Part shown: positions 1 through 64,000 of the stretch, one piece after another | How the letters are laid out: each line of letters opens with the position of its first letter | Position numbering within the stretch: the first letter of the stretch is position 1 | Notes under the pieces: model-generated | Databases searched by the model: none | Seen by the model: the letters and a program-made list of their open reading frames with translations, nothing else | Told to the model about the DNA's origin: nothing | Made by a program: the position numbers and the translations under genes | DNA from: Protoeuglena noctilucae | Taxonomy: Eukaryota | Assembly (NCBI GenBank): GCA_958009085.1 | Contig: OY253690.1 | Location: forward strand, 248,001 to 312,000 | Reading direction: 5' to 3' | Length of the DNA: 64,000 nucleotides

Positions 1-2390
1 ATCGCTCCCCGGCCCGACGCTGCGGTGGGGACCCGCGCTTTGGCTGCGGCGCCGCCTCTGCCGCAGGAGATCGACACGTGTCACTCCGAGGCGGCAGACG
101 CGGAGGTGGAGGCCGAGACGTCGTCGGAGCTGATGGGGCTGATGGCGGAGGCGGGGGCCAAGTTCAGCGAGAGCGCCGTGCAGTGAGTGAAGATGGGGGC
201 GGGGTGCTTGTGGCATGGTACCCGCCACTGCATACAACTGCATATGGCAGCAACTGGTGCACCATACAAAGCGACTTCGACTTACGGCTGCTACCCTGTG
301 TAGCATCAGAAGCCTGTCGCATGCGTTTGCGCCCTCCCTGGCCCTGTCATCCTCACTGCACCTTCGTTCTTTGCCCAGTCGGATGCTCGACCACCCTCCG
401 CCGTACGATGTCCGCGCGAGTGACTCCATCCCTGAGGGGCAGCTCAACACGCTCCGTCGCGTCGTGGAGAAGGTGGAGGAGAAGCTTAAGAAGCGCATGA
501 ACATAGACGGGTGAGTGTCGGGTGTCGGGGGGACTTCTCGTGTTTGCTGGGTTCGCGTGTGGTGGCCGTGGCATCGCGTGCTTGGATGCGTGCCGCGCTG
601 ATGGGAGAAGCAGACACGTGTTACATGTGATAACCTACGGCCTGATGTCGCCCACGCGCACCCGCCTCCCGCATTGTCGCCTACCTTCCCACCTCACCCC
701 TCCCATCCCAACCCAACAGGCCCCTGCGATGGGCAGACCTTGAGGCCCGCCCAAACCTGTGGGACGCCATTGCTAAGGACCTGGAGCGCGAGGCGGGCCT
801 GGATCCCTTTCAGTTCATCAAGTTCCAAGCGCGCCGCGAGAGGCAAATGAACGTGGGCCTCATGCCCTTCCTGCATCTGGAGAGGTTAGCACAAGCGTTC
901 CCAGCTATCTCGGTGGGATGGATGGATCCCAAATCGCCTTTACTGCCACGAGGGTCGGCGTTCCTGTTTTGAAGCACCCGTCACTGCCGCTGAGGTGCTT
1001 TAGATATGGATCACAACTCACTCACGTCCCCGTCTGTCGCCACCCACCCATCCACACAGGAAGTCCTTCACGTCCTTCGGCCGGCACTTCACCAAGCCCG
1101 ACATGCTTATGAAAATCTGGTGAGGAACCAGATGTGTGCTGCCATGCTCTCAGTTTCGCAAGTGACACTCTCATCACATTTCTGGGCCGGAGAGAGTGGG
1201 CCACCCCGCCTGGCTGGCCGTTTCGTCACACGATGCGTTGCCTGATTGGGTTCCTGCATGTCGTCTCTGCCCCTCCCATCGCCAGTGCCCGTCCCGCCGC
1301 TCTCCTTGCCCCGTCGCTCGTCGTCGACCCCAACCCCATTGCCCAACCCCATCGCCCACGCGGCCCTCTCCCCCCAGCCACCGCGTCTGCAAGTACCTGC
1401 GCCCCGACGACGTCGTCGTCGACTTCTCGTGTGGCTTGAACGACTGGGTGCCGAAGATGATCGAGGAGTGCGGCAGGAGGGGCGTCCAGGTGTCCGGGAG
1501 GTCCTTTGACATCGTCACCACCGCCAACGCCGAGCCGTGGTTCTCGGTCAAGTCGTGGTTCGAGGTCAACGAGGTGAGGGAGCGAATGCTTGTAAGTTAT
1601 AGCATTACATATGGGAGGGTAGCAGGTATATGCGAGTCATGGTGTTGACCGTCACCGAAGAAGTAAGGAGAGCGGGCGCAACCCCAATCGCGGTCGCAAT
1701 GGCGGGCCACGGGTTTCGACGTTTGCCGCACGCAGCCAGCGCTCTCCCACTTCCCCGTCGATCCAATCCGCCGAGTGTGTTCCCCTCGCCTTCCCCGTCC
1801 CAGGACGACCTGCGCGTCCACGGAGACAACATGGTCGTGGGCCTCAACCCCCCCTTTGGCTCCGACACTCAGAACCTCGCCTCCCTCTTCGTGCTACGCG
1901 CCGCTCTCTTCCGCCCCCGCCTCATGATCCTCATCGTGCCCCCCAGCACCGTCGTGCCTGCCAAGGGCACATGGGTCAACCAGCCCGTGAAGCTGGGCGT
2001 CGTGAGGGACTCGTACTGGTGAGTTGGCACGAGCGACAGCGGTGACAGGCACATGTGTGGCAGTGCATGCGGCACCCGGCACCGTCTTTGCCATGCCCAC
2101 GCCTCGCCCTGACATCTTTACCCACGCCGTGCCTTTGCCCGTCATCGCACCAGCCAGGAGACCTGAGGGCATCTCGTGGTCAGCTCGCGCCGCCCCTGTG
2201 CCGCAGTGTGTTGGAGGAGGACGAAAAGATGCTGAGCGGCCCTGTCTTCTACAAGCCGGGGAGCAGCTTGGAATCCACGAACCGCATCCCGCCCCACTTC
2301 CGCATGCTCGTGAGGCAGGACTGGTACGGCCACTACGCCGCCCAGCGGAGGGAGGGGAGGGCAGCGAACGGCCGCGACCCGAGGCGATAG
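1..2390 (+). CDS. EDM2-like protein, C-terminal part with putative methyltransferase-like (NPPF) domain; multi-exon, 5' end outside window
   Basis: Spliced exons read PFLHLERKSFTSFGRHFTKPD, DDVVVDFSCGLNDW, MVVGLNPPFG, RPRLMILIVPPST and LSGPVFYKPGS. These match in order the remembered plant EDM2 motifs PFLHGMRYTSFGRHFTK, IVDFCCGSNDF, IMGLNPPFG, PKLLILIVPPET and LSGKSFYLPGS. Stop TAG at 2388-2390. Confidence 0.8.
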
Positions 2391-2479
2391 CGGGGATGAG
2401 TGAATGAGTGAATGGGCGAAGAGAGAGAGATAGGGACCAGAGATAATGCGTCGTTGGAAAAGCGGCTCCGCTCACGGCG

Positions 2480-3082
2480 GCGTTGAAGTACCGCGGATAA
2501 GGCCTGAGGCTTTGTATGCGGGGCTAGCACAGTCCCAGCTGACGCACCGGCCACGGCAGATTGCCTTGATGCGGGCGCAGTGCCCAGGGCGTCAACCGTG
2601 GACTGGCGCAGGTGTGCCGGAGGCTCGTCGCTCCTGTCGCGAAGGGGATCGTGCTGGTGACAGTGGCGTACTAGAGGTCCAGGAGTGTGTACACATGCAC
2701 TGCGCACGCTGGAGTCGGCGTCGGCGGAGCAAAGCAGGGACGCAGCTGGTGTTTGGGAGGCCGGAGGAGCTGAGCGGACCCGCTCGGGGCCGACAGCGAC
2801 GCGGTAGGTGAGACGGAGGCGCTTGGAGTTCGTGGTGGCGCGGATGAGCCGAGCAGACGCGCGCTGCAGCCCCACCCAATCATGGAGCACGGTAACGTTC
2901 GTGTCCCGTTCGACGCAGCGGGGTGTCGGAAGGGGCTGTCGGTGGCCATGTCGGCGGACGTAGATACGGAGGCGTCGTTAGAGGGGATGACCGTCGGTGA
3001 GGCGAGCACGGGAGGGCTGCGCTCCTGCGTTGGGAAGTGCAACCTTGCAGCGACATTTGGCGCGTCCCGCTGGGTCGCGCAG
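2480..3082 (+). repeat. Upstream flank of F-box-ankyrin copy A, homologous to 39030-39612
   Basis: Shared blocks include CGTGGACTGGCGCAGGTGTGCCGGAG, GGACCCGCTCGGGGCCG, GCGACGCGGTAGGTGAG and AGCCGAGCAGACGCGCG. Confidence 0.85.
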
Positions 3083-5211
3083 GGTGGAGCGACCTGCCCG
3101 GGGAGCTCCATCGCGAGATCCTGCGGCTGGTGCCCCTGCGAGACGCCACGGCGGCGCGGGGGGTGTCGCCGCAGATGCGCGACGAGGTGGACGAGGTGTG
3201 GAGGGCATGGGGCATCCGGGCCACGGCGGAGGACCAGATGGACGCTATCCGCGACAAATTTCGCTACGTGTATTTCGAACCTTCGACAGAGCTCGACTTG
3301 GCCCCGCTGGCGGTGTGGGTGTTCGAGGGGTCCCACGCGCATCACCTGGCGAGCCTGGGGCTGTGGTGGCTGGCCCTGCTGGTGGCGGAGGCGCCGGACA
3401 TCAACAACATCTCGTGGCAGGTGCCTAGTGACCGGCTCCCGGACCAGTCACCGCTGATGGTGGCGGTGCGGGCGCGTCGGCCGGTGGGGCGCGGGGCGGA
3501 TGGGAAGGTGCAGTGGGCGTACGCGCTGGGGGACGGGGAGGTGACGCGGGCGGTGCGGGTGGCGGTGGCGACGGGGGCGGATGTCAATCGGCGACTGGAT
3601 AGCGCGTGGCCGCTGATGACGTACTGCGCGGGGCGGGGGTGCCTGGAGGCAGTCAAGACATGCTTGGCAGCGGGGGCGCACGTGGATGCGCCTGGTGGCT
3701 CTTGCTACGACTGGAAAACAGCGCTGGTGCATGCCGCAAGAGGTGGCCACGAGGCAGTGGTGGAGGCGCTGCTGGAGGCGGGGGCATCGGCCAAGGTCGG
3801 GGAAGATGGCCGGGATCAGACGTTGGCAGCGGTGTGTGAGAATCATCCGACGCCGGGCATCGTGCGGCGGCTGGTGGAGGCGGGGGCGGACATCAACTCT
3901 CATGACTACGATGGGACTGCCCTCATTCATGCCGCAAGGTGTGGTAATGTGGCCGTGATGGAGGTGCTGGTGGAGCTGGGGGCCGACGTGGAAGGCACTG
4001 ACGGATGGGGGTGGACTGTGATGCGGTGGGCGGCGAACGGGGAGGTGGTGCGGTGGCTGGCTGCGCGAGGGTTTAGCATCCAGGGCGACGGGGGCCACAT
4101 GTCCCCACTCGGCTGGGCTTGCGATGATGGTCGGGTCGATGCCGTCCGCGCCCTGATCGAGCTGGGTGCGGACGTTGGCTACAGGGACATGGGGGGTTGG
4201 ACGCCTCTTCATCGTGCGATGATGTGCTCCTCCACAGACCAACAAAGGGTTGTGGAGATTATGCGGGTGCTGCTGACGGCAGGAGCGGACGTTAGAGCCG
4301 TTCAGCAGGACGGCAGGACGCCCCTGCACTGCGCCAAACATGCCGTGTGCGTGGATGTGTTGGTGGGCGCGGGGGCAGACCTGGAGGCACGGGACAGGGA
4401 GGGCCAGACGCCTTTCCATCACGTGTTGCAGCTTCCGGACAGTGATGAAGCACTGGTTGTCATGTCGGCTTTGGTGGCAGCGGGGGCAAACCTCAACGCT
4501 GCCGATGGGAGCGGCCGGACGCCCCTGCACAGCGTCAGGCACGCGGCGTGCGTGGACGTGCTGGTGGGGGCCGGGGCAGACCTGGAAGCGCGGGATGTGG
4601 AGGGCCAGACGCCTCTCCACTATGCGGTGAGACTCCGCAGCTGGGACCCGCTAACATTACCAGCACTGCATCTGACGAGGGCTCTGCTGGCGGCAGGAGC
4701 GGACGTTCATGCCGTCGACAATCGGGGCCGGGCGCCCCTGCACTGCGTCGCGCACGCGGGGTGCGTGGACGTGCTGGTGGACGCGGGGGCGGATCTGCAG
4801 TCGCGGGATAGGGAGGGCAAGATGCCTCTCCATGAGATTGCGCACCTTAAGTTAGGGTATGCGGACAGGGTAATGCGAGAGATGCTGGCAGCGGGGGCAG
4901 ACATCCACGCCGTTGACAGTCGGGGCCAGACGCCTCTGCATTGCGTCGAACACGCCGCGTGCGTGGACCTGTTGGTAGACGCCGGGGCAGACCTGGAGGC
5001 GCGGGATGGGGATGGCAGTACCCCGATTTATGCGGTTGTCGCTAAACCGGTTGAGATCGATGAAGAGTACGGGCCAATGCCGCTGACAGAGGTCGTGCTG
5101 CGGCTGGCCGACCTGGGTGCCGATCTGGTCAACACGGGCGGGGAGCCGGGGCTGGTGATGCGCAGGGTGGAGGAGCTGCGGGCCGAGCGCAGACCCAACC
5201 ATGCCGACTGA
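2987..5211 (+). CDS. F-box plus ankyrin-repeat protein, copy A (exons 2987-2996 and 3083-5211; in-frame upstream ATGs at 2948 and 2882 are possible)
   Basis: Splicing GTGAGG..CGCAG gives MTVG-WSDLPGELHREILRLVPLRDATAARGVSPQMRDEVDEVW, an F-box consensus. It is followed by many GxTPLH..LLxAGAD ankyrin repeats. Confidence 0.9.
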
Positions 5212-5269
5212 CCCGGCGGGGAAAGCGGCAGCGGGGCACACAGGTGAGGGAGCAGACCGCGGGTGGTCG

Positions 5270-5690
5270 CTGGGCAGGTCGCCTGTGCTGCAGCCGTGGT
5301 ATTGTCATAGCGTCGAGTGACTGGCGGCCAGGTAGATAGGCCATGGGCTGGCTGATGCCGTGCATATGGTTTGACGTGGCAGGCCGGCGTTTGTGGAAGG
5401 CACCCCCCCGCTCGGTTGTGGGCCGCAGAATGGTGGGGAGTGAGGCGGGCGTGTGTGCACTGCGCGATGTGACGGGGGAGTGGCGGTGGATCAAGGGAGA
5501 AGGCCGTACCGCGGGTACTGTGTAGCACTGAGCTGCCTCATCTGCATTTCCAAGCCGGAGGACTGGGGCCGCTGAGAGCGGTTGTGGGATTGGTGGCTGA
5601 AGCAGGCGGAGTACGCGGGTGTAGAGCTAGCGAGTGGGAATGATGCAGGAAACGATCCACGAGCGAGTGTGTCGCCGTCATGCAGATGCA
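5270..5690 (+). repeat. Downstream flank of F-box-ankyrin copy A, homologous to 38550-38977
   Basis: Shared blocks include GCAGCCGTGGTAT, ACTGGCGGCCAG, GATAGGCCATGGGCT, CAAGCCGGAGGACTGGGG and CTGAAGCAGGCGGAG. Confidence 0.85.
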
Positions 5691-6146
5691 TGGCTGTGGA
5701 GGGGTCAGCGACGAATGAATGCACGTTGCAAACGCGCCAGTGATAAATCCTGGGCATAGCATTATCACAGTGCCGCAGTGGTGGTGTGGTTCAGTGCCGG
5801 CCGATCTCGAATCTCGCCGTGCTTCCTCCGGCCCATTGACTGTCGACCTCTCTTTCAAAGACTTAAGATACCCCGGACACCAATCCGGTGCCCATTGCCG
5901 CACATCATCAAGAGCAGCTCTTACGACGAACCTCCCTCCCCAGTATGGTTCACCACTGCTACTGACCCCTTGCTCCCTGTCGCCTCTCGTGCCCCTGTCC
6001 CTCCCTCCCCCGTCCCCTCCCCCTCACTCCCCTCTCACTCTCTCTCTGTCGATCGCTCCCCTCTCCCTCCCCTCCCCTCTCACACCCTCCCTCTCACACC
6101 CTCCCTCTCACTCCCTCCCCTCTCACTCCCTCCCCTCCCCATCCCC

Positions 6147-9100
6147 TCACTTGCTCCGCACCTTCTTGGCCGGCCTCTCCCTCTCCCGCCTCATCTCCTG
6201 CTCCTGAGCAGCAGCAGCCGCCGCCTGTTGCTCCGCCAGCCACTTCGCATACAGCGCCACAGACAGATCCTTGGTCCGTCCCTCCTTCCCCAGAGCCTCT
6301 GCCACTTTGGTAAGGGCACCCTGCACGCGCTGGGGGTCCTGGGCATAGTCCCTGGGAGGGGTGGGGGTTGGGGTGAGGGGTGAGGGGAGAGGTGAGGGTG
6401 GAGATTGGCGTACTCCATAAACATGCATGGCATTGGGATGACAGTCCATGCACTTCAAAAGCATGCCATCATCCCCCAGTAAACATGGGCCCTCATTGCC
6501 CCCCCCGCACATTGTCACTTGTCCAAGACAGCTCCACATACAACCCCCCATCCCTCACTTGTCCAGCAGCTCCACGTACACCGCCGATCTCCCCCACCGC
6601 GTCTCTGTCTTGACGCGGCCCACGTTGGCAGAGCGCGCCGCATTGAGCACCGAGGACGCTGCGGGAATGGGACGCGGATGCATGGCATAGTTAGAAAGGA
6701 AGATGGAGAGGGGTTGCTAAGGAATATGAGAGACAGGGTCACGGGACAAAGTGAACCCCCATGGACAGCTAGGGGCTGTCGTCACGCATGCATAGGGCAC
6801 CGCCATCACTACCATCGCCCCCCTCCACCTCTCCTCACCTGTCACCCCCATGTCACTGTCCATGCTCGCCCCCTTGTACACCACCAGCACGTTGGTGCGC
6901 GCCGACCCAAGGGGGCTGTCCCCATCGATGCTCCAATAGGCCAGGTCCACGCCAGCCGCGTTGTAGCGGTTGCGGTAACCTGAAAGGCAGACAGACGCGG
7001 GGTGTCGTGGCAGTTGCGGTAACCTGACGGGCCAACAGATACAGTGGGGTGGCATGAGCAGACGCCAGCGCAGGGTCACATGAGCATGCAGCATGCACCC
7101 CCACCACCCCTCTCTACCCCAACACCACCCTCACCCTCCATCATCCCCCGCATGCACACCCCACACCCCAGTAATCTCTCACCCTCCACCACCCCTATCA
7201 TACACACCACCACCACCCCTCACCCTCCACCACACCATCATGCACCCCCACCACCCCACACCCTCATGTTACCCCACCCCCTCTACCCCACTCCACCACC
7301 CCCCCACACCCTCATGTTACCCCACCCCCTCTACCCCACTCCACCACCCCCCCTCACCCTCATGTTACCCCACCCCCCCTACCCCACTCCACCACCCCCC
7401 CTCACCCTCATGTTACCCCACCACCCCCCCAACCCACCCATCCCACCCCCTCACCCTCGACCGCCTCGAGCCCCGGCGCCCTCCCCATCCCCTCCATCGC
7501 CCTCTCCACGCCCATCGGCCCCTCCGCCGCCATCCCCTTGGCCTGCGCCACCCGCAGCAGCGCCCCAAACACCGCCCCGGTCATCCACGCATCGTACCCC
7601 GCCTCATGGGCCAGCCCCGCGCCCTCTACCCCCGCATATCGCCCGAAGCCCTCGGCGTGCCTGACCCTGGGTAGCGTCCAAGGCTGGGGAAGGTCGCTGT
7701 GATCAGTGGTGGTGTCGCCGGCCTTGTCGCCTGTCTTGTCCCCTGCATTGCTCTCCTTTGCTCCGTGCACCAAGTCGCGGAGATAGGCGTCTACGGCAGC
7801 GGATGCGGGGCCGGAGCGCTCCACTGCAGGGGGATGGGGTGGGGTGGGGTTCAGGGGTGGGGGTGAAGTGATGCGTGGGGCACATGGGCGTGGGGGTGAC
7901 TGACGGAGAGGGACAGAGCGAAAAAGGGGGCCATGGATGAGAAGCAGTCAGTGTTGAGATCACGACAGATCTTTGCATGCATTGACAGCTGCCAACCTCT
8001 TCACCAGCCAACCCACCCCACCCCTCCCCTCTCCTCACCCAGTGCCGTGTACACCGTCCCTCCCATCTCCTTACCAACTCCCCACTACCCCACCCCCCTT
8101 CCCATCTCTCACCATACAAGTCTGCCCAATTCCCCCTTCCCCACCCCATCCCACCCCTTCTCACCCAGTGCCCTGTACCCACTACCCACCCCACCCCACC
8201 CCACCCCACCCCACCCATCTCTCATCTCTCACCCAACGCCATCTTCACAGTTCCCATTCCCCACACTACCCCACCCCACCCCACCCCACCCCACCCATCT
8301 CTCATCTCTCACCCAACGCCGTGTACACCGTCCCCAGCGCCGTGTCCCCCTGGAACACCTCAAAGGGCAATCCCCTGGCAATCAGCTTGGTATCGTACAC
8401 CCCCCCCGGCAGCCACTCCCTCATCAGAGCACAGAAGGCGGGCCAGGTGGGGGGCAGGGGCGCGATGAACTGAGAGGTGAGGAAAAGGAGGTCCAGGCCC
8501 ATGTTGTGGCCGATGAGGGGCACGCGGCTATCGCGCAGGACCTCCATGACGGCACTGAAGCCCATGAGGTCGTGGACGGCCTGGACAGATGCCGCGCGGG
8601 ACGTCTGCTTGCGGGACTGCACCTCGGACGCTGGGGTGGGGGGGGGGATGGGGACGATTGGGGCTGGGGTGGGGTGAAGTGGTGTGGGAGGGGAGGGAAC
8701 AGGGGCGCATCTGCTTTGCGACCAGGGTTGCTAATGCGCTTGCGGGCAAGGCAGGTGAAGGGGGCTAAGAAACCACGGTCAATCATCGTGAACATGACTG
8801 TCCCCACCGCAACCCCTCTCAGTCATCGCAGTCTACACTCTACTAAACATCACAGCCCCATCAACCCCCCAACACCCTCCCCCCCCCCCTCACCCGTGAC
8901 CCTCTCGAGCCTCAGCCCCACCCAGGACCCCCTCTCCTGCTCCACTTTGTCCCACCACAGGGAGTGCGCCTCCGGTCCCTTGTCCTTCTGCCTCTCTTGG
9001 ATAGTCGCCAGCTCATAGTACAGCACCTTTCGCAGAAAGGCGTTCATGGGGGCGATGTCTAAGGGAGCCACGTCACCCTCAGTTGCCAGCCATGCTTCGA

Positions 9101-10834
9101 CCTTGGCCACATGCTCGTCGCGCCACTTGGTTGCGTCCTCGTTCTGGGAGATAAGTGAAGGGATTCAAAATGATGGTCGGAGATAGGAAGGGCGATGGAT
9201 GACGTTGACAACGACAGCGGTGGTGGTGACGGTTGTTGCAGCGGCGAGGGGAATCTGTCAATCACTGTGGTCGATAGATTGGGATGTGCATGGGCACTCC
9301 TCCTCCGCCCTCTCCGCACACGCTCCACGGTCCACTCATAAGTCACCAGCCCCATCACATTTCACAAATCCACTCACCAGTCACCAAGCCCGATAACAAT
9401 CCCATATGCTTCCCCACACAGATAGCAACAGATCCCCTCACCAGCGCCGGGCACTCCTCCTCAACCCTCTCTCAATCACATTCCCGCACATCTTAACACA
9501 TTCAAAACCACATCCACATTCGAATCCCCTCACCAACGCCGGGCACTCCTCCTCGGCCCTCTCGGCCAGCCTCTGCAGCAGCGCCGACCGCGATGACAGG
9601 GGCGCGAAGGGCACCCCGTGGTATACCCACTTGTTGAAGTCGAAGCTGCACGAGGCCAGGAAGTGCAGGCTGCCGGGGTCGCAGAGGAAGAAGCGGGGGG
9701 GGGAGCCGTCGCGGGGCTGGGCGGGGAGTTGAGGGGGGGAGTATATTAGAGGAGCAGGTGGGCGGGGCTCAGGGGGGCTGTGTTGGGGGGGGGAGTAGAA
9801 TAAAAGGAGCGGGGGGGGGGGAACGTCGCGGGGCTGCATTGCATGGGGGGGAGGGAGGGTGAAAGGCAGGGGAGGTGGGGGGAAGGGTAGGAATTGAGAG
9901 GGGGGGTGGAGGGGGGTGTAGAATGGAAGACGCGGGCGGGGGGGGGCTGAGGGGGTAGTGAGTAGAATGGAAGGAGCGGGGGGGCCTGGCTAAGGGGGGG
10001 AGGGGGTGGGGGGAGGAGTTGAAGGAGGGTGTGTGGGTACCGAGTCATGCAGTGAGGGTGTGAGGGAGGGGTGACGACGAAGTTTCAGCTGACACAACGC
10101 CCCATCCGTGCAGTCGTCACTCCCCATCCTTTACCTCAAGCGGCATGTCACCCCCCCAAACCATGCACACGTCACGTCACTCTCCCATGCATCCCTCACC
10201 TCGGGCGGCATGACGTAGAAGTTGAAGGTGTGGGCCACGTAGCACCCGGGGCTTTCCACGGTGGGCCCTTCCTCCCACTGAAACACCGACACGCCGATCT
10301 GGTGCGCCAGAAACTTCTCCACGCTGGCCCTCTGCAAACGGCGGCGGTGCATGGGAGATGGGCGCACCCGCTAGTCCCGCTAGGCACGCTGGTGCAGCTA
10401 TGAGCGTGGTCCTTTCATGCACGCCACGTGCATTCGAATCACACGCTGAGACAGAAACGAAGGCGACTCAGCAAAGGCAGCGGCATGTGCCCAAAGGGCA
10501 TATGCACGACGCGTGTTCCGATGAAGTCACTCGCCTGGGCGGCGTATCGGTCCTCGGCCGTGTCCCACCAGCTGTTGATGTTGTCGGGGCCGAAGAGACC
10601 CGTCATCTCGCAGTCGATGGCCACGAACTGCGCGTCGTTCAGGCAGTCCCTGCGGACAGGCGATTGCACTTGCACGTTGAGAAAGCCCGTTGTGGGTGAA
10701 AGTCACGTCGATCGCGCATGCTGCACGCTCGCGACCTGCAGGACACTTCCAGAGATACACACGCACGCAGCGCCGGGCGCCGCTCGCCGGAGGGCGGAGA
10801 GCATCCGCGGGAAATTCTCCTTGGTGACCTCCAT
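6147..10834 (-). CDS. PARN: Poly(A)-specific ribonuclease (CAF1/DEDD family), multi-exon
   Basis: MEVTKENF..FVAIDCEMTGLF, with D28/E30 in the same register as human PARN when the GC donor at 10787 is used. Also FDFNKWVYHGVPF, R3H-like MNAFLRKVLYYEL, LIGHNMGLDL, YDTK, HEAGYDAWMTG and a C-terminal RRM-like region. Confidence 0.92.
7261..7424. repeat. Intronic minisatellite, about 3.4 copies of a 48-nt unit
   Basis: The unit CCCTCATGTTACCCCACCCC..CTACCCCACTCCACCACCCCCC starts at 7261, 7309, 7357 and 7405. Confidence 0.9.
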
Positions 10835-11585
10835 GCTGAAAACGTCGCCGTTGGGACGCGGAGAGGCCGCGCCCATCTCGTACGAGTCGCGCCAGCGATC
10901 GATGATGCTGTCGTACGAACGCTGCGGTTGGCGGAAGAGGCTGAAAGTCGCCCAGGGCCCGCGGGCAGGTTCGAACACGAGTGGCGCGCTCACGGTGCCG
11001 CTCGCGCGCTCACCACGGACTCCAGGCTCGCCAGAAGCGCAGCAGTCTCAGTCTCCATCGAGTCCGTCCCGTTCCCGTTCCCCCGCCGGCGATCGCCCAG
11101 CTGCGGGGTTCCCATCCTGGCCGCCAGCCTGGGAGGGCCTCGGGGCAATTGGGAGCGGCGGTGTATTGGCGCGACGCCTGGCCTGCCTGCAGCAGACAGG
11201 GCAGCTAGCATTCAAGTGCTGCGCAAGGGATCGGCACGACACGAGCACGCTCAGCGAGCTCGGAGCGGCAGGCGAGAGTCGCAGTCAACGGCACGATGTG
11301 TGTGTGAGTCAAGGCTGGATGTAAGCGCCGTGAGTTCTCCTGCGGACTCCAGCCCCTCTGTGCAGCCGTCAGCCCTTCGACACAGGGTCGACGTGTCAAG
11401 CAACAGGGCCGCCAGTACTCCGTGGCGCTCTCCAACACCATCCTCATTCAAGGTCTGAGCTGCCGGCCTGTGACTGCCACGGGCGTCCAGCTGCACTATC
11501 GGGCCATACCAGCCCTCACTACCTAACCCTACGGGAGCGCGTCACCCACACCAGACTGGTCATGTATGGGTCGCCCCACGTAGCG

Positions 11586-12497
11586 CTACGCCCGCGCCTG
11601 GGCCTGTGGCTGTGCGCCCGGCTCGCTGCCAGCTTCTGCCGTCGTCCCCCCCGCAAGCTTCTCCAACTCCTTGTTCCAGTCTGTCTGAAATACCCACGGC
11701 TGCTTCCCCGCCAACGCCACCCGCCACAGCGGCTCGTTCTTGATGCTCCCGACCTTCACCTGCAGCTTCTTCCGCATCTCCCACACCTCCACGAACCCCT
11801 TGTCTCGCTGCGGGGCAGGGGATGGACGGGTGGGCCGCATGAGCAGGGTTCCCGTGAAGCGACGTAACCAAAAAGCGTACACTGCGGCGCGTAGCGGGTC
11901 CCGAGTCGCTCACAACGTCATGTACTAACGCTCACCTTGCTCACAGCCTCGTCAAACTTCTCCAGCGAGCCGACCTTGCTCCACGGCAACCGCCCCAAAC
12001 TCAGCTCGGGCCCGTGGACGGGCGTCACGCGCTTGAAACCCCTCCTGAGCGGGAAGCGGTAGCTTACCACTCGCATGGTGTCAAGCGAACAACGGCCTGG
12101 CGAACGGCTGGAGCACGGCGAAGCCGCGCCTGGTCGCCACGCCGTTCGGTCCCGCCGCGGGCGCACGCGACGGCGCGGCTCACCTGACGTTCCACAGCCG
12201 AAAAGCGTACACATCCCCGTGCTTGCCATCGCTCCCCGGCCTCACGTTCGCCACGAGGTAGCGCACGCTGCGGGACACGGGCGCGGCATCGGCTCGTGCC
12301 GCTCGTGGAGCGCTCGAGGTCCCCCGACAGGCGAGCGCTATCGATCGACTGGACATACAGCGCTCAGTGACGCACGCCGCGCCTGACGCGACCGCTCACT
12401 TGGGCGAGTGCCGGACGCACTCCACGAGCTCCCCCACGCCGTAGTTCGGCAGGCCCCTGAGGAGGGGTATCAGCCTCTTGGGCGCGGCCTCTGCCAT
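11586..12497 (-). CDS. Mitochondrial ribosomal protein mS34-like, multi-exon
   Basis: The spliced N-terminus LLRGLPNYGVGELVECVRHSPNVRYLVANVRPGSDGKHGDVYAFRLW resembles remembered plant mS34 LPNWGIG..YQITKINLYKDGRHGKAWG. Internal exon limits are tentative. Confidence 0.62.
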
Positions 12498-12873
12498 CCA
12501 ACGACCACGTCTACCCTGCAGACGCGTGCAACCGAGCGCCTGGAGCGCCTGGGGTCCCCTGCGAGGCTTTCTTGGCTTTGTGACGCGCTGGCCCGACGGA
12601 CGTTGCGCGGTGGCGACAATGAGAACAATTACGTCGCGGGGTCGGCCGGCGCGGGGCGGATCGCTGCTCCTTTCGCCTCGCCAGAACCAGTTCTGGCGTT
12701 TTCGGGCCGATTCTACTCCCTCGCGACACCCCCAGGGCTGGATCAGCGCTCGCGTGCCATTCGACGCATACATCGCCGCCGGCAAGCGCGGGCGCGGCGG
12801 ATGGGACGCTGAGAGGGGGAGCGCCAGCTGGCCCGCGCTTTCGATCCCCGGGCGTCGCTCGGGGCGTGGCAGG

Positions 12874-15800
12874 ATGCAGGGATACAGCGAGCATCTCTGT
12901 CTGTCGATCCGCTACCAGGGCATCGACAAGATCGAAGCGGAGCGCCTGCTGGTGGCCGTGAACCAGGACCCGGACGCGGCGGGCAAGGTCGCGTGCCTCG
13001 ATCTGTGCGGGAACCGGGTGAGCGTTGGCTCGGGCCCTCGATTGTGACGTCAAGATGGCTCTGAGCTGGCCCGCGCGGCTCCCGGGGCGAGGCTCGGCCT
13101 GCGCGGGCCCCGAGTGCCCCGCATGCAGGGCCCGCAAAGCGCTGCGAGCTCCGCCGACCCCGCCCGCCCCGCAGATAGCGAGCCTGGAGGGTCTGGAGGA
13201 GTACAGCTACCTCGTCTCGCTCTCGCTGAGCCAGAACCGGCTCTCCGCGCTGTCTTCCGCGTCGTTCTCCTTCACCCTCACCCACCTGGATGTCTCGCGC
13301 AACCACCTCACCTCGCTCGCGGGGGTCCAGGGCCTCCCGTTCCTCACCTGGCTCGATGCCAGCCACAACCAGGTGCCGCGCGCGTCGCGGCCCGCAGCGC
13401 GCGACTTCAAACACGCATCTCCGGTCTGCACTTCCCATCGGCATTGCAGCCAGCCGCGCCTCCGCGCTGCGCATCGCACCCCGCTCCGTGCGAAATGTGA
13501 CTCGAATATACCAGATATACCCCCGCGTCCCCGCAGATCTCCACGACGGCGGAGATCGCGCAGTGTTACCGCCTGCGGACACTCCTGCTGGGACACAACC
13601 GCATCCGCTCTGTGTTCGGACTCGAGGGCCTTTTAGAGGTGGAGCGACTGCAGCTGCACGGCAACGCCCTCGCGGGGCAGGCCGAGCTGCGCCTCCTGGC
13701 CACCCTGCAGAAACTCAAGGCGAGTTAGGGTTCACGACACAGGGGGGGACGTTGCATTGCATGCGAGGGAGTTGCTTGGTCGTCGCACTGATCAAGATAC
13801 CCACCTGCCTGATGCTACTACACCTCATTCCTCAGTGATTTGCACCTGCAAGACATACCCTCCCTCTCTCTGCATCACACTCACCAACCGCCCTCCCCGC
13901 AGCACCTGACCCTCCGCGGCAACCCCGTGGCGTCCCTCCACTATCTCCGCCTCAAAGTCACCCACATGATGCCAGGACTCGTCTCCCTGGACGGCCAGCC
14001 CATGCGCTCCGGGCCCAGCACACCCCGTGGGGGCCGCAACCCCCTGGCCCGCTCGCAACAGACCCCCGCAAACGCCGCAACTCGCGCGGAGCCGTACGCG
14101 AGATTCGAAACGGTTTTCAAAGCCCCGTTGTTCGACCCGCCTGGGACGGTGGGGCCCGAGGGGCAGATGCTGGACGACTGTGAGCCGACGCTGGATGTGG
14201 ACTATGCGCCCGATGAGGCCGTGGCGTGGCTGAGGACGGCGGTCAGGTGAGGGGGTTTGGGTTGGAGGGTGTGTGGGGTGTGAGATTGCAGGTTGCAGGG
14301 GGCAGAGAGGGGGATGGCTTGGGATGATAAGTGACCGCGTTGTTTCCTATCTGTTCATTATCATGCATTACCAAAGCCCCACCCTCACCGCATCGTCATT
14401 GTTCTCTTCCACCACTATCACCACCACCACCACCACCACTCTTACTTATCCTCTACCCCCTTTCCCCCCCCCAGCGACGTGGCCCAGGCCTTTGACCTGG
14501 AGACCTCGGCGTTGGACGCCTCGACCCACTGGGCCAACCACAGCCGCAGCGCCGAGGCACGCACGCCGGGGGCGAGGGAGCTCAACGCGCTGGAGGTGAG
14601 GGATGCTTGGGAGTGCGAACGTTGGGGAGGATCAAAAGGTGCGGCTGGCAATGAGTCTGCAGTTAATCATGTGCACTCTTTTCAGGTGCACTAGTATGAG
14701 GCTTTCTTCAACGCTCTTGACGACAGCGGCAGGCATTTGTAAGAGCATTCCACACGCACACCCTCCCCCCCCAGACCACCCCCCTCTCCTCCCGCCGCAC
14801 CGGCATCCACGGCTACCTGGTCCCCGGCTCCCCCGAGCACCGCGCCGCCACCTCCCGCCCCGCGTCCCCGCCCCCCCGCTCCCTGTGGAGCCCACCCCGG
14901 GCCAGCAGCGCCCGCACCGCCAGCCCCGCTCCCTCCAGCCCCGGGCGGCTGAGGACGGAGGAGTCGGTGGGGCGGCACATCGCAAGGCTGCACGTGGCGA
15001 GGGAGAGGGAGGAGGAGCGGACGGGTGAGGGGGTGGATAGCCTATGAGAGAGTACAAGGGACGAGTAGATATCAATCAGATTACCGCCCTTGTATCCCCT
15101 CTCCCATCGCAGCCACCAAGTCCCTGCGCCTGTGGACCTGGAGCAGCCCGGCCGACTCCTCCACCCTCCTCAAGCCCTCCTTACGCGACGTCTCCCCCCA
15201 AGTCCACACCAGCTGGGACGCCGCCCCGCCCCTCAGCCCCACCGCTTTACGCCAGAGGCAGCAGCTGTCAGAAACAGCCCATGTCGACCGACTGCGCAGA
15301 GCTGCGGAGGCAGAGGCTAGAGGGGTCGCAGCGGGGCTGCAGCTACCGGGAATGGAGAAGAAGAAACCTGGGGTGGTGCCGCAGGTAGTGGCGGGGGCGG
15401 GGATGGGTGGGGTGGCTAAGGACGAACATGGGCGCATACGCGAGGCGGCGTCTAGGCACGCGGAGCGGCTGCATTACGGGAGCTTGTTGGCTGAGGAGGA
15501 GACGAGGGGGAGGCCGCTGCCGGGGTACCACACGCCCACGCTGGTGCAGCAGGTGGGGGATAAGGAATGCCTGGACTGGTTCAATAGCATCATACCAATC
15601 AAGGTATGCAGTAAGTACTACTCACATATCTTCATTCTGTTTATCCTTTCTCCCCAGGCGCTGGCTGCCTTGGAGGAGCGCAGCCTGGGTGCGGCAGCTG
15701 GGGGTGCTGCGGGACAAGCGGGGCTGGGGGCGGGGTCTCAGCCCCGGGAGGCACTGCGGGCGAATTCGATCGCGGAGAGACTGGAGAGGCGCATGTCGGG

Positions 15801-17582
15801 TGAGTGGGAGAAGTAGATGTAATGGTGTGGTGGTATCCACCATATGTGGTGGTATGGTGCTGAGGGGAGAGGTGGATGTGGTGGGTGAGTGGGAGGGGGT
15901 GGATGTGGTGGTATGGTATGGTGAGTGAGGGGAGGGACTGAAGAGGCGCATGTCGGGTGGGGGGGGGGGGTGGTGGATGTGATGGTGTGGGTGTGGTGGT
16001 GGTATGGGTGTGGTGGGTGAGGGGGAGGGAATTCATGGGGTGGTATGGGTGTGGTGGGTGAGGGGGAGGGACTGGAGAGGCGCATGTCGGGTGTGTGGCA
16101 TGATTAGTGAAAGGTGGCTGTTATGGCGTGTGCGCGTTGGGTGAGTACACGAGCTTGCCTGTGGCTCTTCGCATGTGCACTTGCAATGGGTGATCCAAGC
16201 GACTGACACCCAGACACCCAGTAAACTCGTAACAACGTGCCAGTCACGTGCCACTCACTCACCTCCCCCCATACACACACCCCCTCACCCCCCTCCCCGC
16301 CCTCCCAGGCAGTGCCCCCAGCACCCCCCGCCGCATGGACAGCGCACCCAAGCAACAGGCCCACGCCAGCCGCCTGGCCTCGGGGTCACCAGCCACCGGA
16401 TCGCCCTTAAAGGACGCGTCCAGTACTAAAGACCCCTTCACCTTCCACCCCCACCACGACACGGACAACGACGAAACCCCAGGCATCGATCAACACCACG
16501 ACCATGGTCACCAGGGCCCTAGTAACCACGGCCACCAGGGTCAACACGGCCACCAGGGTCACCAAGGCTCGAGTCATGGCAGCCACCAGGGCCCCAGTAA
16601 CCACAACCACCAGGGCTTCACTCAGAGCAGCCAGCAAGGCAACCAATCAGTCGACCCTTGGCGCGACTACGCACGAGGCGACGGGGGCAGTAATGAGAAT
16701 GGCAACCGGCATGGCGACGCAGGCGCAGAGGCGGGGGCGGGGGCGGGGGCTGCTAAGGGACCGTGGCCCTCTAGGGGCGCGGTGGCAGGGGCACACGGCG
16801 GGGGCCTAGCCAGGGATTCGAACCTTTACCCCCCGGCGGCACGCGGGGTGGGTCAACCGCGGGATTCGAACCCTTATCCCCTGCCGGCCGCGTCCCAGTC
16901 GCCGTCGGCCTCGGAGCCTGGTCCCTCGGCGCTGACGGTGTCCGAGGGGTCGAGTCTGACGACGGGAGGGGCGGGGGCAGAGGTGAGGGGGGTGGTGGGG
17001 TTGGGAGAGGTTGGTGGGGGAGGGCCGGGGGCGGAGGTGAGGGGGGCGGGGAGAGTGGGAAGAGTGGGTTGGTGGGAGAGGGTGGGTGCAGGGATGTGGT
17101 GAGGGGGGCGGTGGGGTTGGGTGCGGGGATGCGGTACGATGAAGGGAAAGAAGAGGGTAGTTGCGTAAGCGGAGTGGCATTGGCTTAAGTGGCACTGTTT
17201 GGTATGGGAGCGTCCTGTGTTTGTGCTCATCGCTACTTCATCCTCACCTCCCTCGCAGGGCGGCAGTCGCGCGTTCATGGAGACGTTGGAGGAGGTGGTG
17301 TCTGCGAGGAGGACGGCGTGGCAGGACAGGGTGCAGTCCATGAAGGACAGGGGTGCGTGTGGGTGTGCATGTGGTGGGATGTGGTTGCATGTGTGGCAGG
17401 ACAGGTTGCAGTGCCTCGGCTGCATTGCTATCGTCATCACCATCATTATCGTTACCTTAACACCATCACAATCTTCATCATCGACACTGACCCGCCACCC
17501 TCCCTCCCTGCCCTCCCCAGAGCGCACGACGTCCAATGCCAGCGCCACGGCAGAGCTCCTCCGCACCCTCCAGGGCCAGTAA
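12874..17582 (+). CDS. SDS22-like leucine-rich-repeat protein with a long low-complexity C-terminal region, multi-exon
   Basis: Repeats LDLCGNRIASLEGL, LSLSQNRLSAL, LDVSRNHLTSLAGV, LDASHNQI, LLLGHNRI, LQLHGNAL and the LRRcap HLTLRGNPV..LVSLDG. The 3' exons are joined on splice-signal evidence only. Confidence 0.72.
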
Positions 17583-18192
17583 TTGCCGGCATAAGAGAAA
17601 CAACAGCGGAGTGCCTTGGGGCTGCATGGGCTTTATGCTGTGTACCACCCGCACCTCCCTGCGTGGCCCTGGCATGGCGATAGCTGTGGAGTGGCATGAC
17701 GGGCGATTGAAGACTGAGTAGATGAACAGACGAGTTGATGTCACGTGCCAACCATCGCTGTGTATGCACGGCAAGGGATGCTGGCATGGTGGCACTCCAC
17801 AGACCAGCCCACGGGTATTTGGTCACAGCACCCAGCCCGTCGGCTGCCACATTTTCGCGATTGTCCCATCCTCTCTCTGGCATGGCAGGCTCCGTTCAAA
17901 CGCCCGACGCGCCGTCAAGGCACGCGCGGCCTGGCCACGGCCCACCCGGGGCCGGCCGGCCAGCCAACCCAGGCGGGAATCGAAACCTATACCCCTACCC
18001 ACGGCCGCAGACGGCCAAAGGACGCCGAGCGCCGCAGCCCCCGGCGCCGGCCAATGCCCGCAATAACCCGCCCCCGATGTGAGGCGAGACGCGTCACACC
18101 CCACACCCTCCCACGACGCCCCCCATGCATAACGACCAAGGACACGTCGCACGCCCCTAGCGGATGCGTGCGCCCGCGACTGTCGCGCCGCC

Positions 18193-19854
18193 TCAGTTCA
18201 TGCGCTGGATGAGCTCGTTGATCTTCTGCTCGCGGCAGCCGGCATCACCCCCCTCGATGTAGTGGATGCGCTTCTTGCGGAGGCCCCCGTTGGCGGAGGA
18301 GAGCTGGAAGGGCCAGAGGAAGTTGCTGCACTCCTTGAAGGCGGGGCCCACTGCGGGGGAGGGAGGGCAGGTGGGGGCATTTGAGACGGCCGTGCCACTA
18401 GGTGGGTTGCTAAAGCAAGAGTTGTGCGGTGGGCCATGGCGAGTGCGTGCGTGGTGAAGTACAGGTGCGGCCATGCTCAGCTGATCGTCGCTTGGCTCGC
18501 CCAGCACAGCAAGCGCACAATGGCCCTCGCGACGACACACGACAGCACCACGCTCCCCCTCACCCGTGTAGATCTGGTGGATGAGGTCCTCCATGCAGAT
18601 GACGCCGTGCTTGCCCAGGTTGGCCTCGATGATCTCGTTCTCCGTCAGAGCCACGCGCTGCCCGTTGACCTTCCCGAAGCCGCGCTTGTAGACAAGCTCG
18701 CGCACGCTCTTCAGGTTGGGGTAGCCCCAGGCGATGTAGGGCTCCACGCGCTTGAGCAGACCCAGCGTCGCCTTGTTGATGCGCACTGCGGGGGGCGCAG
18801 GGGGTATCACGGGTGACGGGCGCATGCCGGGCGACGAGGTGTGCGCCATGGTGCGCGTGTGCGGCCCTCACCGAACACCCCGTTGTTGATCTGCCTCAGG
18901 CGCAGCAGCTGCAGGATCTTCTTGGTCTTGGGGTGCATCTGGTTGATACCCCTGCGAGTGAGGCGCAAGGCAACGGGTGTGAGGAGGCGCCCCAGACAGC
19001 CATGTGTGCATGTCCCCCGTCGGCGGCGCGTCGGGCCGGGGCGCGATGCGCACGCGTCGACAGGATAAATGCGAACGCGAAACGGCGGAGCGCGGGCGGG
19101 CCGGGCCGCACCGGATGCGGATGGCGAAGGCGAGCTTGGCCTCCGGCTCCACATAGAAGCCCTTCTGCGCCTTGGCCTCGCGCTTCAGGCGGATGAGGTC
19201 ACGCTCCTTGTCCCGGTACTCCTGCGGCGGGCGAGGAGCGGGGCGTCGGGCCGGGCGGGGCCCGCCGCGCAGGCACGCGCGGCGACTGCCGGCCCGGGCA
19301 AGGAACGGCCCCCCGCCGGCCGCTCGAGGTGAAGCGGATCGCCCGGACGCTTCCCCGGTTAGTGTGAAGGTCACAGAGACCGGCGGACACGGCAGTAACC
19401 CGCGGGCGGCGCTGCTAACCTGGACGTACTTCTCCGCCCGCTTGAAGATCTCCACCCGCTTCTTCTTCTTCTCCGCCAGGGTCTTGGTCTGCGCGGCCTC
19501 CTTCTCCGCGTCCCACCTGCGCGACACGGCCCGGCGGGGGCACTTGCGGCGCTCCCCCGCGACCCCGGGGACCCCACCTTGCCCCCTCCCGCCAGGGGAC
19601 CGCGTCCCGGCGAGACTCTAGCGGCTCATACTTCCAGACGAACGTGAGCGACACCGCGGACCCGGGCGGGAGGTCCTCTTGGGGCCCCGACACCGCGAGG
19701 GACCCCGAGCGAGGTCTGCCCGCCGCGGCCGCGCCCGAGCGAGGCCCCAGCGGGCGAGAACGGCACACCACAGCTGCTGCGCCCGTGCGCCTCACTTCTC
19801 CTGCCGAGTCCGCTTCTTGAGAAGGGACTCGGGCACGCCCTGCTTCGGAGCCAT
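18193..19854 (-). CDS. RPL7: 60S ribosomal protein L7 (uL30); exons 19854-19796, 19516-19420, 19221-19112, 18951-18872, 18785-18564, 18350-18193
   Basis: [79 protein letters not shown]. Confidence 0.97.
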
Positions 19855-19895
19855 GGTGCGCCCCCCTCGAGACACCGCCGCGCCGAAGACACTCT

Positions 19896-20040
19896 AGAAA
19901 GGACCGGGCGTACCGACGCACGCGCCCCCTCGACGCCCCCGCGATTGCCGGGTCAGACCCGCCAGTGCTGCGCGCGGGTCTTCCCCGGCCGAAGCGGGCA
20001 CGAGCGCGAGGCGTCTGCTTGCGTCCCGTCCTTTTCTCGC
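19896..20040. promoter_or_regulatory. Putative bidirectional promoter of RPL7 and RPS7 with TCT/5'TOP-like pyrimidine starts
   Basis: CCTTTCT on the minus strand at 19902-19896 and CCTTTTCTC on the plus strand at 20030-20038, about 130 bp apart between the divergent genes. Confidence 0.5.
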
Positions 20041-20371
20041 ACGGTTGGGGTCGCAGCGGTGGCAGGTGAGACTCCCTGGAGGGCCGGGGTGGCTCGCGGC
20101 GAGGCCGGCGAGGCGGGACGGGGTCGCGCGGGGCTGGGACGGGCTTCCGGGGGCCGCCGCGGTGTATACGATCATGGTTTTGATAGATGCCGCCGCGCCG
20201 TGCATCGGCGTCGCGGGGAGGGCGGGGCCAAGGGGTGCTAGAGGGGGGCGGGGCCCAGGGGCGCCAAGCGGGCCTGCGCCGGGGTTAGCAGGGAGCCCGG
20301 GGAACATGTGGCGCGCCTGCATCGCGGAGCCCGCACGCCTCTGCTCCTGCGCGCAGGGGAACGTGGTCACC

Positions 20372-21235
20372 ATGTTCAACGCCCGCAAGAAGATCGCCAA
20401 GCCGGCCGGGGCGGAGCCGACCGAGTTCGAGACGTCCGTGGCTCAGGCCCTGTTCGACCTGGAGGCCACGAACACCGAGCTCAAGACGGAGCTGCGGGAC
20501 CTGTACGTGTGCGGCGCTCGGGAGATTGATGTGTCGCCCACGCGCAAGGCGGTGCTCATCCAGGTGCGCGAGCGTGCGCGGGACGCGTGGAAACGCCACG
20601 CGGGCGATGGTGTGACGCGGCGGCCGCAGCCCCCGCCCGCCGGCCTGCCACGTCCCACGACTGCCCGCCGCAGGTGCCCTACCGCCTGCTGAAGGTTTTC
20701 CACCGGATCCAGCTGCGGTTGGTGCGGGAGCTGGAGAAGAAGTTCTCGGGGAAGGACGTGGTGGTGGTGGCGGCGCGTCGCATCCTGCCCAAGCCTTCGG
20801 ACGAGGCGAGTGCTCGGCCTGCGGGCCCCCCGGGGCGCGCGCACCGCCGTTCGGCTGCGCGTCTGGGTCCTCTCTATGCATGGTTTGATCAGCAGTCCGG
20901 AAGCGACGGCGCCGCGGGCCACTGGAGGTGGGATGGGCAGCTGGAGCAGGGACCTGAGCTTGCCGCCTCCCCTTCGTTCGCGACAGGTGAAGAACCGCCG
21001 GCCCCGGTCGCGCACGCTGACGGCCGTGCAGGACGCCATCCTCGAGGACCTGGTGTTCCCGACGGAGATCGTGGGCAAGCGTGTGCGCTACCACACCGAC
21101 GGGTCCAAGACCCTCAAGGTCTACCTGGACCCCAAGGAGCGCAACTCGACCGAGTTCAAGCTCGAGACGTTCGCGGGGGTGTACAAGAAGCTGACTGGGA
21201 AGGACGTCAAGTTCGAGTTCCCCATCGAGGCGTAA
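20372..21235 (+). CDS. RPS7: 40S ribosomal protein S7 (eS7); exons 20372-20563, 20674-20805, 20987-21235; probable 5'UTR intron 20066-20356
   Basis: [77 protein letters not shown]. Confidence 0.97.
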
Positions 21236-21531
21236 CTGGGCGCCGGGGCGGGGCGTGCTATGTGCCGGCTAGCGTGGGAGCGCGACTGCCGCGGATCGGA
21301 TAGCCGCCGCGGCGCTGCCGTGTAGCCGAGCGCGGTGTTTGAAGGACTAGGGGTTACTCTGGCAGGCTGCGGCTGCAAGGGCTGGCCGTCTGGCTCCGGC
21401 TCGTGGCCAAGCAGCCTGGCTGTGGGTCGTGACATCGCCCGTGGTTCAAGTCGGCACGTGCACGAGCGCGCATGCAAGCGCCAGCTACACGCTTTGGCCA
21501 GCCCAGACCACTGGCGGGGCGAGACGCAGGC

Positions 21532-22180
21532 TCAGGCAATGGTGTTGGCGGCCGAGGCGACACGGGGCCACAGGTCGGCGCACTCCTTGGCGACGGGGCC
21601 GGTGATGGCGGAACCCTTCATCTCACCCTGCGAGCGAGCAAAGCAGCGGGGATTGATGTGAGCCCAAACCAGATGACGGGCCCGGCAATCATCCGTCACA
21701 GCCGCGCCGCCGCTCGCCTTGGGGTTGACGATGACCCCGGCGTTGTCCTCGAAGTAGATATACACCCCATCCTTGCGGCGCCACGCCTTGCGCTGGCGGA
21801 TGATGACGGCGTTCATCACCTGCGCGGCGGCGGCCACGGCGGAGCGTTGCGCGTGCCCCGCGGCGCCAGGCGGACGCCGTCCCGCCCGCGGCGCGCAGGA
21901 GCGATTTGCAACGCACAGATGCGGCCCGCGCGATGCTCCGCCGCCCGGCCCAACGCACCTTCTTGCGGAGGTCGGGCTTCCCCTTCTTCACCGTGGCGAG
22001 GACCATGTCGCCCGGGCCCGCCTTGGGCAGCCGGTTGAGGCGCGCCCCGAAGCCCACCACCGCCATGATGTACAGGTTCTTGGCGCCCGTGTTGTCGGCG
22101 CAGTTCATCACCGACAGGGTCTGCAGACCGCACGCCATGCGGAACTTCTTGCCGCGCACATCCTCCTTCAGCTTCCCCAT
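21532..22180 (-). CDS. RPL23: 60S ribosomal protein L23 (uL14); exons 22180-21959, 21819-21718, 21627-21532; probable 5'UTR intron 22321-22189
   Basis: [73 protein letters not shown]. Confidence 0.97.
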
Positions 22181-22463
22181 GGTGCTGCCTGCGGGGCATC
22201 CCACGGAAGCGTCTGTGAGCGCCAGGGCCGCCCAGAGCGGCCCGGGCGCGGGCAGCCGGGGGCGTCAGGAGCGAGCGAGTTGCGGGATCCCCGAGCACCG
22301 CGCGCATCCCCCGCCGCTCACGAGCGTCTGTCGCGATGGCGGCGCGTGGCTCGGGCGCGGCTCGCGGGTGCCCGGGGTGGCCGGGGAAGCCGCCGTCGCT
22401 CGCCTGCGCGATGAGGGGCCGCCGGAGTAGCGCTGGTAGCGGTCCGCGGGACGGTGCGGCCAC

Positions 22464-22580
22464 GGGAAAAGGGCGTGCAGGGTCGAGGCCGCGTCCCGGT
22501 GGCCTCGCAGCCCGGTCGGACAGCCCTGACTCGGGCCGTGCTGGCCCGGCCAGTCGCTGATCCGCGGCCTCTCCTCCATC
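22464..22580. promoter_or_regulatory. Putative bidirectional promoter of RPL23 and the DED1-like helicase
   Basis: CCCTTTTCCC on the minus strand at 22473-22464 and a pyrimidine tract near 22568 on the plus strand. A CAG|GTGAG donor at 22722 and an acceptor at 23391 suggest a DED1 5'UTR intron. Confidence 0.35.
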
Positions 22581-23405
22581 ACCGCCAGTCAGAGACGCGA
22601 TTCCCACGATCGGCACAGCTTGGAAAGGCCCGATTTCATCCTCGGTACTCCAGGAGTCCTGACTTCACCAGGGTGCCGCAAGGCTCCTCTCCTCGGCTTC
22701 CACGCGCGAGGGATCTTCCAGGTGAGAGTTGGGGCAGCGGTGGGGTGCCCGAGGGCGTCGCCGGGCCGTCGACCTCCCCGAGTTTCATGGCAAGCCGCGC
22801 CCGCCGCCCCCCGGGGCCCGCACCGATCGCCATCAGCTCGCGTGAGGGGTGGTCTCGAGGTCCCGCCCCGCACTCCGGTCCCGCGAGCTCTCCCGGCGGG
22901 CCCCGGGATGGCGTCTTTTTGCAGCCCCCCCGGCGTCGTTCGGGGGATCTTTGCGCGCAACCTCGCCCGTGGGATTTTGAAAGGGGCATTGTGGCCACCT
23001 CCCCGGCTCCTTTTCCCGCGCGGTTGACTGGGCCGCCAGGGGGCGCGCGGCCCCCTCCCCTGGTCAGCCTGGCGCGGTGGCGGGGCTCGGACGCGGTCAG
23101 GGAGAGGTCTGGGAGTCTGCGGAAGGCGCGGGCCTCCCCGGGGGTGCCGCCGTCGCGTACCGTGCGCCCCGCCTGGAGCGCCGGTTCTGCGTCCCCCAGA
23201 GCGGGCCACCGACGCGCCCGCGCTGCGGTTTCCCCCTTTCGCGCGCCTCCTAGCTCGGCTGTTTTTGCAACGTGCCCGTGACGCGCGTCCCGGGACGCCC
23301 GGGAGTCGTCGCGTGCAGCCGGCCCCGCCGCGTGCAACGGGGTGGCCGGCCCGCGCTCAGCCCCGCCCGCTTCCCGCCGCCCCGCCCGCAGAGAGAGGCT
23401 CTGAT

Positions 23406-26059
<2,654 letters not shown>

Positions 26060-26518
26060 GGGAGAGGGGAGAATGGATGCCCTGCCTAGGCTGTGGTCAG
26101 CCGCGCCCCCGAGCGACGCCACCAATCCGCAGGGCCAGCCTGCCGGGGTGCCGCGGGCGATGGTTGAAGAAAACCGCATGAAATGGTGCGACGCCGCAAT
26201 CGCCTGCGTGAGCCCAGGCAGGCCCCGGCAGAGGTCCCCCGCCCCGCCGGCTGCCTTATGCGTAGCAAAGCTGTCATTGCGAGTTCTCCCGCGTGCCCCG
26301 CGCCAAGGCAAGGCCTCGAGTTGCGTTTTTCGGGTGCCAGACCCTCGTGTCACGAACCCGGCTCGCGCGCGGGGCGAAGGGCCCCCCGCCCCGCCCCCCT
26401 CCTTCCTTTCTGGGTTACTTTGGGCGACCGCTAGACCCCGGTCGCATCCGTCGGGGAGGGGAGAGGGACCCGAAGCAACCGAGCTGTCGCTCGCCGAAGT
26501 AGCGGTGCGGGGGGTAAG

Positions 26519-27854
26519 ATGGTGAACAACATCATCCCGAACGGCCACTTCCACAAGAAATGGCACCAGACCATGATCAAGACCTGGGTGAGCGGGCCGG
26601 CACGAGCTGGGAGGCCGCAGGGGTCCGGGAGCGCCTGCCGCTGCGGATGTTCAGCTTCGCAGTGAGCAGGGACCCGGTCGCTCGTCGCCCGCGACCACCC
26701 TCGACGCAAGGGGACCCCGGGGATCGCCTGGCGAGCCGGCCGTGCCCAAAGCGCGCCCCGCACGTCTTTCTCGCAGTTCAACCAGCCAGCCAGGAAGGTC
26801 CGGAGGCGGAACGGTGCGTCGCTCGCGCTGCCCGCTCGCTCGCAAGGCTGTCCTGTGCGCGTCGTGCGGTCCCGGCCCTCGCAGCCGTCGTGCTCGATAC
26901 GTTTGACGTTTTGGGGGGCGCGTCCCGCGCGCTGTTTGCGCCTCCGACCGCGGAGCGGGGTTGCCTTGGCCCTCCCAGCTGGGGCCGACCGCTGGCGCGC
27001 TCGCTGCGGAGCCCGAGGGCCTCAAAGCACGCTTTCCTACCCCCGCAGCTCGTGCGGCCAAGGCGGCGCGCGTCTTCCCCCGCCCCGTCGCGGGGGCGCT
27101 GCGCCCCGTGGTGGTGGGCCAGACCGTCAAGTACAACATGAAGAAGCGGCTGGGCCGGGGCTTCTCCCTCGAGGAGCTGAAGGCGGCGGGTGTCCCGCGC
27201 CAGCTGGCGCCCACCATCGGCGTCTCGGTGGATCACCGCCGCAAGAATCGGTCTGCGGAGGGGTTCGAGCGCAACGTCCAGCGCCTCAAGGAGTACCTCT
27301 CCAACCTCATCGTGTTCCCGAAGAACGCCAAGAAGCCTAAGGGTGAGGCGGGCCTCGCGGGGGCGCGAGCGGGGGCCGGGCGGGCGCGGGGCGGCGGGAT
27401 GGACGCCGTGGTGTTGGGTCGCCCCCTCCTCGCGGCCCGCGCCGCTCCGCGCGGCCGTCGTGCCCCGCGGCCCGCGCTCATGCCCTCCCCGGTGCGTCTC
27501 TCGCCCGCGCAGCCAAGGACGCCTCGGCGGCCGAGTGCAAGACGGCGACGCAGCTCACGGGCACGGTGCTGCCCATCACCAAGCAGGCCGCGGCGCCCGA
27601 GTTCGTGGCCGTGAGCGCGGAGATGAAGAGCTTCCGCGCGCACGCCAAGATCTCGGTGGAGCGGGCCAACCAGCGCTGGCAGGGTCGCAGGTGGGCGGCG
27701 GCGCTGCGAGCCGTCCTTGCCAGCCCCTCTATCCTCGCGCGCTGCGCCGCCGCGTCGGGCCTGATTGTGACGGTTCGCGTCCTCGCTTCCCCGCAGGCTG
27801 AAGCGGGCGGCGGAGGAGAAGGCCAAGGCGGAGGAGGCGGCCCGCGGCAAGTAA
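26519..27854 (+). CDS. RPL13: 60S ribosomal protein L13 (eL13); exons 26519-26587, 26777-26813, 27049-27342, 27513-27690, 27797-27854
   Basis: [58 protein letters not shown]. Confidence 0.97.
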
Positions 27855-28329
27855 GCGCGGCGACGGGCGACATGGGGCGGGCGCGCACGGCCCCTCTCGG
27901 CGGCAGCGATGGCGGGACCCATGCGGGCGTCGCGGCGGCGCGGGGCCGGGCCCCCACAGCGGAGGGCGGCGACGCGCGTTGCGCTGACGGCCATCTGGCT
28001 CGCTCTCCGGCGCCCTCTCGTTGAAGGTCCACTGACGCATCGATCTGTGGCTATTTCCTCAAAGCCGGGGTGCAGCAGCACGCCCTTATACTTGGTTACC
28101 TATAGCAGCGTGGAATCTGCGCACATAGAGCGGCCCGCGTGGCGAATCTCGGCGGTCACAGCCGCCACCGATCTAGCAATCCCTGTTACCGGAGTCCCGC
28201 GCGCGGCTTCGCGGGCCCATCCGCTCGCGACAGGCGCCCCTGGAGCTCGGCAACCTAGTGCGCGCCGCCCGGGCGCGCCGCTCGGGCGGGTGCTGCGCGT
28301 CCGCGCGACGGCGGACTCCTGCCTCGGCG

Positions 28330-31300
28330 ATGTCGTCTCTGGAGAAGGACGGCGGGTCGTCGGGGCCCATCGAGCTCCTGGCGAAGGGCATGGCCGCCAC
28401 GGCGGTCCGTCCGGCCCCCGGCCTCTCGAGTGCGCCTCGCCGCCGGCGCCCATCGCTGCTCTCGCGTGGCTCTTCTCATTCTCATGCGCGCTGCCGTGTC
28501 CTTTTCGTAGTGCATGGCTCGGAGGCCGCGCGGCGCCAGGCCATCACGGAGCTTCTCTTCTTCGCGAGCGTCGGGGACCTGGCGCGCTGCAAAAACCTTT
28601 GCGACGCCTTCTCCATCGACATCAGCGATCCGCGGTGCTGCGACTACGACAAGCGGACTCCGCTGCACCTGGGTGCGCCGGCAGCTGCGTGCATGCTCGC
28701 GTGCCCTGCGCCCCCCTCCCCGCGCCCCTCGTCGCCTTGGCGCACCCTGCTTGTTCACTATGCATTCATCTTGCATGCCCCGCGACGGACTTCCTATCCC
28801 CCGCTCCCGGCAGCCGCGGCGGAGGGGGCGTTCTCGGTGGTGCAGTGGCTGCTGCGCAAGGGGGCGCACGTGAACGCCGTGGATCGATTCAAGCGGACCC
28901 CGCTGGAGGACGCGGTGCTGGGGGATCACGGGCAGGTGAGGAACATGCCACTGCGCTTGTATATGATAACACGTGGGCGCACCGTGACGAGTTACCGTGG
29001 TGCCATCCGCGTCGCCCCTTCTCATCTCCCCTGCTCATTCCCCTGCCCCCGCAGGTGGCTCAGCTGCTGGAGAGCTGCGGGGGCAAGGTTCTGGACCGCG
29101 ACAATCCCATCGAGGCGCTGGCATTGGTGGACATCTCCCGGACCAAGCTGGCCCAGTCCGTGCGCTACGATGACCACAACCTGTGGGAGATTGACGCCAC
29201 GGACATCGAGTTCGTCAAGAAGCTGGGGGAGGTGAGGTGTCCAAGGGATGAAAAAGTGTCTTCTTTGGTTGCCGCTGCACTTGGCAGGGGCATCGCACTG
29301 CAGCTGACAATCACTGCGCTGCTTGGCTCACACTGCTGTCTTGCATGTCATGTGCTTATCCAGTTTCCCACCCTTGTCTCGCTCCCAGGGTGAGTTTGGT
29401 GAGGTGCACATGGGTCGGTGGAATGGGACGCTCGTGGCCGTCAAGGTGCTGCACAAGAGTGACGAGGTCGCCATGGGGGACTTCCGGACGGAGGTAAGGG
29501 GAGAGAAGGGGGGGTTTGTGACAAATATGGGGTGACTGGGGAGTGCAGAGAGGTGCAACTGTGTGTGTAGAGGTGCCTACCCCTCTCTCACACCCTCACC
29601 TACCCTCACACCCTCACCGTCTCCTACCCCTCCTCTCTTCCCCGCAGCTCAACGTGCTGATGCGCACGCACCACCCCCACACGGTCCAGTTCCTGGGAGC
29701 CGTCACCAAGACCATGCCGCTCATGATCGTGGCCGAGCTCATGGCGGGGGGGTCGCTGGTGAGGGCGCTGTGGGAGGGGACGTACATTGTAGAACTGCTT
29801 ATGATGGTATCTGTGGTGAAGACAGGTGTTGAATGGGATGGGCTGGCGCCTGGTGTGGGGTTGCCCGGTGCGGCGTCGTGGCTCATACAGCGGTGTGTAT
29901 GGACTGCTACAAGAATTGTAGCAAGCAAAGTGGCATCGAGAGACGCTGATGCTGACCCACGCATCCCTTTCCTCGCTACGACTACCCAGGCGGATCTGCT
30001 GAAGACGGGCCTGTCCCTGTCGAGGCGCCGTATGCTGGACATCGCGCTCGACACGGCGCGGGGGATGGTGTACCTGCACGGCAAGAAGCCACAGGCGAGT
30101 GGCATGAGTAAATGCCTGCGTGAAGGCTCTCACTGCGTCGGGCCGTCATACAAACCCATTGCTATGCTCATCACCTTCTCTGACCCCCGCTTTCTCTTCC
30201 CAGAGCAGCGTCGTCCACTGCCACGCTCATCACCCCCTCACACACACCCTCTCCTTCTGACCCCAGGGCGTCATTCACCGGGACCTCAAGCCGGCCAATT
30301 TGATGATTGCGGGCAACCCGTACCGACTGGCGCAGAGGGGGTTCCGCGAGAGGCTTATGCTCGAGACGGGCATCGTCAAGATCGCCGACTTTGGGCTCAG
30401 CAAGGTGAGGGTTGCTGGTTAGAGGCAGAGGTGGGGGAGGAGAGAAACATGTGGTCTCAGCACTCCCACTCCCACTCCCACTCCCACTCCCACTCCCACT
30501 CCCGCCCCCGCAGTCTCTGACGCTGAATGTGAAGAAGAGCGTCCACCACAAACTCCGGGAGGCCACCCAGGCCGCCACGCTGCCCCCAGACCCACCCAAG
30601 GATGCAGGGGCCAACCATGCACAGGTGAGATGTGATGTGTGAATCAGATGACTGGGCTTGATTGAGTGAGTCAACGCAGGGGCCAACCACGCACAGGTGA
30701 GATGCGATTCGTGGGTCAGGGCAATATGCTTGATATCATTTGGACAGTACCAGCCGTCCTTGCCCTTAGCTTGCTTGCTGGCTCGGTTGCTTCGTCGCCC
30801 TTCCCTGAGTTGGCACTTACTCACGACACAGGGCCACTCGCCCGCGCTTGCCTTGTCTCAACTGCTCCTCTCGGTTGTTGCCTCCTTCGCAGTCTGGCGA
30901 CGCGGCGGACGCCATCCCGTCCTACCAGCTGACGGGAGAGACGGGGTCGTACCGGTGAGGCAGGGGCTTGCATGTTGGTGCGCGTGTGTGCTGACTGTCA
31001 GTATTGTGACTCGCCACGTGACCTCGGCATGCCACTTCATCTTACAGCCAGCAACATAGTGCATGACTCTCTATGTTGTCACTGTAACGTTTGCAACTGC
31101 CCTCGTCCCTCTCAACAAGCCCCACCGCCACACACCACCGCCCCTACCCTATCACCACCCCCCTCCCTCCCTCTCAGTTACATGGCCCCTGAGGTGTTCC
31201 GCCACGAGCCCTACAACAACAAGGTGGACGTGTACGCGTATGGCATGATCGTCTACTACCTCTTCGAGGGTGTGCCGCCCTTTTATGACATGGACCCCAT

Positions 31301-31912
31301 CGCAGCCGCCAGGCGAGACGGGGTGGACAGTGGATGATTATATATGGATCCGTTTATAAATATAGGCATGCCTACTGGTGACTGCGTCATACGTGTGATC
31401 ACTCCAGCCATGCAGCTGAGCAGCTGCGCGAGTGTTTCGTGGCTCTTCGTATTGTGTATCAGACGCCCACCCTGCTCGTGCCGACTGCTTCTCTTTGCAG
31501 GGCCGCGAGCCTCAACATGGCCAGGCCGCAGTTCCTGAACCCCAACAGCAGGGGCACGAGGACGCCCAAGGTGAGTCACGGCTGATCGAATGGCTCGTGC
31601 GTCATGTATGTCTGGTTGTGCGCTCATATGGCCTTCAGGCCTCTTTCCTTAGTAGCAGCAAGTGTTGCGATGGTAGTATAACTTACACTACCAATTTGTC
31701 GAATAAGACGCCCATCTGCATATGCTAATGGCAAACGTCGCGTTGCTGCCCCGCAGGAGATCCAGGACCTGGTGCGGCTGTGCTGGGACGAGAGCCCCTC
31801 CCGCCGGCCCGAGTTCTATGAAATCGTGGAGACGCTGGAGGGGATGCTGGCCAAGCTGCCGCCCATGAGGCCCATCCTCTGCGGCACAGGGGGCAGCTGC
31901 ACCGTGCAGTGA
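28330..31912 (+). CDS. Ankyrin-repeat Raf-like protein kinase (plant ILK/VIK type), copy 1, C-terminus CTVQ
   Basis: Ankyrin motifs DYDKRTPLHLAAAEG and DRFKRTPLEDA, then GEGEFG, VAVK, HRDLKPAN, DFG, TGETGSYRYMAPE. Confidence 0.92.
30462..30503. repeat. (CTCCCA)n intronic microsatellite; a similar tract lies at 46048-46098
   Basis: Read directly from the sequence. Confidence 0.9.
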
Positions 31913-32619
31913 GCGCGTGAGACCAGGCGCTGCGCCGTGCATGATGCAGGGAAGCAGCGCGGGGAGGGACACGCTGCGGGCAGTAGATGGTATGGTGTCC
32001 AGGATTGAAAGAAATCCGCTTTCGATCAGGGACGGAGCACGAGAGATGCAATGAAGTCTACCCCATCCACTCATTTGCGCACTCCAACGCGCCAGTCTCC
32101 TGTTCCCTGTCATGGCTCCGCAGCGGTCCTGCCGCCCGCCGCCTCAGCCGAGGGCAAAAGCCCTCAACGCGGGTAGTGACTCTGCAACTGGCACATCAAG
32201 TCCCCGGCTCCCCGTTCTGTGTTCACTGTGCCGGTGCCGAAAGCTAAAGCAGGACTTCGCGCCATCACAGGATCTCTAATCCCCTTTGCAATCGCTGCGA
32301 GCTAGGCATGCATCTCCGGTAGATTGCTGCCTCAGAAAAGCCAGCTGTGGCTCGCCGGTGCACGTCTGTCGACACCAGGGTCAGGGACAGGCAAGCAGCG
32401 CCGCGCGGAGAGGGTGCGGGACCCGAAACGGACCCGAGAAGCGGGCGGTCCCAAGTTGAGGACAGACAGGTCCCGTGCGGACCGCCTACCGCCTAGCTGT
32501 GGCGTGCGAGGGGCTCCCTGGGATTCTACTGTCGTTATCGAAGTGCATGTCTCCACGCGACGCCGCTAGGTGGCTTCTTCGCGCGCAGAAGCCTATTGTG
32601 CTCTGATGTGCCTTGCAGC

Positions 32620-35600
32620 ATGACCACGGCCGGTGCCGGCGCGCGCGCGCTGAACGCGCTTATGATTCCGGAAACGGACCTACAGGTGGGCGCCAAGCTC
32701 GCCGACGGAGGGCAGGGCGAGGTCTTCCGGGGCCGGTGGCGCAACCGGGACGTGGCCGTCAAGCGTTTGCATGCGGACATATCGGGCGTTGCGCGGGGGC
32801 AGCTGGGCGCGGTGCTGAACCGGGGCATGAAGGAGCTCGAGCGGATGGCGGCGGCGGCCACGAGCAGCACCCGCGTGTGCCCGTGAGTGGCCTGGGAAGC
32901 TGGCTGCAGGCATGCACAGCTGCGAGGGGCACTGCCTGCGAGCCCCTCCGAGGCGCAGCACCTGTCGCCCGGCCGCAGGCTTCTGGGTTTTACGGTCAAG
33001 GATGCCCAGCTGCACATCGTGATGCCGCTGTACGAGCGGGGGTCGCTGGTGCGGCGCATCGCGGAGCGGGGGGCGGGGCTGCGGCCGGAGGAGGTGGTGG
33101 AGGTGGCGGTGCAGCTGCTGGAGGGGCTGCAGGACCTGCACCACCGCGACATCGTGCACAGGGACATCAAGCCGGCCAATGTGCTGGTGGACGACCAGGG
33201 CAACCTGCTGCTCGCGGACTTTGGGCTGGCGACGGTGGTGGAGGGGTCGATGGGGGTGTCGGTGAGGCGGGGGTGCCACGCCTGCCGAGGGATGCATGCT
33301 TGCATGTCACGGGATCGTATCGAGTGCTGGCCTGGTCTTGCGTCGGCAAGCGCCCAGCATCGATTGTCAGTGGTGTGGCCGCAGTGGACGTCCCTGGACG
33401 GCACACGCATCGGCGCGGTGGGCACGGCTCAGTATATGGCCCCCGAGCAGTGGGACACGGAGCTGGGGCGCCCCACGCCAGCGTCGGACGCGTACGCAGC
33501 GGCGGCGACGCTGTGCCACGTGGCGTCGGGGCAGCCGCCCTACGGCAACAAGCAGATGCAGCAGATCATGACGGACGTCCTGGTGCGCAAGCGGCTCCCG
33601 ACGGTGCCAGACTCGGTGCCGGAGCCGCTGCGGTCGGCGCTGCGGGGTGCGTTGCAGTTCCACGCCGCGGATCGGACGAGCGTGGCGGAGATGCTGAAGG
33701 CGGCGAGAAAATCAAGGTGAGGGACAGAGACATGTGGCTTTCATGCGGGAAGACTGCCCACATGTGCGGCAGCTCATGGTTGCTGTCCGCCAGCCCCCTG
33801 CAGCCTGGCGAAATGCTGCGTGTGCAAAAAGGATGCGGATGTCCAGCTGACGGTGACGTGCAGTCAAGGGGCGCACCGGGTGTGCGGGGAGTGCCTGGCT
33901 GTCAAGGTGGGGACGCTGGCCGACAGCCGGGTGGCGTTCACGGCAGAGGGGCACCTGCAGTGTCGGAAGTGCACAGGGCAGGCGTGCGAGGGGGAGCTGT
34001 TTGCCCACGAGGTGGTGGCCAAGACACAGCACGACCCTGAGGCGGGCCGGCGGTTTCTGAAGGCCAGCCAGCAGCACGCGGCGGAGGCGGCAAAGGCCGT
34101 GAGTGCGAGGGAGGTGGAGGAGCTGCAGAAGCGCCTTCTGGAGGTCACGAAGCGGAGCGGGTCGGAAGCGGAGGCCGTGGACGCGCACCGGAGTCTCGTG
34201 GAGGAGCTGAACGTGAAGCGGTGCCCGTGGTGCTTGGCGGACTGCAGGGAGGACGCGCATCGGCACGTGGCCAGCTGCACGCGCAACCCGCGGAGGCTGA
34301 GCGTGTCTGAGACGGAGGCGAAATTTCGGCAACACGAGGCAGAAGAGGAGCGGATGCGCGTGCGATATGTGAGAGGCAACGTGCCGTGGGGGCAGCGGGC
34401 TGTGTGGGAGAAGGCGAATGGGCTGCCAGCAATTCGGGAGGCACGGATGCAATGGACGGACGTGGAGGCGGAGACGGGGATGGGGTGGCAGGGCGGGGCG
34501 TCGGGAAACAAGGTGAGGATGGGGGGAGTGAAAGTGGTGCACCAATGGTGGGTGCGTCGTGACAGATGGACAAGGCGGGTGACATTGGATTTGTAAGCGG
34601 ATGTGATTGCACCCTTGCGTGTGAAAAGCCAGTGAGGTACGAGCACATGTAGATGTGCCGGAGATGGAACCGATTGTGCTGTGGATGCAGGGTGGGCGGG
34701 ATAGGGACCCAGGGCCTGCCGTGGTGCAGCCCACTCCGGGCCAGAATGCCGCGGAGACGTCGGGGAAGCTCTTGCGGACGCTGGCTGGGCACTCAGATAT
34801 GGTGCACTCGATAGCCGTCTCCCCTGACGGGCGGTGGGTGGCGAGCGGGTCGGAGGACAACACGATCAAGGTGTGGAATGCAGCAACGGGGAAGCTCGTG
34901 CGCACGCTTTCTGGGCTTTCACAGGGTGTGGGATCGGTGGCCTTCTCCGTCGACGGCCGGTGGCTGGCGAGCGGATCGTGGGACGGTGCAGTCAAGCTGT
35001 GGGACACGGCGACGGGGAAGCTCATGCGGACGCTTTACGGGCATTCAGAGGGGGTGGCATCGGTGGCCTTCTCCCCCAGCGGTGTGTGGGTAGCGAGCGG
35101 GTCCGCGGACAGCACGGTCAAGCTGTGGAGCACAGCACCGGGGGAGATCGCGCGCACTCTGGCTGGGCATTCTGATACGGTGGCATCGGTGGCCTTATCA
35201 CCTGACAGCCGGTGGCTGGCGAGTGGGTCGTGGGATAGCACGGTCAAGCTGTGGGACGCAGCAACGGGGGAGCTTGTTCGCACGCTGTCTGGGCACTTAC
35301 AGTGGGTGCGCTCGGTGGCTTTCTCCCCCGACGGGCGGTGGCTGGCGAGTGGGGCATATGACAGGACGGTCAAGCTGTGGAACGCGGCGACAGGGGCGGT
35401 CGTGCGCACAATGGAAGGGCACTCAGACTGGGTGTACTCGGTGGCTTTCTCTCCTGACGGGCGGTGGGTGGCGAGCGGGTCGTTGGACGAGACAGTCAAG
35501 ATGTGGAACACGGCGACGGGGGAGCTGGTGCACACACTGTATGGGCACTCTGGCTCTGTGTGGTCGGTGGCTTTCTCCCCCGACGGGCGGTGGGTGGCGA

Positions 35601-35653
35601 GCGGGTCGGTGGATACAACGGTCAAGCTGTGGAACGTAGGAACGTTGCGCTAG
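32620..35653 (+). CDS. Protein kinase fused to a RING-like Cys/His domain, a second Cys/His cluster and 7 WD40 repeats; exons approx. 32620-32882, 32979-33261, 33385-33716, 33804-34512, 34691-35653
   Basis: GGQGEVF, VAVK, HRDIKPAN, DFG, GTAQYMAPE; CCVC..CSQGAHRVCGEC..CRKC; CPWCLADCREDAHRHVASC; seven 42-aa GH..WD repeats. Splice phases are consistent across all junctions. Confidence 0.85.
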
Positions 35654-36073
35654 GGCACTAGTGACATCGATGGGATGGTGCCGCGGATATAGTCGCTGGT
35701 TTGCTGGCTGTGGTTTTGAACAGGTTCGCTTGTCATAACGAGGTGTCAGATGCCTCAATGTGTTTTTTTTGCAATGCCGCCAGTGAGGCCAGTGAGGCTG
35801 ACTCACGCAAGGCATTTTTCCCACAGATGCCCTCCTCTGCCGCCCCTGTCCACAGCCACTATCACCATTTGCTCTCCACTATATCCTTTCGCCTCCACCG
35901 TTCAAGCATCGCCCTAGCATGCAGGCACCTTCTCAGCTACAACGCAGCCCCCGCATCCCCACCCACCACGGCCCACTCGCTGCGAGCACTGCCACCGCCC
36001 CAGCACTGTCCCAGCTGCCCTCGCTCCCGGCCACCTCGTCTCGACCCGAGTCGCACCCTCGTTAAGACATGGG

Positions 36074-36273
36074 NNNNNNNNNNNNNNNNNNNNNNNNNNN
36101 NNNNNNNNNNNNNNNNNNNNNNNNNNNNNNNNNNNNNNNNNNNNNNNNNNNNNNNNNNNNNNNNNNNNNNNNNNNNNNNNNNNNNNNNNNNNNNNNNNNN
36201 NNNNNNNNNNNNNNNNNNNNNNNNNNNNNNNNNNNNNNNNNNNNNNNNNNNNNNNNNNNNNNNNNNNNNNNNN
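36074..36273. other. Assembly gap (200 N)
   Basis: Run of N. Confidence 1.
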
Positions 36274-36853
36274 CCCGCCGGGCGACCTTGATCACCTGCG
36301 CCTGCTCGGCTGCGATAACGAAGGAGTCACCGGCGATCGCGCACGCGCGGCGCGCGGGATCCCGGGGCCGGCGGGCGTCGACGCGCGTGCGAGGGCCCGG
36401 GGGCGCCGGGGAGGGGCGCAAGCACGGCCTCCCGGCGGTGAAGGCCGCGGTAGATCCGCGGGCGCCGTTGGGGGGGCCGCTCCCCGCGGAATCTCACCCT
36501 CAGCCATTTCCCGCCAACGGACCCAGCCAGCCGACAAGCCGCTCTGCCCCTTCGCCCCCGTCCGCCACGATTCAGCCCGCCGCCAATCTTCCTCGGTTGG
36601 GAGAGGGCGATCCGGAGCGCCCCCGTGCGCGCAAGCGTTCCCGAGTATCGCCTGCCGCTGGCACCGCGTTCGGGCAGGGGGCGCGCTGCTCCTTTGGCTC
36701 CTGGGGGTGACGAGCGGCTCCACGCGACTCACTACGAACGGAGGCGAGGGCGCATGCGACCATCCAAGCGATCCTGCCCCTGAGGTGGCACTTTTGCCGC
36801 TGCCGTCTGAAGCGGCCTTTTCAGCCTGCCTCAACAAGGAGACATTGGAAACG

Positions 36854-38465
36854 ATGACCTACGGTGAGCCGCACCATATGCAGGAATGCGCCGCTGTGGT
36901 CCGCTCGTTCGTTGCAGTCGCTGGCGGGCGGAAGCCTCGTTGCAGCATAGGGCCACGTCCGCTGGGTCGCGCAGGGTGGGGCGACCTGCCCGGGGAGCTG
37001 CATCGCGAGATCCTGCGGCTGGTGCCCCTGCGCGACGCCACGGCGGCGCGGGGGGTGTCGCGGGAGATGCGCGACGAGGTGGACGAGGTGTGGAGGGCGT
37101 GGGGCATTTCGGCGACCGCGGAGGACAAGCGGAAGGCCGTTTATGAGCGCTTCCGGCGTCACAGGTTCACGACGGAGCTCGCCTTCAGTCCGCTTGCGGT
37201 GTGGGCGTTTGAGGGGTCCCATGCGCACCACCTGGCCAGCATGGGGCTGTGGTGGCTGGCCCTGCTGGTGGCAGAGGCGCCGGACCTCAACGCCATGGCC
37301 TGGGGCGTTGGCGCCTACCGCTATATGTGGACGTCAGATGAGCACGAGTCAGAGAACGACGACGAGCGGTTCCCGGACCAGTCACCGCTGATGTTGGCGG
37401 TGCAGGCGCAGCGGCCGATGGGGCGCGGGGCAGACGGGGAGGTGGCGCGGGCGGTGCGGTTGGCGGTGGCGATGGGGGCGGACGTTAACCGGCGGCTGCG
37501 GGGAGCACTGCCGCTGATGTCGTACTGCGCAGGGCGGGGCTGCTTGGAGGCGATCAAGGCGTGCCTGGCGGCGGGGGCGGAGGTGGATGCGACAAGAGAG
37601 GACGATGGACATGTAAATTGGTGGACGGCGCTGGTGCATGCCGCAAGGGGGGGTCACGAGGCGGTGTTTAATGCGCTGGTGGAGGCGGGGGCGGAAGCCC
37701 TAGCTCACGGTGAGGATGATACCCTGACCTGGGTGTGCCGAGGTCATCCGACGCCGGGCATCGTGAGGCGGCTGGTGGAGGCAGGGGCGGACGTCAGCGC
37801 TTGGGGCTTGCGTGGCCGGCCGGCCATCTTTTGTGCCGCATATTATGGCAATGTGGCCGTCATGGAAACTCTGGAGGAGCTGGGGGCCGACGTTGCAGGA
37901 ATTGACTCCCGTGGTGTGACCGCGATGTCGCGTTCTCCTACAGGGGAGGTGGTGCGGTGGTTGGCAGCGCGGGGGGTGAGCATCCAGGGCGGGGAAGGCT
38001 ACCAGGCACCGCTCCTTAATGTTATCATATCTGGTCGCGTCGATCCCATCAGTGCCCTGATTGAGCTGGGTGCGGACGTCAATCACCGAGGTTCTAAGGG
38101 CCGGGTGCCTCTGCACTGGTCGGTGCATTGTTTCCTTGAGGGGCGATCTGCCGCGGAGGCGACGCGGCTGCTGCTGGCGGCGGGGGCGGACGTCCACGCT
38201 GTCGATGAGGACGGCATGACGCCCCTGCACTGTGCCCGGCACGTCGCGTGTGGATGTGCTGCTAGGCGCGGGGGCGGACCTGGAGGCGCGAAATAAAAAG
38301 GGCAGGACGCCGATCTGCACAGCCGCAACGTACAAGTATTACGACAGATCCGATGTCGTGCTGCGGCTGGCCGACCTGGTTGCCGATCTGGTCAACACGG
38401 GCGGGGAGCCGGGGCTGGTGATGCGCAGGGTGGAGGAGTTGCGGGCCCGGCGCAGGGGTGGTTAA
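36854..38465 (+). pseudogene. F-box plus ankyrin-repeat protein, copy B, with a 2-nt frameshift near 38250 (pseudogene or sequence error); intron 36864-36974
   Basis: Starts MTYG-WGDLPGELHREILRLVPLRD. It has GCGTGTGGAT where the paralogues have GCGTGCGTGGAC, and the conserved C-terminus (VDVLLGAGADLEAR..NTGGEPGLVMRRVEELRA) continues in another frame to 38465. Confidence 0.8.
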
Positions 38466-39503
38466 GCCAACTGAGCAAGGTGGGGACGGGGCCTGTGGCG
38501 GGGTGTCGAAAGAGAGCGTGCCGGCTTGTTATGGCCTGGGTCGTGGGGCCCATGGCACGTGGCCTACACTGCAGCCGTGGTATGGCTGTAGCGTCCAGTC
38601 ACTGGCGGCCAGATAGGCCATGGGCTTGTTGGTTACGTGGTTTTGCTTCACGTGGCAGGCCGGCATTTGCGGGAGGCGCTCCCCCGCTCGGTCGTGGGCC
38701 GCAGGGTGGCGCTCGCGGTGCAGCTGCCCCTGAGCAGCGCGGTGGGAGTGATGCAGGTGTGGATGCGCTGTGCAAAGTAGCAGGAACGGTGGTGGATTAA
38801 GGGAGCGGGCCATGCCACGGGTACTGTTTAGCACTAAGCTGCCCCGTTTACATCCTCAAGCCGGAGGACTGGGGCTGCTGAGAGAGGCTGCGGAGTTGCA
38901 GACTGAAGCAGGCGGAGAACGCGGGTGTAGCTAGCGTCGTGCGGGATGGTGCAGGGGTCGATCCGCAGGCAGATGCAGCTGACCTGCGGGGACGGAAGGG
39001 CTAGAGTGCCTTGGCTTTGCTGTATGGAGCAGCATTGAAGGGTAGCTGGCTAGAGGAAGCTAGTGTGTGGGGCCATCAGCGACTCGGCAGGCGCAGCGGG
39101 CGCGGCAGGTCGCCGTGATGCGCAGTCCCCGGGCGTCAGGCGTGGACTGGCGCAGGTGTGCCGGAGCCGCGGCTCGTCGCTGCGGTCGCGCAGGGTGGCC
39201 GTGCTGGTGGCAGTGGCGTGGAAGAGGTCCTGGAGTGTGCACACAAGCACTGCGCACACTGGAGTCGGCGTCGTCCGGGCAGCGCATCGAAAACTGCCCT
39301 CTCGGGGACCCGCTCGGGGCCGTCGGCGACGCGGTAGGTGAGCTCAAGGCGTTTGGAATGCCCGACGCCGCATATAAGCCGAGCAGACGCGCGCGGCAGC
39401 CCCCGGGCACATCATAGAGCACGGTAATGCTCATGTCCCGTTTGGCGCAGCGAAGGGTCGCGGGCGGCCGTCGGTAGCGGTATTGGCGAATACCGGCACG
39501 GAG

Positions 39504-41078
39504 ATGTCGGCAAGGGCTGTGACCGTCGGTGAGGGCGCGCAAGAGGGCTACGCTCCTGCGTTGGACGTGCAGCCTTGCAGCGACATGTGGAGCGTCCCGC
39601 TGGCTCGCGCAGGGTGGGACGACCTGCCCAGGGAGCTGCACCGCGAGGTCCTGCGGCTGGTGCCCCTGCGCGACGCGACGGCGGCGCGGGGGGTGTCGCC
39701 GCAGATGCGCGACCAGGTGGACGAGGTGTGGAGGGCGTGGGGCATCCGGGCCACGGCGGAGGACAGGCAGAACGCCGTTCTAAGGGGATTGTTCCGTGCC
39801 GTTCTCTTGACGGAGCTCGATTTCGGTCCGCTGATGGTCTACGCGTTCCAGGGGTCCCACGCGCACCACCTGGCGAGCCTGGGGCTGTGGTGGCTGGCCC
39901 TGCTGGTGGCGGAGGGGCCGGACTTCAACGGAGTCACGTGGCATGTTGCCGAGTATCGGCTCCCGGACCAGTCACCGCTGATGGTGGCGGTGCGGGCGCG
40001 GCGGCCGGTGGGGCGGGGGGCAGACGGCAAGGTGCAGTGGGCGTACGCGCTGGGGGACGGGGAGGTGGCGCGGGCGGTGCGGGTGGCGGTGGCGACGGGG
40101 GCGGATGTCAATCGGCGACTGGACAGCACGTGGACGCTGATGACGTACTGCGCAATGCGGGGGTGCTCAGAGGCGGTCAAGGCGTGTCTGGCGGCGGGGG
40201 CGGAGGTGGATGCGGGTTGGGGCTGGAAAACGGCGCTGGTGCACGCGGCACGGGGGGGTCACGAGGCGGTGGTGGAGGCGCTGCTAGAGGCGGGGGCGTC
40301 GGCCGCAGTTGGGCGTGATGGCCGGGATGAGACGCTGACCTTGGTGTGCGATGGGCATCCGACGCCGGGCATCGTGCGGCGGCTGGTGGAGGCGGGGGCG
40401 GACGTCAACTCTCGTAATCACAGTGGGACGGCCCTCATGCATGCCGTACGCCGTGGCAACGTGGCCGTGATGGAGGTTCTGGTGGAGCTGGGGGCAAACG
40501 TCGAAGTAATTCACGACCTTGACTGGGCTGACATGCCCCATGCTCTGACAGGGGAGGTGGTACGGTGGCTGGTGGCACGGGGGTTGAGAATCCAATTCGA
40601 CGAAGGCTACGATTCCCCACTGGGTTGGGCTTGCGGACAAGGTCGAGTCGATGCTGTCCGCGCCCTGATTGAGCTGGGTGCGGACGTCAACGGCAAGACC
40701 GATAATGGTTGGGCGCCTCTCCATTTCGCGGTGCGCTCTGAAGAGCATCAGGCTGTGGAGATCACGCAGCTGCTGCTGGGTGCGGGGGCGGACGCCGGCG
40801 CCGCCGATGAAAGCGGCAGGACGCCCCTGCACGATGCCCGCCACGCCGCGTGCGTGGACCTGCTGCTGGACGCCGGGGCAGACCTGGAGGCACGTCTCTG
40901 GGACCACAGGACGCCGATTTACATAGCCGCGATGGACAGGCATGAAGACATGACCGAAGTCGTGCTGCGTATGGCCGACCGCGACGCGGACATGGTCAAC
41001 ACGGGCGGAGAGCCGGGGCTGGTGATGCGCAGGGTGGAGGAGCTGCGGGCCCAGCGCAGCCGTGGCCAGGCCAGCTGA
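39504..41078 (+). CDS. F-box plus ankyrin-repeat protein, copy C (exons 39504-39528 and 39613-41078)
   Basis: MSARAVTVG-WDDLPRELHREVLRLVPLRD, ankyrin repeats, and the same C-terminal NTGGEPGLVMRRVEELRA as copies A and B. Confidence 0.9.
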   Translation: MSARAVTVGEGAQEGYAPALDVQPCSDMWSVPLARAGWDDLPRELHREVLRLVPLRDATAARGVSPQMRDQVDEVWRAWGIRATAEDRQNAVLRGLFRAVLLTELDFGPLMVYAFQGSHAHHLASLGLWWLALLVAEGPDFNGVTWHVAEYRLPDQSPLMVAVRARRPVGRGADGKVQWAYALGDGEVARAVRVAVATGADVNRRLDSTWTLMTYCAMRGCSEAVKACLAAGAEVDAGWGWKTALVHAARGGHEAVVEALLEAGASAAVGRDGRDETLTLVCDGHPTPGIVRRLVEAGADVNSRNHSGTALMHAVRRGNVAVMEVLVELGANVEVIHDLDWADMPHALTGEVVRWLVARGLRIQFDEGYDSPLGWACGQGRVDAVRALIELGADVNGKTDNGWAPLHFAVRSEEHQAVEITQLLLGAGADAGAADESGRTPLHDARHAACVDLLLDAGADLEARLWDHRTPIYIAAMDRHEDMTEVVLRMADRDADMVNTGGEPGLVMRRVEELRAQRSRGQAS

Positions 41079-41759
41079 CCTGGCTGGAAACGGCGGCTGC
41101 GGCTGTGTTGGTGTTGGTGTTGGTGAGTTGACGTGCTGGCTTGCCAGACTGGGCCGCGGTGCAGGTGGCAATGTGGCTGACGTCTTTTACAGGAGCGTGC
41201 TTGAACCGTGTCTCTGTGCGCATGGCGCAGCTGGGGCGTAGCAGTGCGTGATGTCTGGAGTGATTACAGCCCTGTGTCCCGCACTTGCACCATTGACGTG
41301 GTGAGGCGGCGTGCCAGGGAGCAAGGTGGCGTGCCAGTCATGGGCAGGCTCGACGGCGACGACGTGCTGGGCAGAGACCGAGCTGTGGAGCAGTGATGGC
41401 GGAGTGTGGTCTTGGTGGGCTGTGCTGCGGCGTCACACGGCAGGCCGTAAGAGCATCGTCGCTGTGGTCGGGCGGGTGGCAGCGCAGTCCGCACCCTCCT
41501 CGCCCCCTCGGCTGTTGGCGCGCGTTTGACAGTTAAGCGGAGTTGGTTTCAACCCTGCTGCATGCGGGGCGCAGGCGCACACGCGCCTATCAGAGGCTGC
41601 ATGGCCAGCTGCAGCGTGACGGCATAGGCACGCTCGCCGCGCCTCATCGCTCCACGCCCTATGCCACCTCTCCGCTCATCCCAACTTTTTCATAACCGCC
41701 CCACCCCTTCACCACCTCTCCGCTCATCCCCACTCCTTCACCACCACCTCTCCACCCCC

Positions 41760-44700
41760 TCACATGCCGTCACCCCCACCCACCCCAAGCGCCCGCCAGG
41801 GCACCACCCCCCCCACCATCCCATGCAGCGCATGCGCCACGCCAGCCAGCACATCCGCCACCGCCACAGGCTGCCCCGCCACCCCCGCCCCTTCTCCCCA
41901 GAACCCCACTCCAATCGCCTCTCCACCCACCCCCACTGATCTGCCAAAGAACGCCACCCTGCCGTACCGCCCCCAGAGACTAGCAACGGTGGATTCCACG
42001 ATATCTGTGCCTATGAGCAGTTTGCGGGAGAGGTGGCGGTGGTGGGCGGCGGTGGGGGGGAGGTCGGCGGGGCGAGCGCGGGCGCGGCGGCAGGCGGAGC
42101 GGTGGGGGTCCTGGGGGGAGAGTGAGATGGGGTGGAGTGAGTTAGGATGAATATATAGGTATGTAATTGACTGGTGTGTCAATATAAGGCATGGTCACAG
42201 CATGGCATAGTTGATGGAGCGGTGGGGGCCCTGGGGGGGAGAGTGGGGTGGGATTGAATGAGTATATGATAAGATGAAATGATTGAAACATGAATGTAAG
42301 GCATGGTCACAGCATGGCGTGGCATGATGAGGGGTCAAACCGTGACTGCCCTCTCCCCATCCCTGCCACCCTTACCTCCCCCTTCCGTCGCCCCCCAACA
42401 CCACCACCACCCAACACCACCCTCACCTCCCCCTCCCTCACTCCCTGCAGCACGAACGCCCACTCGAACGTCCCCGCCCCCGGATGAACCACCACATCAC
42501 GCCCATCCCCCACTCGCAACCCGACACCCCACGCAGGCTCCACCGCTGCCCTCGCTCTGGCCAATGCCTCTTTGGCAGCTTGGGCGATGACGGGGATGGC
42601 GGCGGGGAGTATGCCGCGGATGGGGGCGGGTGGCGTGGGGGTGGCGTGGGTGGTGGGGCAGGAGAGGGTGAGGGGGGTGGAGCTGCGGGTGGGGTAAGGC
42701 TAGGTGTGTTGGTGAGAGGGTTTTCAACGTGCAGTTGCATGCAAGCAGAACTCTCTCCCTTTTTCATGCCATCTCACTTGCGCCCACGCACCCACCGCCC
42801 CCGTCACCGCTCCTAACAAACACACACCCCGCATCCCACCCCACTCTCCCACTCCCCACCCCACCATCCACACACACCCCACCCCCACCCAAACCCCATC
42901 TCACCTATCCCACCCCGCCACTTGTCCCAACGCAGTCACCCACCCCCTCGCCCCCGCCCCCATCCTCCCCCTCTCTCTCATCTCTTTGCAAGCATCCACC
43001 ACGATCGCCTCAGCCGCCACCCCCGCCACCATGCTGGCCGCGCCGAGGGAATCGGATCCCAGCCAGGATTTGAACATGCGACAGGCGGCGGCGAGGGCGG
43101 GGGAGTGGGCGACGGCGGTGGAGGTGGCGTGGGCGAGGAGGTCGGCTGGGGGGGGAGGGGAAGGGAGAGGTGAGAGTGAGTGATAGATGATAAGGGTGAG
43201 AGAGAGAGAGAGAGAGAGGTGAAGGGGAGGGGAGGTGGCGTGGGCGAGCAGGTCGGCTGGGGGGTAAGAGGGGAGGGGAGAGAGGATTTTAGTTGATGAT
43301 GAGATAATTGGATGGGAAGGTGAGAGTAGGAGAGACAGGTGCGATGAGGGGGTGAGTTTGAGAGAGAGAGGGGAAGCATGACAGCGCAACACAGGACATC
43401 ACTAGCTACGACCCACCCATCTCACCTGCCCCCTTCTCCCCTTCCTCTCCCGCCCCCGGCACCACCTCCACCTCCACCACACACCATACTCAAACAACCA
43501 CCAACACAGTCACCAACACAGTTACGATCACAATCATCACTCACCCGCACTCCGCTCCCCCTCTTCCCCCGCCCCCGGCACCACCTCCACTTCCACCACC
43601 CGCCCCTCCCACGCCACCCGCACGCAGTCGCGGCTCGCCACGGCCTCCCCCTTTGGGATCTCCGGGCCCAGCACAGACGCCACGTGAAGATGCAGGGCGG
43701 CCAGCATGTGGCTGCAAGCGATCGTAAGAAGGGGGGGATGAATGGGGGGTGTTAATGGTGTTATTGATGGGTTGATAATGGTGGCAGTATCAATGCCATC
43801 GACAGTTACTAGTATTGTTGGTATCGATGCCACGTGGAGGTGCAATGCGGCCAGCATGTGGCTGCGACGCGAGGGGAGGGGTTGCTAGTGTCAGTGCTGC
43901 TGTCACTTGACTGTCTATCATTGACGGTATCAATATGTAACTTTACAAACGCACACACATACTCGCACCCCTCACCTCCTCTCCTCCCCATCGCTGGGCA
44001 TCGCGGACCCCGCATCCACGCGCACCGTGACGGGCAGACCATGCACGGCGCGGGGGAGGGGAGTCGAAGCGTCGCGGTTTGCATTTGAATTTGAATGGGG
44101 GAGGAGGAGGGGGTGCTTGCGGGGGGGGTGGAGCTGCGGGGGGGAGTGAGGGGGTGGGAGTGAGGATGAGATGGCAGTGGGGGTGGGGATGGAAGTGAGG
44201 GTTGGAAAAGTGTCTGCCATCCCAACCCTTCCTGATTGCAACCAGCACATACCATTATCCATATCACCAATCGCATATCCCATCCCTAAGCATCTCACCT
44301 GCGTGGCCGCTCTTGTTGCTTTCCCCCCCTCCACCCGGTGCACCCGCATCGGCAGCTCTGGCGTGGCCGCCAGTCTGCCCATCACTGCCTGAAACCGCCC
44401 CACCTCCCGCACCCACCCCACGCCAGTGATGTCGTCAGAGTGAGGGGAGGGGGAGGAGGAGAGGGGGGGGAGGAGAGCTGGGGGGGAGGGAGAGAGGGGT
44501 GGGTGGGGGTGGGAGTGAGTGGGGGGGAGGTGAGGGGGAATGGGGTTGTGCTGCTGTTGCTGTTCACCATTACACATCTATAATGACCAAGTACCATTCA
44601 GTGGTACTTCATCCCACACCACTCAACCCCCCACTCACCCTCCACACCCCCCTCCTCCACCACTGCTCCCATCTTGCTCAATGCGAATGCCACCACATCT

Positions 44701-47068
44701 GCCACCACAGTCGTGTCCCCGTCCCCCTCCCTCCACACCACGGCGTGGAGGATGCCCTCGGGGAAGTGACGCAGCTCGCATCTGAGTAGATGAGAGTGAG
44801 AGAGTGTGAATGAGAGAAAGAGCGAGTGAGAGAGTGAGTGAGTGAGGGTGGTGGTGGTGGTGTTGGTGAGAGTGATGAGAGTGGGGGAAGTGACGCAGCT
44901 CACGTCTGTGGGAGTGAATGGTGACTGTTTACATAGAAATATGCACTAACAAAGCCTCATTATACCCATCAACCCCCCCCCCCCCCCCATTCCCCCCCGC
45001 CCAAATCCTCGCCTGTCCCCCCACATCTCCCGGAACGCCGGCACCTCCTCCTGTTTCATGCACTTGTCCGCCGCCAGAAACGCCCTCTGGGGGTCCACCA
45101 CCACCCCCACGACACGCGGCTCTGGCGCCAAATCTGGCGCCGACTCAGGGGGGGACGCCAACCGTCGCCCCCCGGTCCCTTTCCCCTTCCTCCTTGTTTC
45201 AGGCACATCGTCAATGCCAGTAAACGACTCCGATGGCATCTGCATTGACGCCTGCCCCCCCGGTCCCTTCCTCCTCTTTACCCCCCGCACGCCACCGTCG
45301 CTGTCGTTGCCACCACCACCATAGCTGTCACCACTTGTGTCATCACCCTTGGTTGAATTTTGAATGGTGGGAATGGCTGCTGCTCTCACGGACACGGCGC
45401 GTGGTCCCAGGTGGGCGGCAGCCAGGGACTCGACCTCTGCCTCGATGGAGGGGATGGGACTGGGGAGAGGGGGAGAGGTGGGGTGGGGGTGGGGGTGAGG
45501 GTGAGGGTGTGGCAGTGGGGGTGGCAGTGCGGGTGGGTGTGGCAGTGAGGGTAGGAGTGGGGGTGGCAGTGGCAACCTCACCTGTCGACACGCAACCGCA
45601 CCCCACATTGTACCATACATCCACTACACATTCCCACACATCGCACATCCCCAACACCCCCCACACAAACACCCCCATCTCCATCCTCACCGCCCCTCCG
45701 CCTCGCATGTGACTTGGAACACAAAGTCGAACGCCCCCACCGCCCCCCCCTCACTCCCCGGCCCCCCACCCATCACCGCCCTCTTCACATCTACCCCAGC
45801 ATCCTTCGCACACTCTTTGATGTGCGCTATCGCGTGTTGCGATGCGTGGTGGGTGAGTGACGTGGGAATGCCCTTGGCGATGGCTCTGAGGGCGTCGGAT
45901 GCCAGGGTGAGGGCCCCCGTGGCCACCAGGCCGGAGTCTGTGATTTGGGGGGGGGGAGGTGGGGTGATAGGAGGGGTGGTGGTTGGGGTGGCAGGTGGGT
46001 TGGGATGTGGTCGAAGTAAAGGTGAGGATGAGGGCACACACACCCATTCCCACTCTAACTCCCACTCCCACTCCCACTCCCACTCCCACTCCCACTCTGA
46101 CTGCCACTCACCCCTCTTCGCCAGTCTGACGCACAGGTCCTCCAGGCACCGCCCGTGCACCCCCCCCGCCCCCCACGCCGCCCCGACCCGCCTGGCCCAC
46201 GCCTTGACAAGCACAGCCGCATCGCGGACAGCGGTGGCGGAGGAGAGGGCAACGCTGCGGGACTCGTCTCTCTGAGATGGGATGAGGAGAGGGAGAGGGT
46301 GTTCAAGGGGTCAGGGAGGGGTGGGTGAGGTGAGTCGAGGGATTTGGGAGGGGATGGAGTGGGAGTGGGTGACATGAGATATGGAAGGGGTGTGCCACCC
46401 ACACCGCACCACAAGTGCACACCCAGACACCCACCCCCACCGCCCCCCCTCACCCTCTGCCCATCCCCCACCGCCTCTGCCGAGTCTGCCAGATGCACCA
46501 GCACCGCTGTGTGTGTGCGTCCGTCCACCACACGCACGAGGGGGGAGGGGCGACCGCAGTCGTCCCTGCGTCACATGGTAAGAGAGGGGGATAGTGGGGG
46601 TCCGTGAAGGGGTGGCAAACGGTGGTGTGCATTTGGGGGTAGGGGCGACTGCGGTCGTCCCTGCATCCCATCACATGGCGAGAGAGGGGAGCACTGGGTG
46701 TGAGTGCGTTTGCTTGGTGTACTTCACTGTACCACGTGACATAGCAACACACCACACCACAGCACAACGGCCCTCTCGTCTCCTCACCGGGACACGCGGC
46801 ACGCGGGACCCAGCGCGCGGCCCAGCACCCGCGCCACGCCCTCGAGTCGCTCCGCGCGATCCTTTTCAGATACCGACGACGCTCCCGGAAACACCAGGAC
46901 GTCCCCCGCCGCCCCGGCCAGCGCGGTCCCGGTCACCACGCTGCCTACTGCAGCAGCCGCCCACCCGGGGCCCGCGGAGGCGAGGGCCGCGGTCGCCGCG
47001 CGGCACAGCTCGTGGAGATGACTCCGCTCCGCATCCCCGGCGCGATGACGCTCCACCGCCGCGGCCAT
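41760..47068 (-). CDS. NOL6/Utp22 (Nrap family)-like protein, divergent, multi-exon
   Basis: Degenerate nucleotidyltransferase-like AVGSVVTGT..GDVLVFP; FREMWGDRCELRHFPEGILHAVVW resembles Nrap FWGEKAELRRFKDGSI.ESVVW; ACRMFKSWLGS; C-terminal YGRVAFF..GGEAIGVGF. Confidence 0.7.
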
Positions 47069-47783
47069 CTGCGGGGAGGACGGCCGCAATGCGCTTCGAG
47101 CCCGCCGCTGCGATGCCAAGCGACGCGGCGCGCACGGCGGACGGCCCGTCGTCACCTCGTGGTCGATGCCGACGCGCGGAGGGGCGCGCATCGCGGAAAC
47201 AGCGCTCCTATCGCCGCAGCTTTGCTTGCGTTGGGAGCAGCGGCCTGGACGCGCGGGGATGCCGATGCCAAGCGCCTGCCCTCAATCTCCCCGGCAGTCT
47301 TCGCAATCTGCCGCGTCCGTGCAGCGCGCTGATGGAATCTCCCGGCGGCAAGAGGCTATCTTTAGTCACCGCTAGGTTAGGGCTCTCCCTTCACCGGCAC
47401 GCCGCCCGCGCTCTCTCGTCGCCGGGGCCCCGCGACGGCGCGCAAACTCGAGCGTCGTGATCCGGTCCGCGTTACGAATCCGCTTGACTGCCGAGGACGA
47501 TCACCGCGCGCGTTTCGGGGAGCTTTACCGGAGTGGCACGTGCGAGACGCCTTCCTCCTCCGGGGCTGGCTCAGGCGCCTTCCTTTCGATCCCGCTCCCT
47601 TCGTAGCGTGTCGGAGTCGTCGTGGAGCGAGCGGCGGGCCCCTCGGGCGCCCCAGCGCGCCCCGTCGCCGGCCCCGACGCGGGCGGCACGGGCGGCGTCC
47701 CAAAGATTTCGGTTTATCCCCTGGAGCAGGCTGTCAGCGCGTTCAGCGCGTCCGCGGCGACGCAAGTCGCCGAGCCGCTGGAG

Positions 47784-50700
47784 ATGGAGAAGAACGAGTC
47801 CTCCCGCGCCAGCCGCAACAACATCGAGGCCAGGTGAGGGATCTCCCGGCCGGACCCGGCGAGCCCCCCCAGGCGTTGGCGGGACAGCATGGCACGGCCG
47901 GCGAACCCCGCGGGCGCGTCCAATCCGGGCCCCGCGCCGCGGCCCGGGCCTCCCCCGCGGAGCACACCTTTTTTGAACTCCTCGCTTGCAGCCTGCATGG
48001 GGAGAGCGCCGCGCGGAGGAGGGCCATTCAGGCGAGCAAACAGCTAGGTTTTCACATGGGCGGATGTGGGCGGGCCGGGGCGCGCGCGCGGGGCCCGCGA
48101 GCCGTCCGGTATGACGTGACCGTGTCTCGGTTCGCATTTCGAACCCGTCGCTGTCGCCCTTCCCCCCGCGGACGCGGCGCTGCGCCTCCGGAGGGGCACC
48201 AGCACCGCCTCTCCTCATGGCCCGCCGCGGCGCCCCTGGGTCACCCGCGCGCCCCCGGCCTCGCCCGCGCAGGAGCTTTTATTCTTTGCGAGTGTCGGGG
48301 ACATCCAGCGATGTAAGAAGCTCGTCGAGAGCTGGCGCCTGAACGGTGGGTCGCGCGGGGGCTCGTTGCGCGCGCGGCGCGCGGCGAGGCGGGGGGCGCG
48401 ACGGGCTTTGGGATGCGACAGTGTTGTTTCATCGCTCCGCATTGCTCCGTAACCCCCGCAGTGGCCAACGCGGACTGTTGCGACTACGACTCGCGCACGC
48501 CCCTCCACCTCGCCGCCTCCGAGGTGACCCGCGGCCCCGGCGGCGCATTTATCGTTTCTTATTAGTATATGTAGCCCATCGCTGTGCCGTTTTTGCCGCC
48601 ATCGCGTCGTCTCGAGACGAACAGTTGCTAAATACCACGAAGTATCGACGCGTGATTGCTTCCTCTCCCCCCGCTTCCCCCCAGGGCGCGTGGGTGGTGA
48701 CGCAATGGCTTTTGGAGTCCGGCGCTGCCATCAACGCGTTAGACCGCTTCAACCGCACCCCTCTCGAGGATGCGGTGCGGGGGGAGTTTCTGGAAGTGGC
48801 GCGCCTGCTCATCGACCGTGGTGGGATGATCTTCCAGAGAGGCAAGCTCGTGTCCGTCGCCGACTCGGAGCTCAGCGGGTATTTGAACCTGCAGGCGCTG
48901 GGACTGACGCCTGGCTTCGAGGGGCTGGATTTGGATCCCGAATGGGAGATCGACCCGACCGAGTTAAAAGTGTTGGACAAGCTGGGGCAGGGGGAGTTCG
49001 GGACGGTGTTCAAGGCCAAGTGGAGGGGGTCGTACGTGGCGGTGAAGGCGAGTGGAGGGGGGGGTGGGGGGTGGGGGGGGTATGGGGGGGACTGGTTGGG
49101 GCAGAGCGGTGGTGTCGGTGGTGGGGCTGGAGGCGTTGTGTGTCAGCACTACCTCATGCACTGACTGCCTCTCCCCAGGTCCTCAACTCCAACGCCATTG
49201 CTGTTGGCGCCTTACTCCCACGCTCACTCACTAGCTCACTCACTCACTCACTCACTCCCTCACTCACTCACTCACCCAACACCCCCCCATCTCCCTCCCC
49301 CCCCAGGTCCTCAACTCTTCTGATTCCATCGCTCTCGGTGATTTCCGCACCGAGATCGGCATCCTGCGCCGCGTGCACCACCCCAACGCCGTGCAGATGC
49401 TGGGGGCATGTACCAAGAGCAAGCCCTACATGCTCGTGACCGAGTTCGTGCCGGGGGGGTCGCTCGCGGGGCTGTTCCGCATGGACAGGAGCCCCAGGTG
49501 AGTTATGCAGTTGACAGTTACTGATAGCGGTTGATATTGATGAGTCGATTGATGGTGGTGGTGTTAGTGGGGCTGTTTCGCATGGACAGGAGCCCCAGGT
49601 GGGTGTTACTATTATTACTACCATTATTATTACCATTACTGTCACTTTCATTCATCACCAATTATTCCCCCTCCCCTTCAGCTTGCGTCGCGTGTTGGAG
49701 ATGGCCCTGGACAGTGCACGTCGCATGTCGATTACAATTAGTACCACCATTACCATCACTAATCACTTATATCCCCCCTCCGCTCGCAGTCTCCGCCGTG
49801 TTCTGGAGATGGCCCTGGACATTGCGCGAGGCATGGCGTACCTCCACAGCACCGCCAAGGGCATCATCCACAGGGACCTGAAGCCGAGGTGAGAGTGGTT
49901 TTCAAATACAAAAATTATACTTAATTATTGCAGTATTAATCCATTTAAGCTCCATCTCAACTGTTGCACTGTTGCCCATGTATGCACATCGACCCCACTA
50001 CTACCGCTTCCCTGCAGCAACATCTCTTACAGTGGGTGTGGCTCCTACTGCAACTCCCCCGTGCAATCACAACCACCGACACACTTTCCCACTGGTTGTT
50101 GTCAACATCCCTTTCCCATCCATCGCAGCAACATCCTGGTGGGCGGCTCCTACTACAACTCCCCCATGGAGCTCGTCTTCCACACGGGCATCATCAAAAT
50201 CGGCGACTTCGGCCTCAGCAAGTCGCTGCCCGTGTTCACCAAGCAGGCGCCGGACCTGAAGGTGAGTGGAAGAAGGGAAGGGTTGATGTTGCCACTATCA
50301 ACTCAGCGCTAGCAACACACCGCCCACTAAGCCACCCTCCCACCACCCACTCTCTCACTACCACTGCCACTCGCATGCTATTTACCAGCTCTTGTTACTC
50401 ACTCACTTACCCTTCCCCTCTTAAATTCAAACAGGAGACGTACCACCTGACGGGGGGCACAGGGTCCTACCGGTACATGGCCCCCGAGGTGTTCCGCCAC
50501 GAGCCCTACAACAACAAGGTGGACGTGTATTCCTTTGGCATGATCCTATACCAGCTCATCGAGGGGGTGGTGCCCTACAACGGGACCAAGGTGAATGGCT
50601 GGGGGTGGTGGTGGCGGTGTGAATGCGACGGGGGGCGTCGTTGTGATAAATGCGACGCATCACAATCACAGAACAGCACCACGTAACAGCCACAGTGCAG

Positions 50701-51105
50701 CACGTAACACATACCCTACATCCCCCTCCTCCTCCCCTTCCCCCAGCCCATCCAGGCGGCCTTTGACGCCGCCCAGAGCCACCGGCGCCCCGAGTGGCGG
50801 CTGGTCTTCATGCTGCCAGAAGCGGCCGGTCGCGTCAGGCAGCTGGCGGAGCAGTGCTGGAGTGCGGACCCGCAGCACCGGCCGACGTTCGAGGGGGTGG
50901 CAGACGCGCTGGATGAGATGCTGGGGGGGCTGGTGAGGGTGAACCCAATAGTCACCACAGTCAACCATCGATTTACTTATACATACTCATATATACTATC
51001 TCTTTCTCCTCTCAGCCCCCCGAGGACCCCTCATGGCTCTACGCCCCCCGGCCCGAGTCCATGACCAAGAGGAGGGGAGCATGCGCGGGGTGCACCGCGA
51101 TGTGA
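47784..51105 (+). CDS. Ankyrin-repeat Raf-like protein kinase (plant ILK/VIK type), copy 2, C-terminus CTAM; start codon tentative
   Basis: LHGESAARRRAIQELLFFASVGD (homologous to copy 1), CCDYDSRTPLHLAASEG, WEIDP, GQGEFG, HRDLKP, DFG, TGSYRYMAPEVFRHEPYNNKVDVY. Confidence 0.9.
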
Positions 51106-52895
51106 AGATGGGAGATGCTGGTAGTTGATCGGAATAGCTATTGCTTACAGCAACAGCGATGCCGACCAAGGGGGGTGGGCGCGTGGGGTGGGCGACGATC
51201 GGTGACTCAGCAAAGGGGGGCGTGCGCGGGGTGCATCGAGATGTGAGATGCGATGGGAGACATCAGATTGACACTGGGGATGGCGTTCACGATGTCATCA
51301 ACCGTGTGGGGTAGGGTGGGCGACTGGTGGCCTAGCGGGGGGGGGGGGGGCGTGCGCGGGGTGCAGCGCGATGTGACATGGGATGGAAGAGACAGACATG
51401 GGGCTTGCTTGGTTTGACTATCATTGTCTGTAATACGAACCATGTGGGGTGGGGTGGGGTGGGGTGGGGATGGGGGTGACGATCGGTGACTGAGCAAAGG
51501 GGGGCGTGTGTGGGGTGCAGCGTGATGTGATGCGCGTGATGGGAGAGACAGAGAGGCAGGCACTGGCGGGGTTGGCGTTGACGAGAGTCGACCAGCCATG
51601 TGGGATGGGTGGGGTGGGGTGGGATGGGATGGGGTGGGGTGGGGCAACAACGAAACCACCCAGCCATGCAAGCGCTCCGTGTCGCGCCGGCAGCGAGCGG
51701 AGTCGACGCGCGGCCGTTGACATGACAGCGACACACAACACGCAGCTGCTCCGCGCTGCTTTGCGCTGCTTGCGTTGCTCACGCGACCTGCTTCACTTCA
51801 CGCGACCCTTTGTGTGCCGCCCGGCCCCCGCGTGCAAGGGGCTGCTTGCGTGCTTGCGCCAAACACCCCCGCACATACCCTGCCCGTGCTCGGTAAGGTG
51901 TCCGTTGGGCATAGAGCATGATAGTTAGTCCGTCAATTAGGACCGACGGCGCCAGGGTCAGAGTGACGAGCAGCCTGTGACTAGGGCGGTTGGGGCGATG
52001 GGGAGTGGCGCGAGATTACTCACTAGCTTACTTACTGGCTTAGTAAGTGTTACTTACCAGCCAACAACACCACCAAGCCGACCTGAGCCATCGCCGCAGC
52101 CACCCCTGCCAATGTCAATGCAGTGACCCCTACTGCCCGTCTTGCGGTTACTGTTACTGTTCCCTTTTCCTACTCCCCTTTCCCATCAACGCTCGTTGAA
52201 AGATCGCGTTCTCTGTTTCTATATCTTATGCTATGGGTACAATGTAGGGGTGGTGACTATGACACCTCAGTAACACATCTACAATGCCTGCTTAGATTAG
52301 TGACAAAGGAAGAAACTCTGAGAGTCGTGGGGTGCAAAAAGTGCAAAGCGCATTGGTGGGTGGGTATGGGGCTGGGCTGGGTGGAGCAAGGGGCAGTGCA
52401 GTGCAGTGTTGAGCAATACCATTCGATGCAATCAGCAAAGGGTGGCGTTGCGCAGTGGTTCGCTGGTGTTGTGTTGGTGATGCTGGGAACGAGGGCAGCT
52501 GCGGTGGCGGTGGCCGGCGGTGCGTTATGTAGAGAGGTGTAAGTTGGAGAGATGATGTGTTAGAAAGAAGATGAGATGAGATGAGAGACAAGAGACACTT
52601 GCAAGCAGTGTGACAGAAAATGTTTTGCTTTTCATTTTTCAAACAGCGAGGGGCGGAATGGCGTCACCCCATTTCCAGCCCCACCTACCCACCACCACCA
52701 CCACCACACTCCCCACCCCCCCACTCGCACACCCCACTACACTCTCATCAACACCCCGCATCACCCCCCACTCCCACCATACCCCCTCTCTCATCATCAC
52801 CCCTGCTTGGCCCTGGCCACCACCACCATCCCTACCACCACCACCGCTCCCCATCACCCATCCACATCCAATCACACCCATATCTCCCCCCATCT

Positions 52896-55800
52896 CTACC
52901 CCTGCTTGGCCCTGGCCACCGCCTCGGCCGCCGCCGCGGCAATCGACGCGTCGTTCGCGTTCGGCAAGTAGTAGTACTGCCCCTGCCCCGCCTTGGCGAT
53001 CTCCTGGGCGAACCCGGTCGATACGAACTTGTTCTCGGTGTCGATCACCAGCAGCTGCAGGCCGGCGGCATAGACCTTGCGGGACATGTCGAGGACCTGG
53101 GGGGGGGGGGTTGTGGGGGTGGTGAGTGATGTGGGGTGGGGTGAGTGGGGTGAGGGTGGGAGTGGGGGATGAGGGAGTGGAAGTAAGGGTGACTAGGGTG
53201 GGGGAGAGGCAGTGAAGGGTGTGTGAGGGTGAGGGTGGTGGAGGGGTGGTGAGGGGTTGGACACACCCACATTCAGCAAACACTTCCCCTATTTCAACCA
53301 CCATCACTCTCACACCTACTTACTCCATCACTCCCACATTCAGCCATAACTCCCATCTCACCTCCGCCCTCAGCTCCTCCGCCCCCATGTTCTTCTGTTC
53401 TTCTTGGGCAGCTCCCCCTCACACCCACACCCACTAACACACACACTAGCACACACCATGACAATTCAAATTCAAACATTCAAACACCCTTCTCACCTCC
53501 GCCCTCAGCTCCTCAGCCGCCATCTTCTCCTTCGGCGGCTCCCCCTCCGCTTCGTTGGCCTTGGACAGCGGCACGTTGGCACGACCATCCGTGATGAGCA
53601 CCACCATGGCGCGGCCCACGTCGCCCTGGGTGTCAGGAGAGATGGGGATAGTCGACATAGTATATATACACTATATGGCATTGTGTAGACTGCATGGCAT
53701 ATCGATGTGTATGGGATGGGTGGGACGGGGTGAGGACCACCGTGGCGCGGCCAATCTCCCATCCCATATCCCACCAACCACTCCCAGCCAGCAACAGCAC
53801 AAACAGTACCAGTCACAATCACACAACTCTTCCCCACTCTCACCTGCGCGAGTGCGTTCATGCCCGTCCTGGCCGCGAGCGACAGCCCGTGCGCCAGGGG
53901 CGACCCCCCCCCGCACGGCAGCGTGTCCATGCGCTTGCGGGCCATCGAGATGGACTTGGAGGGGGGGAGCAGCACCTCGGCCTTGTCGCCGTAAAAGGGG
54001 ATCAGGCACACCTGGGGGGATGGGGGGATGGGAGTTAGGTGTTGGAATAAGAGTGAGTATGATGGTGAGAGTGGTTGTCAGTACTATGGTAAGTGCATCG
54101 GCCTTGTCTCCATAAAAGGGGATCAGGCACACCTGAGATGGAGGGGGAGATGGGGAGAGGGGAGGGTGTGCAGAGCTGCTTTAGTGATGGTGGTGAGCGA
54201 CAGCGCTGCACTGTGCAGCCGCATCCACACTCCCATCAGTACCATCATCACTCTCCCTCTCTGTTTATCTCTACTCATATACACCCACTCACCTGGTCTC
54301 TGCTCTGGTACGAGTCGGCCAGTAGCCGCATCACGGCCCCCTTGGCCGACGCCATGCGATTGAGCGCCATGCTGCCCGACGCATCCACCACAAAGAGCAC
54401 CAGCGCGCCTGCCTTGCGGGCCATCTTCTTGGCGCGCATGTCGGGCTCCTCCACAAACACGTTGCGGGAGGCCTGGGGGGGATGGGGGGGAAGGGGTGGG
54501 GTTGGGGTTGGTGTGGGTGGGTTAAGAGGGGGTGAGGGGGTGGGTTGGGGGGGTGAGGATGGGGGAGGGGGAGAGGGAGAGGTGTGAGCGTCAGGAATGA
54601 TTGCGAGACGGCTGGGAGTATCGAATAAAGTGTGTGCACAGTTCAAACACCCAACAAATACCCACTCGCCTTTCCCTCCCGGACCGCCTGCTCCCGCCTG
54701 CTGCGCTGGTACGGGGCTGCCGCCCTGAGCGTGGCGTCCACGGCCAGCCGCCGCACTTTGCCCTTGGGGAGGATGGGCTTGATGTAACGACCCCGGTCCT
54801 CGCTGAAGATCAGGTTCTTGGCCCTGGGTTATCAGTGCAAGGGGTGTTGCAGTCTTGTGCTTCTGGGTCACGTTGCGCTTGACCAATGAGGGAGTCCATT
54901 GGGCAAGGCACATGGCTGCCAACCACACACACCATCCCTCACCTCCCGTGCTGCTGCTGCTGCCAGGCCTCCATCTAAGTGCCCACCGCACACACCCACA
55001 CACTCCATCAATACACACACCCCCACTCCCTCACCTCCCGCTCCTCCCCTGCGCCCTCTGCTGCTGCTGCGCCATCTGCATCACGCTCGGGTCCATCACC
55101 ACCCCCTCCGTGTCAAACATGAACTCCTGCGGGATCTGATCCGATTCGGGGTCGTCCTCGTCGTCCTCTTCCTCGTTCTCGTCTTCTTCCTCCTGCTCCT
55201 CCTCCTCCTGTGTGGTTATTGGGGAAATGGGGAGGTGTGTTAGTATAAGTAATATAAATCATCTACTGCAATAGTACTGGTGCTGTAAGTACTGGATATT
55301 TACAATAGCAGGTGCCGCCAGCTCACCTCCACCACCTACCCCCACCCATCTACATTCGTAATCCACTTATCTATATATCTTATACTATATATATTATATA
55401 TAACCGATCCCCATCTCATCCCCCCCTCACCTCCTGCTCCCCGCTGTCCTGGGGCGGCGGGGGCGGCGGCGGCGGCGGCTGCTCCTCGGGGGGAGGGGGG
55501 TCCCTCAGCACACTCCTCGGCAATATCACCAGCTCCACCGCGCGCTGCAGGTCCTCCGGCTCCACCCGGTTGCGGCCTTCCAGGGCTGCGCACGCCTTGG
55601 CGACCCGCACGGCAAAGACCTCGGCCCGATGCCCCTGCACGCCCCCGCGGCGCGCCTCCTCCACCAGGTACTTGACCTGATTGGGGGAGGGGGGAGAGGA
55701 AGGTTATAAACATGTATATATAGTATTATATGAGAGAGAGGGTGAGTGAGTGGGGGTGGCAGTGAGGGAGGCAATCGGGGTGGCAATGAGGGTGAGGGTG

Positions 55801-58550
55801 GCCAGAAGAGTGGGGGTGGCAGCGTGGCGACCGACTTCAGGTACTCTCATGCCCATGCACCCGTCACTACTTCACTACATGCACCCACATTCCCCCTCTC
55901 ATTCACCTGCTTTGGCCCGATGGCGACCGTCTTCAGGTACTCGCGTGCGAATATGATGTTGGTCTTGAGCTCCTCCGTCAGCTCCGTCACCTCGCGGAAC
56001 ACCGACTGTTGGGGATGGGGGGGGTAATTGAAGTGAGAGGGATGGGAGAGGTGAGAGGTGAGAGGGGGGGCTTAGAGGGGTGGGAGTGGGGGTGAGAGTG
56101 GGATGGGGGAGGGGGTGGGAGAGGTGGATGAGGCACTGTGACGCTCTCCCTCACTCTGCACCATCACCACTTCTACTCAACCACTCACCCACTCCCTCAT
56201 CTACTGCCACCATATGTCATATAATAATTTTCAGTCATTCCCCATATATACACCCCCATCACTTACCTGCGGGTCGTCCTGGAACCTCTGCGCCATCTCC
56301 ACCGCCGCCACCCGCTCCTCGAACGACGCCGGCACGTCGCAGCTCAGCGTCACGGCCACGCGGTCCAGCAGGTGCTCGCGGAGGGGGCCCTCTGCGATGG
56401 TTGAGCATAGGAGAATACGAGTATATATTTGAGTATACTCCGGGTTGTAGGTGGCAATGAGCACACAGTCACTATCACCCCAAACAAACACCAATTAACC
56501 ATTCCATCTCCCCTCCCCCCCCCCCCCCCTCATCTCTCACCCTCCGGGTTGTAGGTGGCGATGAGCATGCACTCACTACCACCCCACAGCACCATCCAAT
56601 TAAGTAATGAGTAATAACCGCTCAATTATAACCACTCAACCACCCATCAACACCCCCCCTCACCCTCCGGGTTGTACGTGGCTATCAAAAGTGGCCGGCA
56701 GGGGTGGGAGATGGAGATTCCCTCCCTCTCCACCACGTTCACGCCGTCCGCCAGGATCGACAGCAGCAGGTTGCAGATGCCGTCGTCCAGCAGGTTCACC
56801 TCGTCCACGTAGAGGATGCCCCGGTGGGCCTCGGCGAGGAGGCCGGGCTGGAAAACCGTCTTGCCCTCCTGTTGGGGGGAGGGGAGGGGGGTGTCAAATC
56901 GGTGTTTAGATTGTGGGAATGGTATGTGAATGGATGCAAGTGGGTGTGAGGCCGGGCTGGAAGACCGTCTTGCCGTCCTGTTGAGTGGGAGATGGGGGGG
57001 ATGGGTTGGGGTGAGTTAAAGTGGGGGTAAGAGTGGGAGTGTGTGTGACAGGCCTAGCTGGTACACCGGTACTCACATCCACACCCATCTGTACATCTGT
57101 TATACTCATCACCCCCATCACCCCATCATACATCTGTTATACTCATCACCCCCCCATCACACTCTCACCTTCATTGACGCCTCGATGTCCACCGTCCCCA
57201 CCAGGCGGTCCTCGGTCACCCCCAGCGGGATCTGCACATAGGGAGCCTCCTTGACGACACGCACGGGGTCGGCACCGTTCAGGCGCTCGCGGAGGCCGTC
57301 CTCCCACTCCCCGGGGGAGTCTGGGGTGGGGGAGGGGGGTGCTAGTGGTGTTGAGCGGGGGTGGGGGTGTGTGGGAAGGGGGTTGGGGGTTGTTAAGGGG
57401 TGTTGAGAGGGGGGGTGTGGGGGTGTGGGGGGGGGTCGAGGGGTGTTGTGGGTGAGGGGGGGAAGGTGGTGTGAGAGATGCGGCTGAGAGAGGTAGGGGT
57501 TGAGTGGGGAGGTGGGGAAGGGAGGTGGTGTGATAGAGTTGAATGATGTGACAGGAAATCTGAGAACAATGGAGGGGAGAGATGGGGAATGAGGGAGGAG
57601 CGACGGAGCACGGTTGGTGTAGCGGCTGCGTTGCATGTGCACGTGCTGGGTATTGAGATAGGAGCGGTCCTTGCTGTCCATCCCCCCACTCCACCCCTCT
57701 CCCATCCCACACCGTCCCGGGAGGGGAGGGACAGACCGTCGCGTGAACCCATGCATGGGGTGCGTGGAGATGGGGAGAGCGGCACCGCTCGCTAGTACCA
57801 CCGGTAAGACATGCAATGGCGAGTGCGCGGACACATCAGTGGGCACGCACACCCCGACCACCCCCATCGCTCACCACTCTCCCGACTCCCCACACACACC
57901 ACACCCACTCCCCCTCTGCCCCACACACCCACTCACCCGGGTCCGCATTGCAGATGGACCCCTCGACGACCTCAATGGGCGGCAGCAGGGCGTGGATGCC
58001 CCTGGCCATGATGGACTTGGCCGTGCCACGCCTCCCCGCAATCGCCACGCCGCCCAGGTTCGTGTCGCACGCGCCCAGGAGCAGCGCCTGCGGGGAGACA
58101 CGATGAGCGCGCTGGGAAGAAAGAATGGAAACAAAGCGATGTGATGGTGACGACGCCCGGGCCGCGGCGCGCCTGCTTGATGAGCTGCTGGCCCACGACC
58201 GCGGCGAGCGGAAAGGTGCGGAGGAGCTTCAGCTGCTTGCTGTCGCTGCTCAAGAGGACGGAGGAAGACTGTTCCATCGCCTCGGCGGCCTTGGCTGCGG
58301 GCATGGCGAGGCGCTCGGCGTGTCGCACCACGGATAGAGTGCGCGCGTCCGCGCCCGCCCCGCGATCTCGTGGCCGAGGGCTGGCGCGGGGACGGTCACC
58401 TCGGTCCTCCGCCGAAGCCGCAACTGCCGCGATGGCGAGCGACCTCCCCGGCTTCCCCCATGGCGTCGCGCGCGCGGCCGGGCGCTGACCCCCGGGCCCA
58501 GCTGCCAGGCGCGTCGCGCCGGCCCACCAGGCGCAGCAGGCGCCCTTCAT
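52896..58550 (-). CDS. CHLD: Magnesium chelatase subunit D, nuclear-encoded plastid protein, multi-exon; start tentative
   Basis: [60 protein letters not shown], a polyproline/acidic linker, and the vWA motifs [14 protein letters not shown] and LITDGRANV. Confidence 0.97.
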
Positions 58551-58894
58551 CCGGGTCCCCGAAACGCGATTTTCAGAACATGAAACGATGGGATGCCAGG
58601 CGCGCGCCCACGTCGCTCCCGGCGGTGTATCTCCGCGGGAGGGTCGGTGGTCGAGCCGATGCCGATGCGATGGTGCGCGGGTGCCGCGTCGATTCTTCGA
58701 GATGCCGATGCGAGTCCCGCACCTCGGCCCGACGCCCCTTATCCTGGCCTGACGCCCGCTGTCAGAGCCCCGGGCCACCCCAACCCCGGCCAAGGCTCCC
58801 GGGGGCCCGTACCGGCCCGCCTGTCACGCCCACGCGAAACCCCACTGCTTCTCCCCCCCGCCGGCCTCGCCCTCTCGGGATCCTCGCGCTCGCC

Positions 58895-59846
58895 ATGTCC
58901 GCCGTCCGCGCTTTTGGGGCTGGGGCCGTCCGCGTGCAGGTGAGGCACCTGCGGGCGGTATCCGGGCGCCAGGGGGCGCGTCGCGCGTCTCGCCGACGTT
59001 AACGATCGCGGGGACGCCGCTGCGATCCGCGCGCGCCCGGTCGCGGCGAGGGGAACGAGGCCGGCCCGAGGGCGGGGATCTGCGCGGGCCCGGGGCTATA
59101 CTCGGCCGCGCGCCGCGTCCTTACCGTCGCACCGAGCGAATGTCCGCGTCTAATTAGGGGATGGGGCCCCCCGGGCGCCGTGGGGCCGGCCCGAGGGTCC
59201 CATGGGGCGCCGCTTGCCGCGTCGCGCGGGCGATGGCCGCGATGCGTCGCCCACCGCCTTGCTCGGATCGTCGTTTCGCGCAGGCGCGCCCGTCCGTCCG
59301 GGCGGCGGTCCGCCGCGCCGTGGTCTGCCGCGCGGTCGACAAGGAGCAGGTCCTGACGGACGTGCGCTCCATCATCGCCGAGCAGCTGGGCACTGACGTC
59401 AACTCCGTGACGGTGCGTGGCGCGCGAGCGCGGGCGATCCGCGCGCGGGGCATGGAGCAGCGCGGGGCGCCCCTCGGGAGTCGGGGCGCGGCTTCATTAT
59501 CTTTCCCGGGGCCGCGCGGGAGTCCTCCTGGCGTCGCTCCGCGGCCTCCAAGAGATTCCCATCTCGTAGATCTCGCACTTGTCGCGTCCCTCCGCGTCCC
59601 GCGCCCCGCAGCCGGGCCGTCGCGCCCACGTGCGATGCGTCGTTCACGCTTCCCCCTTCGCGCGGCGTTTCCCCGCAGAGCGAGGCCAAGTTCTCCGACC
59701 TGGGCGCGGACTCCCTCGACACGGTGGAGATCATGATGGCTCTGGAGGAGAAGTTCGACATCCAGCTGGACGAGGAGGGGGCGGAGAACATCACGACGGT
59801 GGGGGAGGCCGCTGACCTCATCTCTGCCCAGATCAACAAGGCCTAA
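58895..59846 (+). CDS. ACP: Plastid acyl carrier protein; exons 58895-58939, 59284-59412, 59679-59846
   Basis: Ala/Arg-rich transit peptide ending VVCRA, then [10 protein letters not shown] and [20 protein letters not shown] (phosphopantetheine serine). Confidence 0.96.
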
Positions 59847-60178
59847 GCTTTGAAGTTAGGCCACGGGGAGCGGACGATCCATTACTCCGCGAATAGCCAT
59901 CTAGGGGCGGCACGCGCGCCGTTGAAGCGTGGAGTCGTTGTTGATGAGGGGGGTCGGTGTGGGGGTTGGGATGGCAAAGAGTTGTTATCATTCAAAGAGG
60001 GGAAGAGGGGCAAGGGAAGAGGGAGCTGCGCGTGCGGCATCGCGGGGCGAGAGCAGAGCGGAGGGGAGGGAGGGGGACACGTTACGGTTGGTAGCAACTA
60101 TGTCGCACCCTGCCATGATTGTTCCAGCAACACCGTCACACAGCATCTGGAGACGCTGCCATGATTCAGTCACAACCT

Positions 60179-63100
60179 TCACTGCAGCGACTGCAGTCGG
60201 AAGGTGACGGCCTGGCGGTGGGCGTCCAGGCCCTCCACCTCCGCCTGTGAGGGTTGGGGGGGTGAGTGAGTGAGTGAGTGAGTGAGTGAGTGAGTGAAGA
60301 CATTGCCATGGTGGCTTTCATAGCATAGCACAGGACCGTGCTGTGCGTGAGGCGTGGCCTGGTAAGCGTCTCACCATCTTGGCCACGTGGGGTCCCAGGT
60401 TGCGCAGTCCCTCCTCCGTCAGTCGCTGCACCGTGACCTTCTTCTGCAGTTGGCATAGACACAGGCATGGTTAGTATGAATGGGCATGGTCAGACGCTGC
60501 AGTCAGCTGTCCATGGCATGCCACTGATCACCCCTACTGTACAGGGCATGCTCGTCGCTATTAATCTCATCACTCCACTCTCACCTGGAACGAGTCCAGC
60601 GACACCCCGCTGTACATGGCCGCGTACCCGTAGGTGGGCAGCACGTGGTTAGTGCCGCTGGCGTAGTCGCCCATGCTCTCGGGGGTATACCTGAGTGGGG
60701 GGAGAGGAGGGGGCATGGTTGCAGGGCAGGGATGACTGAGATGAGATGACATGCGCTCTCCACCTTTCCACTCCCACTGCCTTGCTATCACTCACATCCA
60801 TTCCCATCCACCCCAACCTCACCTCCCAAGGAACACCGACCCCGCGCTCTCCACCCCCGGCAGCCACTCGTCCGCGTCTACCGTGTTGATGATCAGGTGC
60901 TGGATGGAGAGATGAGAGATGAGAGGTGAGACAGTGAGAGAGTGAGAGAGTTACTGCTTGGCATCAGACAGGCCATGTTGATGATCAGGTCGACCAAAAT
61001 GCGCAGCGCCTCCCCCCCTCTCACCCCACCCACCACCACCCCATCCATGACCTTTCCCATGCATTCCCACCCCACCACATCGTCACTCTTAGTCAAACCC
61101 CCCCATCCCCCCCCCCTGTCTCACTTCGGGCGCATATTCGTTGGAAATACGCAGCGCCTCCTCCCTCGACTCCACGGCGATGATGCAGCTGTTGGCGATG
61201 GCGCGGCTAGCCACCGACGCGCGTGGCAGGGCCGACAGCTGGCGGTGCACCTCCGCAGCCACGGCGGGGACGTCTACGCCGGGGAGGGCCAGGAGGATGA
61301 CCTGTAAGGGGGAGGGAGTGAGTTTGAATACAGGTGAGTGAGTGAGGGAGTGGCTACGTTCACGCCGGGGAGGGCGAGCAGGATGACTTGTAAGGGGGAG
61401 GGAGTGAGTTTGAATATAAGCGAGTGGGTGTGAACTGATGAGTGAGTGACTGTGGGTGAGTGAGTGTGTGTGAGTTTGCGATTGCGACTGTGGGTGGTGG
61501 AGGTCAGTCACCCCACCCATCCATCTCTTGCCTGGTTTTGCTGGCCGGTGCTCCGCCTTGCTGAGCAGGTCCACTACCAACCATGCACATCAACACCCAT
61601 CTACACCAATCATAGTCTACACATCATCATCCATTCCCCACCCATCCCTCGCCTGGCTATCTGGCCCGTGCTCCGCCTGGCTGAGCAGGTCCGCGGCCAC
61701 GTGCGCCCTGTCCGCCCCTGCGTCGCACACCACCAGCACCTCGGAAGGCCCGGCGGGCATGTCGATCGCAACCATCGCCTGGGGGGGAGGGAGAGGTGAG
61801 AGGGAGTGTCATAAATGTATAGTGCACAACGCCATAGAAGTGGTGGCAATGCAAGTGACAGTCACAACTATCGCAGGGTCACCTCCGTACCTGCACCCAC
61901 GCCACCCCAATCACCACCACTATCACTGTCTATACAGATAGTTGAGATCCTCACCTCCGCGTTCTGCATGAGCATCTTGGCCGCCGTCACGTACTGGTTC
62001 CCCGGGCCAAAGAGCTTGTGCACCTTGGGGCAGCTCTGCGTGCCCCACCCCATGGCCGCCACCGCCTGGGCGCCGCCTGCCTTGAGGATGTGAGTGACGC
62101 CCGCCTTCTTGGCACAATACAGGACCTGGGAGGGAGATGAGAGGGGAGGTGAGTGAGTGAGTGAGTGGGTGAGTAAGTGACGCCCGCCTTCTTGGCACTA
62201 TACAGGACCTGGGAGGGAGGGGTGTGAGTGAAGCTGTGAGTGGGCGAGGATGTGCGTCACGCCTGCCTCGCACTCTGCCCTTTTCCGCCCCCACTCAATT
62301 CAGGCGACACGCCCCACCCTTGTACCACCCCCACCGACCCCACCTCACCTCCACCAGACATGCTCCCACTATGCCCCTCTGTCATCCCCCCCTCATCAAC
62401 CCCTTACTCACCTCCGGCGATATGCTCCCGTCCTGCCTGGGCGGCGTGGCCATCACCACCGTGCGGCACCCCGCGATCTGCGCAGGCACCGCCAGCATGA
62501 GGGCCGAGGAGGGGAGCACGGCGGTGCCACCGGGGACGTACAGGCCCACGCTGTGAGGATGGGGGGAGTTGGTGAGTGAGTGAGTGAGTGAGTAAGGTGA
62601 GTGAGAGGGAGAGTTGGTGTGCGGGTGAGTAGGTGAGCGGAAAGTGAGGGAGTGAGTGAGAGTGGTAGTTGGCGAGGGCGAGGAGCGAGGTGCCCCGCCA
62701 CCACCTGTGTGCCCTGATATCAACTGTCCCATCCATCACCTCCACACCGCACCACGACTGCCCCCCTCCCCTCACCTGGTGATGGGCCTCGCCACGCGCT
62801 TGCATGTGACCCCCGGCATGGTGTGCACGTCCTTGGTCTCCGTCATCTGTGACTCGTGGAATGCCTTGATGTTGGCATAGGCCACGTCGAAGGCCTCGCG
62901 GACGTCGTCGGGGAGGGAGGGGTCGGGGAGATCAGAGGGCCTGGGGGTGGGGGTGGGAGAGGGGTAAGAGTGAGCGCAGCAGGGGGTATGAGGGGTGAGA
63001 GAGGGGGGTGGGGGTGAGGGCCGCGGGGTTGCAGAGGGGTCCGGGAGATCAGAGGGCCTGGGCGTGGGGGTGGGAGAGGGGTGGGGGTGTGAGCGTAGCG

Positions 63101-63937
63101 GGGGTGTGGGCGCAGCTGTGGCTTATGAAGGGTGGGGAGAGGGGTGGGTGAGAGTGGGCAGGGAGGGGTGCCGGTGGTGGCACGGAGCGAAGACGGCATA
63201 GCATGCGTGGAGGTGGTCCAGACCAGGTGCACCACTGCACACTCCGATGAACACTCACCGCACCACCAGCTCGTCCAGGTCCGCCTTGTCGAACTGCGGG
63301 GGATACAAGCAACCTGGCATGATATCACTGAAAGCCAAATGCACACTTCACAGCCCCGCAGCTGTCGCGGCCCGGCTCTATATCCACAAACAAAAGCCCC
63401 GCTCGCCTTCTTGGTGTACTCCCGCACGGCGTCGTCGCCCCGGAGCTTGACCTGCTCGATGATGGGAGCCACCACGCCGAATATCTGCGTCAGGTCAATC
63501 CGCGGGCGCTGCAGCGCGCGGCGGAGGTCTGCGTCGGACAGCGTCCGCGCATCCAGCGTGCGGATGGCCGAGCCCGTCCCTGCGGCAAGCGGGCGAGCGA
63601 GGAGGCGTCAGGGATCCGCGGCGAACCGTGCGCAGGTCGATCGGCAAGGACCGCGGCCCAACCGGCTGGCACCACCCGCGCTTCGCGTCGCATCGGCCCC
63701 GCCGGGCGCGGCGGCCGCGAGCCCGGCCGACCAGAACGCGGGTCGGGGTGCGACTCTGGAGCACGGCACAAGGGACATGCCGGTCGAAGGCGCGGCGCGG
63801 CGCTCGCCTGGCTCGGATGCCACAGCCCCCGCCATGACGCGGCCCCTCCCCTGGCGCCTTGCCGCGAGTCCTCGGGGCCGGACCCCACACCCGCACGCAG
63901 GGACGCGACCGCCAAGCACGGCCAGCGTGGCGGGCAT
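60179..63937 (-). CDS. HDH: Histidinol dehydrogenase (HisD/HISN8), multi-exon; start tentative
   Basis: [91 protein letters not shown]. Confidence 0.96.
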
Positions 63938-64000
63938 GCTCGGCGCGCCCCAGAACCCGGACCGAACGCGAGCGGCGTGCGTCTCGGCCAATCCGCTGCA

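Follow-up and report, generated by a model that had tools for sequence, protein, structure and literature searches.

An N-terminal F-box followed by ankyrin repeats is reportedly the layout of Legionella AnkB and of certain giant-virus proteins. Among cellular systems, the F-box expansions of Caenorhabditis are species-specific, evolve by birth-and-death and combine a conserved N-terminal F-box with a diversifying C-terminal substrate-binding part, for which recognition of foreign proteins has been proposed (PMC8665587). Fungal NLRs, such as Podospora HNWD and Pa_3_8560, carry hypervariable ANK, TPR or WD repeats (PMC4986451), DARPins are designed ankyrin binders with a fixed scaffold and variable residues on the concave face (PMC8229355), and in Bathycoccus prasinos an ankyrin family has expanded to 149 copies (PMC3491373). 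A search by titles and the beginnings of abstracts, in a body of literature with few subscription papers, found no green-algal family of the kind described here.

Gene structure of the F-box-ankyrin paralogues

The window, that is, the whole 64,000-nt stretch of Protoeuglena noctilucae DNA analyzed, contains three paralogues, all on the + strand: copy 1 (2948-5211), copy 2 (36854-38465) and copy 3 (39504-41078). The general layout comprises a short exon, an intron of 78-111 nt, the F-box, a helical linker and about 10 ankyrin repeats. In copy 1, coding exon 1 (2948..2996; MSADVDTEASLEGMTV), with a start inferred from the family pattern and an alternative ATG at 2987, is followed by an 86-nt GT-AG intron (2997..3082) at the position common to the family, where splicing is seen in the product of one paralogue (C20). 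The long exon (3083..5211) then encodes the F-box (about 3085-3192), the linker with the variable patches V1 and V2, the ankyrin repeats, among which a two-repeat unit occurs four times (starts at 4265, 4466, 4679 and 4877), and a C-terminal cap. The upstream flank of copy 1 (2560..2947, + strand) and the corresponding flank of copy 3 (about 39100-39500) are homologous, this DNA having been duplicated along with the gene. Carriage by a mobile element was considered and rejected: the homology upstream tapers off beyond roughly 500-600 bp, at a point that varies, and the window contains no inverted repeats of 60 bp or longer.

Copy 3 consists of exon 1 (39504-39528), an in-frame 84-nt intron (39529-39612) and an intact long exon (39613..41078) encoding the F-box (39615-39728), the helical linker, 10 ankyrin repeats and the cap. 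Copy 2 has an uncertain, putative short exon 1 (36854-36863), a 111-nt intron (36864-36974) and a long exon (36975..38465) with a 48-nt insertion in V2. A 2-nt gap near 38250 is a frameshift that leads to a stop at 38294-38296, so that the last repeat and the NTGGEPG cap lie in another frame (stop at 38463-38465); the letters at the frameshift are identical in contigs of runs X2 and X6, and copy 2 is a truncated gene or pseudogene. The RNA-library contigs X1 and X2 were rejected as proof of expression of the window copies and indicate presence only, because intergenic DNA and the copy-3 intron in unspliced form are represented in them as well.

The initial annotation described the long exon as intron-free; it is indeed uninterrupted in copies 1 and 3, but the F-box is immediately preceded by a GT-AG intron, with the acceptor CAG in 62 and the donor in 55 of the 68 copies. 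All 12 motifs quoted in that annotation occur on the + strand within 2987-41078, except that copy 2 has GSHAHHLASMG in place of the form ending in SLG. A 173-bp F-box query matches copies 2 and 3 with 93% identity at the DNA level. Some exon-1 peptides are basic, a trait of nuclear signals.

Size and turnover of the family

Only three paralogues had originally been recognized; these are confirmed, but a genome-wide count shows that the family is large, with at least 66 core copies and 2 divergent ones scattered over 20 of the 27 contigs rather than at one locus. The genomic neighbors of the copies are ordinary, intron-rich algal genes. An ORF of at least 430 codons is kept in 35 of the 66 core copies and the other 31 are broken earlier. 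This breakage of about half of the copies was missed in the initial annotation. About 24 adaptors are full-length, and their variable surface is mapped. Copies decay through stops and frameshifts and spread through DNA-level duplication. In the homologue searches, all 50 matches of one and all 31 of another map to copies in the same genome, and the family appears to represent a lineage-specific birth-and-death expansion. The three window genes are real members of this nuclear multigene family. Divergent in-genome relatives were observed at C8:1039563, C18:58253 and C11:164440.

Domains and the variable surface

The F-box assignment holds at the profile level for copy 3, which scores 22.3 bits against PF00646 (cut-off 20.5), but copies 1 and 2 fall below the cut-off (19.2 and 17.6 bits); genome-wide, 37 matches exceed it, 20 of them in core copies. 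Skp1 binding was checked as a structure model only: the copy-3 F-box (residues 17-66) docks to the Skp1 encoded in the same genome (P0086) with a score of 0.82, compared to 0.02 for the best control, with contacts that agree by at least 91% across runs and a partner pLDDT of at least 84. The same mark passes 51 of 78 solved complexes and 2 of 108 mismatched pairs; however, the pass may stem from likeness, because F-box and Skp1 are a textbook pair.

The ankyrin stack is identified by Pfam Ank families, a model with pLDDT 81 and pTM 0.76, and PDB matches, the top fold match being a DARPin. The linker (residues 40-125 of copy 3) has no Atlas match at 0.9 or above and is of no known family. Variability is located on the hairpin and inner-helix face of the ankyrin stack and in the two linker patches (entropy 2.34 on the face vs 0.81 on the outer helix, p 9e-13). 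The variable sites accordingly cluster on the surface, as had been anticipated, mapping to the ankyrin binding face of the predicted structure. The notion of unalignable loops survives in part: length varies in some hairpins and in the linker patches, but many of the variable residues lie in helix 1 of the ankyrin repeats, at positions that can be aligned without indels.

Gene conversion and selection

Ectopic gene conversion, which also had escaped the initial annotation, is pervasive. Otherwise diverged paralogues contain identical stretches of 749 and 321 bp, both of which cross variable patches, and such patches are common to copies on different contigs. Among 30 copies, the pairs with identical runs of at least 40, 50, 60 and 70 nt number 194, 87, 21 and 7, compared to 38, 9, 2 and 0.5 in simulations along a tree, and linkage decays with distance (near/far r2 ratio 1.21, matched by none of 200 simulations). 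Concerted evolution by both short- and long-tract conversion is thereby shown. Mosaic-looking ENA proteins (e.g., P0004; 13 of 50 matches are only 79-90% identical to a copy) were not counted toward recombination, since misjoined short reads or a spliced form could equally have produced them.

The ratio of nonsynonymous to synonymous change (omega) is 0.19-0.31 in the F-box, 0.16-0.18 in the ankyrin core, 0.27-0.30 in the outer helix and 0.72-0.81 on the face, where dN is about five times that of the outer helix. The expected excess of omega over 1 is obtained with M2a (vs M1a: LRT 398, omega2 2.6, 46 of 484 sites), but face-only omega is below 1, and support is weak under models with local dS and multiple hits. 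With local dS and codon frequencies, 96 face, V1 and V2 codons yield a top class of omega 1.75 (LRT 54), in a test that is partly circular because V1 and V2 were picked for their variability and the face positions were fixed after the entropy track had been seen. Local omega spans 0.8-1.8 overall and 0.8-1.05 on the face; with site-varying synonymous rates, P(beta>alpha) exceeds 0.9 at just 4 of 484 sites, and when multi-nucleotide steps are allowed the LRT drops to 6.8 in one analysis and to 4.6 in another. Positive selection on the face is thus model-dependent, and recombination violates all the tree models used.

Variable codons and their neighbors also show excess divergence at silent sites: among conserved codons, silent divergence is 0.42 for those no more than 2 codons from a hypervariable site and 0.20 for those at least 7 codons away (206 sites; amino-acid-stratified p 5e-5), a contrast that holds away from indels. 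Flanks (0.20-0.28 vs 0.45 for the face, 36 pairs, biased because the pairs were chosen for similar flanks) and the intron (0.38, near the shuffled control of 0.48, all 406 pairs) were rejected as neutral clocks, being biased or near saturation. The family is a clear case in which codon-scale divergence peaks under gene conversion mislead standard dN/dS tests. In simulations that were hand-tuned and run with one or two replicates per setting, face-protected conversion matches the silent-divergence shoulder, the face divergence, the identical runs and the multi-hit share, whereas unprotected conversion fails; these simulations favor homogenization of the scaffold by conversion with protection of the face by selection.

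Genomic drift is an unlikely alternative. Here the family would be largely dispensable, the face residues merely unconstrained, and conversion would avoid diverged patches through mismatches rather than selection. Drift, already proposed for plant F-box superfamilies (PMC7829749), is compatible with the local omega of the face and with the broken copies, and mismatch-barrier simulations likewise yield a multi-hit share of 25-37%. In all four of these runs, however, the scaffold is too diverged (0.28-0.35 vs 0.20), face divergence falls short (0.44-0.57 vs 0.63) and there are too few identical runs; the real 749- and 321-bp tracts do cross variable patches, and purifying selection acts on the exposed outer-helix residues, although not on the face.

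Proposed function

We consider it likely that the family is a selected repertoire of SCF ubiquitin-ligase adaptors of the host nuclear genome. Each intact copy would bind Skp1 through the conserved F-box, as the structure model predicts, and, by analogy with ankyrin proteins and established SCF biology, would use its concave ankyrin face and the two linker patches to hold a substrate, leading to the ubiquitination and degradation of the latter. Conversion keeps the scaffold alike and at times swaps variable patches among copies, and the simulation fit and codon models suggest that selection maintains differences among the binding faces and probably favors new ones. The likeliest targets would be fast-changing foreign proteins of viruses or intracellular parasites; with defense included, we regard the statement as a whole as evenly balanced. 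More tentatively, the family might act as a natural DARPin-like degrader library that delivers viral or parasite proteins to the proteasome, with conversion recombining patches between dispersed copies to yield new germ-line specificities, an extension that we consider less likely than not. Little is known of how unicellular marine algae recognize viruses and parasites inside the cell, and the family is a concrete, testable candidate whose likely output, SCF, is known.

All the sequence evidence for a selected repertoire would fit equally well with endogenous fast-evolving targets, such as proteins of selfish elements or transposons, toxin-antidote partners, or mating and self-recognition proteins. 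F-box-rich toxin-antidote elements reportedly exist in nematodes, and the basic exon-1 peptides could, on general grounds, be read as nuclear signals. Nevertheless, the dispersal of the copies over 20 contigs and the failure to find a co-varying partner gene in the window or in flanks of 1.5-2 kb render such targets rather improbable.

Mutational mechanism and origin

It is highly unlikely that targeted hypermutation or patch replacement, acting on several bases at once, rewrites the variable codons. Codon models assign 27-29% of the events in variable codons to multi-nucleotide steps, compared to 5% in the scaffold and a typical share of 1-3% (PMC10336034); the excess is also seen at a set of 36 codons that lie away from indels, and private scaffold changes cluster about twofold. 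However, conversion simulations without multi-base mutation give 13-37% and episodic selection gives 14-23%, and hypermutation is not needed. Recently homogenized tracts show no excess change: hypervariable nucleotides account for none of the differences in the C8 tract (111 hypervariable nt) and for 3 of 18 in the C12 5' tract (105 of 731 nt), although for 3 of 5 in the small C12 3' tract (33 of 155 nt). The copy-2 insertion, for which no donor was found, also counts against this mechanism.

Derivation from a giant virus or an AnkB-like intracellular bacterium, or from an endogenous viral element, a viral origin having been suggested in the initial annotation, has the layout of AnkB, the long intron-free exon and fold matches to viral ankyrin proteins in its favor, but is very improbable given the shared spliceosomal intron, the ordinary intron-rich neighbors, the generic nature of the 50 fold matches listed (13-30% identity) and the presence of ascomycete F-box+ankyrin clusters among the Atlas look-alikes, so that the layout is also eukaryotic. 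Two scans of viral contigs, one metagenome scan and a phage collection yielded no confirmed relatives, and a viral origin is unsupported, as the searches revealed no homologue in viruses or in other species; judged by sequence alone, an ancient transfer may have occurred.

Comparison with known systems

In contrast to AnkB and the giant-virus proteins, which are said to be pathogen-encoded, the algal family is a host family with an intron and without detectable homology beyond generic ankyrin repeats. Both it and the B. prasinos family are lineage-specific, belong to small marine green algae, have their ankyrin repeats at the C-terminus and cluster on some chromosomes; the consulted portion of the B. 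prasinos report gives no database match for the N-terminus and does not mention an F-box (PMC3491373), and neither of the two homologue searches detected homology between the families. The resemblance to fungal NLRs extends to the variable inner helix and hairpin, concerted evolution between members and variation in repeat number (copy 1). However, no NACHT/NB-ARC or death domain was detected by Pfam in any of the three window copies; the algal output would be ubiquitination, paralogues exchange sequence for the most part in register, and similarity among the repeats of a single gene is not high. The Caenorhabditis expansions, as described, show the same birth-and-death, conserved F-box and diversifying substrate-binding part, whereas the algal family has an ankyrin stack as its sensor, belongs to a unicellular host and consists for the most part of dispersed copies, which conversion demonstrably reshuffles. 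The family unites fast-evolving F-box expansions with hypervariable ankyrin sensors, two patterns that have until now been described separately. As in DARPins, the scaffold is fixed and the concave-face residues vary, but the algal proteins are natural, fused to an F-box and endowed with two further variable patches in the linker.

Gene Structure and Genomic Setting

All motifs quoted in the initial annotation are present in the window, which carries three F-box-ankyrin paralogues on the forward strand. Copy 1 (2948–5211) and copy 3 (39504–41078) are intact; copy 2 (36854–38465) has a 2-nt gap near 38250, a frameshift that moves the last repeat and the cap into another frame, and the letters of this region are identical in contigs of two sequencing runs. 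Just upstream of copy 2 lies a 200-N assembly gap (36074–36273), and at position 36470 one letter is missing in runs X5 and X6. The neighbors are ordinary intron-rich genes, e.g., a DEAD-box helicase and kinases; the labels helicase, HisD-like and ChlD-like are our presumptive assignments. The genome comprises 26.3 Mb in 27 contigs, the window being C23:248001–312000, and the window stretch is found in marine libraries. Directly upstream of copy 2, positions 32620–35653 (forward strand) hold protein kinase exons together with a zinc-finger-like stretch rich in Cys and seven 126-bp WD40 repeats (66–76% alike) in one intron-free array, which we take to resemble HET-E-type repeat sensors; similar arrays occur on contigs C11, C14, C15, C2 and C8, and the array may represent a second repertoire.

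Family genes consist of a short exon, a 78–111-nt GT-AG intron directly before the F-box, and a long exon encoding the F-box, a helical linker and ~10 ankyrin repeats; in copy 1, a two-repeat ankyrin unit is present four times. The database protein P0037 corresponds to a copy on C20 minus exactly the family intron and minus a second 84-nt GT-AG piece, and three contigs of the RNA run X2 extend from the acceptor into exon-1-like letters; therefore, at least some family copies are spliced. Accordingly, the family spread at the DNA level rather than through retrocopies. The second piece in the C20 copy (L054, C20:272211) comes from inside a conserved coding block and is a cryptic or alternative intron.

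The linker is modeled with pLDDT of about 50–80; it matched no known family, and a structure look-alike search found none. In a structure model, the F-box of copy 3 docks on Skp1 of this genome (0.82 vs 0.02 for the best control; shared contacts at least 91%, partner pLDDT at least 84). Of the solved pairs, 51 of 78 attain this mark, as do 2 of 108 mismatched ones; because F-box-Skp1 complexes have already been solved, the result denotes likeness rather than binding. The best named full-length matches of this Skp1 are green algal, which together with the marine libraries points to a marine green alga. Among the Skp1-like loci on C21 (L074), C4 (L075) and C20 (L076), the C4 locus, matching P0086, is canonical, whereas identity in the matched parts is only about 29% and 42% for the other, divergent two.

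Family Size and Decay

The family is large: own-genome searches and 72 fetched loci yielded 68 F-box anchors distributed over 20 contigs. Of these, 66 belong to core copies and two to divergent relatives, a lower bound because a few further partial copies lack the anchor. C8 carries nine anchors; C23, the small contig (422,614 bp) containing the window, carries 11 of the 68, several in tandem at 2.5–2.6 kb spacing. An ORF of at least 430 codons is kept in 35 of the 66 core copies, and by visual count 24 of these 35 extend to the conserved cap; the other 31 core copies break earlier, and some of these could be rescued by cryptic introns. Among the database matches listed, 50 of 50 in one search and 31 of 31 in another map back to this genome. 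Divergent F-box-ankyrin relatives with 30–50% identity (L049, C8:1039563; L067, C18:58253; L072, C11:164440; L068; L069) could root the family tree. At the start of C21 (L045, 1–470), a family copy begins ~450 bp or less from a CCCTAA telomere-type array that stands in place of its upstream flank.

Variability, Selection and Gene Conversion

Variable sites lie on the ankyrin binding surface, as anticipated. Among 32 of the 35 long ORFs (484 codons; three divergent ORFs dropped, eight aberrant tails masked), mean entropy is 2.34 on the face (positions 2, 3, 5, 9, 10, 13 and 14 in ankyrin-repeat numbering, i.e., hairpin and inner helix; 70 codons) vs 0.81 on the exposed outer helix (50 codons; p = 9e-13), with dN of 13.5 vs 2.7. 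Hairpin and inner helix form the binding face of ankyrin complexes, and in the ankyrins of fungal NLRs the sites under selection fall in these elements (PMC4986451, PMC8229355). Two further variable patches, V1 and V2, are situated in the linker. Most variable patches are unique (median identity 0.33–0.44; 62 copies).

The proposed dN/dS above 1 held under M2a (LRT 398 over M1a, omega2 2.6, 46 sites; 484 codons) but not for face codons against their own dS (omega 0.72–0.81). With free synonymous rates the number of sites drops to four, since silent rates are higher where amino acids vary more. Conserved codons no more than two codons away from a hypervariable site have a four-fold silent divergence of 0.42; for those at a distance of seven or more it is 0.20. 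Four-fold GC3 is 0.71 near and 0.93 far from such sites, compared with 0.61 at the hypervariable codons themselves and 0.97 for the helicase exon. A mixture model on face plus V1/V2 (96 codons, a partly post hoc set) gave one class with omega 1.75 (LRT 54), which dropped to 1.35 (LRT 6.8) when multi-nucleotide steps were allowed. Such steps make up 27–28% of events there vs 5% in the scaffold; the simulated multi-hit share is 0–3% for a single-step tree and 14–23% for episodic selection.

Gene conversion is shown. The copies at C8:128606 and C8:133559 have in common 749 identical bp between diverged flanks, and each has 321 identical bp with the inverted copy at C8:181189; two C12 copies are mosaic. 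Copies on C7, C8 and C21 have one V2 patch in common at 92–96% identity; their remaining patches resemble each other no more than background. Even without two of the C8 conversion copies, linkage decays over about 50–100 nt and long identical runs are 5–15 times commoner than on a tree.

Where conversion homogenizes duplicates, divergence peaks are expected around selected sites (PMC3924837). In forward simulations of 62 copies, the face became flat when conversion was unprotected, with 0.27–0.34 divergence at first positions vs 0.63 observed, and no shoulder arose (3/3 runs). Protected conversion (rejection probability 0.6–0.8 per changed face residue, face omega 1.3–1.5) gave shoulders of 0.37–0.44/0.25–0.32/0.21–0.25, face divergence of 0.58–0.61, multi-hit of 0.13–0.36 and identical runs of the same order as in the genome (4/4 runs); with rejection of at least 0.9, the shoulder was kept and the multi-hit signal lost (three runs). 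Genomic drift with a mismatch barrier appears rather unlikely, given that a sequence-blind barrier fitted worse than protected conversion (4/4 runs). All of these simulations indicate sufficiency and preference, not proof, since they are few and hand-tuned and the real hypervariable set is post hoc.

Interpretation and Known Systems

Selection thus probably protects the ankyrin face, and the adaptors would send their substrates, putatively foreign proteins, to degradation. That the targets are instead parties to an endogenous conflict has a similarly low probability to drift. Viral origin of the family, raised in the initial annotation, and targeted hypermutation are both highly improbable.

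The ingredients of this family are individually known: fast F-box expansions (PMC8665587), hypervariable ankyrin sensors (PMC4986451), F-box-ankyrin layouts, including fungal clusters, and algal ankyrin expansions (PMC3491373). Among the papers listed in literature searches, none described a green-algal host repertoire that combines them.

Follow-up and report, generated by a model that had tools for sequence, protein, structure and literature searches.

The question raised by this locus is why the edges of its exons recur, slightly altered, in the non-coding DNA beside them. The host is a marine alga with a GC-rich and intron-rich genome, and the window, the single 64-kb stretch of DNA analyzed here, contains 82 modelled introns and hence 164 exon-intron boundaries. 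Fifteen of the introns come from displayed RNA joints, one is inferred from an RNA loose end, and 66 were predicted by our own HMM gene finder. About one in five exon edges has a slightly diverged copy, referred to here as an echo, ∼100 bases away in the adjoining intron or 3′ UTR. The first-pass annotation had described echoes at more than 25 coding boundaries and attributed them to a local duplication process that is centred on boundaries, grows introns and leaves decoy splice sites behind. The observation is confirmed, and the interpretation as a whole is partly supported.

Detection of the echoes relies on a comparison of exon edges with introns within the window. Each boundary supplied a 40-nt query (30 nt of exon and 10 nt of intron), for which matches were scored in the adjacent intron and, as controls, in the 81 others. 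The adjacent intron outscores all 81 controls at 35 of the 164 boundaries, where 164/82 = 2 are expected, and all 25 distinct boundaries listed earlier fall within these 35. Scores of at least 36 are reached at 20 of the 164 boundaries, 36 being the highest score in any control. In the RNA-supported subset, 7 of 32 boundaries have an adjacent-intron copy above all controls. A scan of all diagonals from 25 to 500 nt and a repeat search of positions 52700-63100 both return the earlier pairs independently of the earlier list. Echoes are present in UTRs as well, as had been claimed: strong 3′ UTR echoes accompany 2 of 17 stop-codon boundaries, with scores of 53 and 49 (highest control score, 26). 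The ribosomal-protein cluster (18193-27854), said to harbor none, has no strong match and one weak match (21 versus 20) among its 14 boundaries.

The anatomy of the echoes, measured as imperfect direct repeats in 27 listed pairs, supports their origin as products of local direct duplications. The median period across the 35 significant boundaries is 107 nt; the annotation gave a spacing of 70-280 nt, and the measured periods extend from 33 to 291 nt, most of them between 72 and 151 nt. The exon part of a copy comprises 8-55 nt. The boundary itself is reached by 27 of 31 copies, and the splice dinucleotide (GT/GC or AG) is intact in 26 of these 27. Echoes on the minus strand lie in a CAF1/PARN-type gene (family confirmed by Pfam CAF1), a putative NOL6 gene (41760-47068), and the genes for Mg-chelatase D and histidinol dehydrogenase (the latter family confirmed by Pfam); those on the plus strand lie in a putative LRR gene, putative kinase 1, and a kinase gene at 48826-51105. 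Scores below are given against the control maximum.

Full tandem duplication of an exon edge with its adjoining intron accounts for 6 of the 22 strong cases, and the alignment then covers nearly the whole unit (for example 111/120, 102/111, 106/108, and 81/83). In the CAF1/PARN-type gene, the exon end and donor at 8298-8336 (intron 7824-8312) recur at 8218-8256 (period 80; 34/39 identical; unit alignment 77/80), with a further copy at 8034-8060 (25/27; distance 274). Acceptors with exon starts are duplicated in this manner in NOL6, where 42096-42124 recurs at 42216-42245 (period 120-121; 28/30; unit 111/120, with 86/111 identical) and 43120-43160 (intron 43146-43544) at 43231-43273 (period 111-113; 39/43; unit 89/111 identical), and in the kinase gene, where 49775-49838 (intron 49498-49789) recurs at 49668-49730 (period 107-108; 49/64; unit 106/108). 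The histidinol dehydrogenase gene has two such acceptor events: 61270-61344 (intron 61302-61652) recurs at 61356-61430 (period 86; 75 nt at 88%; unit 75/86), where the decoy AG is now AA, and 62090-62136 (intron 62126-62411) recurs at 62173-62219 (period 83; 45/47; score 75 versus 22; unit 81/83), with a partial third copy upstream. The HMM gene finder calls the echo at 62173-62219 as a 21-nt exon. In three of the six full-unit events the intron part is gapped and ∼75% identical versus 94-96% for the exon part, which supports faster decay of intron sequence.

In 14 of the 22 strong cases, a short copy of 25-81 nt is set apart by an unrelated spacer of 28-104 nt that has no detectable copy after the echo. 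The core identity equals that of full-unit events, so these cannot be explained merely as tandem duplications of greater age. The exon end and donor at 9524-9563 (CAF1/PARN-type gene, intron 9144-9533) recur at 9432-9471 (period 92; 37/40; score 65 versus 24), with a third copy at 9292-9314 (22/23), and the NOL6 acceptor and exon start at 43676-43721 (intron 43712-43975) recur at 43826-43872 (period 150-151; 40/47; score 50 versus 23); the spacer is unduplicated in both. In the kinase gene, a 65-nt unrelated spacer accompanies the short copy at 49569-49604 of the exon end and donor 49468-49503 (intron 49498-49789; period 101; 34/36; score 62 versus 18).

Multi-copy arrays are also present, and their echo units have spacers in common. 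The exon end and donor at 15774-15807 of the putative LRR gene (intron 15800-16308) form a three-copy array with echoes at 15931-15960 and 16065-16098 (27/29 and 32/34), which agree with each other at 28/29 in the core and 35/45 in the upstream spacer. In Mg-chelatase D, the exon end and donor at 56659-56685 (RNA-supported intron 56392-56663) are followed by echoes at 56536-56586 and 56432-56482 (periods 123 and 104; real versus echo 25/27; echo versus echo, core 20/22). The last 30 coding nt and TGA stop of the kinase gene (51073-51105) have three 3′ UTR echoes, at about 51214-51246, 51344-51376, and 51499-51530 (score 53), whose cores are 29-30/33 identical to one another. The last codons and stop of Mg-chelatase D (52891-52923) have an echo 99 nt downstream at 52792-52824 (33 nt at 88%; score 49), with an identical core of 23/23 (52799-52821 versus 52898-52920). 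Together with the full-unit events, these arrays uphold the claim of a local duplication process.

The remaining acceptor and exon-start echoes are found in the CAF1/PARN-type gene at 7004-7038 (from 6960-6994, intron 6980-7454; period 44; 28/35; score 33 versus 21) and 9804-9836 (from 9688-9719, intron 9717-10199; period 117; 29/33; 44 versus 26); in NOL6 at 44884-44908 (from 44760-44784, intron 44782-45012; period 124; 23/25; 40 versus 20) and 46635-46671 (from 46540-46576, intron 46566-46787; period 95; 32/37; 47 versus 24); in the kinase gene at 50014-50063 (from 50125-50168, intron 49889-50128; period 105-111; 40/50; 32 versus 24); in Mg-chelatase D at 54098-54147 (from 53977-54025, RNA-supported intron 54012-54292; period 121; 44/50; 56 versus 21) and 56948-56991 (from 56839-56881, RNA-supported intron 56869-57168; period 109-110; 40/44; 62 versus 23); and in histidinol dehydrogenase at 63034-63094 (from 62917-62977, intron 62941-63258; period 117; 61 nt at 89%; 58 versus 31). 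Exon ends with donors recur in kinase 1 at 30676-30708 (from 30604-30636, intron 30625-30892; period 72; 31/33; 53 versus 22), in Mg-chelatase D at 53348-53420 (from 53483-53547, intron 53097-53496, supported by an RNA joint; period 127-135; 59/73; 60 versus 30), and, with a GC donor, in histidinol dehydrogenase at 61513-61579 (from 61638-61699, intron 61302-61652; period 120; 51/60; 45 versus 19). The echo at 53348-53420 can mislead the HMM gene finder into calling a 33-nt exon.

Some echoes derive from the exon interior. The copies at 43436-43480 in NOL6 (from 43555-43599, 10-55 nt from the donor of intron 43146-43544; period 119; 41/45; tile-cluster score 60) and at 53726-53752 in Mg-chelatase D (from 53590-53616, RNA-supported intron 53626-53843; period 136; 20/22; 27 nt at 85%) lack a splice site, and a further exon-internal segment of Mg-chelatase D, 55921-55948 (RNA-supported intron 55677-55906), recurs at 55825-55852 (period 96; 25/28). 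The weakest pairs listed in the annotation are the LRR exon-internal 17318-17337 with 17393-17412 (intron 17353-17520; period 75; 19/20; 25 versus 21), in which the splice site is not reached, the histidinol dehydrogenase exon start 60881-60898 with 60973-60990 (intron 60900-61124; period 92; 17/18; 31 versus 21), and the kinase acceptor and exon start 49301-49317 with 49173-49189 (intron 49048-49306; period 128; 17/17; 34 versus 23).

The duplications leave their mark on intron length and splice-site content, as the annotation had held. Echo-bearing introns have a median length of 274 nt (n = 30) versus 179.5 nt in echo-free introns between 90 and 300 nt long (n = 44), an excess of ∼95 nt or about one period. 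Most of the decoy sites fall in the score range of real sites, and several score poorly. RNA contigs from two metatranscriptome runs join the outer splice sites at all seven echo-bearing boundaries of Mg-chelatase D, and decoy use is not seen in the contigs of this one gene, contigs being prone to drop rare forms. Sorted by codon position in the real copy, its mismatches with the echo number 27/280, 15/276, and 39/280; this pattern fits a freely drifting echo combined with synonymous change in the real exon, and the decay of the echoes is neutral-like. Echoes include at most 55 nt of exon, and the smallest predicted exons, leaving out micro-exons that are echo-derived, terminal, or frame patches, measure 60-62 nt, which fits a minimum size for a decoy to act as an exon.

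The position of the copied segments is sharply restricted. Intron copies are commonest, at 16-19%, for 40-nt tiles whose centre lies 1-20 nt inside the exon; they are found for 0/492 tiles with a centre 51-80 nt inside the exon and for ∼3% of those centred 20-70 nt into the intron. Purely intronic duplications, whose equal frequency the annotation had named as evidence against its reading, are rarer, with about 4-5 independent arrays versus 28 boundary events at the same thresholds. A uniform tandem model predicts an exon part above 55 nt in 57% of boundary events, and 0/36 are seen (P about 7e-14); uniform breakpoints predict that 30-50% of detected events are intron-only, and about 4 of 32-40 are. 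Uniform-breakpoint models are rejected, and with selection added they still do not fit, given the 55-nt ceiling on the exon part and the shortage of purely intronic duplications. In simulations restricted to substitutions, intron-only copies at 7-15% divergence are recovered no less often than exon-derived ones (92-100%), so differences in detectability cannot by themselves account for the scarcity of intron-only events.

On balance, the echoes are probably what remains of small local DNA duplications that reach about 70-150 nt and that selection and decay filters concentrate at boundaries. A direct copy of the first or last 8-55 nt of a coding segment, in most cases together with the splice site and part of the non-coding flank, is placed in the adjoining intron or 3′ UTR. 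Some events are plain tandem duplications of the whole unit, and others are short copies placed ∼100 nt off, for which we infer template switching or microhomology-mediated break repair; arrays may then be built by later slippage between copies. The messenger RNA would be unaltered provided that the original, outer splice site or stop codon remains the one used, so the duplication would be tolerated, the intron or UTR would gain one period, and the decoy would stay inside. Selection would remove duplications lying wholly within exons and purge decoys with long true exon context because they compete with the real site, while low-complexity intron-only copies would fade faster than exon-derived cores. 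The echoes at stop codons indicate that the process can do without splicing. At their exon-side ends, the copies are rich in G (3.15 versus 2.42 G per 6-mer; permutation P = 0.0006). Junctional microhomology with G-rich flanks would yield such ends, and alignment extension may account for part of the enrichment.

The same distribution can be read as the product of a mutational process coupled to the boundary, in which the mechanism, rather than later filtering, centres the copied segment just inside the coding side, with breaks or template switches set by nucleosome edges, by the switch from complex sequence to G/C runs, or by transcription- or splicing-coupled damage. The tile profile, the 55-nt ceiling on the exon part, the tight period, the rarity of intron-only events, and the likeness of stop-codon to splice boundaries all favor it, as does the higher density of G4-type motifs in echo-bearing introns (17/25 versus 20/57; Fisher P = 0.008), although the duplications themselves, or intron length, may be the source of this association. 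The boundary is, however, absent from 5 of about 36 copies, exon-interior echo edges show no special proximity to G or C runs (median distance 42 nt versus 36 nt for random positions in introns; P = 0.95), and we know of no DNA-level process that reads stop codons. Selection against decoys with long exon context and faster decay of low-complexity intron sequence could also give the boundary pattern. The phrase "centred on boundaries" stands as a description; mutation aimed at boundaries is a possible but less likely cause.

It is improbable that the echoes are kept for function, as decoys or binding platforms with which splicing efficiency, intron retention, or nonsense-mediated decay would be adjusted. 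Such a role would suit the near-complete retention of decoy dinucleotides, the resemblance of most decoys to real sites, and the greater likeness of exon-derived cores than of flanks, even between echoes. The codon-position pattern, however, fits neutral drift, the AG of one decoy is already gone, and the poorly scoring sites and the RNA contigs of Mg-chelatase D, within their limits, point the same way. The echoes have no motif in common beyond the splice consensus, each being taken from a different gene-specific sequence, and the highly expressed ribosomal-protein genes lack a strong echo.

Introner footprints, or other insertions with long target-site duplications, are very improbable. Introners are known from marine algae, and the two copies flanking an unrelated spacer in 14 of 22 strong events resemble a target duplication, but the spacers and introns form no sequence family (only 13 weak blastn hits among the 82 introns; spacers no nearer to other introns than controls), terminal repeats were not seen, full-unit events have no insert at all, and the pattern expected of intron birth by duplication is found in 0 of 82 introns. 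An assembly artefact, with divergent haplotypes or strains joined in series, is the least credible explanation of all. The window probably derives from a metagenome, one sample being marked as a possible source, and short-read contigs do break at many intronic repeats, but independent DNA contigs from another study (X1: 46110-49218, 49289-50515, 50500-55145, 55215-60248, 60305-63100) and another sample (X6: 49289-50515, 53370-54446, 55215-56065, 60305-62097) span both copies of many pairs, including those at 54098-54147 and 55825-55852, with 0 differing letters, which refutes the mis-assembly that the annotation had raised, and the copies differ by 3-20%, each in its own unique context.

The anatomy of the echoes shows introns growing by small local duplications. 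The annotation knew of no description at this density, and a full-text literature search for one returned only single-gene analogues. In human F7, intron 7 provides such an analogue in a single gene, whereas here echoes accompany about one in five of the exon edges in the window.

Echoes, which are diverged direct copies of an exon or coding edge lying inside the neighbouring intron or 3′ UTR, are a confirmed feature of the window. The pairs named by the first-pass annotation align as imperfect direct repeats and reappear when every diagonal between 25 and 500 nt is scanned blindly; in that scan, nearly all complex local repeats are echo pairs, ankyrin and WD40 coding repeats and low-complexity arrays aside. 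A repeat search of 52700-63100 yields complex families of which ∼12 of 15 touch a coding boundary. Tandem Repeats Finder misses the echoes and returns mainly short-period, low-complexity arrays. When 40-nt queries from the exon-intron boundaries are scored against the introns, 35 of 164 boundaries (∼21%) score the adjacent intron above all 81 other introns, where ∼2 are expected; all 25 distinct boundaries listed by the first-pass annotation fall within these 35. The score reaches at least 36 at 20 boundaries, 36 being the highest control score anywhere, and 7 of the 32 boundaries in the RNA-supported subset are echo-positive. Strong 3′ UTR echoes are present at two of 17 stop codons: the echo of the Mg-chelatase D stop codon is identical at 23/23 nt and lies 99 nt downstream, and a kinase gene has three echoes of its stop codon. 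No convincing echo was found at start codons, where the single score of 36 falls in a GGC-repeat region.

Mis-assembly, by which a second copy could appear falsely, is very unlikely because DNA contigs from another study (X1) and from another sample (X6) span both copies; in these independent assemblies the second copy is present with 0 differing letters. The DNA contigs also contain loose ends and back-joints inside introns, which may be length variants or graph artefacts. One such back-joint leads from 63089 to 62643 and adds 20 letters; it occurs in the DNA contigs of both X1 and X6 and is either a length variant or a graph artefact arising at GTGA repeats.

The boundaries come from gene models of a eukaryotic, intron-rich sequence of 64 kb with ∼64% G+C and one 200-N gap at 36074-36273. 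The sequence is complete in four runs of one organism and largely present in marine metagenomes and metatranscriptomes. Pfam matches on single exons include a CAF1/PARN-type ribonuclease, ribosomal proteins S7e, L14/L23e, and L13e, a DEAD helicase, WD40, ankyrin/F-box, protein kinase, Mg-chelatase, and histidinol dehydrogenase, which bear out most of the gene names proposed from sequence; the Mg-chelatase gene is assigned to subunit D from its length and context. In two metatranscriptome runs, RNA contigs provide 15 intron joints, and one more intron is inferred from an RNA loose end together with the reading frame, giving 16 RNA-supported introns. The Mg-chelatase D gene holds 13 of these 16, and its exons, once joined, read as an open frame 2256 nt long. 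The RNA-supported introns served to train a small hidden-Markov gene finder, which was iterated across the window, with curation of the result. The final set consists of 82 introns of at least 60 nt with a median of 215.5 nt, 66 of which derive from the gene finder alone; this is the chief weakness behind all counts.

GC donors are present in two of the 16 RNA-supported introns and make up ∼15% of donors in the trained model, or 12-15% overall, with GC-AG introns at 54473-54669, 58088-58172, and 61302-61652 identified by RNA support or the trained model. This proportion does not fit Emiliania huxleyi, with GC donors of 56-60% (PMC4028052), nor does the intron density fit Pelagomonas calceolata, with 0.186 introns per gene (bioRxiv 10.1101/2024.10.30.620910); an ankyrin protein searched against an atlas pointed to no taxon. 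When metagenomes were scanned with one Mg-chelatase D exon, 80 loci came back, and all nine inspected loci matched as one unbroken stretch, for example locus L001 with 81% over 700 aa. The Mg-chelatase D intron at 55208-55430 is strikingly A+T-rich with (TA)n-like runs and is surrounded by introns of the G- or C-run type. Three intron-poor paralogues at 2882-5211, 36878-38465, and 39504-41078 combine an F-box-like start with ankyrin repeats and have a near-identical N-terminal stretch in common; their neighbours are intron-dense genes. The WD40 gene at 34761-35644 contains ∼7 units of a 126-nt (42-codon) repeat that are ∼75% alike in DNA.

The echoes have a characteristic anatomy. The period, or real-to-echo distance (d), has a median of 107 nt with the bulk at 72-151 nt, and the exon part of the echo (e) has a median of 26 nt and a maximum of 51 nt among the 35 positives, with one further exon-only copy reaching up to 55 nt. 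The distance from the intron edge to the start of the echo (d minus e) is 40 nt or more. At matched thresholds, donor and acceptor sides carry 14 events each, and the boundary is contained in 27 of 31 copies, the other four stopping short of it. Most events consist of two copies only, often with an unrelated spacer between them. The 22 strong events divide into six full-unit, two intermediate, and 14 short-copy events. Near-whole-unit alignment identifies the six as true tandem duplications of an exon edge and its adjacent intron; the short-copy class has copies of 25-81 nt and no detectable copy of the spacer after the echo. For every spacer, no significant inverted match that would indicate an inverted or fold-back origin was found within 400 nt. 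Core identity is similar in full-unit and short-copy events, so the latter are not simply older. Several introns harbor three-copy arrays in which the later units have a common spacer, which points to secondary expansion via slippage between copies.

The echoes are what remains of local duplications by which introns and 3′ UTRs grow longer. Echo-bearing introns are ∼95 nt longer than echo-free introns (274 vs 179.5 nt). The prevalence of echoes varies across genes: they are frequent in the PARN-type gene, the gene named NOL6 by the first-pass annotation, the second kinase, the chelatase, and histidinol dehydrogenase, and few or none are seen in the ribosomal-protein region, the first gene, the first kinase, and the greater part of the LRR gene. 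A plus-strand gene at 58400-60440 has two RNA-supported introns and no echo, and its RNA contig depth is by far the highest of the region examined with contigs.

Most echoes at splice boundaries carry a splice site, or decoy, in addition to the real, outer site. Sorted by codon position in the real exon (1, 2, 3), mismatches between real and echo copies number 27/280, 15/276, and 39/280, as an unconstrained echo together with synonymous change in the real exon would give. These mismatches imply that each lineage has diverged neutrally by ∼5-7%; the events are therefore not newly arisen. GT/GC or AG is intact in 26 of 27 decoys, and most decoys score inside the range of real sites. The real copy sits at an RNA-supported splice site in seven of seven Mg-chelatase D cases, and outer sites alone are joined in RNA contigs of the metatranscriptome runs X8 and X10, contigs that cannot exclude rare decoy use. 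The decoys are mostly intact and apparently unused, and the outer site seems to be preferred even in the case of acceptors, whose decoys are upstream of the real site. A first run of the gene finder called three chelatase echoes as micro-exons (53362-53394, 54103-54132, and 56966-56977), all contradicted by RNA joints, and this gene finder, which relies on coding potential, called a further echo as a micro-exon at 62188-62208. Echoes are accordingly a likely source of annotation errors in this organism, the automatic annotation of which is likely to hold similar false micro-exons.

In this window, echoes are genuinely concentrated at coding edges. Tiles centred 1-20 nt on the exon side give the peak of the tile profile, 16-19%; the value is ∼3% at 20-70 nt into the intron and 0/492 for tiles centred 51-80 nt into the exon. 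Purely intronic duplications, which the first-pass annotation had set against its proposal should they prove equally frequent, are not: ∼4-5 independent intron-only arrays compare with 28 boundary events. The clearest intron-only array of the window is a 48-nt minisatellite at 7248-7422 in the PARN-type gene, with 3.6 copies and 97% identity. A perfect 25-nt direct repeat, 37 nt apart at 57092-57153 in a chelatase intron, is a young intron-only duplication with a period shorter than that of the echoes.

One account of this bias relies on geometry and selection. A unit of ∼107 nt hardly fits into a pre-duplication intron of ∼141 nt, so tolerated tandem duplications were initially expected to cross a boundary in most cases. 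Geometry and selection alone are weakened as the cause by quantitative tests. In a simulation of uniform placement with substitutions only, 40-45% of detected events are intron-only, and the analytic expectation of the intron-only share is 30% if any exon part is allowed or 50% if the exon part is limited to ≤55 nt. An exon part of ≤55 nt in 36 of 36 events has P about 7e-14 under the uniform model. This ceiling and the deficit of intron-only events together mean that the uniform models all fail. The filter account could be rescued by selection against decoys with long exon context, the 55-nt ceiling lying just under the smallest real exons (60-62 nt), or by faster decay of low-complexity intron sequence; in three of the six full-unit events, the intron part is gapped and ∼75% identical and the exon part 94-96% identical.

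Alternatively, the duplication process itself may be tied to the coding/non-coding transition. A process physically coupled to such transitions would copy the terminal 10-55 nt of coding segments ∼100 nt outward, as the ceiling and the boundary peak would suggest; with selection and decay available as explanations of the same pattern, this is considered rather unlikely. Chromatin phasing on exons could provide the coupling, as could breaks linked to transcription or splicing. Such a process, if true, would be the main route of intron and UTR lengthening in the lineage and would scatter thousands of intact, silent decoy splice sites across the genome. Poor detection of intronic copies, as a cause of the bias, is weakened by the uniform-placement simulation, in which detection was 92-100% in every class.

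Tests for a link between the echoes and G runs point in different directions. The 64 kb contain 138 G4-type motifs, of which 77 lie in the 82 introns (29% of the sequence), and such motifs are commoner in echo-bearing introns (17/25 vs 20/57, P = 0.008). An early signal placing echo edges near G/C runs vanished when the exon-interior edge alone was used, no proximity to G or C runs being seen for these edges (P = 0.95). At their exon-side ends the copies resemble the flanking intron in being G-rich (3.15 vs 2.42 G per 6-mer, P = 0.0006), which fits junctional microhomology, a signal that alignment extension could also give.

If the pattern extends genome-wide, the echoes provide a sequence record of the growth of short introns in ∼100-nt steps by local duplication at intron edges. 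They also amount to an extensive natural collection of splice-site pairs, real and decoy, identical or nearly so, at donors and acceptors alike, through which splice-site choice can be tested directly in an alga. With the smallest real exons at 60-62 nt, just above it, the sharp limit of 55 nt on the exon part could reveal a size rule of exon recognition.

The full-text literature searched, outside which most subscription journals lie, yielded no genome-scale description of exon-edge echoes, and several known systems offer partial parallels. Introners of marine picoalgae form multi-copy sequence families, have short target duplications, and give rise to new introns. Like introners, echoes add sequence on a genomic scale to genes in GC-rich marine algae and are tolerated via splice signals; unlike introners, no family is common to the introns, and what is copied is an exon edge of the gene itself. 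An all-against-all blastn of the 82 introns found no recurrent intron family, with 13 weak matches, the best 73% over 93 nt.

Internal gene duplication is reportedly treated by Gao and Lynch (2009). In the AGGT model of intron gain or sliding by tandem genomic duplication (PMC2891723, PMC4974935, PMC3443670), a small within-gene tandem duplication doubles the splice signals, and splicing removes the extra copy and rescues the transcript, as for the echoes. The product in that model is a new intron, its ends repeating the flanking exons at a period that equals intron length, unlike the echoes, in which existing introns lengthen and the extra copy lies inside them. AGGT intron birth, in which the 3′ end of the intron repeats the upstream exon end and the 5′ start repeats the downstream exon start, was found in 0 of 82 introns, neither end comparison beating controls in any of them.

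Polymerase-theta-type repair is a plausible candidate enzymology for the echoes by analogy. According to PMC8654963, this end joining generates templated insertions and small tandem duplications at breaks, including, in C. elegans, breaks at G-quadruplex motifs. Direct copies of the flanks are inserted near the break, and tandem duplications range from ∼100 bp upward, as with the echoes; the link to G-run motifs, very dense in the window, is a further likeness. Templated insertion or template switching would insert a direct copy of sequence within ∼100-150 nt of the junction, in agreement with the 72-151 nt periods of most echoes, and the 14 short-copy events (of 22) show a short copy of 25-81 nt with an unrelated spacer. 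In the same source, tandem duplications have a median of ∼1 kb and templated inserts are short, unlike the echoes, and the exon-interior echo edges differ from the C. elegans breaks in not lying near G or C runs.

The closest known case found is intron 7 of human F7, for which PMC1557585 describes a minisatellite, a 37-bp VNTR, the first unit of which lies across the exon 7/intron 7 boundary, with silent pseudo-donors after the real donor. As there, the repeat starts in the exon, so that the true donor precedes look-alike pseudo-sites; 27 of 31 copies hold the boundary. The outer site is used in the X8 and X10 RNA contigs, and the decoys are mostly intact, with the consensus kept in 26 of 27. 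The head-to-tail repetition of the whole period seen in F7 is full in six of the 22 strong events, partial in two, and absent in 14. The F7 case (PMC1557585) concerns one gene, in which one array of short period lies at a donor, whereas in the window ∼21% of boundaries (35/164) are affected, at donors, acceptors, and stop codons, with periods of ∼100 nt and mostly two copies, often separated by an unrelated spacer.

Follow-up and report, generated by a model that had tools for sequence, protein, structure and literature searches.

Introns with a GC donor make up roughly 1-2% of introns in animals, fungi and plants (PMC7072748). In such introns, the change from T to C at +2 creates a mismatch with U1, which in the GC 5' splice sites of humans and lower organisms is offset by a stronger consensus at the remaining positions (PMC3167603). 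Much higher shares have been described in GC-rich algae. In the haptophyte Emiliania huxleyi (65% GC), GC donors accounted for 56-64% (56% of 241 curated junctions and 61% of Cufflinks junctions; Feldmesser et al. 2014, PMC4028052); ab initio gene models, which contained 15% GC donors versus ~60% in transcripts, missed GC-AG junctions, and the authors blamed genomic GC content (PMC4028052). Among the pelagophytes, which are stramenopiles with 0.14-0.92 introns per gene and predicted splice signals, GC-AG introns reached ~14-17% in Aureococcus anophagefferens and Pelagomonas calceolata, as against 0.32% in the lower-GC Aureoumbra, and the raised share was explained by GC content (bioRxiv 10.1101/2024.10.30.620910).

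The window analyzed here is a DNA stretch of 64,000 nt with a base composition of 59-72% GC. Judged by its sequence, the organism is a green alga, with a plant-like ribosomal protein eL13 and a Mg-chelatase subunit D (CHLD) that grouped with Pedinophyceae in a FastTree tree. The original prediction had listed 18 GC donors in this window, and each of them turned out to be a donor-like GC on the expected strand, with none refuted; 17 read G/GCGAG (the slash marks the exon-intron boundary) and one (58172) read G/GCGCG. A 19th GC-AG intron, absent from that list, was found in the histidinol dehydrogenase (HDH) gene (63807..63580, minus strand). Nine of the 18 listed sites were backed by direct RNA or cDNA evidence (spliced marine metatranscriptome RNA contigs, or cDNA-derived proteins matching the window exactly), six by homology (the junction scored best when tested on an ortholog or homolog, and the length was kept or differed by one residue) and three by weaker evidence.

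In the window, the share of GC-AG introns was about one fifth (~13-26%, depending on the denominator). Among 50 resolved introns, a sample biased towards genes flagged by the original prediction, 13 were GC-AG and 37 were GT-AG; based on direct RNA or cDNA evidence alone, the GC-AG fraction was 10/40. Thirteen genes of the window had resolved or claimed introns, and 10 of these genes carried one or more GC-AG introns. The heptamer AGGCGAG occurred 28 times on both strands, compared with an expectation of 14.9 +/- 3.7 (100 simulations under a second-order Markov model), and 16 of these occurrences were claimed donors. Within the window, the combination of a GC content of ~63% or more with GC donors at 10% or more, taken as the mark of a raised share, was thus present. 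As in E. huxleyi (PMC4028052), we are dealing with a marine alga of ~65% GC whose GC donors are joined to AG acceptors and validated by transcripts; however, E. huxleyi is a haptophyte with a GC majority, whereas GT remained the majority donor in this green alga (37/50 resolved introns). The share itself was comparable to that of Aureococcus and Pelagomonas (bioRxiv 10.1101/2024.10.30.620910), which are also GC-rich marine algae, but in contrast with the pelagophytes the genes here were intron-rich (11 introns in HDH and 13 in CHLD) and 10 GC junctions were backed by RNA or cDNA. Compared with animal, plant and fungal GC-AG introns, the frequency was an order of magnitude higher (PMC7072748). 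A raised GC-AG share is therefore an already known oddity of GC-rich algal genomes (E. huxleyi, pelagophytes), to which a chlorophyte case is added here, and the lack of precedent implied by the original prediction did not hold.

RNA contigs from runs X1, X2, X4 and X5 (marine metatranscriptomes from two studies) were placed on positions 12001-32000, which yielded 53 joints, 15 of which were listed for inspection. Among these 15, a GT..AG or CT..AC placement was possible in 11, and the other four had no GT-AG placement and one GC..AG placement each (20806, 24797, 25117 and 25553). The GC-AG introns at which these contigs gave evidence were as follows:

13720..13902, plus strand: leucine-rich-repeat gene, AAG/GCGAGT, 183 nt; less firmly placed
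20806..20986, plus strand: ribosomal protein S7e gene (RPS7), GAG/GCGAGT, 181 nt; RNA joint in 4/4 runs, only canonical-like placement GC..AG
21628..21717, minus strand: ribosomal protein L23 (uL14) gene (RPL23), AAG/GCGAGC, 90 nt; loose end of an X1 contig plus reading frame
23813..23989, plus strand: intron 1 of the DED1/DDX3-type helicase gene, GAG/GCGAGT, 177 nt; less firmly placed
24797..24942, plus strand: DED1, CAG/GCGAGA, 146 nt; RNA joint in 3/4 runs, no GT-AG placement
25117..25339, plus strand: DED1, CAG/GCGAGG, 223 nt; RNA joint in 4/4 runs, no GT-AG placement
25553..25771, plus strand: DED1, AAG/GCGAGG, 219 nt; RNA joint in 3/4 runs, no GT-AG placement

For RPL23, the 17 loose letters of an X1 contig equalled window positions 21610-21626, which fits the joint 21627/21718. 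The intron contains no stop codon and its length keeps the frame. Splicing at 21717 left the frame open up to the stop codon, with a Ribosomal_L14 match on both sides. For DED1 intron 1, X1 and X2 RNA pieces began at 23988, which is the acceptor given a 2-nt ambiguity; the frame was continuous, no in-frame GT donor was present within 90 nt, and the exon from 23990 matched DDX3X (E=1.7e-100). Similarly, a piece of an X1 contig in the leucine-rich-repeat gene began at 13901, the acceptor given a 2-nt ambiguity, and the frame was open and LRR-like through the joint, with an in-frame stop after the donor. These data point to a GC donor at 13720, with an in-frame GT at 13639 as the alternative. An RNA joint from 25935 to 26240 was rejected as an intron and not counted, as it left three extra letters in the glycine-rich repeat of DED1 with no fitting junction; the DED1 reading frame ends at ~26056. 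The GC donors were unevenly spread over genes: all four known introns of DED1 had one, versus none of the nine introns of RPL7 and RPL13 (all GT). Expression level, selection and local GC content may thus matter beyond a uniform mutation pressure.

Two genes were fixed by cDNA-derived proteins. The HDH template (P0001, 443 aa; longest contig 1809 nt versus a 3.65-kb locus) matched the window exactly and fixed 11 introns, eight GT-AG and three GC-AG (63406, 61652 and 63807). The CHLD template (P0122, 751 aa, with a longest contig of 2459 nt), also an exact match, fixed 13 introns, 11 GT-AG and two GC-AG (58172 and 54669), so that five of the 24 introns of these two genes were GC-AG. In each of the following, GC..AG was the only canonical-like placement:

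54473..54669, minus strand: CHLD, AAG/GCGAGT, 197 nt; exact P0122 match, 8 equivalent placements
58088..58172, minus strand: CHLD, atypical donor CAG/GCGCGC, 85 nt; exact P0122 match, 9 equivalent placements
61302..61652, minus strand: HDH, CAG/GCGAGG, 351 nt; exact P0001 match, 5 placements
63294..63406, minus strand: HDH, AAG/GCGAGC, 113 nt; exact P0001 match, 3 placements
63580..63807, minus strand: HDH intron 1, the newly found one, CAG/GCGAGC, 228 nt; exact match of P0001 residues 1-67, 6 placements

Taken together, GC..AG was the sole canonical-like placement for each of the 10 introns fixed by RNA or cDNA, and these introns were absent from mature RNA. The GC donors were used in mRNA and nearby GT donors were not. 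The original prediction had named the use of nearby GT donors in cDNA as the observation that would speak against it, and no GT..AG placement was found for any of the 10.

Nine further GC-AG introns were backed by homology or reading frame. In addition to those of DED1 (intron 1) and the leucine-rich-repeat gene, they comprised:

10332..10534, minus strand: intron 2 of a PARN/CAF1-family gene, CAG/GCGAGT, 203 nt; top junction against P0241, length unchanged
10650..10787, minus strand: intron 1 of the same gene, CCG/GCGAGC ... CCGCAG/G, 138 nt; top junction against P0241, length unchanged
30095..30266, plus strand: ankyrin-kinase gene 1, CAG/GCGAGT, 172 nt; best junction against the L001 kinase, length unchanged
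31313..31707, plus strand: ankyrin-kinase gene 1, probable GC-AG intron, CAG/GCGAGA; acceptor uncertain, weak context
44782..45012, minus strand: Nrap/NOL6-like gene, CAG/GCGAGG, 231 nt; top junction against P0245, one-residue difference
48032..48272, plus strand: intron 1 of ankyrin-kinase gene 2, CAG/GCGAGC, 241 nt; top junction against L001, length unchanged; exon similarity to L001 breaks off at the donor and picks up again at the acceptor
49048..49306, plus strand: ankyrin-kinase gene 2, AAG/GCGAGT, 259 nt; top junction against the uninterrupted L001 ortholog, length unchanged

Splicing at 10787 gave an alignment to P0241 that began at the start codon and ran for 34 residues without a gap, with a modest margin in score (61 versus 55 and 54), and at 10534 the Pfam CAF1 profile stopped at position 53 exactly at 10535 and restarted at 53 in the next exon. 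The PARN homolog search returned one protein only (45% identical) and no same-species cDNA product, and PDB searches with the short PARN exons gave no match or one chance match. The 45012 junction scored 212 against P0245, versus 189 for the best GT. The gene itself may be Nrap/NOL6-like, as a weak profile match suggests (Nrap_D3, E=0.0085); a representative search for NOL6 yielded five proteins, including P0245, which was usable, and a same-species ORF fragment of 101 aa, which was useless for junctions. In ankyrin-kinase gene 1, the 30095 junction made the segment before the catalytic loop continuous with the uninterrupted kinase-domain CDS of the kinase gene 2 ortholog, used as a paralog template, on L001, a contig of a relative, and the Pfam kinase profile stood at position 122 on both sides. 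The 31313 donor had the best score against the L001 kinase (253 versus 244 for the GT alternative), and in gene 2 the 49048 donor scored 491 versus 470 for the best GT. A second Pfam scan of 130 further ORFs gained two kinase exon matches and nothing else, and tblastn at E=1 returned mostly low-complexity noise.

Analysis of the donor context revealed a clear difference between the two classes. The full consensus AG/GYGAG was present at 16 of 18 GC donors (AG/GCGAG) and at 14 of 36 GT donors (AG/GTGAG; Fisher p=0.0005). This contrast might be inflated if the earlier reader had sought AG/GCGAG, but the worry is lessened by the small subset of GC donors defined by transcripts or orthologs, where the fraction was 11/12 versus the same 14/36 (p=0.002). 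Compensation was not absolute, since the 58172 donor (GCGCGC) lacks A at +4. No difference in length was observed between GC and GT introns (medians of 197 and 213 nt, p=0.63). The U12-type donor RTATCCTT, which directly follows the exon (PMC2846911), was found at none of the 19 donors, where positions +1 to +5 were always GCGAG or GCGCG. In their dinucleotides, AG acceptor and stronger consensus over the rest of the donor than in GT introns, they resembled ordinary U2-type GC-AG introns (PMC3167603). The local consensus had G at +3 (GCGAG). The GC donor motif of mammals, in contrast, is the A-rich GCAAGT.

It is probable that these are ordinary U2-type introns with C in place of T at the second base, which amount to roughly a fifth of introns here because of GC bias. 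Their GC start, AG end and consensus-rich donor suggest a U2-type class that would be removed by the major spliceosome. GC-biased mutation or biased gene conversion would change T to C at intron +2, and the C would persist only where positions -2 and -1 (AG) and +3 to +5 (GAG) all follow the consensus; pairing with the 5' end of a normal U1, and then with U6, would still be sufficient, and the acceptor would remain AG. We infer that mutational bias is the cause and that U1 and U6 are unaltered. If the recognition machinery itself were altered, for instance by a U1 variant with G opposite +2 or a change in U1C or U6, a GC donor would be as good as a GT donor and selection would be relaxed; a GC-AG share that exceeds that of most eukaryotes 10- to 25-fold (PMC7072748), as well as the run of GC donors in DED1, could be read in this way. 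However, a C that paired as well as U or better would need no compensation, yet it was the GC donors that kept the full consensus more strictly, which argues for a GC-biased drift at +2 of strong donors and against an altered U1. Moreover, the highly expressed RPL7 and RPL13 used GT only (9/9), and where other GC-rich algae show similar or higher shares, these have been ascribed to base composition alone (PMC4028052; bioRxiv 10.1101/2024.10.30.620910). We therefore regard altered machinery as unlikely. Of the two causes proposed in the original prediction, mutational bias was favored by the stricter GC-donor context and a special U1/U6 tolerance was disfavored. Rfam found no RNA family, and hence no U1, U6 or other snRNA gene, in the window or in contigs L001 and L002 of the relative, and ARAGORN found no tRNA genes in the window.

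Two other explanations appeared weaker still. The GC donors might be an artefact, with T at +2 in the true genome (owing to assembly error or strain polymorphism) or with mRNAs spliced at a nearby GT. Spliced RNA lacks intron bases, so the C itself is invisible in RNA contigs, and the DNA runs that contained all sampled words (X8-X11) may be the assembly's own source and hence not independent. On the other hand, the position of a joint does not depend on the +2 base, and every compatible placement was listed for 10 introns without a single GT..AG, which excludes nearby GT donors for these 10; it would also be implausible for 19 independent T-to-C errors all to fall at +2. An artefact is thus extremely improbable. 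Alternatively, an intron-generating element (introner) with a GC 5' end could have spread recently and left the GC introns as its copies. In a relative whose CHLD is 81% identical, all 13 introns of CHLD and seven of eight kinase-gene introns are missing, which would suit a recent spread. However, when 39 verified introns of the window were compared with one another by BLASTN, the 25 hit pairs consisted solely of short low-complexity stretches rich in C, with no shared family and no grouping of GC introns. GC introns were interspersed with GT introns inside the same genes. Such an element is therefore very unlikely. GC-biased change at +2 of ordinary introns remains our preferred reading.

The intron absence in this relative pointed to a large and recent change of intron content, either in this alga or in the relative. 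In addition, the one kinase intron that the two share, intron 1 of kinase gene 2, was GC-AG here (48032) and GT-AG in the relative (L001, 9021-9257), a sign of turnover that may have run in either direction. A bolder view, which we hold only tentatively and consider rather doubtful, is that +2 of fully consensus donors is effectively neutral and drifts from T to C and back while GC-biased conversion acts on it, so that the GC-AG share would read out the strength of the bias amid rapid intron flux.

Full-text searches, which covered mainly papers outside subscription journals and included the pedinophyte genome preprint, found no prior report of a raised GC-AG share in a chlorophyte. With a chlorophyte joining the haptophyte and pelagophyte cases, our results strengthen the view that a raised share arises repeatedly from base composition and is not an invention of single lineages, and the usual compensation rule still appeared to be valid at a GC-AG share of 20%. 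From a practical point of view, gene finders that accept only GT or favor it will leave a large fraction of genes broken or truncated here, and probably in related GC-rich green algae too; the original prediction had warned of such mis-annotation, in agreement with the experience in E. huxleyi (PMC4028052). If the drift at +2 proved to be neutral, this alga and its relative would offer a natural system to measure how splice sites turn over and how introns are lost or gained on a large scale between lineages a short evolutionary distance apart.

The original prediction placed 18 GC splice donors at positions 10534-63406, nearly all in an AG/GCGAG context. GC was present at all 18 coordinates on the predicted strand, followed by the expected bases at 17 sites (G/GCGAG) and as G/GCGCG at one (58172), and none of the donors was refuted. 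Nine were supported by RNA or exact cDNA products, six were best-scoring homology junctions, and three had weaker grounds. The GC-AG observation is thus confirmed and slightly extended, by a 19th intron described below.

Direct evidence came from marine metatranscriptomes. A run search with 20300-26300 returned runs in which about 40% of sampled words occurred, the level to be expected when only exons are represented. Alignment of four runs (X1, X2 and X4 belonging to a single study, X5 to a second) to 12001-32000 gave 53 joints, and all equivalent placements were enumerated for the best-supported 15. A GT..AG (or CT..AC) placement was available in 11 of these 15. In the other four, at 20806, 24797, 25117 and 25553, exactly one placement was GC..AG and none was GT..AG, so that use of a nearby GT donor, the alternative named with the original prediction, was not borne out by RNA at these sites. 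For the RPL23 donor 21717 (minus strand), the loose letters of an X1 contig were identical to 21610-21626, and removal of the 90-nt GC..AG intron 21717..21628 left the frame open up to the L23 stop. This intron reads in frame and stop-free, so retaining it would insert 30 residues without truncating the protein. At donors 13720 and 23813, RNA pieces started at the acceptor (allowing a 2-nt AG ambiguity) and the frame was continuous; no in-frame GT was found within 90 nt of 23813, and an alternative in-frame GT at 13639 is possible for 13720. At 24616, in the large DED1 exon, the window has A and the RNA contigs of X1, X2 and X4 have G, which a difference between strains in those populations would explain most simply.

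Two cDNA-derived proteins fixed the introns of the genes for histidinol dehydrogenase (HDH) and Mg-chelatase subunit D (CHLD). A search with one HDH exon retrieved P0001 (443 aa). With at most 1809 nt, its contigs fall far short of the 3.65-kb locus, so that the protein derives from spliced RNA. It was identical to the window, letter for letter, across 12 exons, fixing 11 introns (8 GT-AG and 3 GC-AG), the latter comprising the predicted 63406 and 61652 and one (63807..63580) that was absent from the original prediction and lies beyond its end coordinate:

63580-63807, minus strand, 19th GC-AG intron (HDH intron 1), donor CAG/GCGAGC, exact match to P0001 residues 1-67

Similarly, P0122 (751 aa, contig of at most 2459 nt), retrieved with a CHLD exon, was identical to 14 CHLD exons and fixed 13 introns, 11 GT-AG and 2 GC-AG (the predicted 58172 and 54669).

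For the remaining genes, homologous proteins served as junction templates. Both PARN donors ranked top against P0241 with length unchanged; the first junction aligned 34 residues without a gap, beginning at the start codon, and the exons' Pfam CAF1 coordinates met at position 53. Donor 45012 ranked top against P0245 (212 vs 189). The gene carrying it (41.7-46.3 kb, minus strand) matched Pfam only marginally (Nrap_D3, E=0.0085), P0245 is its single, partial relative, and the name NOL6 is plausible but weakly founded. In kinase gene 1, the junction at 30095 continued the alignment into the catalytic loop, and 31313 ranked top narrowly (253 vs 244) with a weak acceptor. About 77 extra residues lie inside its kinase domain (29760-30000, plus strand) compared with the kinase of a relative's contig, L001, and a further intron may be hidden there; the best-scoring candidate was a GC donor, AGG/GCGCTG at 29765, with GT alternatives nearly equal.

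When a kinase gene 2 exon was searched against metagenomes, two near-identical contigs of this relative were recovered, L001 (69% GC) and L002 (67.5% GC), both syntenic with 48-60 kb of the window (region compared, 47.4-59.9 kb). The differences described below concern 6140-8296 and 9021-10625 of L001, and L002 likewise.

The CHLD frame, which includes protein P0161 exactly, is uninterrupted in L001, whereas the window gene has 13 introns; in alignment it is 81% identical to P0122, and no gap occurs at 12 of the 13 intron sites. Of the 8 introns of kinase gene 2, the L001 ortholog has the first alone and is uninterrupted downstream of it. With this ortholog as template, donor 49048 ranked top with length unchanged (491 vs 470 for the best GT), and six other introns of kinase gene 2 were GT-AG. 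At intron 1 (donor 48032), L001 similarity ends at the donor and restarts at the acceptor; this intron is GC-AG in the window, whereas its L001 ortholog is GT-AG. The single ACP intron is also common to both and has GT in both, and these two, both 5'-proximal, are the only introns shared. CHLD and the kinase gene share a strand in L001; in the window they are oppositely oriented. The difference in intron content reflects either loss in the relative or gain in the lineage of the window.

GC-AG introns among resolved introns of nine genes
RPL7: 0 of 5
RPS7: 1 of 2
RPL23: 1 of 2
DED1: 4 of 4
RPL13: 0 of 4
HDH: 3 of 11
CHLD: 2 of 13
Kinase gene 2: 2 of 8
ACP: 0 of 1

GC-AG introns accounted for 13 of the 50 resolved introns, or 10 of 40 with RNA or exact cDNA evidence only, a share that is probably too high because the sample is weighted to genes flagged in the original prediction. 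The whole window holds at least 19, and the share would be about 13-19% assuming about 100-150 introns. AGGTGAG occurred 68 times (14.7 +/- 3.8 expected) and AGGCGAG 28 times (14.9 +/- 3.7 expected). GC donors were unevenly spread: DED1 (23813-25771) has GC at all four known introns, and its neighbours L7 and L13e (17883-19800, 26435-28055) have GT at 9/9.

As possible causes, the original prediction proposed that U1/U6 are unusually tolerant or that mutation is biased. The full AG/GYGAG context was found at 16 of 18 GC donors vs 14 of 36 GT donors (p=0.0005), and at 11 of 12 when only transcript- or ortholog-defined GC donors were considered (p=0.002). C at +2 mismatches U1, and GC 5' splice sites elsewhere are reported to show the same compensation (PMC3167603). 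This stricter context argues for a normal U1, and the sequence data speak for T-to-C drift at +2 in a genome under GC pressure, in which C would be tolerated only where the donor is otherwise perfect. A special U1/U6 would be superfluous and is disfavoured by the data. Given the uneven spread (DED1 4/4 vs RPL7 and RPL13 0/9), factors other than uniform mutation pressure may also play a part.

Window GC ranged from 59 to 72% in 4-kb steps, with one N run (200 bases, 36074-36273). Intron GC was lower in HDH and CHLD (0.42-0.77) than in ribosomal-protein genes (0.65-0.85), and no length difference was seen between GC and GT introns. The 3' ends of introns are strongly C-rich, with runs such as CCCCCCAG (verified introns, e.g. 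53097-53496 and 54473-54669). That the verified introns are copies of one element was rejected, the only similarity among them being a C-rich low-complexity tract. Two pairs of genes within 64 kb suggest that F-box/ankyrin and ankyrin-kinase families are expanded:

3001-5208 and 39378-41075, plus strand, large single-exon F-box and ankyrin-repeat genes
28177-31909 and 47.4-51 kb, plus strand, paralogous ankyrin and protein-kinase genes

Regarding lineage, the eL13 exon matched plant ribosome structures best (E ~5e-42 vs ~1e-34 or worse for fungal/animal chains), and the nearest named relatives of HDH and CHLD were green algae. In a CHLD FastTree (38 of 120 listed proteins), the window protein grouped with two marine sequences, then with Pedinophyceae sp. 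YPF-701 (local support 99 and 98). The source is a marine chlorophyte, possibly allied to pedinophytes, a placement worded cautiously because it uses one plastid-targeted gene and a quick tree method. Plants, animals and fungi are reported to have about 1-2% non-GT-AG introns, with splice-site GC weakly correlated with genome GC (PMC7072748, PMC6310983). In E. huxleyi (65% GC), GC donors reportedly reach 56-64%, verified by RT-PCR and under-called by ab initio models (PMC4028052), and a predicted GC-AG share of about 14-17% in Aureococcus and Pelagomonas was attributed to GC content (bioRxiv 10.1101/2024.10.30.620910). A term search did not find the word 'splice' in the preprint that describes the genome of pedinophyte YPF701, with 70% GC (10.1101/2021.10.04.463119), and no report of a raised GC-AG share in a chlorophyte was found in the literature searched, which was incomplete. 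The abundance of GC-AG introns here is a green-algal instance of an already known, composition-linked feature.

Follow-up and report, generated by a model that had tools for sequence, protein, structure and literature searches.

The closest described system to the arrangement reported here is the 37-bp minisatellite in intron 7 (IVS7) of the human F7 gene, in which the first unit reaches across the exon border and the 5′ pseudo-sites are silent (PMC1557585). The copies described below resemble it in that a repeat unit lies across an exon-intron border, copies of the splice site are left in the intron and the outermost site appears to be the one used. F7 IVS7 is one locus, with donors only and a VNTR of near-identical units (PMC1557585), whereas in the present genome donors, acceptors and stop codons are all copied, with one to three diverged extra copies, and about 5% of the predicted exon ends in blind picks are affected. 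Tandem copies of an exon-intron junction of the FGG type represent the same type of mutation; there they lead to aberrant splicing and disease, whereas the copies described here are tolerated, and are skipped where this was tested. In the Rogers model, introns are gained by tandem duplication of an AGGT site (PMC3265369; PMC2891723; PMC2812944; PMC3488318), and the model shares with the present case that a short intragenic duplication shapes intron sequence and that intron DNA resembles the flanking exon; unlike in that model, the copies sit inside existing introns and no new intron is made. Small tandem duplications have also been attributed to staggered breaks filled in by Pol α-primase/CST (PMC8355091), which by analogy may be a source of short head-to-tail copies here, but which alone does not explain a breakpoint 17–38 nt inside coding sequence. 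A genome-wide account of such copies in an alga was not found in the literature searched by topic. The copies, which we term echoes, most probably form a dense, lineage-specific class of the known junction-duplication type, here occurring genome-wide.

The locus compared with these systems lies in a 64,000-nt stretch of DNA (the window) on contig C23 of a 26.3 Mb genome in 27 contigs, one of them of plastid type. We take the organism to be a green alga, on the basis of plastid gene order. On the minus strand of the window, exon 9 of a NOL6-like gene starts at 43711, behind an acceptor AG ending at 43712, and its first 37 nt occur a second time from 43861, behind an AG ending at 43862, 150 nt away. 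The two copies are identical at 31/37 nt and are both preceded by CAG, and the repeat thus straddles the intron/exon border with the splice dinucleotide kept. The match scores 24.5, and when the same 37 nt were compared with 319 other acceptor flanks none reached a score of 14 (best 11.1). The differences (at 43696, 43695, 43690, 43687, 43678 and 43675) are 6/6 silent in the frame of the gene; as the sixth, at 43675, is the final base before the similarity stops, only five are surely within the copy. The preliminary description had reported an acceptor echo at exactly 150 nt with six silent and no replacement differences, together with a stop-free frame from the echo to the real exon, and realignment on the minus strand bore out both, with the frame across the echo open from stop to stop (ORF 43537-43884).

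The tandem arrangement was also sought outside the assembly, and was found in single contigs of two metagenome runs, X5 (43487-44170) and X6 (43487-44116), both of which run through the two copies and show 0 differing letters and 0 gaps, which establishes the arrangement as real DNA. These runs represent two wild marine samples from one study, and differ from the sample whose runs contain every word of the region. The words of 48600-58400, with many echoes inside, were present at a fraction of 0.96 in X5 and 0.89 in X6, while runs X13–X23 contained almost none of the words of the region and were left out. Across 41600-58400 of the window (16.8 kb), a single letter at which the wild contigs of X5 and X6 depart from the assembly was listed, and the assembly genotype is thus abundant in these sea samples, with very little visible diversity.

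The host gene (Table 1) likely belongs to the NOL6/Utp22 (Nrap) family. Positions 81-118 (13.6 bits) and 121-157 (18.5 bits) of Nrap_D3 match the adjacent exons 5 and 6, and positions 2-64 of Nrap_D5 (12.5 bits) match exon 10; each exon-wise match is under the Pfam cut-off, so that the NOL6-like label given previously has gained domain matches and remains likely, short of proven. Profile searches of the genome itself with Nrap D3, D4 and D6 gave no match, and a protein search with exon 5, PDB and the ESM Atlas yielded nothing useful for the label. An RNA contig (X9 record 21) covers exactly exon 5 (45013-45459). The gene carries four further echoes scoring at least 14, plus weaker ones, and in the duplicated unit upstream of exon 12 an intron segment is well kept between 42181-42206 and 42293-42318. 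The intron at 43544-43146 (minus strand) has a donor echo as well as an acceptor echo, so that a second GT..AG unit is nested inside it, bordered by a copy of each exon end.

Table 1. Coordinates of the exon 9 echo, its likely NOL6-like host gene and the genes used for comparison (positions in the window).
Feature	Position	Strand	Basis
NOL6/Utp22 (Nrap)-like gene (family likely), 12 exons, 913 codons open	41760..47068	-	Exon model, Nrap domain matches, RNA contig on exon 5
Exon 9 (167 nt) of the NOL6-like gene, source of the echo	43545..43711	-	Open in 12-exon model, codon score 18.0
Intron 8 (264 nt, GTGAG..CAG), predicted, holds the exon 9 echo	43712..43975	-	Inferred from sequence
Spacer, non-coding C/A-rich 3′ part of intron 8, ends in the real acceptor AG (43713-43712)	43712..43824	-	Codon score -24.3, GC3 0.37
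Exon 9 echo, 37-nt copy of exon 9 start, own CAG before (AG 43863-43862)	43825..43861	-	Sequence
Donor echo 119 nt downstream, a copy of the final 60 nt of exon 9 and of GTGAG	43426..43485	-	Repeat family D6
Exon 10 acceptor echo of 26 nt, in frame and stop-free, lying 111 nt upstream	43231..43256	-	Echo scan
Exon 6 acceptor echo of 22 nt, lying 124 nt upstream	44884..44905	-	Echo scan
Exon 2 acceptor echo of 26 nt with three replacement differences, lying 95 nt upstream	46635..46660	-	Echo scan
Unit duplicated ahead of exon 12, with an echo of the exon start near 42230	42181..42318	-	Repeat family D9
Magnesium chelatase D subunit gene, intron 1 to stop codon, 7/12 introns with echoes	52898..58172	-	Domain matches, RNA contigs
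Kinase gene, last 33-35 coding nt including stop echoed three times, 141, 271 and 425 nt downstream	51073..51530	+	No splice site involved

Echoes are not confined to this gene. A scan of the window and 92 nuclear stretches (874 kb), using a crude exon finder that predicted 331 exons, gave 62 echo hits, of which five were dropped before counting (one from another exon, one microsatellite and three with a doubtful site, frame or extent), leaving 57 pairs at 47 sites, i.e. exon ends. The finder returned 1 false hit in 1912 swapped flanks, and the sites are spread over 8 of the 23 nuclear contigs sampled. The density is 16 sites per 104 exon ends in the window versus 16 per 324 in 525 kb of blind picks, and scaling up suggests several hundred echo sites per genome. 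Expressed per 100 kb, the window, richer than any other stretch sampled, has 25 sites, compared with 6 for the remainder of its contig and 3 for the blind picks; the density is patchy and follows intron density in part only. Spacing is mostly 50–160 nt (median 105 nt), the splice site is retained in 23/28 acceptor and 22/29 donor echoes, and introns with echoes are longer (median 374 nt, n = 16, versus 236 nt, n = 76; p 0.019). Donor echoes are in frame in only 3/29 cases (p 0.004, uncorrected), none of them stop-free, whereas acceptor echoes show no depletion (9/28), and in-frame donor echoes may be scarce because in-frame mis-splicing is selected against. Two stop codons have echoes behind them as well, three at the kinase gene and one at the chelatase gene, where the last 25 coding nt recur 99 nt past the stop, and a splice site is thus not required.

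Several further repeats were noted in the same material. Two minisatellite-like arrays start at an exon end plus donor, one with units of 52/54 nt (L014, 6096-6370) and one with four copies (L016, 3470-3720), and these are the closest look-alikes of the F7 intron 7 minisatellite. Runs of 200 N occur at 36074-36273 of the window and at 5457-5656 of L017, both in echo-rich stretches of lower GC. Coding repeats are found in the window at 34761-35644, which includes a 126-nt array of about seven units, and at 3700-5000 and 40000-40800 (all plus strand), and we presume these to be a WD40-like array and two ankyrin-like clusters. A search of the genome with 43500-43900, which skips simple repeats, matched only the region itself and the local donor echo; an introner-type mobile intron was rejected, as this search showed no dispersed family of the region.

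The differences between exon pieces and their echoes were classified in the gene frame. For the nearest echo at each of the 47 sites, 49.3 silent and 59.7 replacement changes were counted in 410 codons (45% silent), with 4 stop codons within echoes, and comparison of echo with echo gave 5 silent and 13 replacement changes. If the echo alone mutated, 24–28% silent changes would be expected, which is rejected by the 45% seen, whereas a neutral echo next to an exon that takes silent changes at the same rate would give 39–44% (p 0.12–0.48). The pooled divergence is neutral-looking, and agrees with the decay of an unused copy next to an exon in which only silent changes are tolerated. The all-silent pattern of the exon 9 pair is not a property of the class, and on the same counts we rejected a copy held under purifying selection as an alternative exon. 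Within the exon 9 pair the rarer codon is the exon's in three cases and the echo's in three, indicating that both copies have changed. The probability that all changes are silent is 0.014–0.08 for five and 0.006–0.05 for six, and with five or more differences at 6/47 sites, one all-silent case is, by our arithmetic, expected with a chance of about 1 in 10 to 1 in 3; luck is the most likely source of the all-silent changes. The echoes in the window are more silent than the others (23:14 versus 26:46, p 0.014; p 0.085 without the exon 9 echo), with the frames outside the window coming from the crude exon finder, where wrong frames would inflate the replacement counts.

The window also contains a magnesium chelatase D subunit gene, for which we assume the name ChlD from its chelatase-plus-VWA layout, and in which splicing of echo-bearing introns could be read. 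In RNA contigs of two runs from one study (X9 and X10), in which rare forms are dropped, 7/7 echo-bearing ChlD introns joined the outer donor to the outer acceptor. Three of these introns (model codons 495, 551 and 594) share their positions with other algae, and the echoes were thus added to old introns. The echo test applied to the ChlD genes of other algae (12 of 80 related metagenome loci, some redundant) gave 1 weak hit in 48 intron-like gaps, and the class is nearly absent from the other algae tested (1/48 introns). Intron gain by AGGT duplication was rejected on these shared positions, and also on the exon 9 echo, which lies in a GTGAG..CAG intron with its donor 114 nt upstream, and in which the copied 37 nt contain no AG|GT. 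The closest ChlD relatives found (L097, with a match at 1513-3489, and L098; 81% identity) have the gene without introns, unlike more distant relatives, which share intron positions with the window gene. GC-AG introns are common in the window (58172-58088, 54669-54473 and 45012-44782, all on the minus strand, and 49049 on the plus strand), two of those in ChlD are backed by RNA joints, and among predicted donors GCGAG ranks third in frequency (24/236).

The copied exon piece measures 17–38 nt at 45/47 sites, whereas random breakpoints predict that 27/47 would be no longer than 45 nt; either selection removes longer copies because they interfere with splicing, or the place of the breakpoint is itself set. 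Mean identity is 0.92 for the exon pieces, and 0.77 for the intron halves versus 0.72 in controls, with 0/45 intron halves at 90% or more, and a simple equal-rate clock fails to explain this disparity. The fast divergence of the intron halves could reflect slippage in low-complexity sequence combined with detection bias, a divergent template, or gene conversion. Intron halves were more alike than controls in 28/62 pairs, high-complexity islands were shared in 14/47 pairs versus 10/470 controls, and some sites hold three or four serial copies, which together point to head-to-tail duplication at some of the sites. The intron half of the exon 9 echo is not recognisable as a copy (z 0.7), which fits an old copy. 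ChlD introns have a G-rich 5′ end and a C-rich 3′ end in 11/12 cases, so that each unit consists of a coding piece followed by a G-rich tail on one strand. A G-quadruplex trigger was considered and is unsupported, as the signal is mixed: acceptors with echoes have a raised G-run score (1.47 versus 1.15, p 0.002), donors with echoes do not (0.84 versus 0.99), and donor echo sites have fewer GGG runs (p 0.014).

We consider it fairly probable that the exon 9 echo is what remains of a short head-to-tail duplication, an unused and decaying copy of a class that is frequent in this genome. A tandem duplication of ~150 nt would have taken in the 3′ portion of intron 8 with its acceptor, together with the opening 37 nt of exon 9, and extra copies of this kind would survive where they land in non-coding DNA, with the spliceosome keeping to the outermost site. 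Afterwards the exon would take silent changes only and the echo any change, for which ~40–45% silent differences would be expected, and the 6/6 at exon 9 would lie in the upper tail. The low-complexity intron half would turn over faster, with the resemblance being lost there first, and the enzymatic cause may have been staggered breaks with fill-in or replication slippage.

Two explanations deny that the echo is such a relic. Two alleles merged in assembly would presumably give silent-only differences, but the X5 and X6 contigs that span both copies without a differing letter or gap rule out a haplotype error as the origin, and leave this explanation a negligible probability; the echo codons, which the preliminary description proposed to look for as exonic alleles, were also not seen as such in the X5, X6, X9 and X10 contigs, in which rare variants are dropped. 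The other explanation is that the upstream acceptor is used, yielding a NOL6 isoform that is 50 aa longer and in which selection on the protein keeps the changes in the echo codons silent. The echo does keep its AG, in frame and without a stop, and its acceptor score of 11.1, against 12.8 for the real acceptor, is within the range of real sites, so that it still looks usable and minor use is possible; the real site outscores the echo in 24/28 acceptors and 23/29 donors, with a matrix trained on predicted real sites. Besides the 6/6 silent differences, in-frame open acceptor echoes as a group are more silent than the rest (9:3 versus 10:20, p 0.02), but this contrast disappears without the exon 9 echo (4:3, p 0.39). 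A used acceptor is not supported by the exact 150-nt spacing, the open frame or the all-silent differences: echo spacings are multiples of 3 in only 15/62 cases, 7/28 acceptor echoes keep the AG in frame and stop-free, and the stretch that would be added is non-coding, the spacer of 114 nt having a GC3 of 0.37 and a codon score of -24 versus a GC3 of 0.91 in the rest of exon 9 and 0.87 in long coding stretches. In RNA contigs, moreover, all seven testable ChlD echoes were skipped, and the contig on the real exon 10 of the NOL6-like gene itself (X10 record 1, 42905-43146) does not extend to the in-frame open echo at 43256. Among the 15 RNA joints listed, of 41, none ends at an echo, with the joint of intron 8 lying outside those 15. 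Contig depth in the bin 43283-43843 fits the 167-nt exon (4.1, 2.8) better than the extended exon (2.3, 1.6), but as contig depth is unable to rank parts of the gene this fit was given no weight. A tandemly duplicated alternative exon was likewise rejected, since only 37/167 nt are copied before a non-coding spacer begins; by eye, no donor consensus follows directly behind the echo. We regard a functional isoform made from the echo acceptor as very unlikely.

Other explanations accept an unused copy and differ in how it arose or was maintained. Repair of an intron break, or recombination, could have copied the exon end from a divergent allele or homologue, followed by decay, and such a copy would differ from the outset, at silent positions of the exon piece and in its intron half. 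This agrees with exon parts that are 0.92 identical next to intron halves near background, and with the richness in silent changes of the exon 9 echo and the window subset, and an exon piece of 17–38 nt might resemble a minimal pairing length. The pooled silent share is, however, explained without prior divergence, several echoes are identical to their exon, multi-copy arrays resemble serial local duplications, and with one listed letter difference in 16.8 kb of wild contigs no divergent allele is in view, which makes a divergent template unlikely. Alternatively, gene conversion or weak selection acting after a local duplication might keep the exon piece exon-like while the intron half drifts, in line with gaps being needed in 3/47 exon pieces only and with exon identity not predicting intron-half similarity (Spearman 0.09). 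Replacement and stop changes nevertheless build up freely, detection itself favours well-kept exon pieces, and slippage in low-complexity tracts can presumably account for the faster intron change, and we judge this course of events to be decidedly improbable. None of 599 candidate relatives of exon 9 in metagenome contigs was confirmed, which leaves the exon 9 echo without an outgroup.

We tentatively raise the possibility, itself rather doubtful, that the duplication is lineage-specific and positioned, starting or ending 17–38 nt inside the coding sequence and reaching ~75 nt into the flanking non-coding DNA on its G-rich strand, whether at a donor, an acceptor or a stop codon; a nucleosome edge, the start of an Okazaki fragment and a footprint of co-transcriptional splicing are candidate causes. 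The exon 9 echo by itself matters little; the class and its size rule count for more, and the narrow length range of the copied exon pieces is a clue to where such duplications start. For annotation the class is a warning, as an echo resembles an alternative acceptor or donor and may be taken for a haplotype error. It also supplies numerous natural cases in which two nearly identical splice sites compete, on which splice choice can be tested in an alga that is abundant in the wild, and it illustrates across the genome how short border-spanning duplications enlarge existing introns. If the duplication is indeed positioned, old introns would have been lengthened from their ends at hundreds of sites, with the choice of the outermost site making the process harmless, and each echo would be a dated snapshot of its exon, from which silent and neutral rates could be measured within one genome.

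Follow-up and report, generated by a model that had tools for sequence, protein, structure and literature searches.

The stretch of DNA analysed here, 64,000 nt of the genome of the green alga Protoeuglena noctilucae (the window), includes three genes that could be fully modelled, which encode an ankyrin/TKL-kinase protein, ChlD and HisD, as well as a NOL6-like gene and a gene of 30.6 kb. The joined model of the kinase gene has a stop-free translation that yields an ankyrin plus kinase protein. One of its introns, the target intron, contains a copy of the end of the upstream exon together with a donor site, and further downstream a copy of an acceptor site together with the start of the downstream exon. 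I refer to such copies as echoes. The features of this region are, in window coordinates:

49173..49189, + strand: acceptor echo of the intron before (49048-49306), repeating 49301-49317 at offset 128
49307..49497, + strand: kinase exon 5' of the target intron, ending in ...AGC CCC AG
49498-49789, + strand: target intron of the ankyrin/TKL-kinase gene with both echoes, length 292 nt
49498..49503, + strand: outer (real) donor GTGAGT, read from the sequence, PWM score 13.3; an RNA contig piece ends here
49504..49565, + strand: donor-side filler x, rich in G/T and poor in C (8% C)
49566..49604, + strand: donor echo, which repeats the final ~30 nt of the 5' exon together with a donor (GTGGGT); its 33-nt core is at 49569-49601
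49599..49681, + strand: inner GT..AG span of 83 nt, read from the sequence
49663..49730, + strand: acceptor echo, consisting of a pyrimidine tract, CAG (49679-49681) and a copy of the first ~49 nt of the 3' exon
49731..49769, + strand: acceptor-side filler y, G-poor (3% G)
49770..49789, + strand: outer (real) acceptor region with CAG at its end, PWM score 12.8
49790..49888, + strand: kinase exon 3' of the target intron, LRRVLEMALDIARGMAYLH...HRDLKP
50014..50063, + strand: acceptor echo of the next intron (49889-50128), repeating 50125-50168 with indels
51194..51530, + strand: kinase 3' UTR with three extra copies of the coding end and stop codon (~51214, 51345, 51499), found as BLAST local repeats and by reading the sequence by eye

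The echo and exon coordinates given in an earlier, sequence-only reading of this locus all proved correct when re-checked, as did the length of 83 nt for the inner GT..AG segment. Between the donor echo (49569-49601) and 49468-49500, 32 of 33 bases agree, TTC>TTT being the sole change, and the echo's donor site, GTGGGT as opposed to GTGAGT, has a PWM score of 8.6 vs 13.3 for the real one. In the acceptor echo, CAG 49679-49681 and the following 49682-49730 align with CAG 49787-49789 and exon positions 49790-49838, and here the echo site scores 13.9 vs 12.8 for the real site. The local-alignment scores of the two echoes, 62 for the donor and 55 for the acceptor side, were reached by none of 300 shuffles of the intron, and by none of 200 in a second run. 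The echo in the preceding intron is identical at 17 of 17 positions (score matched by 0 of 200 shuffles), while that in the following intron reaches a score of 44 (0 of 300 shuffles as high) and carries no silent and two non-silent changes. TRF called a tandem array for neither of the target echoes.

False duplications are frequent in assemblies, and the assembly of the window has a 200-N gap elsewhere, which both speak for the reading that the echoes are an assembly artefact or stem from stitched haplotypes. Against it stand two assembled contigs (not raw reads), one of 1270 nt from a culture (run X4) and one from the metagenome of a different study (run X6), which are both identical to the window across 49289-50515, with 0 differences and 0 gaps. 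The suggestion that the two versions could be separate haplotypes is contradicted by these data, as in both studies a single DNA contig carries the echo and the exon version in cis. Moreover, no exact repeat shared by echo and exon is as long as the 31-base words used in building the contigs, so that these could not collapse or be mis-joined there. With both versions in cis in two independent contig sets, an artefact of assembly or haplotype is hardly conceivable.

Splice sites in use

In the target intron, one RNA contig (X9 record 19) speaks for the outer donor, as it covers 49305-49494 and then departs from the genome at this site. At the other end, the kinase model with the outer sites is collinear with the orthologues P0123, P0124 and P0126, while splicing at the echo acceptor would insert 36 residues that are missing from all three; this collinearity suggests that it is the outer acceptor that is used. 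Word counts in the RNA runs do not discriminate here: the runs contain 0.36 of the sampled words, closer to the 0.39 calculated for the outer-site model than to the 0.43 for the echo acceptor, but the sampling noise spans both values. For ChlD, RNA contigs from two metatranscriptomes show 8 introns, 6 of them with echoes, and in every one the outer sites are joined.

Echo sites are mostly well preserved, with GT or AG retained in 15 of the 16 examined and a PWM score at least as high as that of the real site in 6, and the inner span of the target intron is a well-formed GT..AG unit of normal short-intron length. Both observations favour the reading that echoes are working splicing elements, either decoys or enhancers for the outer sites or parts of a nested splicing reaction in which the 83-nt span is removed first. 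However, the junction is lost or indels are present in many echoes, echoes are absent from 12 of 26 introns, and the same copies occur at stop codons, where splicing has no role. Nor does the folding energy of the target intron stand out (z = -0.72, with 47 of 200 shuffles folding equally well). I regard a working role in splicing as very improbable. A stem that pairs filler x with the inner span surrounds the donor echo; its statistical weight is nil.

Boundary copies in neighbouring genes

Boundary echoes are not special to the target intron, as about half of the neighbouring introns examined have them: the kinase, ChlD and HisD genes together have 26 introns, and 14 of these contain at least one. 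A donor and an acceptor echo are found together in 3 introns of these three genes and in one intron of the NOL6-like gene. In all cases the offset between echo and source is 72-151 nt. The median intron length, sorted from the listed lengths, is 276 nt with an echo vs 174 nt without.

Searching the 26 introns with whole exons in both orientations gave 17 hits, all of them direct; inverted exon copies were not found in this search. The sources of all 17 exon-derived hits lie 0-20 nt from the adjacent junction, and their arrangement is uniform, with copies of the upstream exon in the 5' part of the intron and copies of the downstream exon in the 3' part. No crossed copies, stemming from the far exon, are present among these hits, and the same 26-intron search found no copies of exon interiors. 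The exon portion of each duplicated unit amounts to 11-54 of ~110 nt. BLAST shows a similar pattern, since all 12 non-microsatellite local repeats in the three modelled genes touch an exon edge and none is purely intronic. Copies are also observed outside introns: the ChlD 3' UTR holds a copied coding end with its stop codon (52799 vs 52898), and the presence of such copies in the 3' UTRs of both ChlD and the kinase gene indicates that the process is not bound to splicing. These repeats, with their arrangement in cis, their frequency, orientation and position, are direct observations on the DNA.

Duplicated, mutually exclusive exons were considered as a source and rejected, as the echoes comprise 11-54 nt of exon beside one junction and not a whole exon; used as an exon, the donor echo would be a frame-shifting unit of 31 nt.

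Outside the three modelled genes, reading frames are less firmly placed. Those of the NOL6-like gene come from ORF length, GC3 and splice phase only; Pfam assigns no family to either of its echo-bearing exons, and gives just a sub-threshold Nrap_D3 hit (E 0.0016) for an exon upstream of them. In the 30.6-kb gene, the frame near the donor is based on ORF alone.

The sequences between real and echo sites, the fillers, give a mixed picture. Filler y resembles the sequence before the echo acceptor (own-pair score 25, rank 1 of 11) and also the start of the inner span (P = 0.002), while filler x has no significant likeness to the sequence 3' of the echo donor (P = 0.16, rank 5 of 6). Over all cases, the intronic flank of the real site matches that of its own echo site best in 8 of 17, where ~2 are expected by chance, and a profile of 15 echo pairs shows a likeness that is limited to 30-60 nt and has sharp edges. 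A search of the window for another source of filler x returned GGT-type microsatellite matches only. A mobile element as the origin of the fillers was rejected, as an all-vs-all comparison of 18 fillers finds just CTCA-microsatellite matches in common. Likewise rejected was the idea that fillers are remodelled exon, purged of C on the donor side and of G on the acceptor side, since the z-scores of 17 echoes scatter between -2.0 and +1.8 (kinD +1.7, kinA +1.3) and lend it no general support.

Silent and non-silent changes in the echoes

The seven differences at the start of the acceptor echo had been described as all silent. This holds for the first 33 exon bases (split Ser, CTC>TTG with two changes, CGC>CGT, CGT>CGC, GTT>GTG and CTG>TTG). 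Beyond these bases it fails, as the alignment extends to 49730 and adds two silent and three non-silent codon changes (I>S, G>R and A>S), one of the latter at a Gly conserved in all 4 retrieved relatives (P0123-P0126). Counting full codons, the acceptor echo has 7 silent and 3 non-silent changes. Silent divergence by codon is unequal on the two sides, with 1 of 9 codons in the donor echo vs 7 of 16 in the acceptor echo. This inequality opposes a divergent functional allele as the source of the echo, a possibility proposed earlier that is also at odds with the identity of the window and two DNA runs over 49289-50515.

In order to judge the claim that the echo was under protein-level selection, the changes were pooled over the window, with 21 echoes that have codon changes (a 22nd is unchanged) and a null of ~0.40-0.45 for the silent fraction. 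Of 57 changed codons 32 are silent, an excess that stands at a null of 0.40 (P = 0.01) and weakens at 0.45 (P = 0.06). Eliminating the target intron leaves 24 of 46 (P = 0.06 and 0.20, respectively). In the three firmly annotated genes without the target intron, 12 of 31 changed codons are silent (39%, P = 0.62), which is the expectation for neutral echoes. The silent share is heterogeneous among echoes (P = 0.014), and the leftover excess comes from the target acceptor echo and from one gene with an ORF-only frame. Selection on the echo at the protein level is not established. Nevertheless, in the acceptor echo of the target (7:3) and in those of the NOL6-like gene, which together have 11 silent and 3 non-silent changes, the silent share seems higher than neutral decay of that age would give. 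Silent differences must in any case make up much of the total even if the echo is free of selection, because silent changes are the only ones open to the real exon.

That some echoes were or are under protein-level constraint is, on balance, rather unlikely. It could come about in two ways. The upstream acceptor copy may have been active first, with both copies coding and the protein carrying a 36-residue insertion, before splicing moved outward; or a very large population may purge echo variants, since gene conversion moves them into the exon. Apart from the run of seven silent differences, the window-wide excess and the heterogeneity among echoes, constraint is favoured by the span from echo acceptor to real acceptor, which is in frame (108 nt) and stop-free, and by five in-frame, stop-free echoes with 14 silent and 5 non-silent changes vs 18:20 in the remainder. 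On the other hand, the excess is no longer significant without the target and is absent in the three firm genes, and the five codons that follow the silent run in the acceptor echo include the three non-silent changes. The echo at 50014-50063 is also in frame and stop-free, but has no silent changes, two non-silent ones and indels, and one silent-rich NOL6-like donor echo is out of frame and filled with stops. In-frame offsets, at 11 of 22, are not clearly above one third. As to the second route, symmetric gene conversion would be expected to reduce the silent share, not to increase it.

Origin of the copies and related systems

Subtracting the two offsets from the length of the target intron (292-101-108) leaves 83 nt, which equals the inner span and also the shortest intron of the gene (50933-51015); the proposal of an ancestral short intron is in line with this. 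The echoes probably arose by two independent, junction-spanning local duplications that widened an ancestral intron of ~83 nt, with the outer sites working and the copies decaying. Starting from such a short intron, one duplication of ~100 nt would have occurred across the donor junction and another across the acceptor junction, each giving two copies of exon edge plus splice site. Solely the outermost donor together with the outermost acceptor would then restore the reading frame, which makes the outer pair the working one, and the inner pair (49569-49601 and 49679-49730) would persist as decaying intronic pseudo-sites. The target intron could thereby represent one instance of a genome-wide process, in which duplications seem to begin in low-complexity tracts beside splice sites and to take along 11-54 nt of exon, and in which copies would persist only if a boundary, be it a donor, an acceptor or a stop codon, renders them non-coding. 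The mechanism of duplication and the order of these events are what I infer from the sequence.

Tandem duplication of whole units predicts best-matching flanks, as found in the 8 of 17 cases, which include the acceptor side of the target. The donor side provides counter-evidence, since the patch there is 97% identical, yet the flanking filler x is unlike what follows the echo donor. After a plain, recent tandem duplication the flanks should still be alike; patch-wise copying or later gene conversion may be involved on this side. The small exon share of every unit is also unlike the outcome of random breakpoints.

Alternatively, the echoes may be short patches of 30-60 nt that were copied into a break in the intron by templated repair or short-tract conversion, in which case the sequence between the copies would be old intron. 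The sharp-edged likeness of 30-60 nt in 15 of 15 profiled pairs fits this, as does the target donor copy with its missing flank homology, and in 9 of 17 cases the own flank is outranked by another. However, the remaining 8 exceed the ~2 expected by chance, and repair from nearby templates should yield inverted, exon-interior and far-exon copies, of which there are none. Furthermore, echo-bearing introns exceed the others in length by ~100 nt and not by 30-50 nt, and I consider patch copying an unlikely origin of the echoes in general.

Duplication across a splice junction has a precedent in human F7 intron 7, where a 37-bp minisatellite has its first unit across the boundary of exon 7 and intron 7 (PMC1557585). 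As there, direct repeats run from the exon into the intron of the alga and near-identical pseudo-donors follow the authentic donor; a direct repeat across the boundary is present on both sides of the target intron (donor 32/33, offset 101; acceptor offset 108). The alga differs in that its units are ~100 nt long, mostly single and diverged in their intronic parts, and in that acceptors and stop codons are hit besides donors, in about half of the introns examined instead of at one locus.

A second comparison is with intron gain by tandem duplication, which Gao and Lynch (2009) and Hellsten et al. (2011) are said to have treated. In this model an internal gene duplication is made harmless by splicing, the new intron beginning with a copy of the downstream exon and ending with a copy of the upstream exon (PMC3443670). 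The likeness to it is that a short intragenic tandem duplication is tolerated, as splicing removes the extra copy and restores the coding sequence exactly; the difference is that in the alga an existing intron is lengthened and none is gained. The AGGT type of tandem-duplication intron gain was rejected for these introns, its crossed arrangement being absent among the 17 hits in 26 introns.

Introners and transposon-derived introns likewise consist of spliced-out extra genic sequence flanked by a direct duplication (PMC9860276, PMC12130899, 10.1101/2020.10.14.339549). The alga shares this layout, but what is duplicated in it are 30-60 nt from the junction of the gene itself and not a short target-site duplication. 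An introner origin was rejected, given that the 18 fillers have no family-wide similarity beyond the CTCA microsatellite and that inverted exon copies are lacking. Recursive splicing and stwintrons, in which a complete GT..AG unit lies within a larger intron (PMC8469720, PMC12403724), resemble the target intron in that it encloses such a unit. Unlike in stwintrons, its inner unit splits no splice signal of the outer intron. A ratchet point for recursive splicing was rejected as well: there is no juxtaposed AG/GT, the AG at 49566-49567 being followed by TG, and the outer donor lies 101 nt before the start of the inner span.

Pseudo-splice sites that derive from a repeat crossing an exon border are thus already known as single cases, and in the literature searched no description of boundary echoes in algae was found. 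Copies of an intron's own borders in about half of those examined set this genome apart from such single cases. For annotation this gives a warning, as gene finders and spliced aligners can choose echo sites, here at the cost of 36 additional residues in the kinase. It is unlikely that, following an in-frame duplication of the junction, some copies were translated over long periods via the inner site, with silent divergence only, before splicing shifted outward, or that they were cleaned by exchange with the exon in a very large population; were this true, intact but ignored splice sites would, by extrapolation, be very numerous in the genome, which would also preserve a dated record of splice-site shifts. 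Local duplication at exon borders would supply a large natural set of intact, unused donors and acceptors with which the choice of outer sites could be studied, and would reveal a main route of intron lengthening, by ~100 nt per step.

Paired exon-edge copies in a kinase intron

Within the 292-nt target intron of the kinase gene (49498-49789), the end of the upstream exon is repeated together with its splice site at 49569-49601 (32 of 33 bases identical to 49468-49500), and a CAG at 49679-49681 is followed by a copy of the downstream exon start that reaches 49730. These copies, here called echoes, enclose an inner GT..AG span of 83 nt. Both echoes and the inner span hold with the coordinates and identities proposed in the sequence-only reading. 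Neither echo is a chance match; no intron shuffle scored as high (0 of 300, and 0 of 200 in a second run). The arrangement is also real DNA. Two contigs (assembled sequences, not raw reads), one from a culture run (X4 record 4) and one from a metagenome run of a different study (X6 record 11), both cover 49289-50515 without a differing letter or gap, and therefore the echo and exon versions lie in cis; such contigs are assembled from 31-base words, and no exact match between echo and exon is as long as that.

The closest named relative of the exon preceding the target intron is a protein from Pedinophyceae sp. YPF-701 (93% identity), and a neighbouring ChlD exon matches green-algal ChlD proteins, from which the host of this eukaryotic DNA (65% G+C in the window) is concluded to be a marine green alga close to the pedinophytes. 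The ChlD exon is a 100% match to a 751-residue protein, whose longest source contig (2459 nt) is taken to be a transcript. Three full gene models were built and checked.

48462-48523, 48685-49047, 49307-49497, 49790-49888, 50129-50261, 50435-50590, 50747-50932, 51016-51110, plus strand: exons of the kinase gene (joined model), with a stop-free translation into an ankyrin-repeat and TKL-type kinase protein
Minus strand, 14 exons: ChlD, mapped with the 100%-identical protein P0002; eight RNA joints agree
Minus strand, 7 exons: histidinol dehydrogenase, in frame and Pfam-confirmed

Frequency of echoes and use of splice sites

A self-comparison of the window yields many short direct repeats with offsets of about 80-150 nt. 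Every intron of the three genes was scanned against its two flanking exon edges under one fixed scoring scheme, an echo being called at a score of 28 or more, which none of 200 shuffles attained. At least one echo occurs in 14 of the 26 introns and donor and acceptor echoes occur together, in a target-like manner, in 3 of them, while a fourth intron with both kinds (43146-43544) lies in a partly modelled NOL6-like gene; echoes are not special to the target intron. Their offsets, the spacing between real copy and echo, are 72-151 nt, and the median intron length is 276 nt with echoes versus 174 nt without. When whole exons were used as queries in both orientations, all 17 matches were direct and none was an inverted copy; their sources lie 0-20 nt from the adjoining junction. 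Copies of the upstream exon occupy the 5' part of the intron, and those of the downstream exon its 3' part. The echoes, 22 in number, come from one 64-kb window.

ChlD intron 56392-56663 carries two successive donor echoes (56438-56482 and 56536-56559), which resemble each other (45 nt, 89%) more than they resemble the exon, making the second a copy of the first. Between these two, the exon-derived 23 nt hold 1 third-codon difference, and the adjoining 20 nt about 5 (counted by eye). Elsewhere in the window, a tandem array at 34761-35644 (126-nt period, about 7 copies, 75% identity) reads as WD40-type coding repeats, and 36074-36273 is an assembly gap of 200 N.

In ChlD, exons are joined at the outer, real sites in 8 of 8 listed introns, 6 of which bear echoes (two metatranscriptomes, one contig each). 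At the target intron, which is not among the listed RNA joints, an RNA contig (X9 record 19, 523 nt) follows the genome over 49305-49494 before going on elsewhere, and as the match ends near 49494, the RNA is concluded to depart from it at the outer donor rather than at 49598. Three orthologous proteins align collinearly with the outer kinase model (for one of them, P0123, 338 of 431 aligned columns are identical), and none of the three has the 36 residues that splicing at the echo acceptor would insert; protein comparison suggests that the outer acceptor is used. GT or AG is kept at 15 of 16 echo sites examined. With a small matrix made from the 26 real sites, 10 echo sites score below the real site, 2 score the same and 4 score above it; the matrix favours the real sites because it was trained on them.

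GC replaces GT at 4 of the 26 modelled donors (49048, 54669, 58172, 61652; e.g. AAG/GCGAGT at 49048), and an RNA joint supports one of them, that of intron 54473-54669 (plus-strand CT..GC). The match of another RNA contig (X9 record 18) ends at 49044, the model's GC donor comes after 49047, and GTGAAG is present at 49042; splicing may also use another donor, 6 nt before the GC donor at 49048, in which case the kinase would lose the conserved Lys of its VAVK motif. Intron 49048-49306 and all modelled introns at 41-64 kb are G/T-rich and nearly C-free in their 5' part, and C/A/T-rich and nearly G-free in their 3' part. The ends of intron 49048-49306 are complementary (49057-49086 with 49275-49304, 30 nt, 80%), and such pairing could help to bring splice sites together. 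The first ChlD intron (58295-58399, 105 nt) is in frame and stop-free on read-through and, if retained, would give 35 extra residues in the transit-peptide region.

Silent differences between echoes and exons

It had been proposed that the acceptor echo was under protein-level selection, as all 7 of its differences from the exon were silent. This is the case (7 of 7) in the first 33 exon bases, but the next five codons of the same alignment hold 2 silent and 3 non-silent changes, one of the latter affecting a Gly kept in all four retrieved relatives (P0123-P0126). Under a null in which the echo decays freely and the exon changes silently only, a silent share of about 40-45% is expected among changed codons; for random changes in these codons the share is about 0.27.

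Silent among changed codons in sets of echoes
All 21 echoes with changes: 32/57; P=0.01 at null 0.40, P=0.06 at null 0.45
Without the two target echoes: 24/46; P=0.06 at null 0.40, P=0.20 at null 0.45
Three firm genes without the target: 12/31 (39%); P=0.62 at null 0.40

The pooled silent fraction exceeds the lower null significantly with all echoes included and not significantly without the target; in the firm genes without the target it lies near the null. Protein-level selection on the echo is not demonstrated. Echoes are heterogeneous (P=0.014), and the excess is due to the target acceptor echo (7:3) and three NOL6-like echoes (11:3), the frame of the latter being based solely on ORF length, GC3 and splice phase; a Pfam search of the NOL6-like echo-bearing exons gave no family. 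Taken alone, the target acceptor echo (7 of 10 silent) has a binomial P of about 0.05, before allowing for the number of echoes examined. Silent to non-silent changes are 14:5 in in-frame, stop-free echoes versus 18:20 in the rest; one in-frame, stop-free echo has 0:2, and one silent-rich donor echo is out of frame. A small surplus of silent differences remains without explanation.

Origin of the copies

The fillers between real junctions and their echoes contain little C (0-12%, n=7) and much G/T on the donor side and little G (0-11%, n=11) on the acceptor side, always with the make-up of the intron end in which they sit, and no family-wide sequence was found among the fillers compared. If whole units (exon edge, splice site and adjacent intron) were duplicated in tandem, a filler should match the flank of its own echo best, and among flanks of same-kind echo sites this is so in 8 of 17 fillers, with about 2 expected by chance. 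For the acceptor-side filler of the target, its own flank ranks 1 of 11 (P=0.002 in a further comparison). On the target's donor side, a 97% identical patch lies between unrelated flanks, and patch-wise copying or later conversion may have acted there. In each of the 15 profiled pairs, echo likeness extends over 30-60 nt and no further, probably because the low-complexity intron sequence, which TRF reports throughout, turns over quickly.

The target is best explained by two local duplications, each spanning one junction of an ancestral short intron; the inner copies would have been left behind as unused pseudo-sites. An ancestral short intron was among the options of the sequence-only reading, and it agrees with the arithmetic: both offsets subtracted from 292 leave 83 nt, which equals the inner span and the shortest intron of the kinase gene.

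Copies also occur at coding ends. In ChlD, a second copy of the last approximately 20 coding bases and the stop region follows at a distance of 99 nt in the 3' UTR (52799-52821 and 52898-52920; 23 of 23 bases match); the real copy has the stop TAG, the second copy TGA. The kinase 3' UTR holds three extra copies of the last approximately 30 coding bases and stop codon (at about 51214, 51345 and 51499, spaced about 130-155 nt, in the region 51073-51530), each retaining Cys..Cys-x-x-Met-stop; the kinase orthologues likewise end in Cys-x-x-Met, presumably a prenylation-type box. As coding ends with stop codons are copied in the 3' UTRs of both genes, the copying process is not tied to splicing. 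No description of such echoes in algae was found in the literature searched, and the closest described case is the minisatellite in human F7 intron 7 (PMC1557585). What is new here is the scale: roughly one in two of the examined introns carries echoes, both intron ends are affected, and stop codons are copied too.
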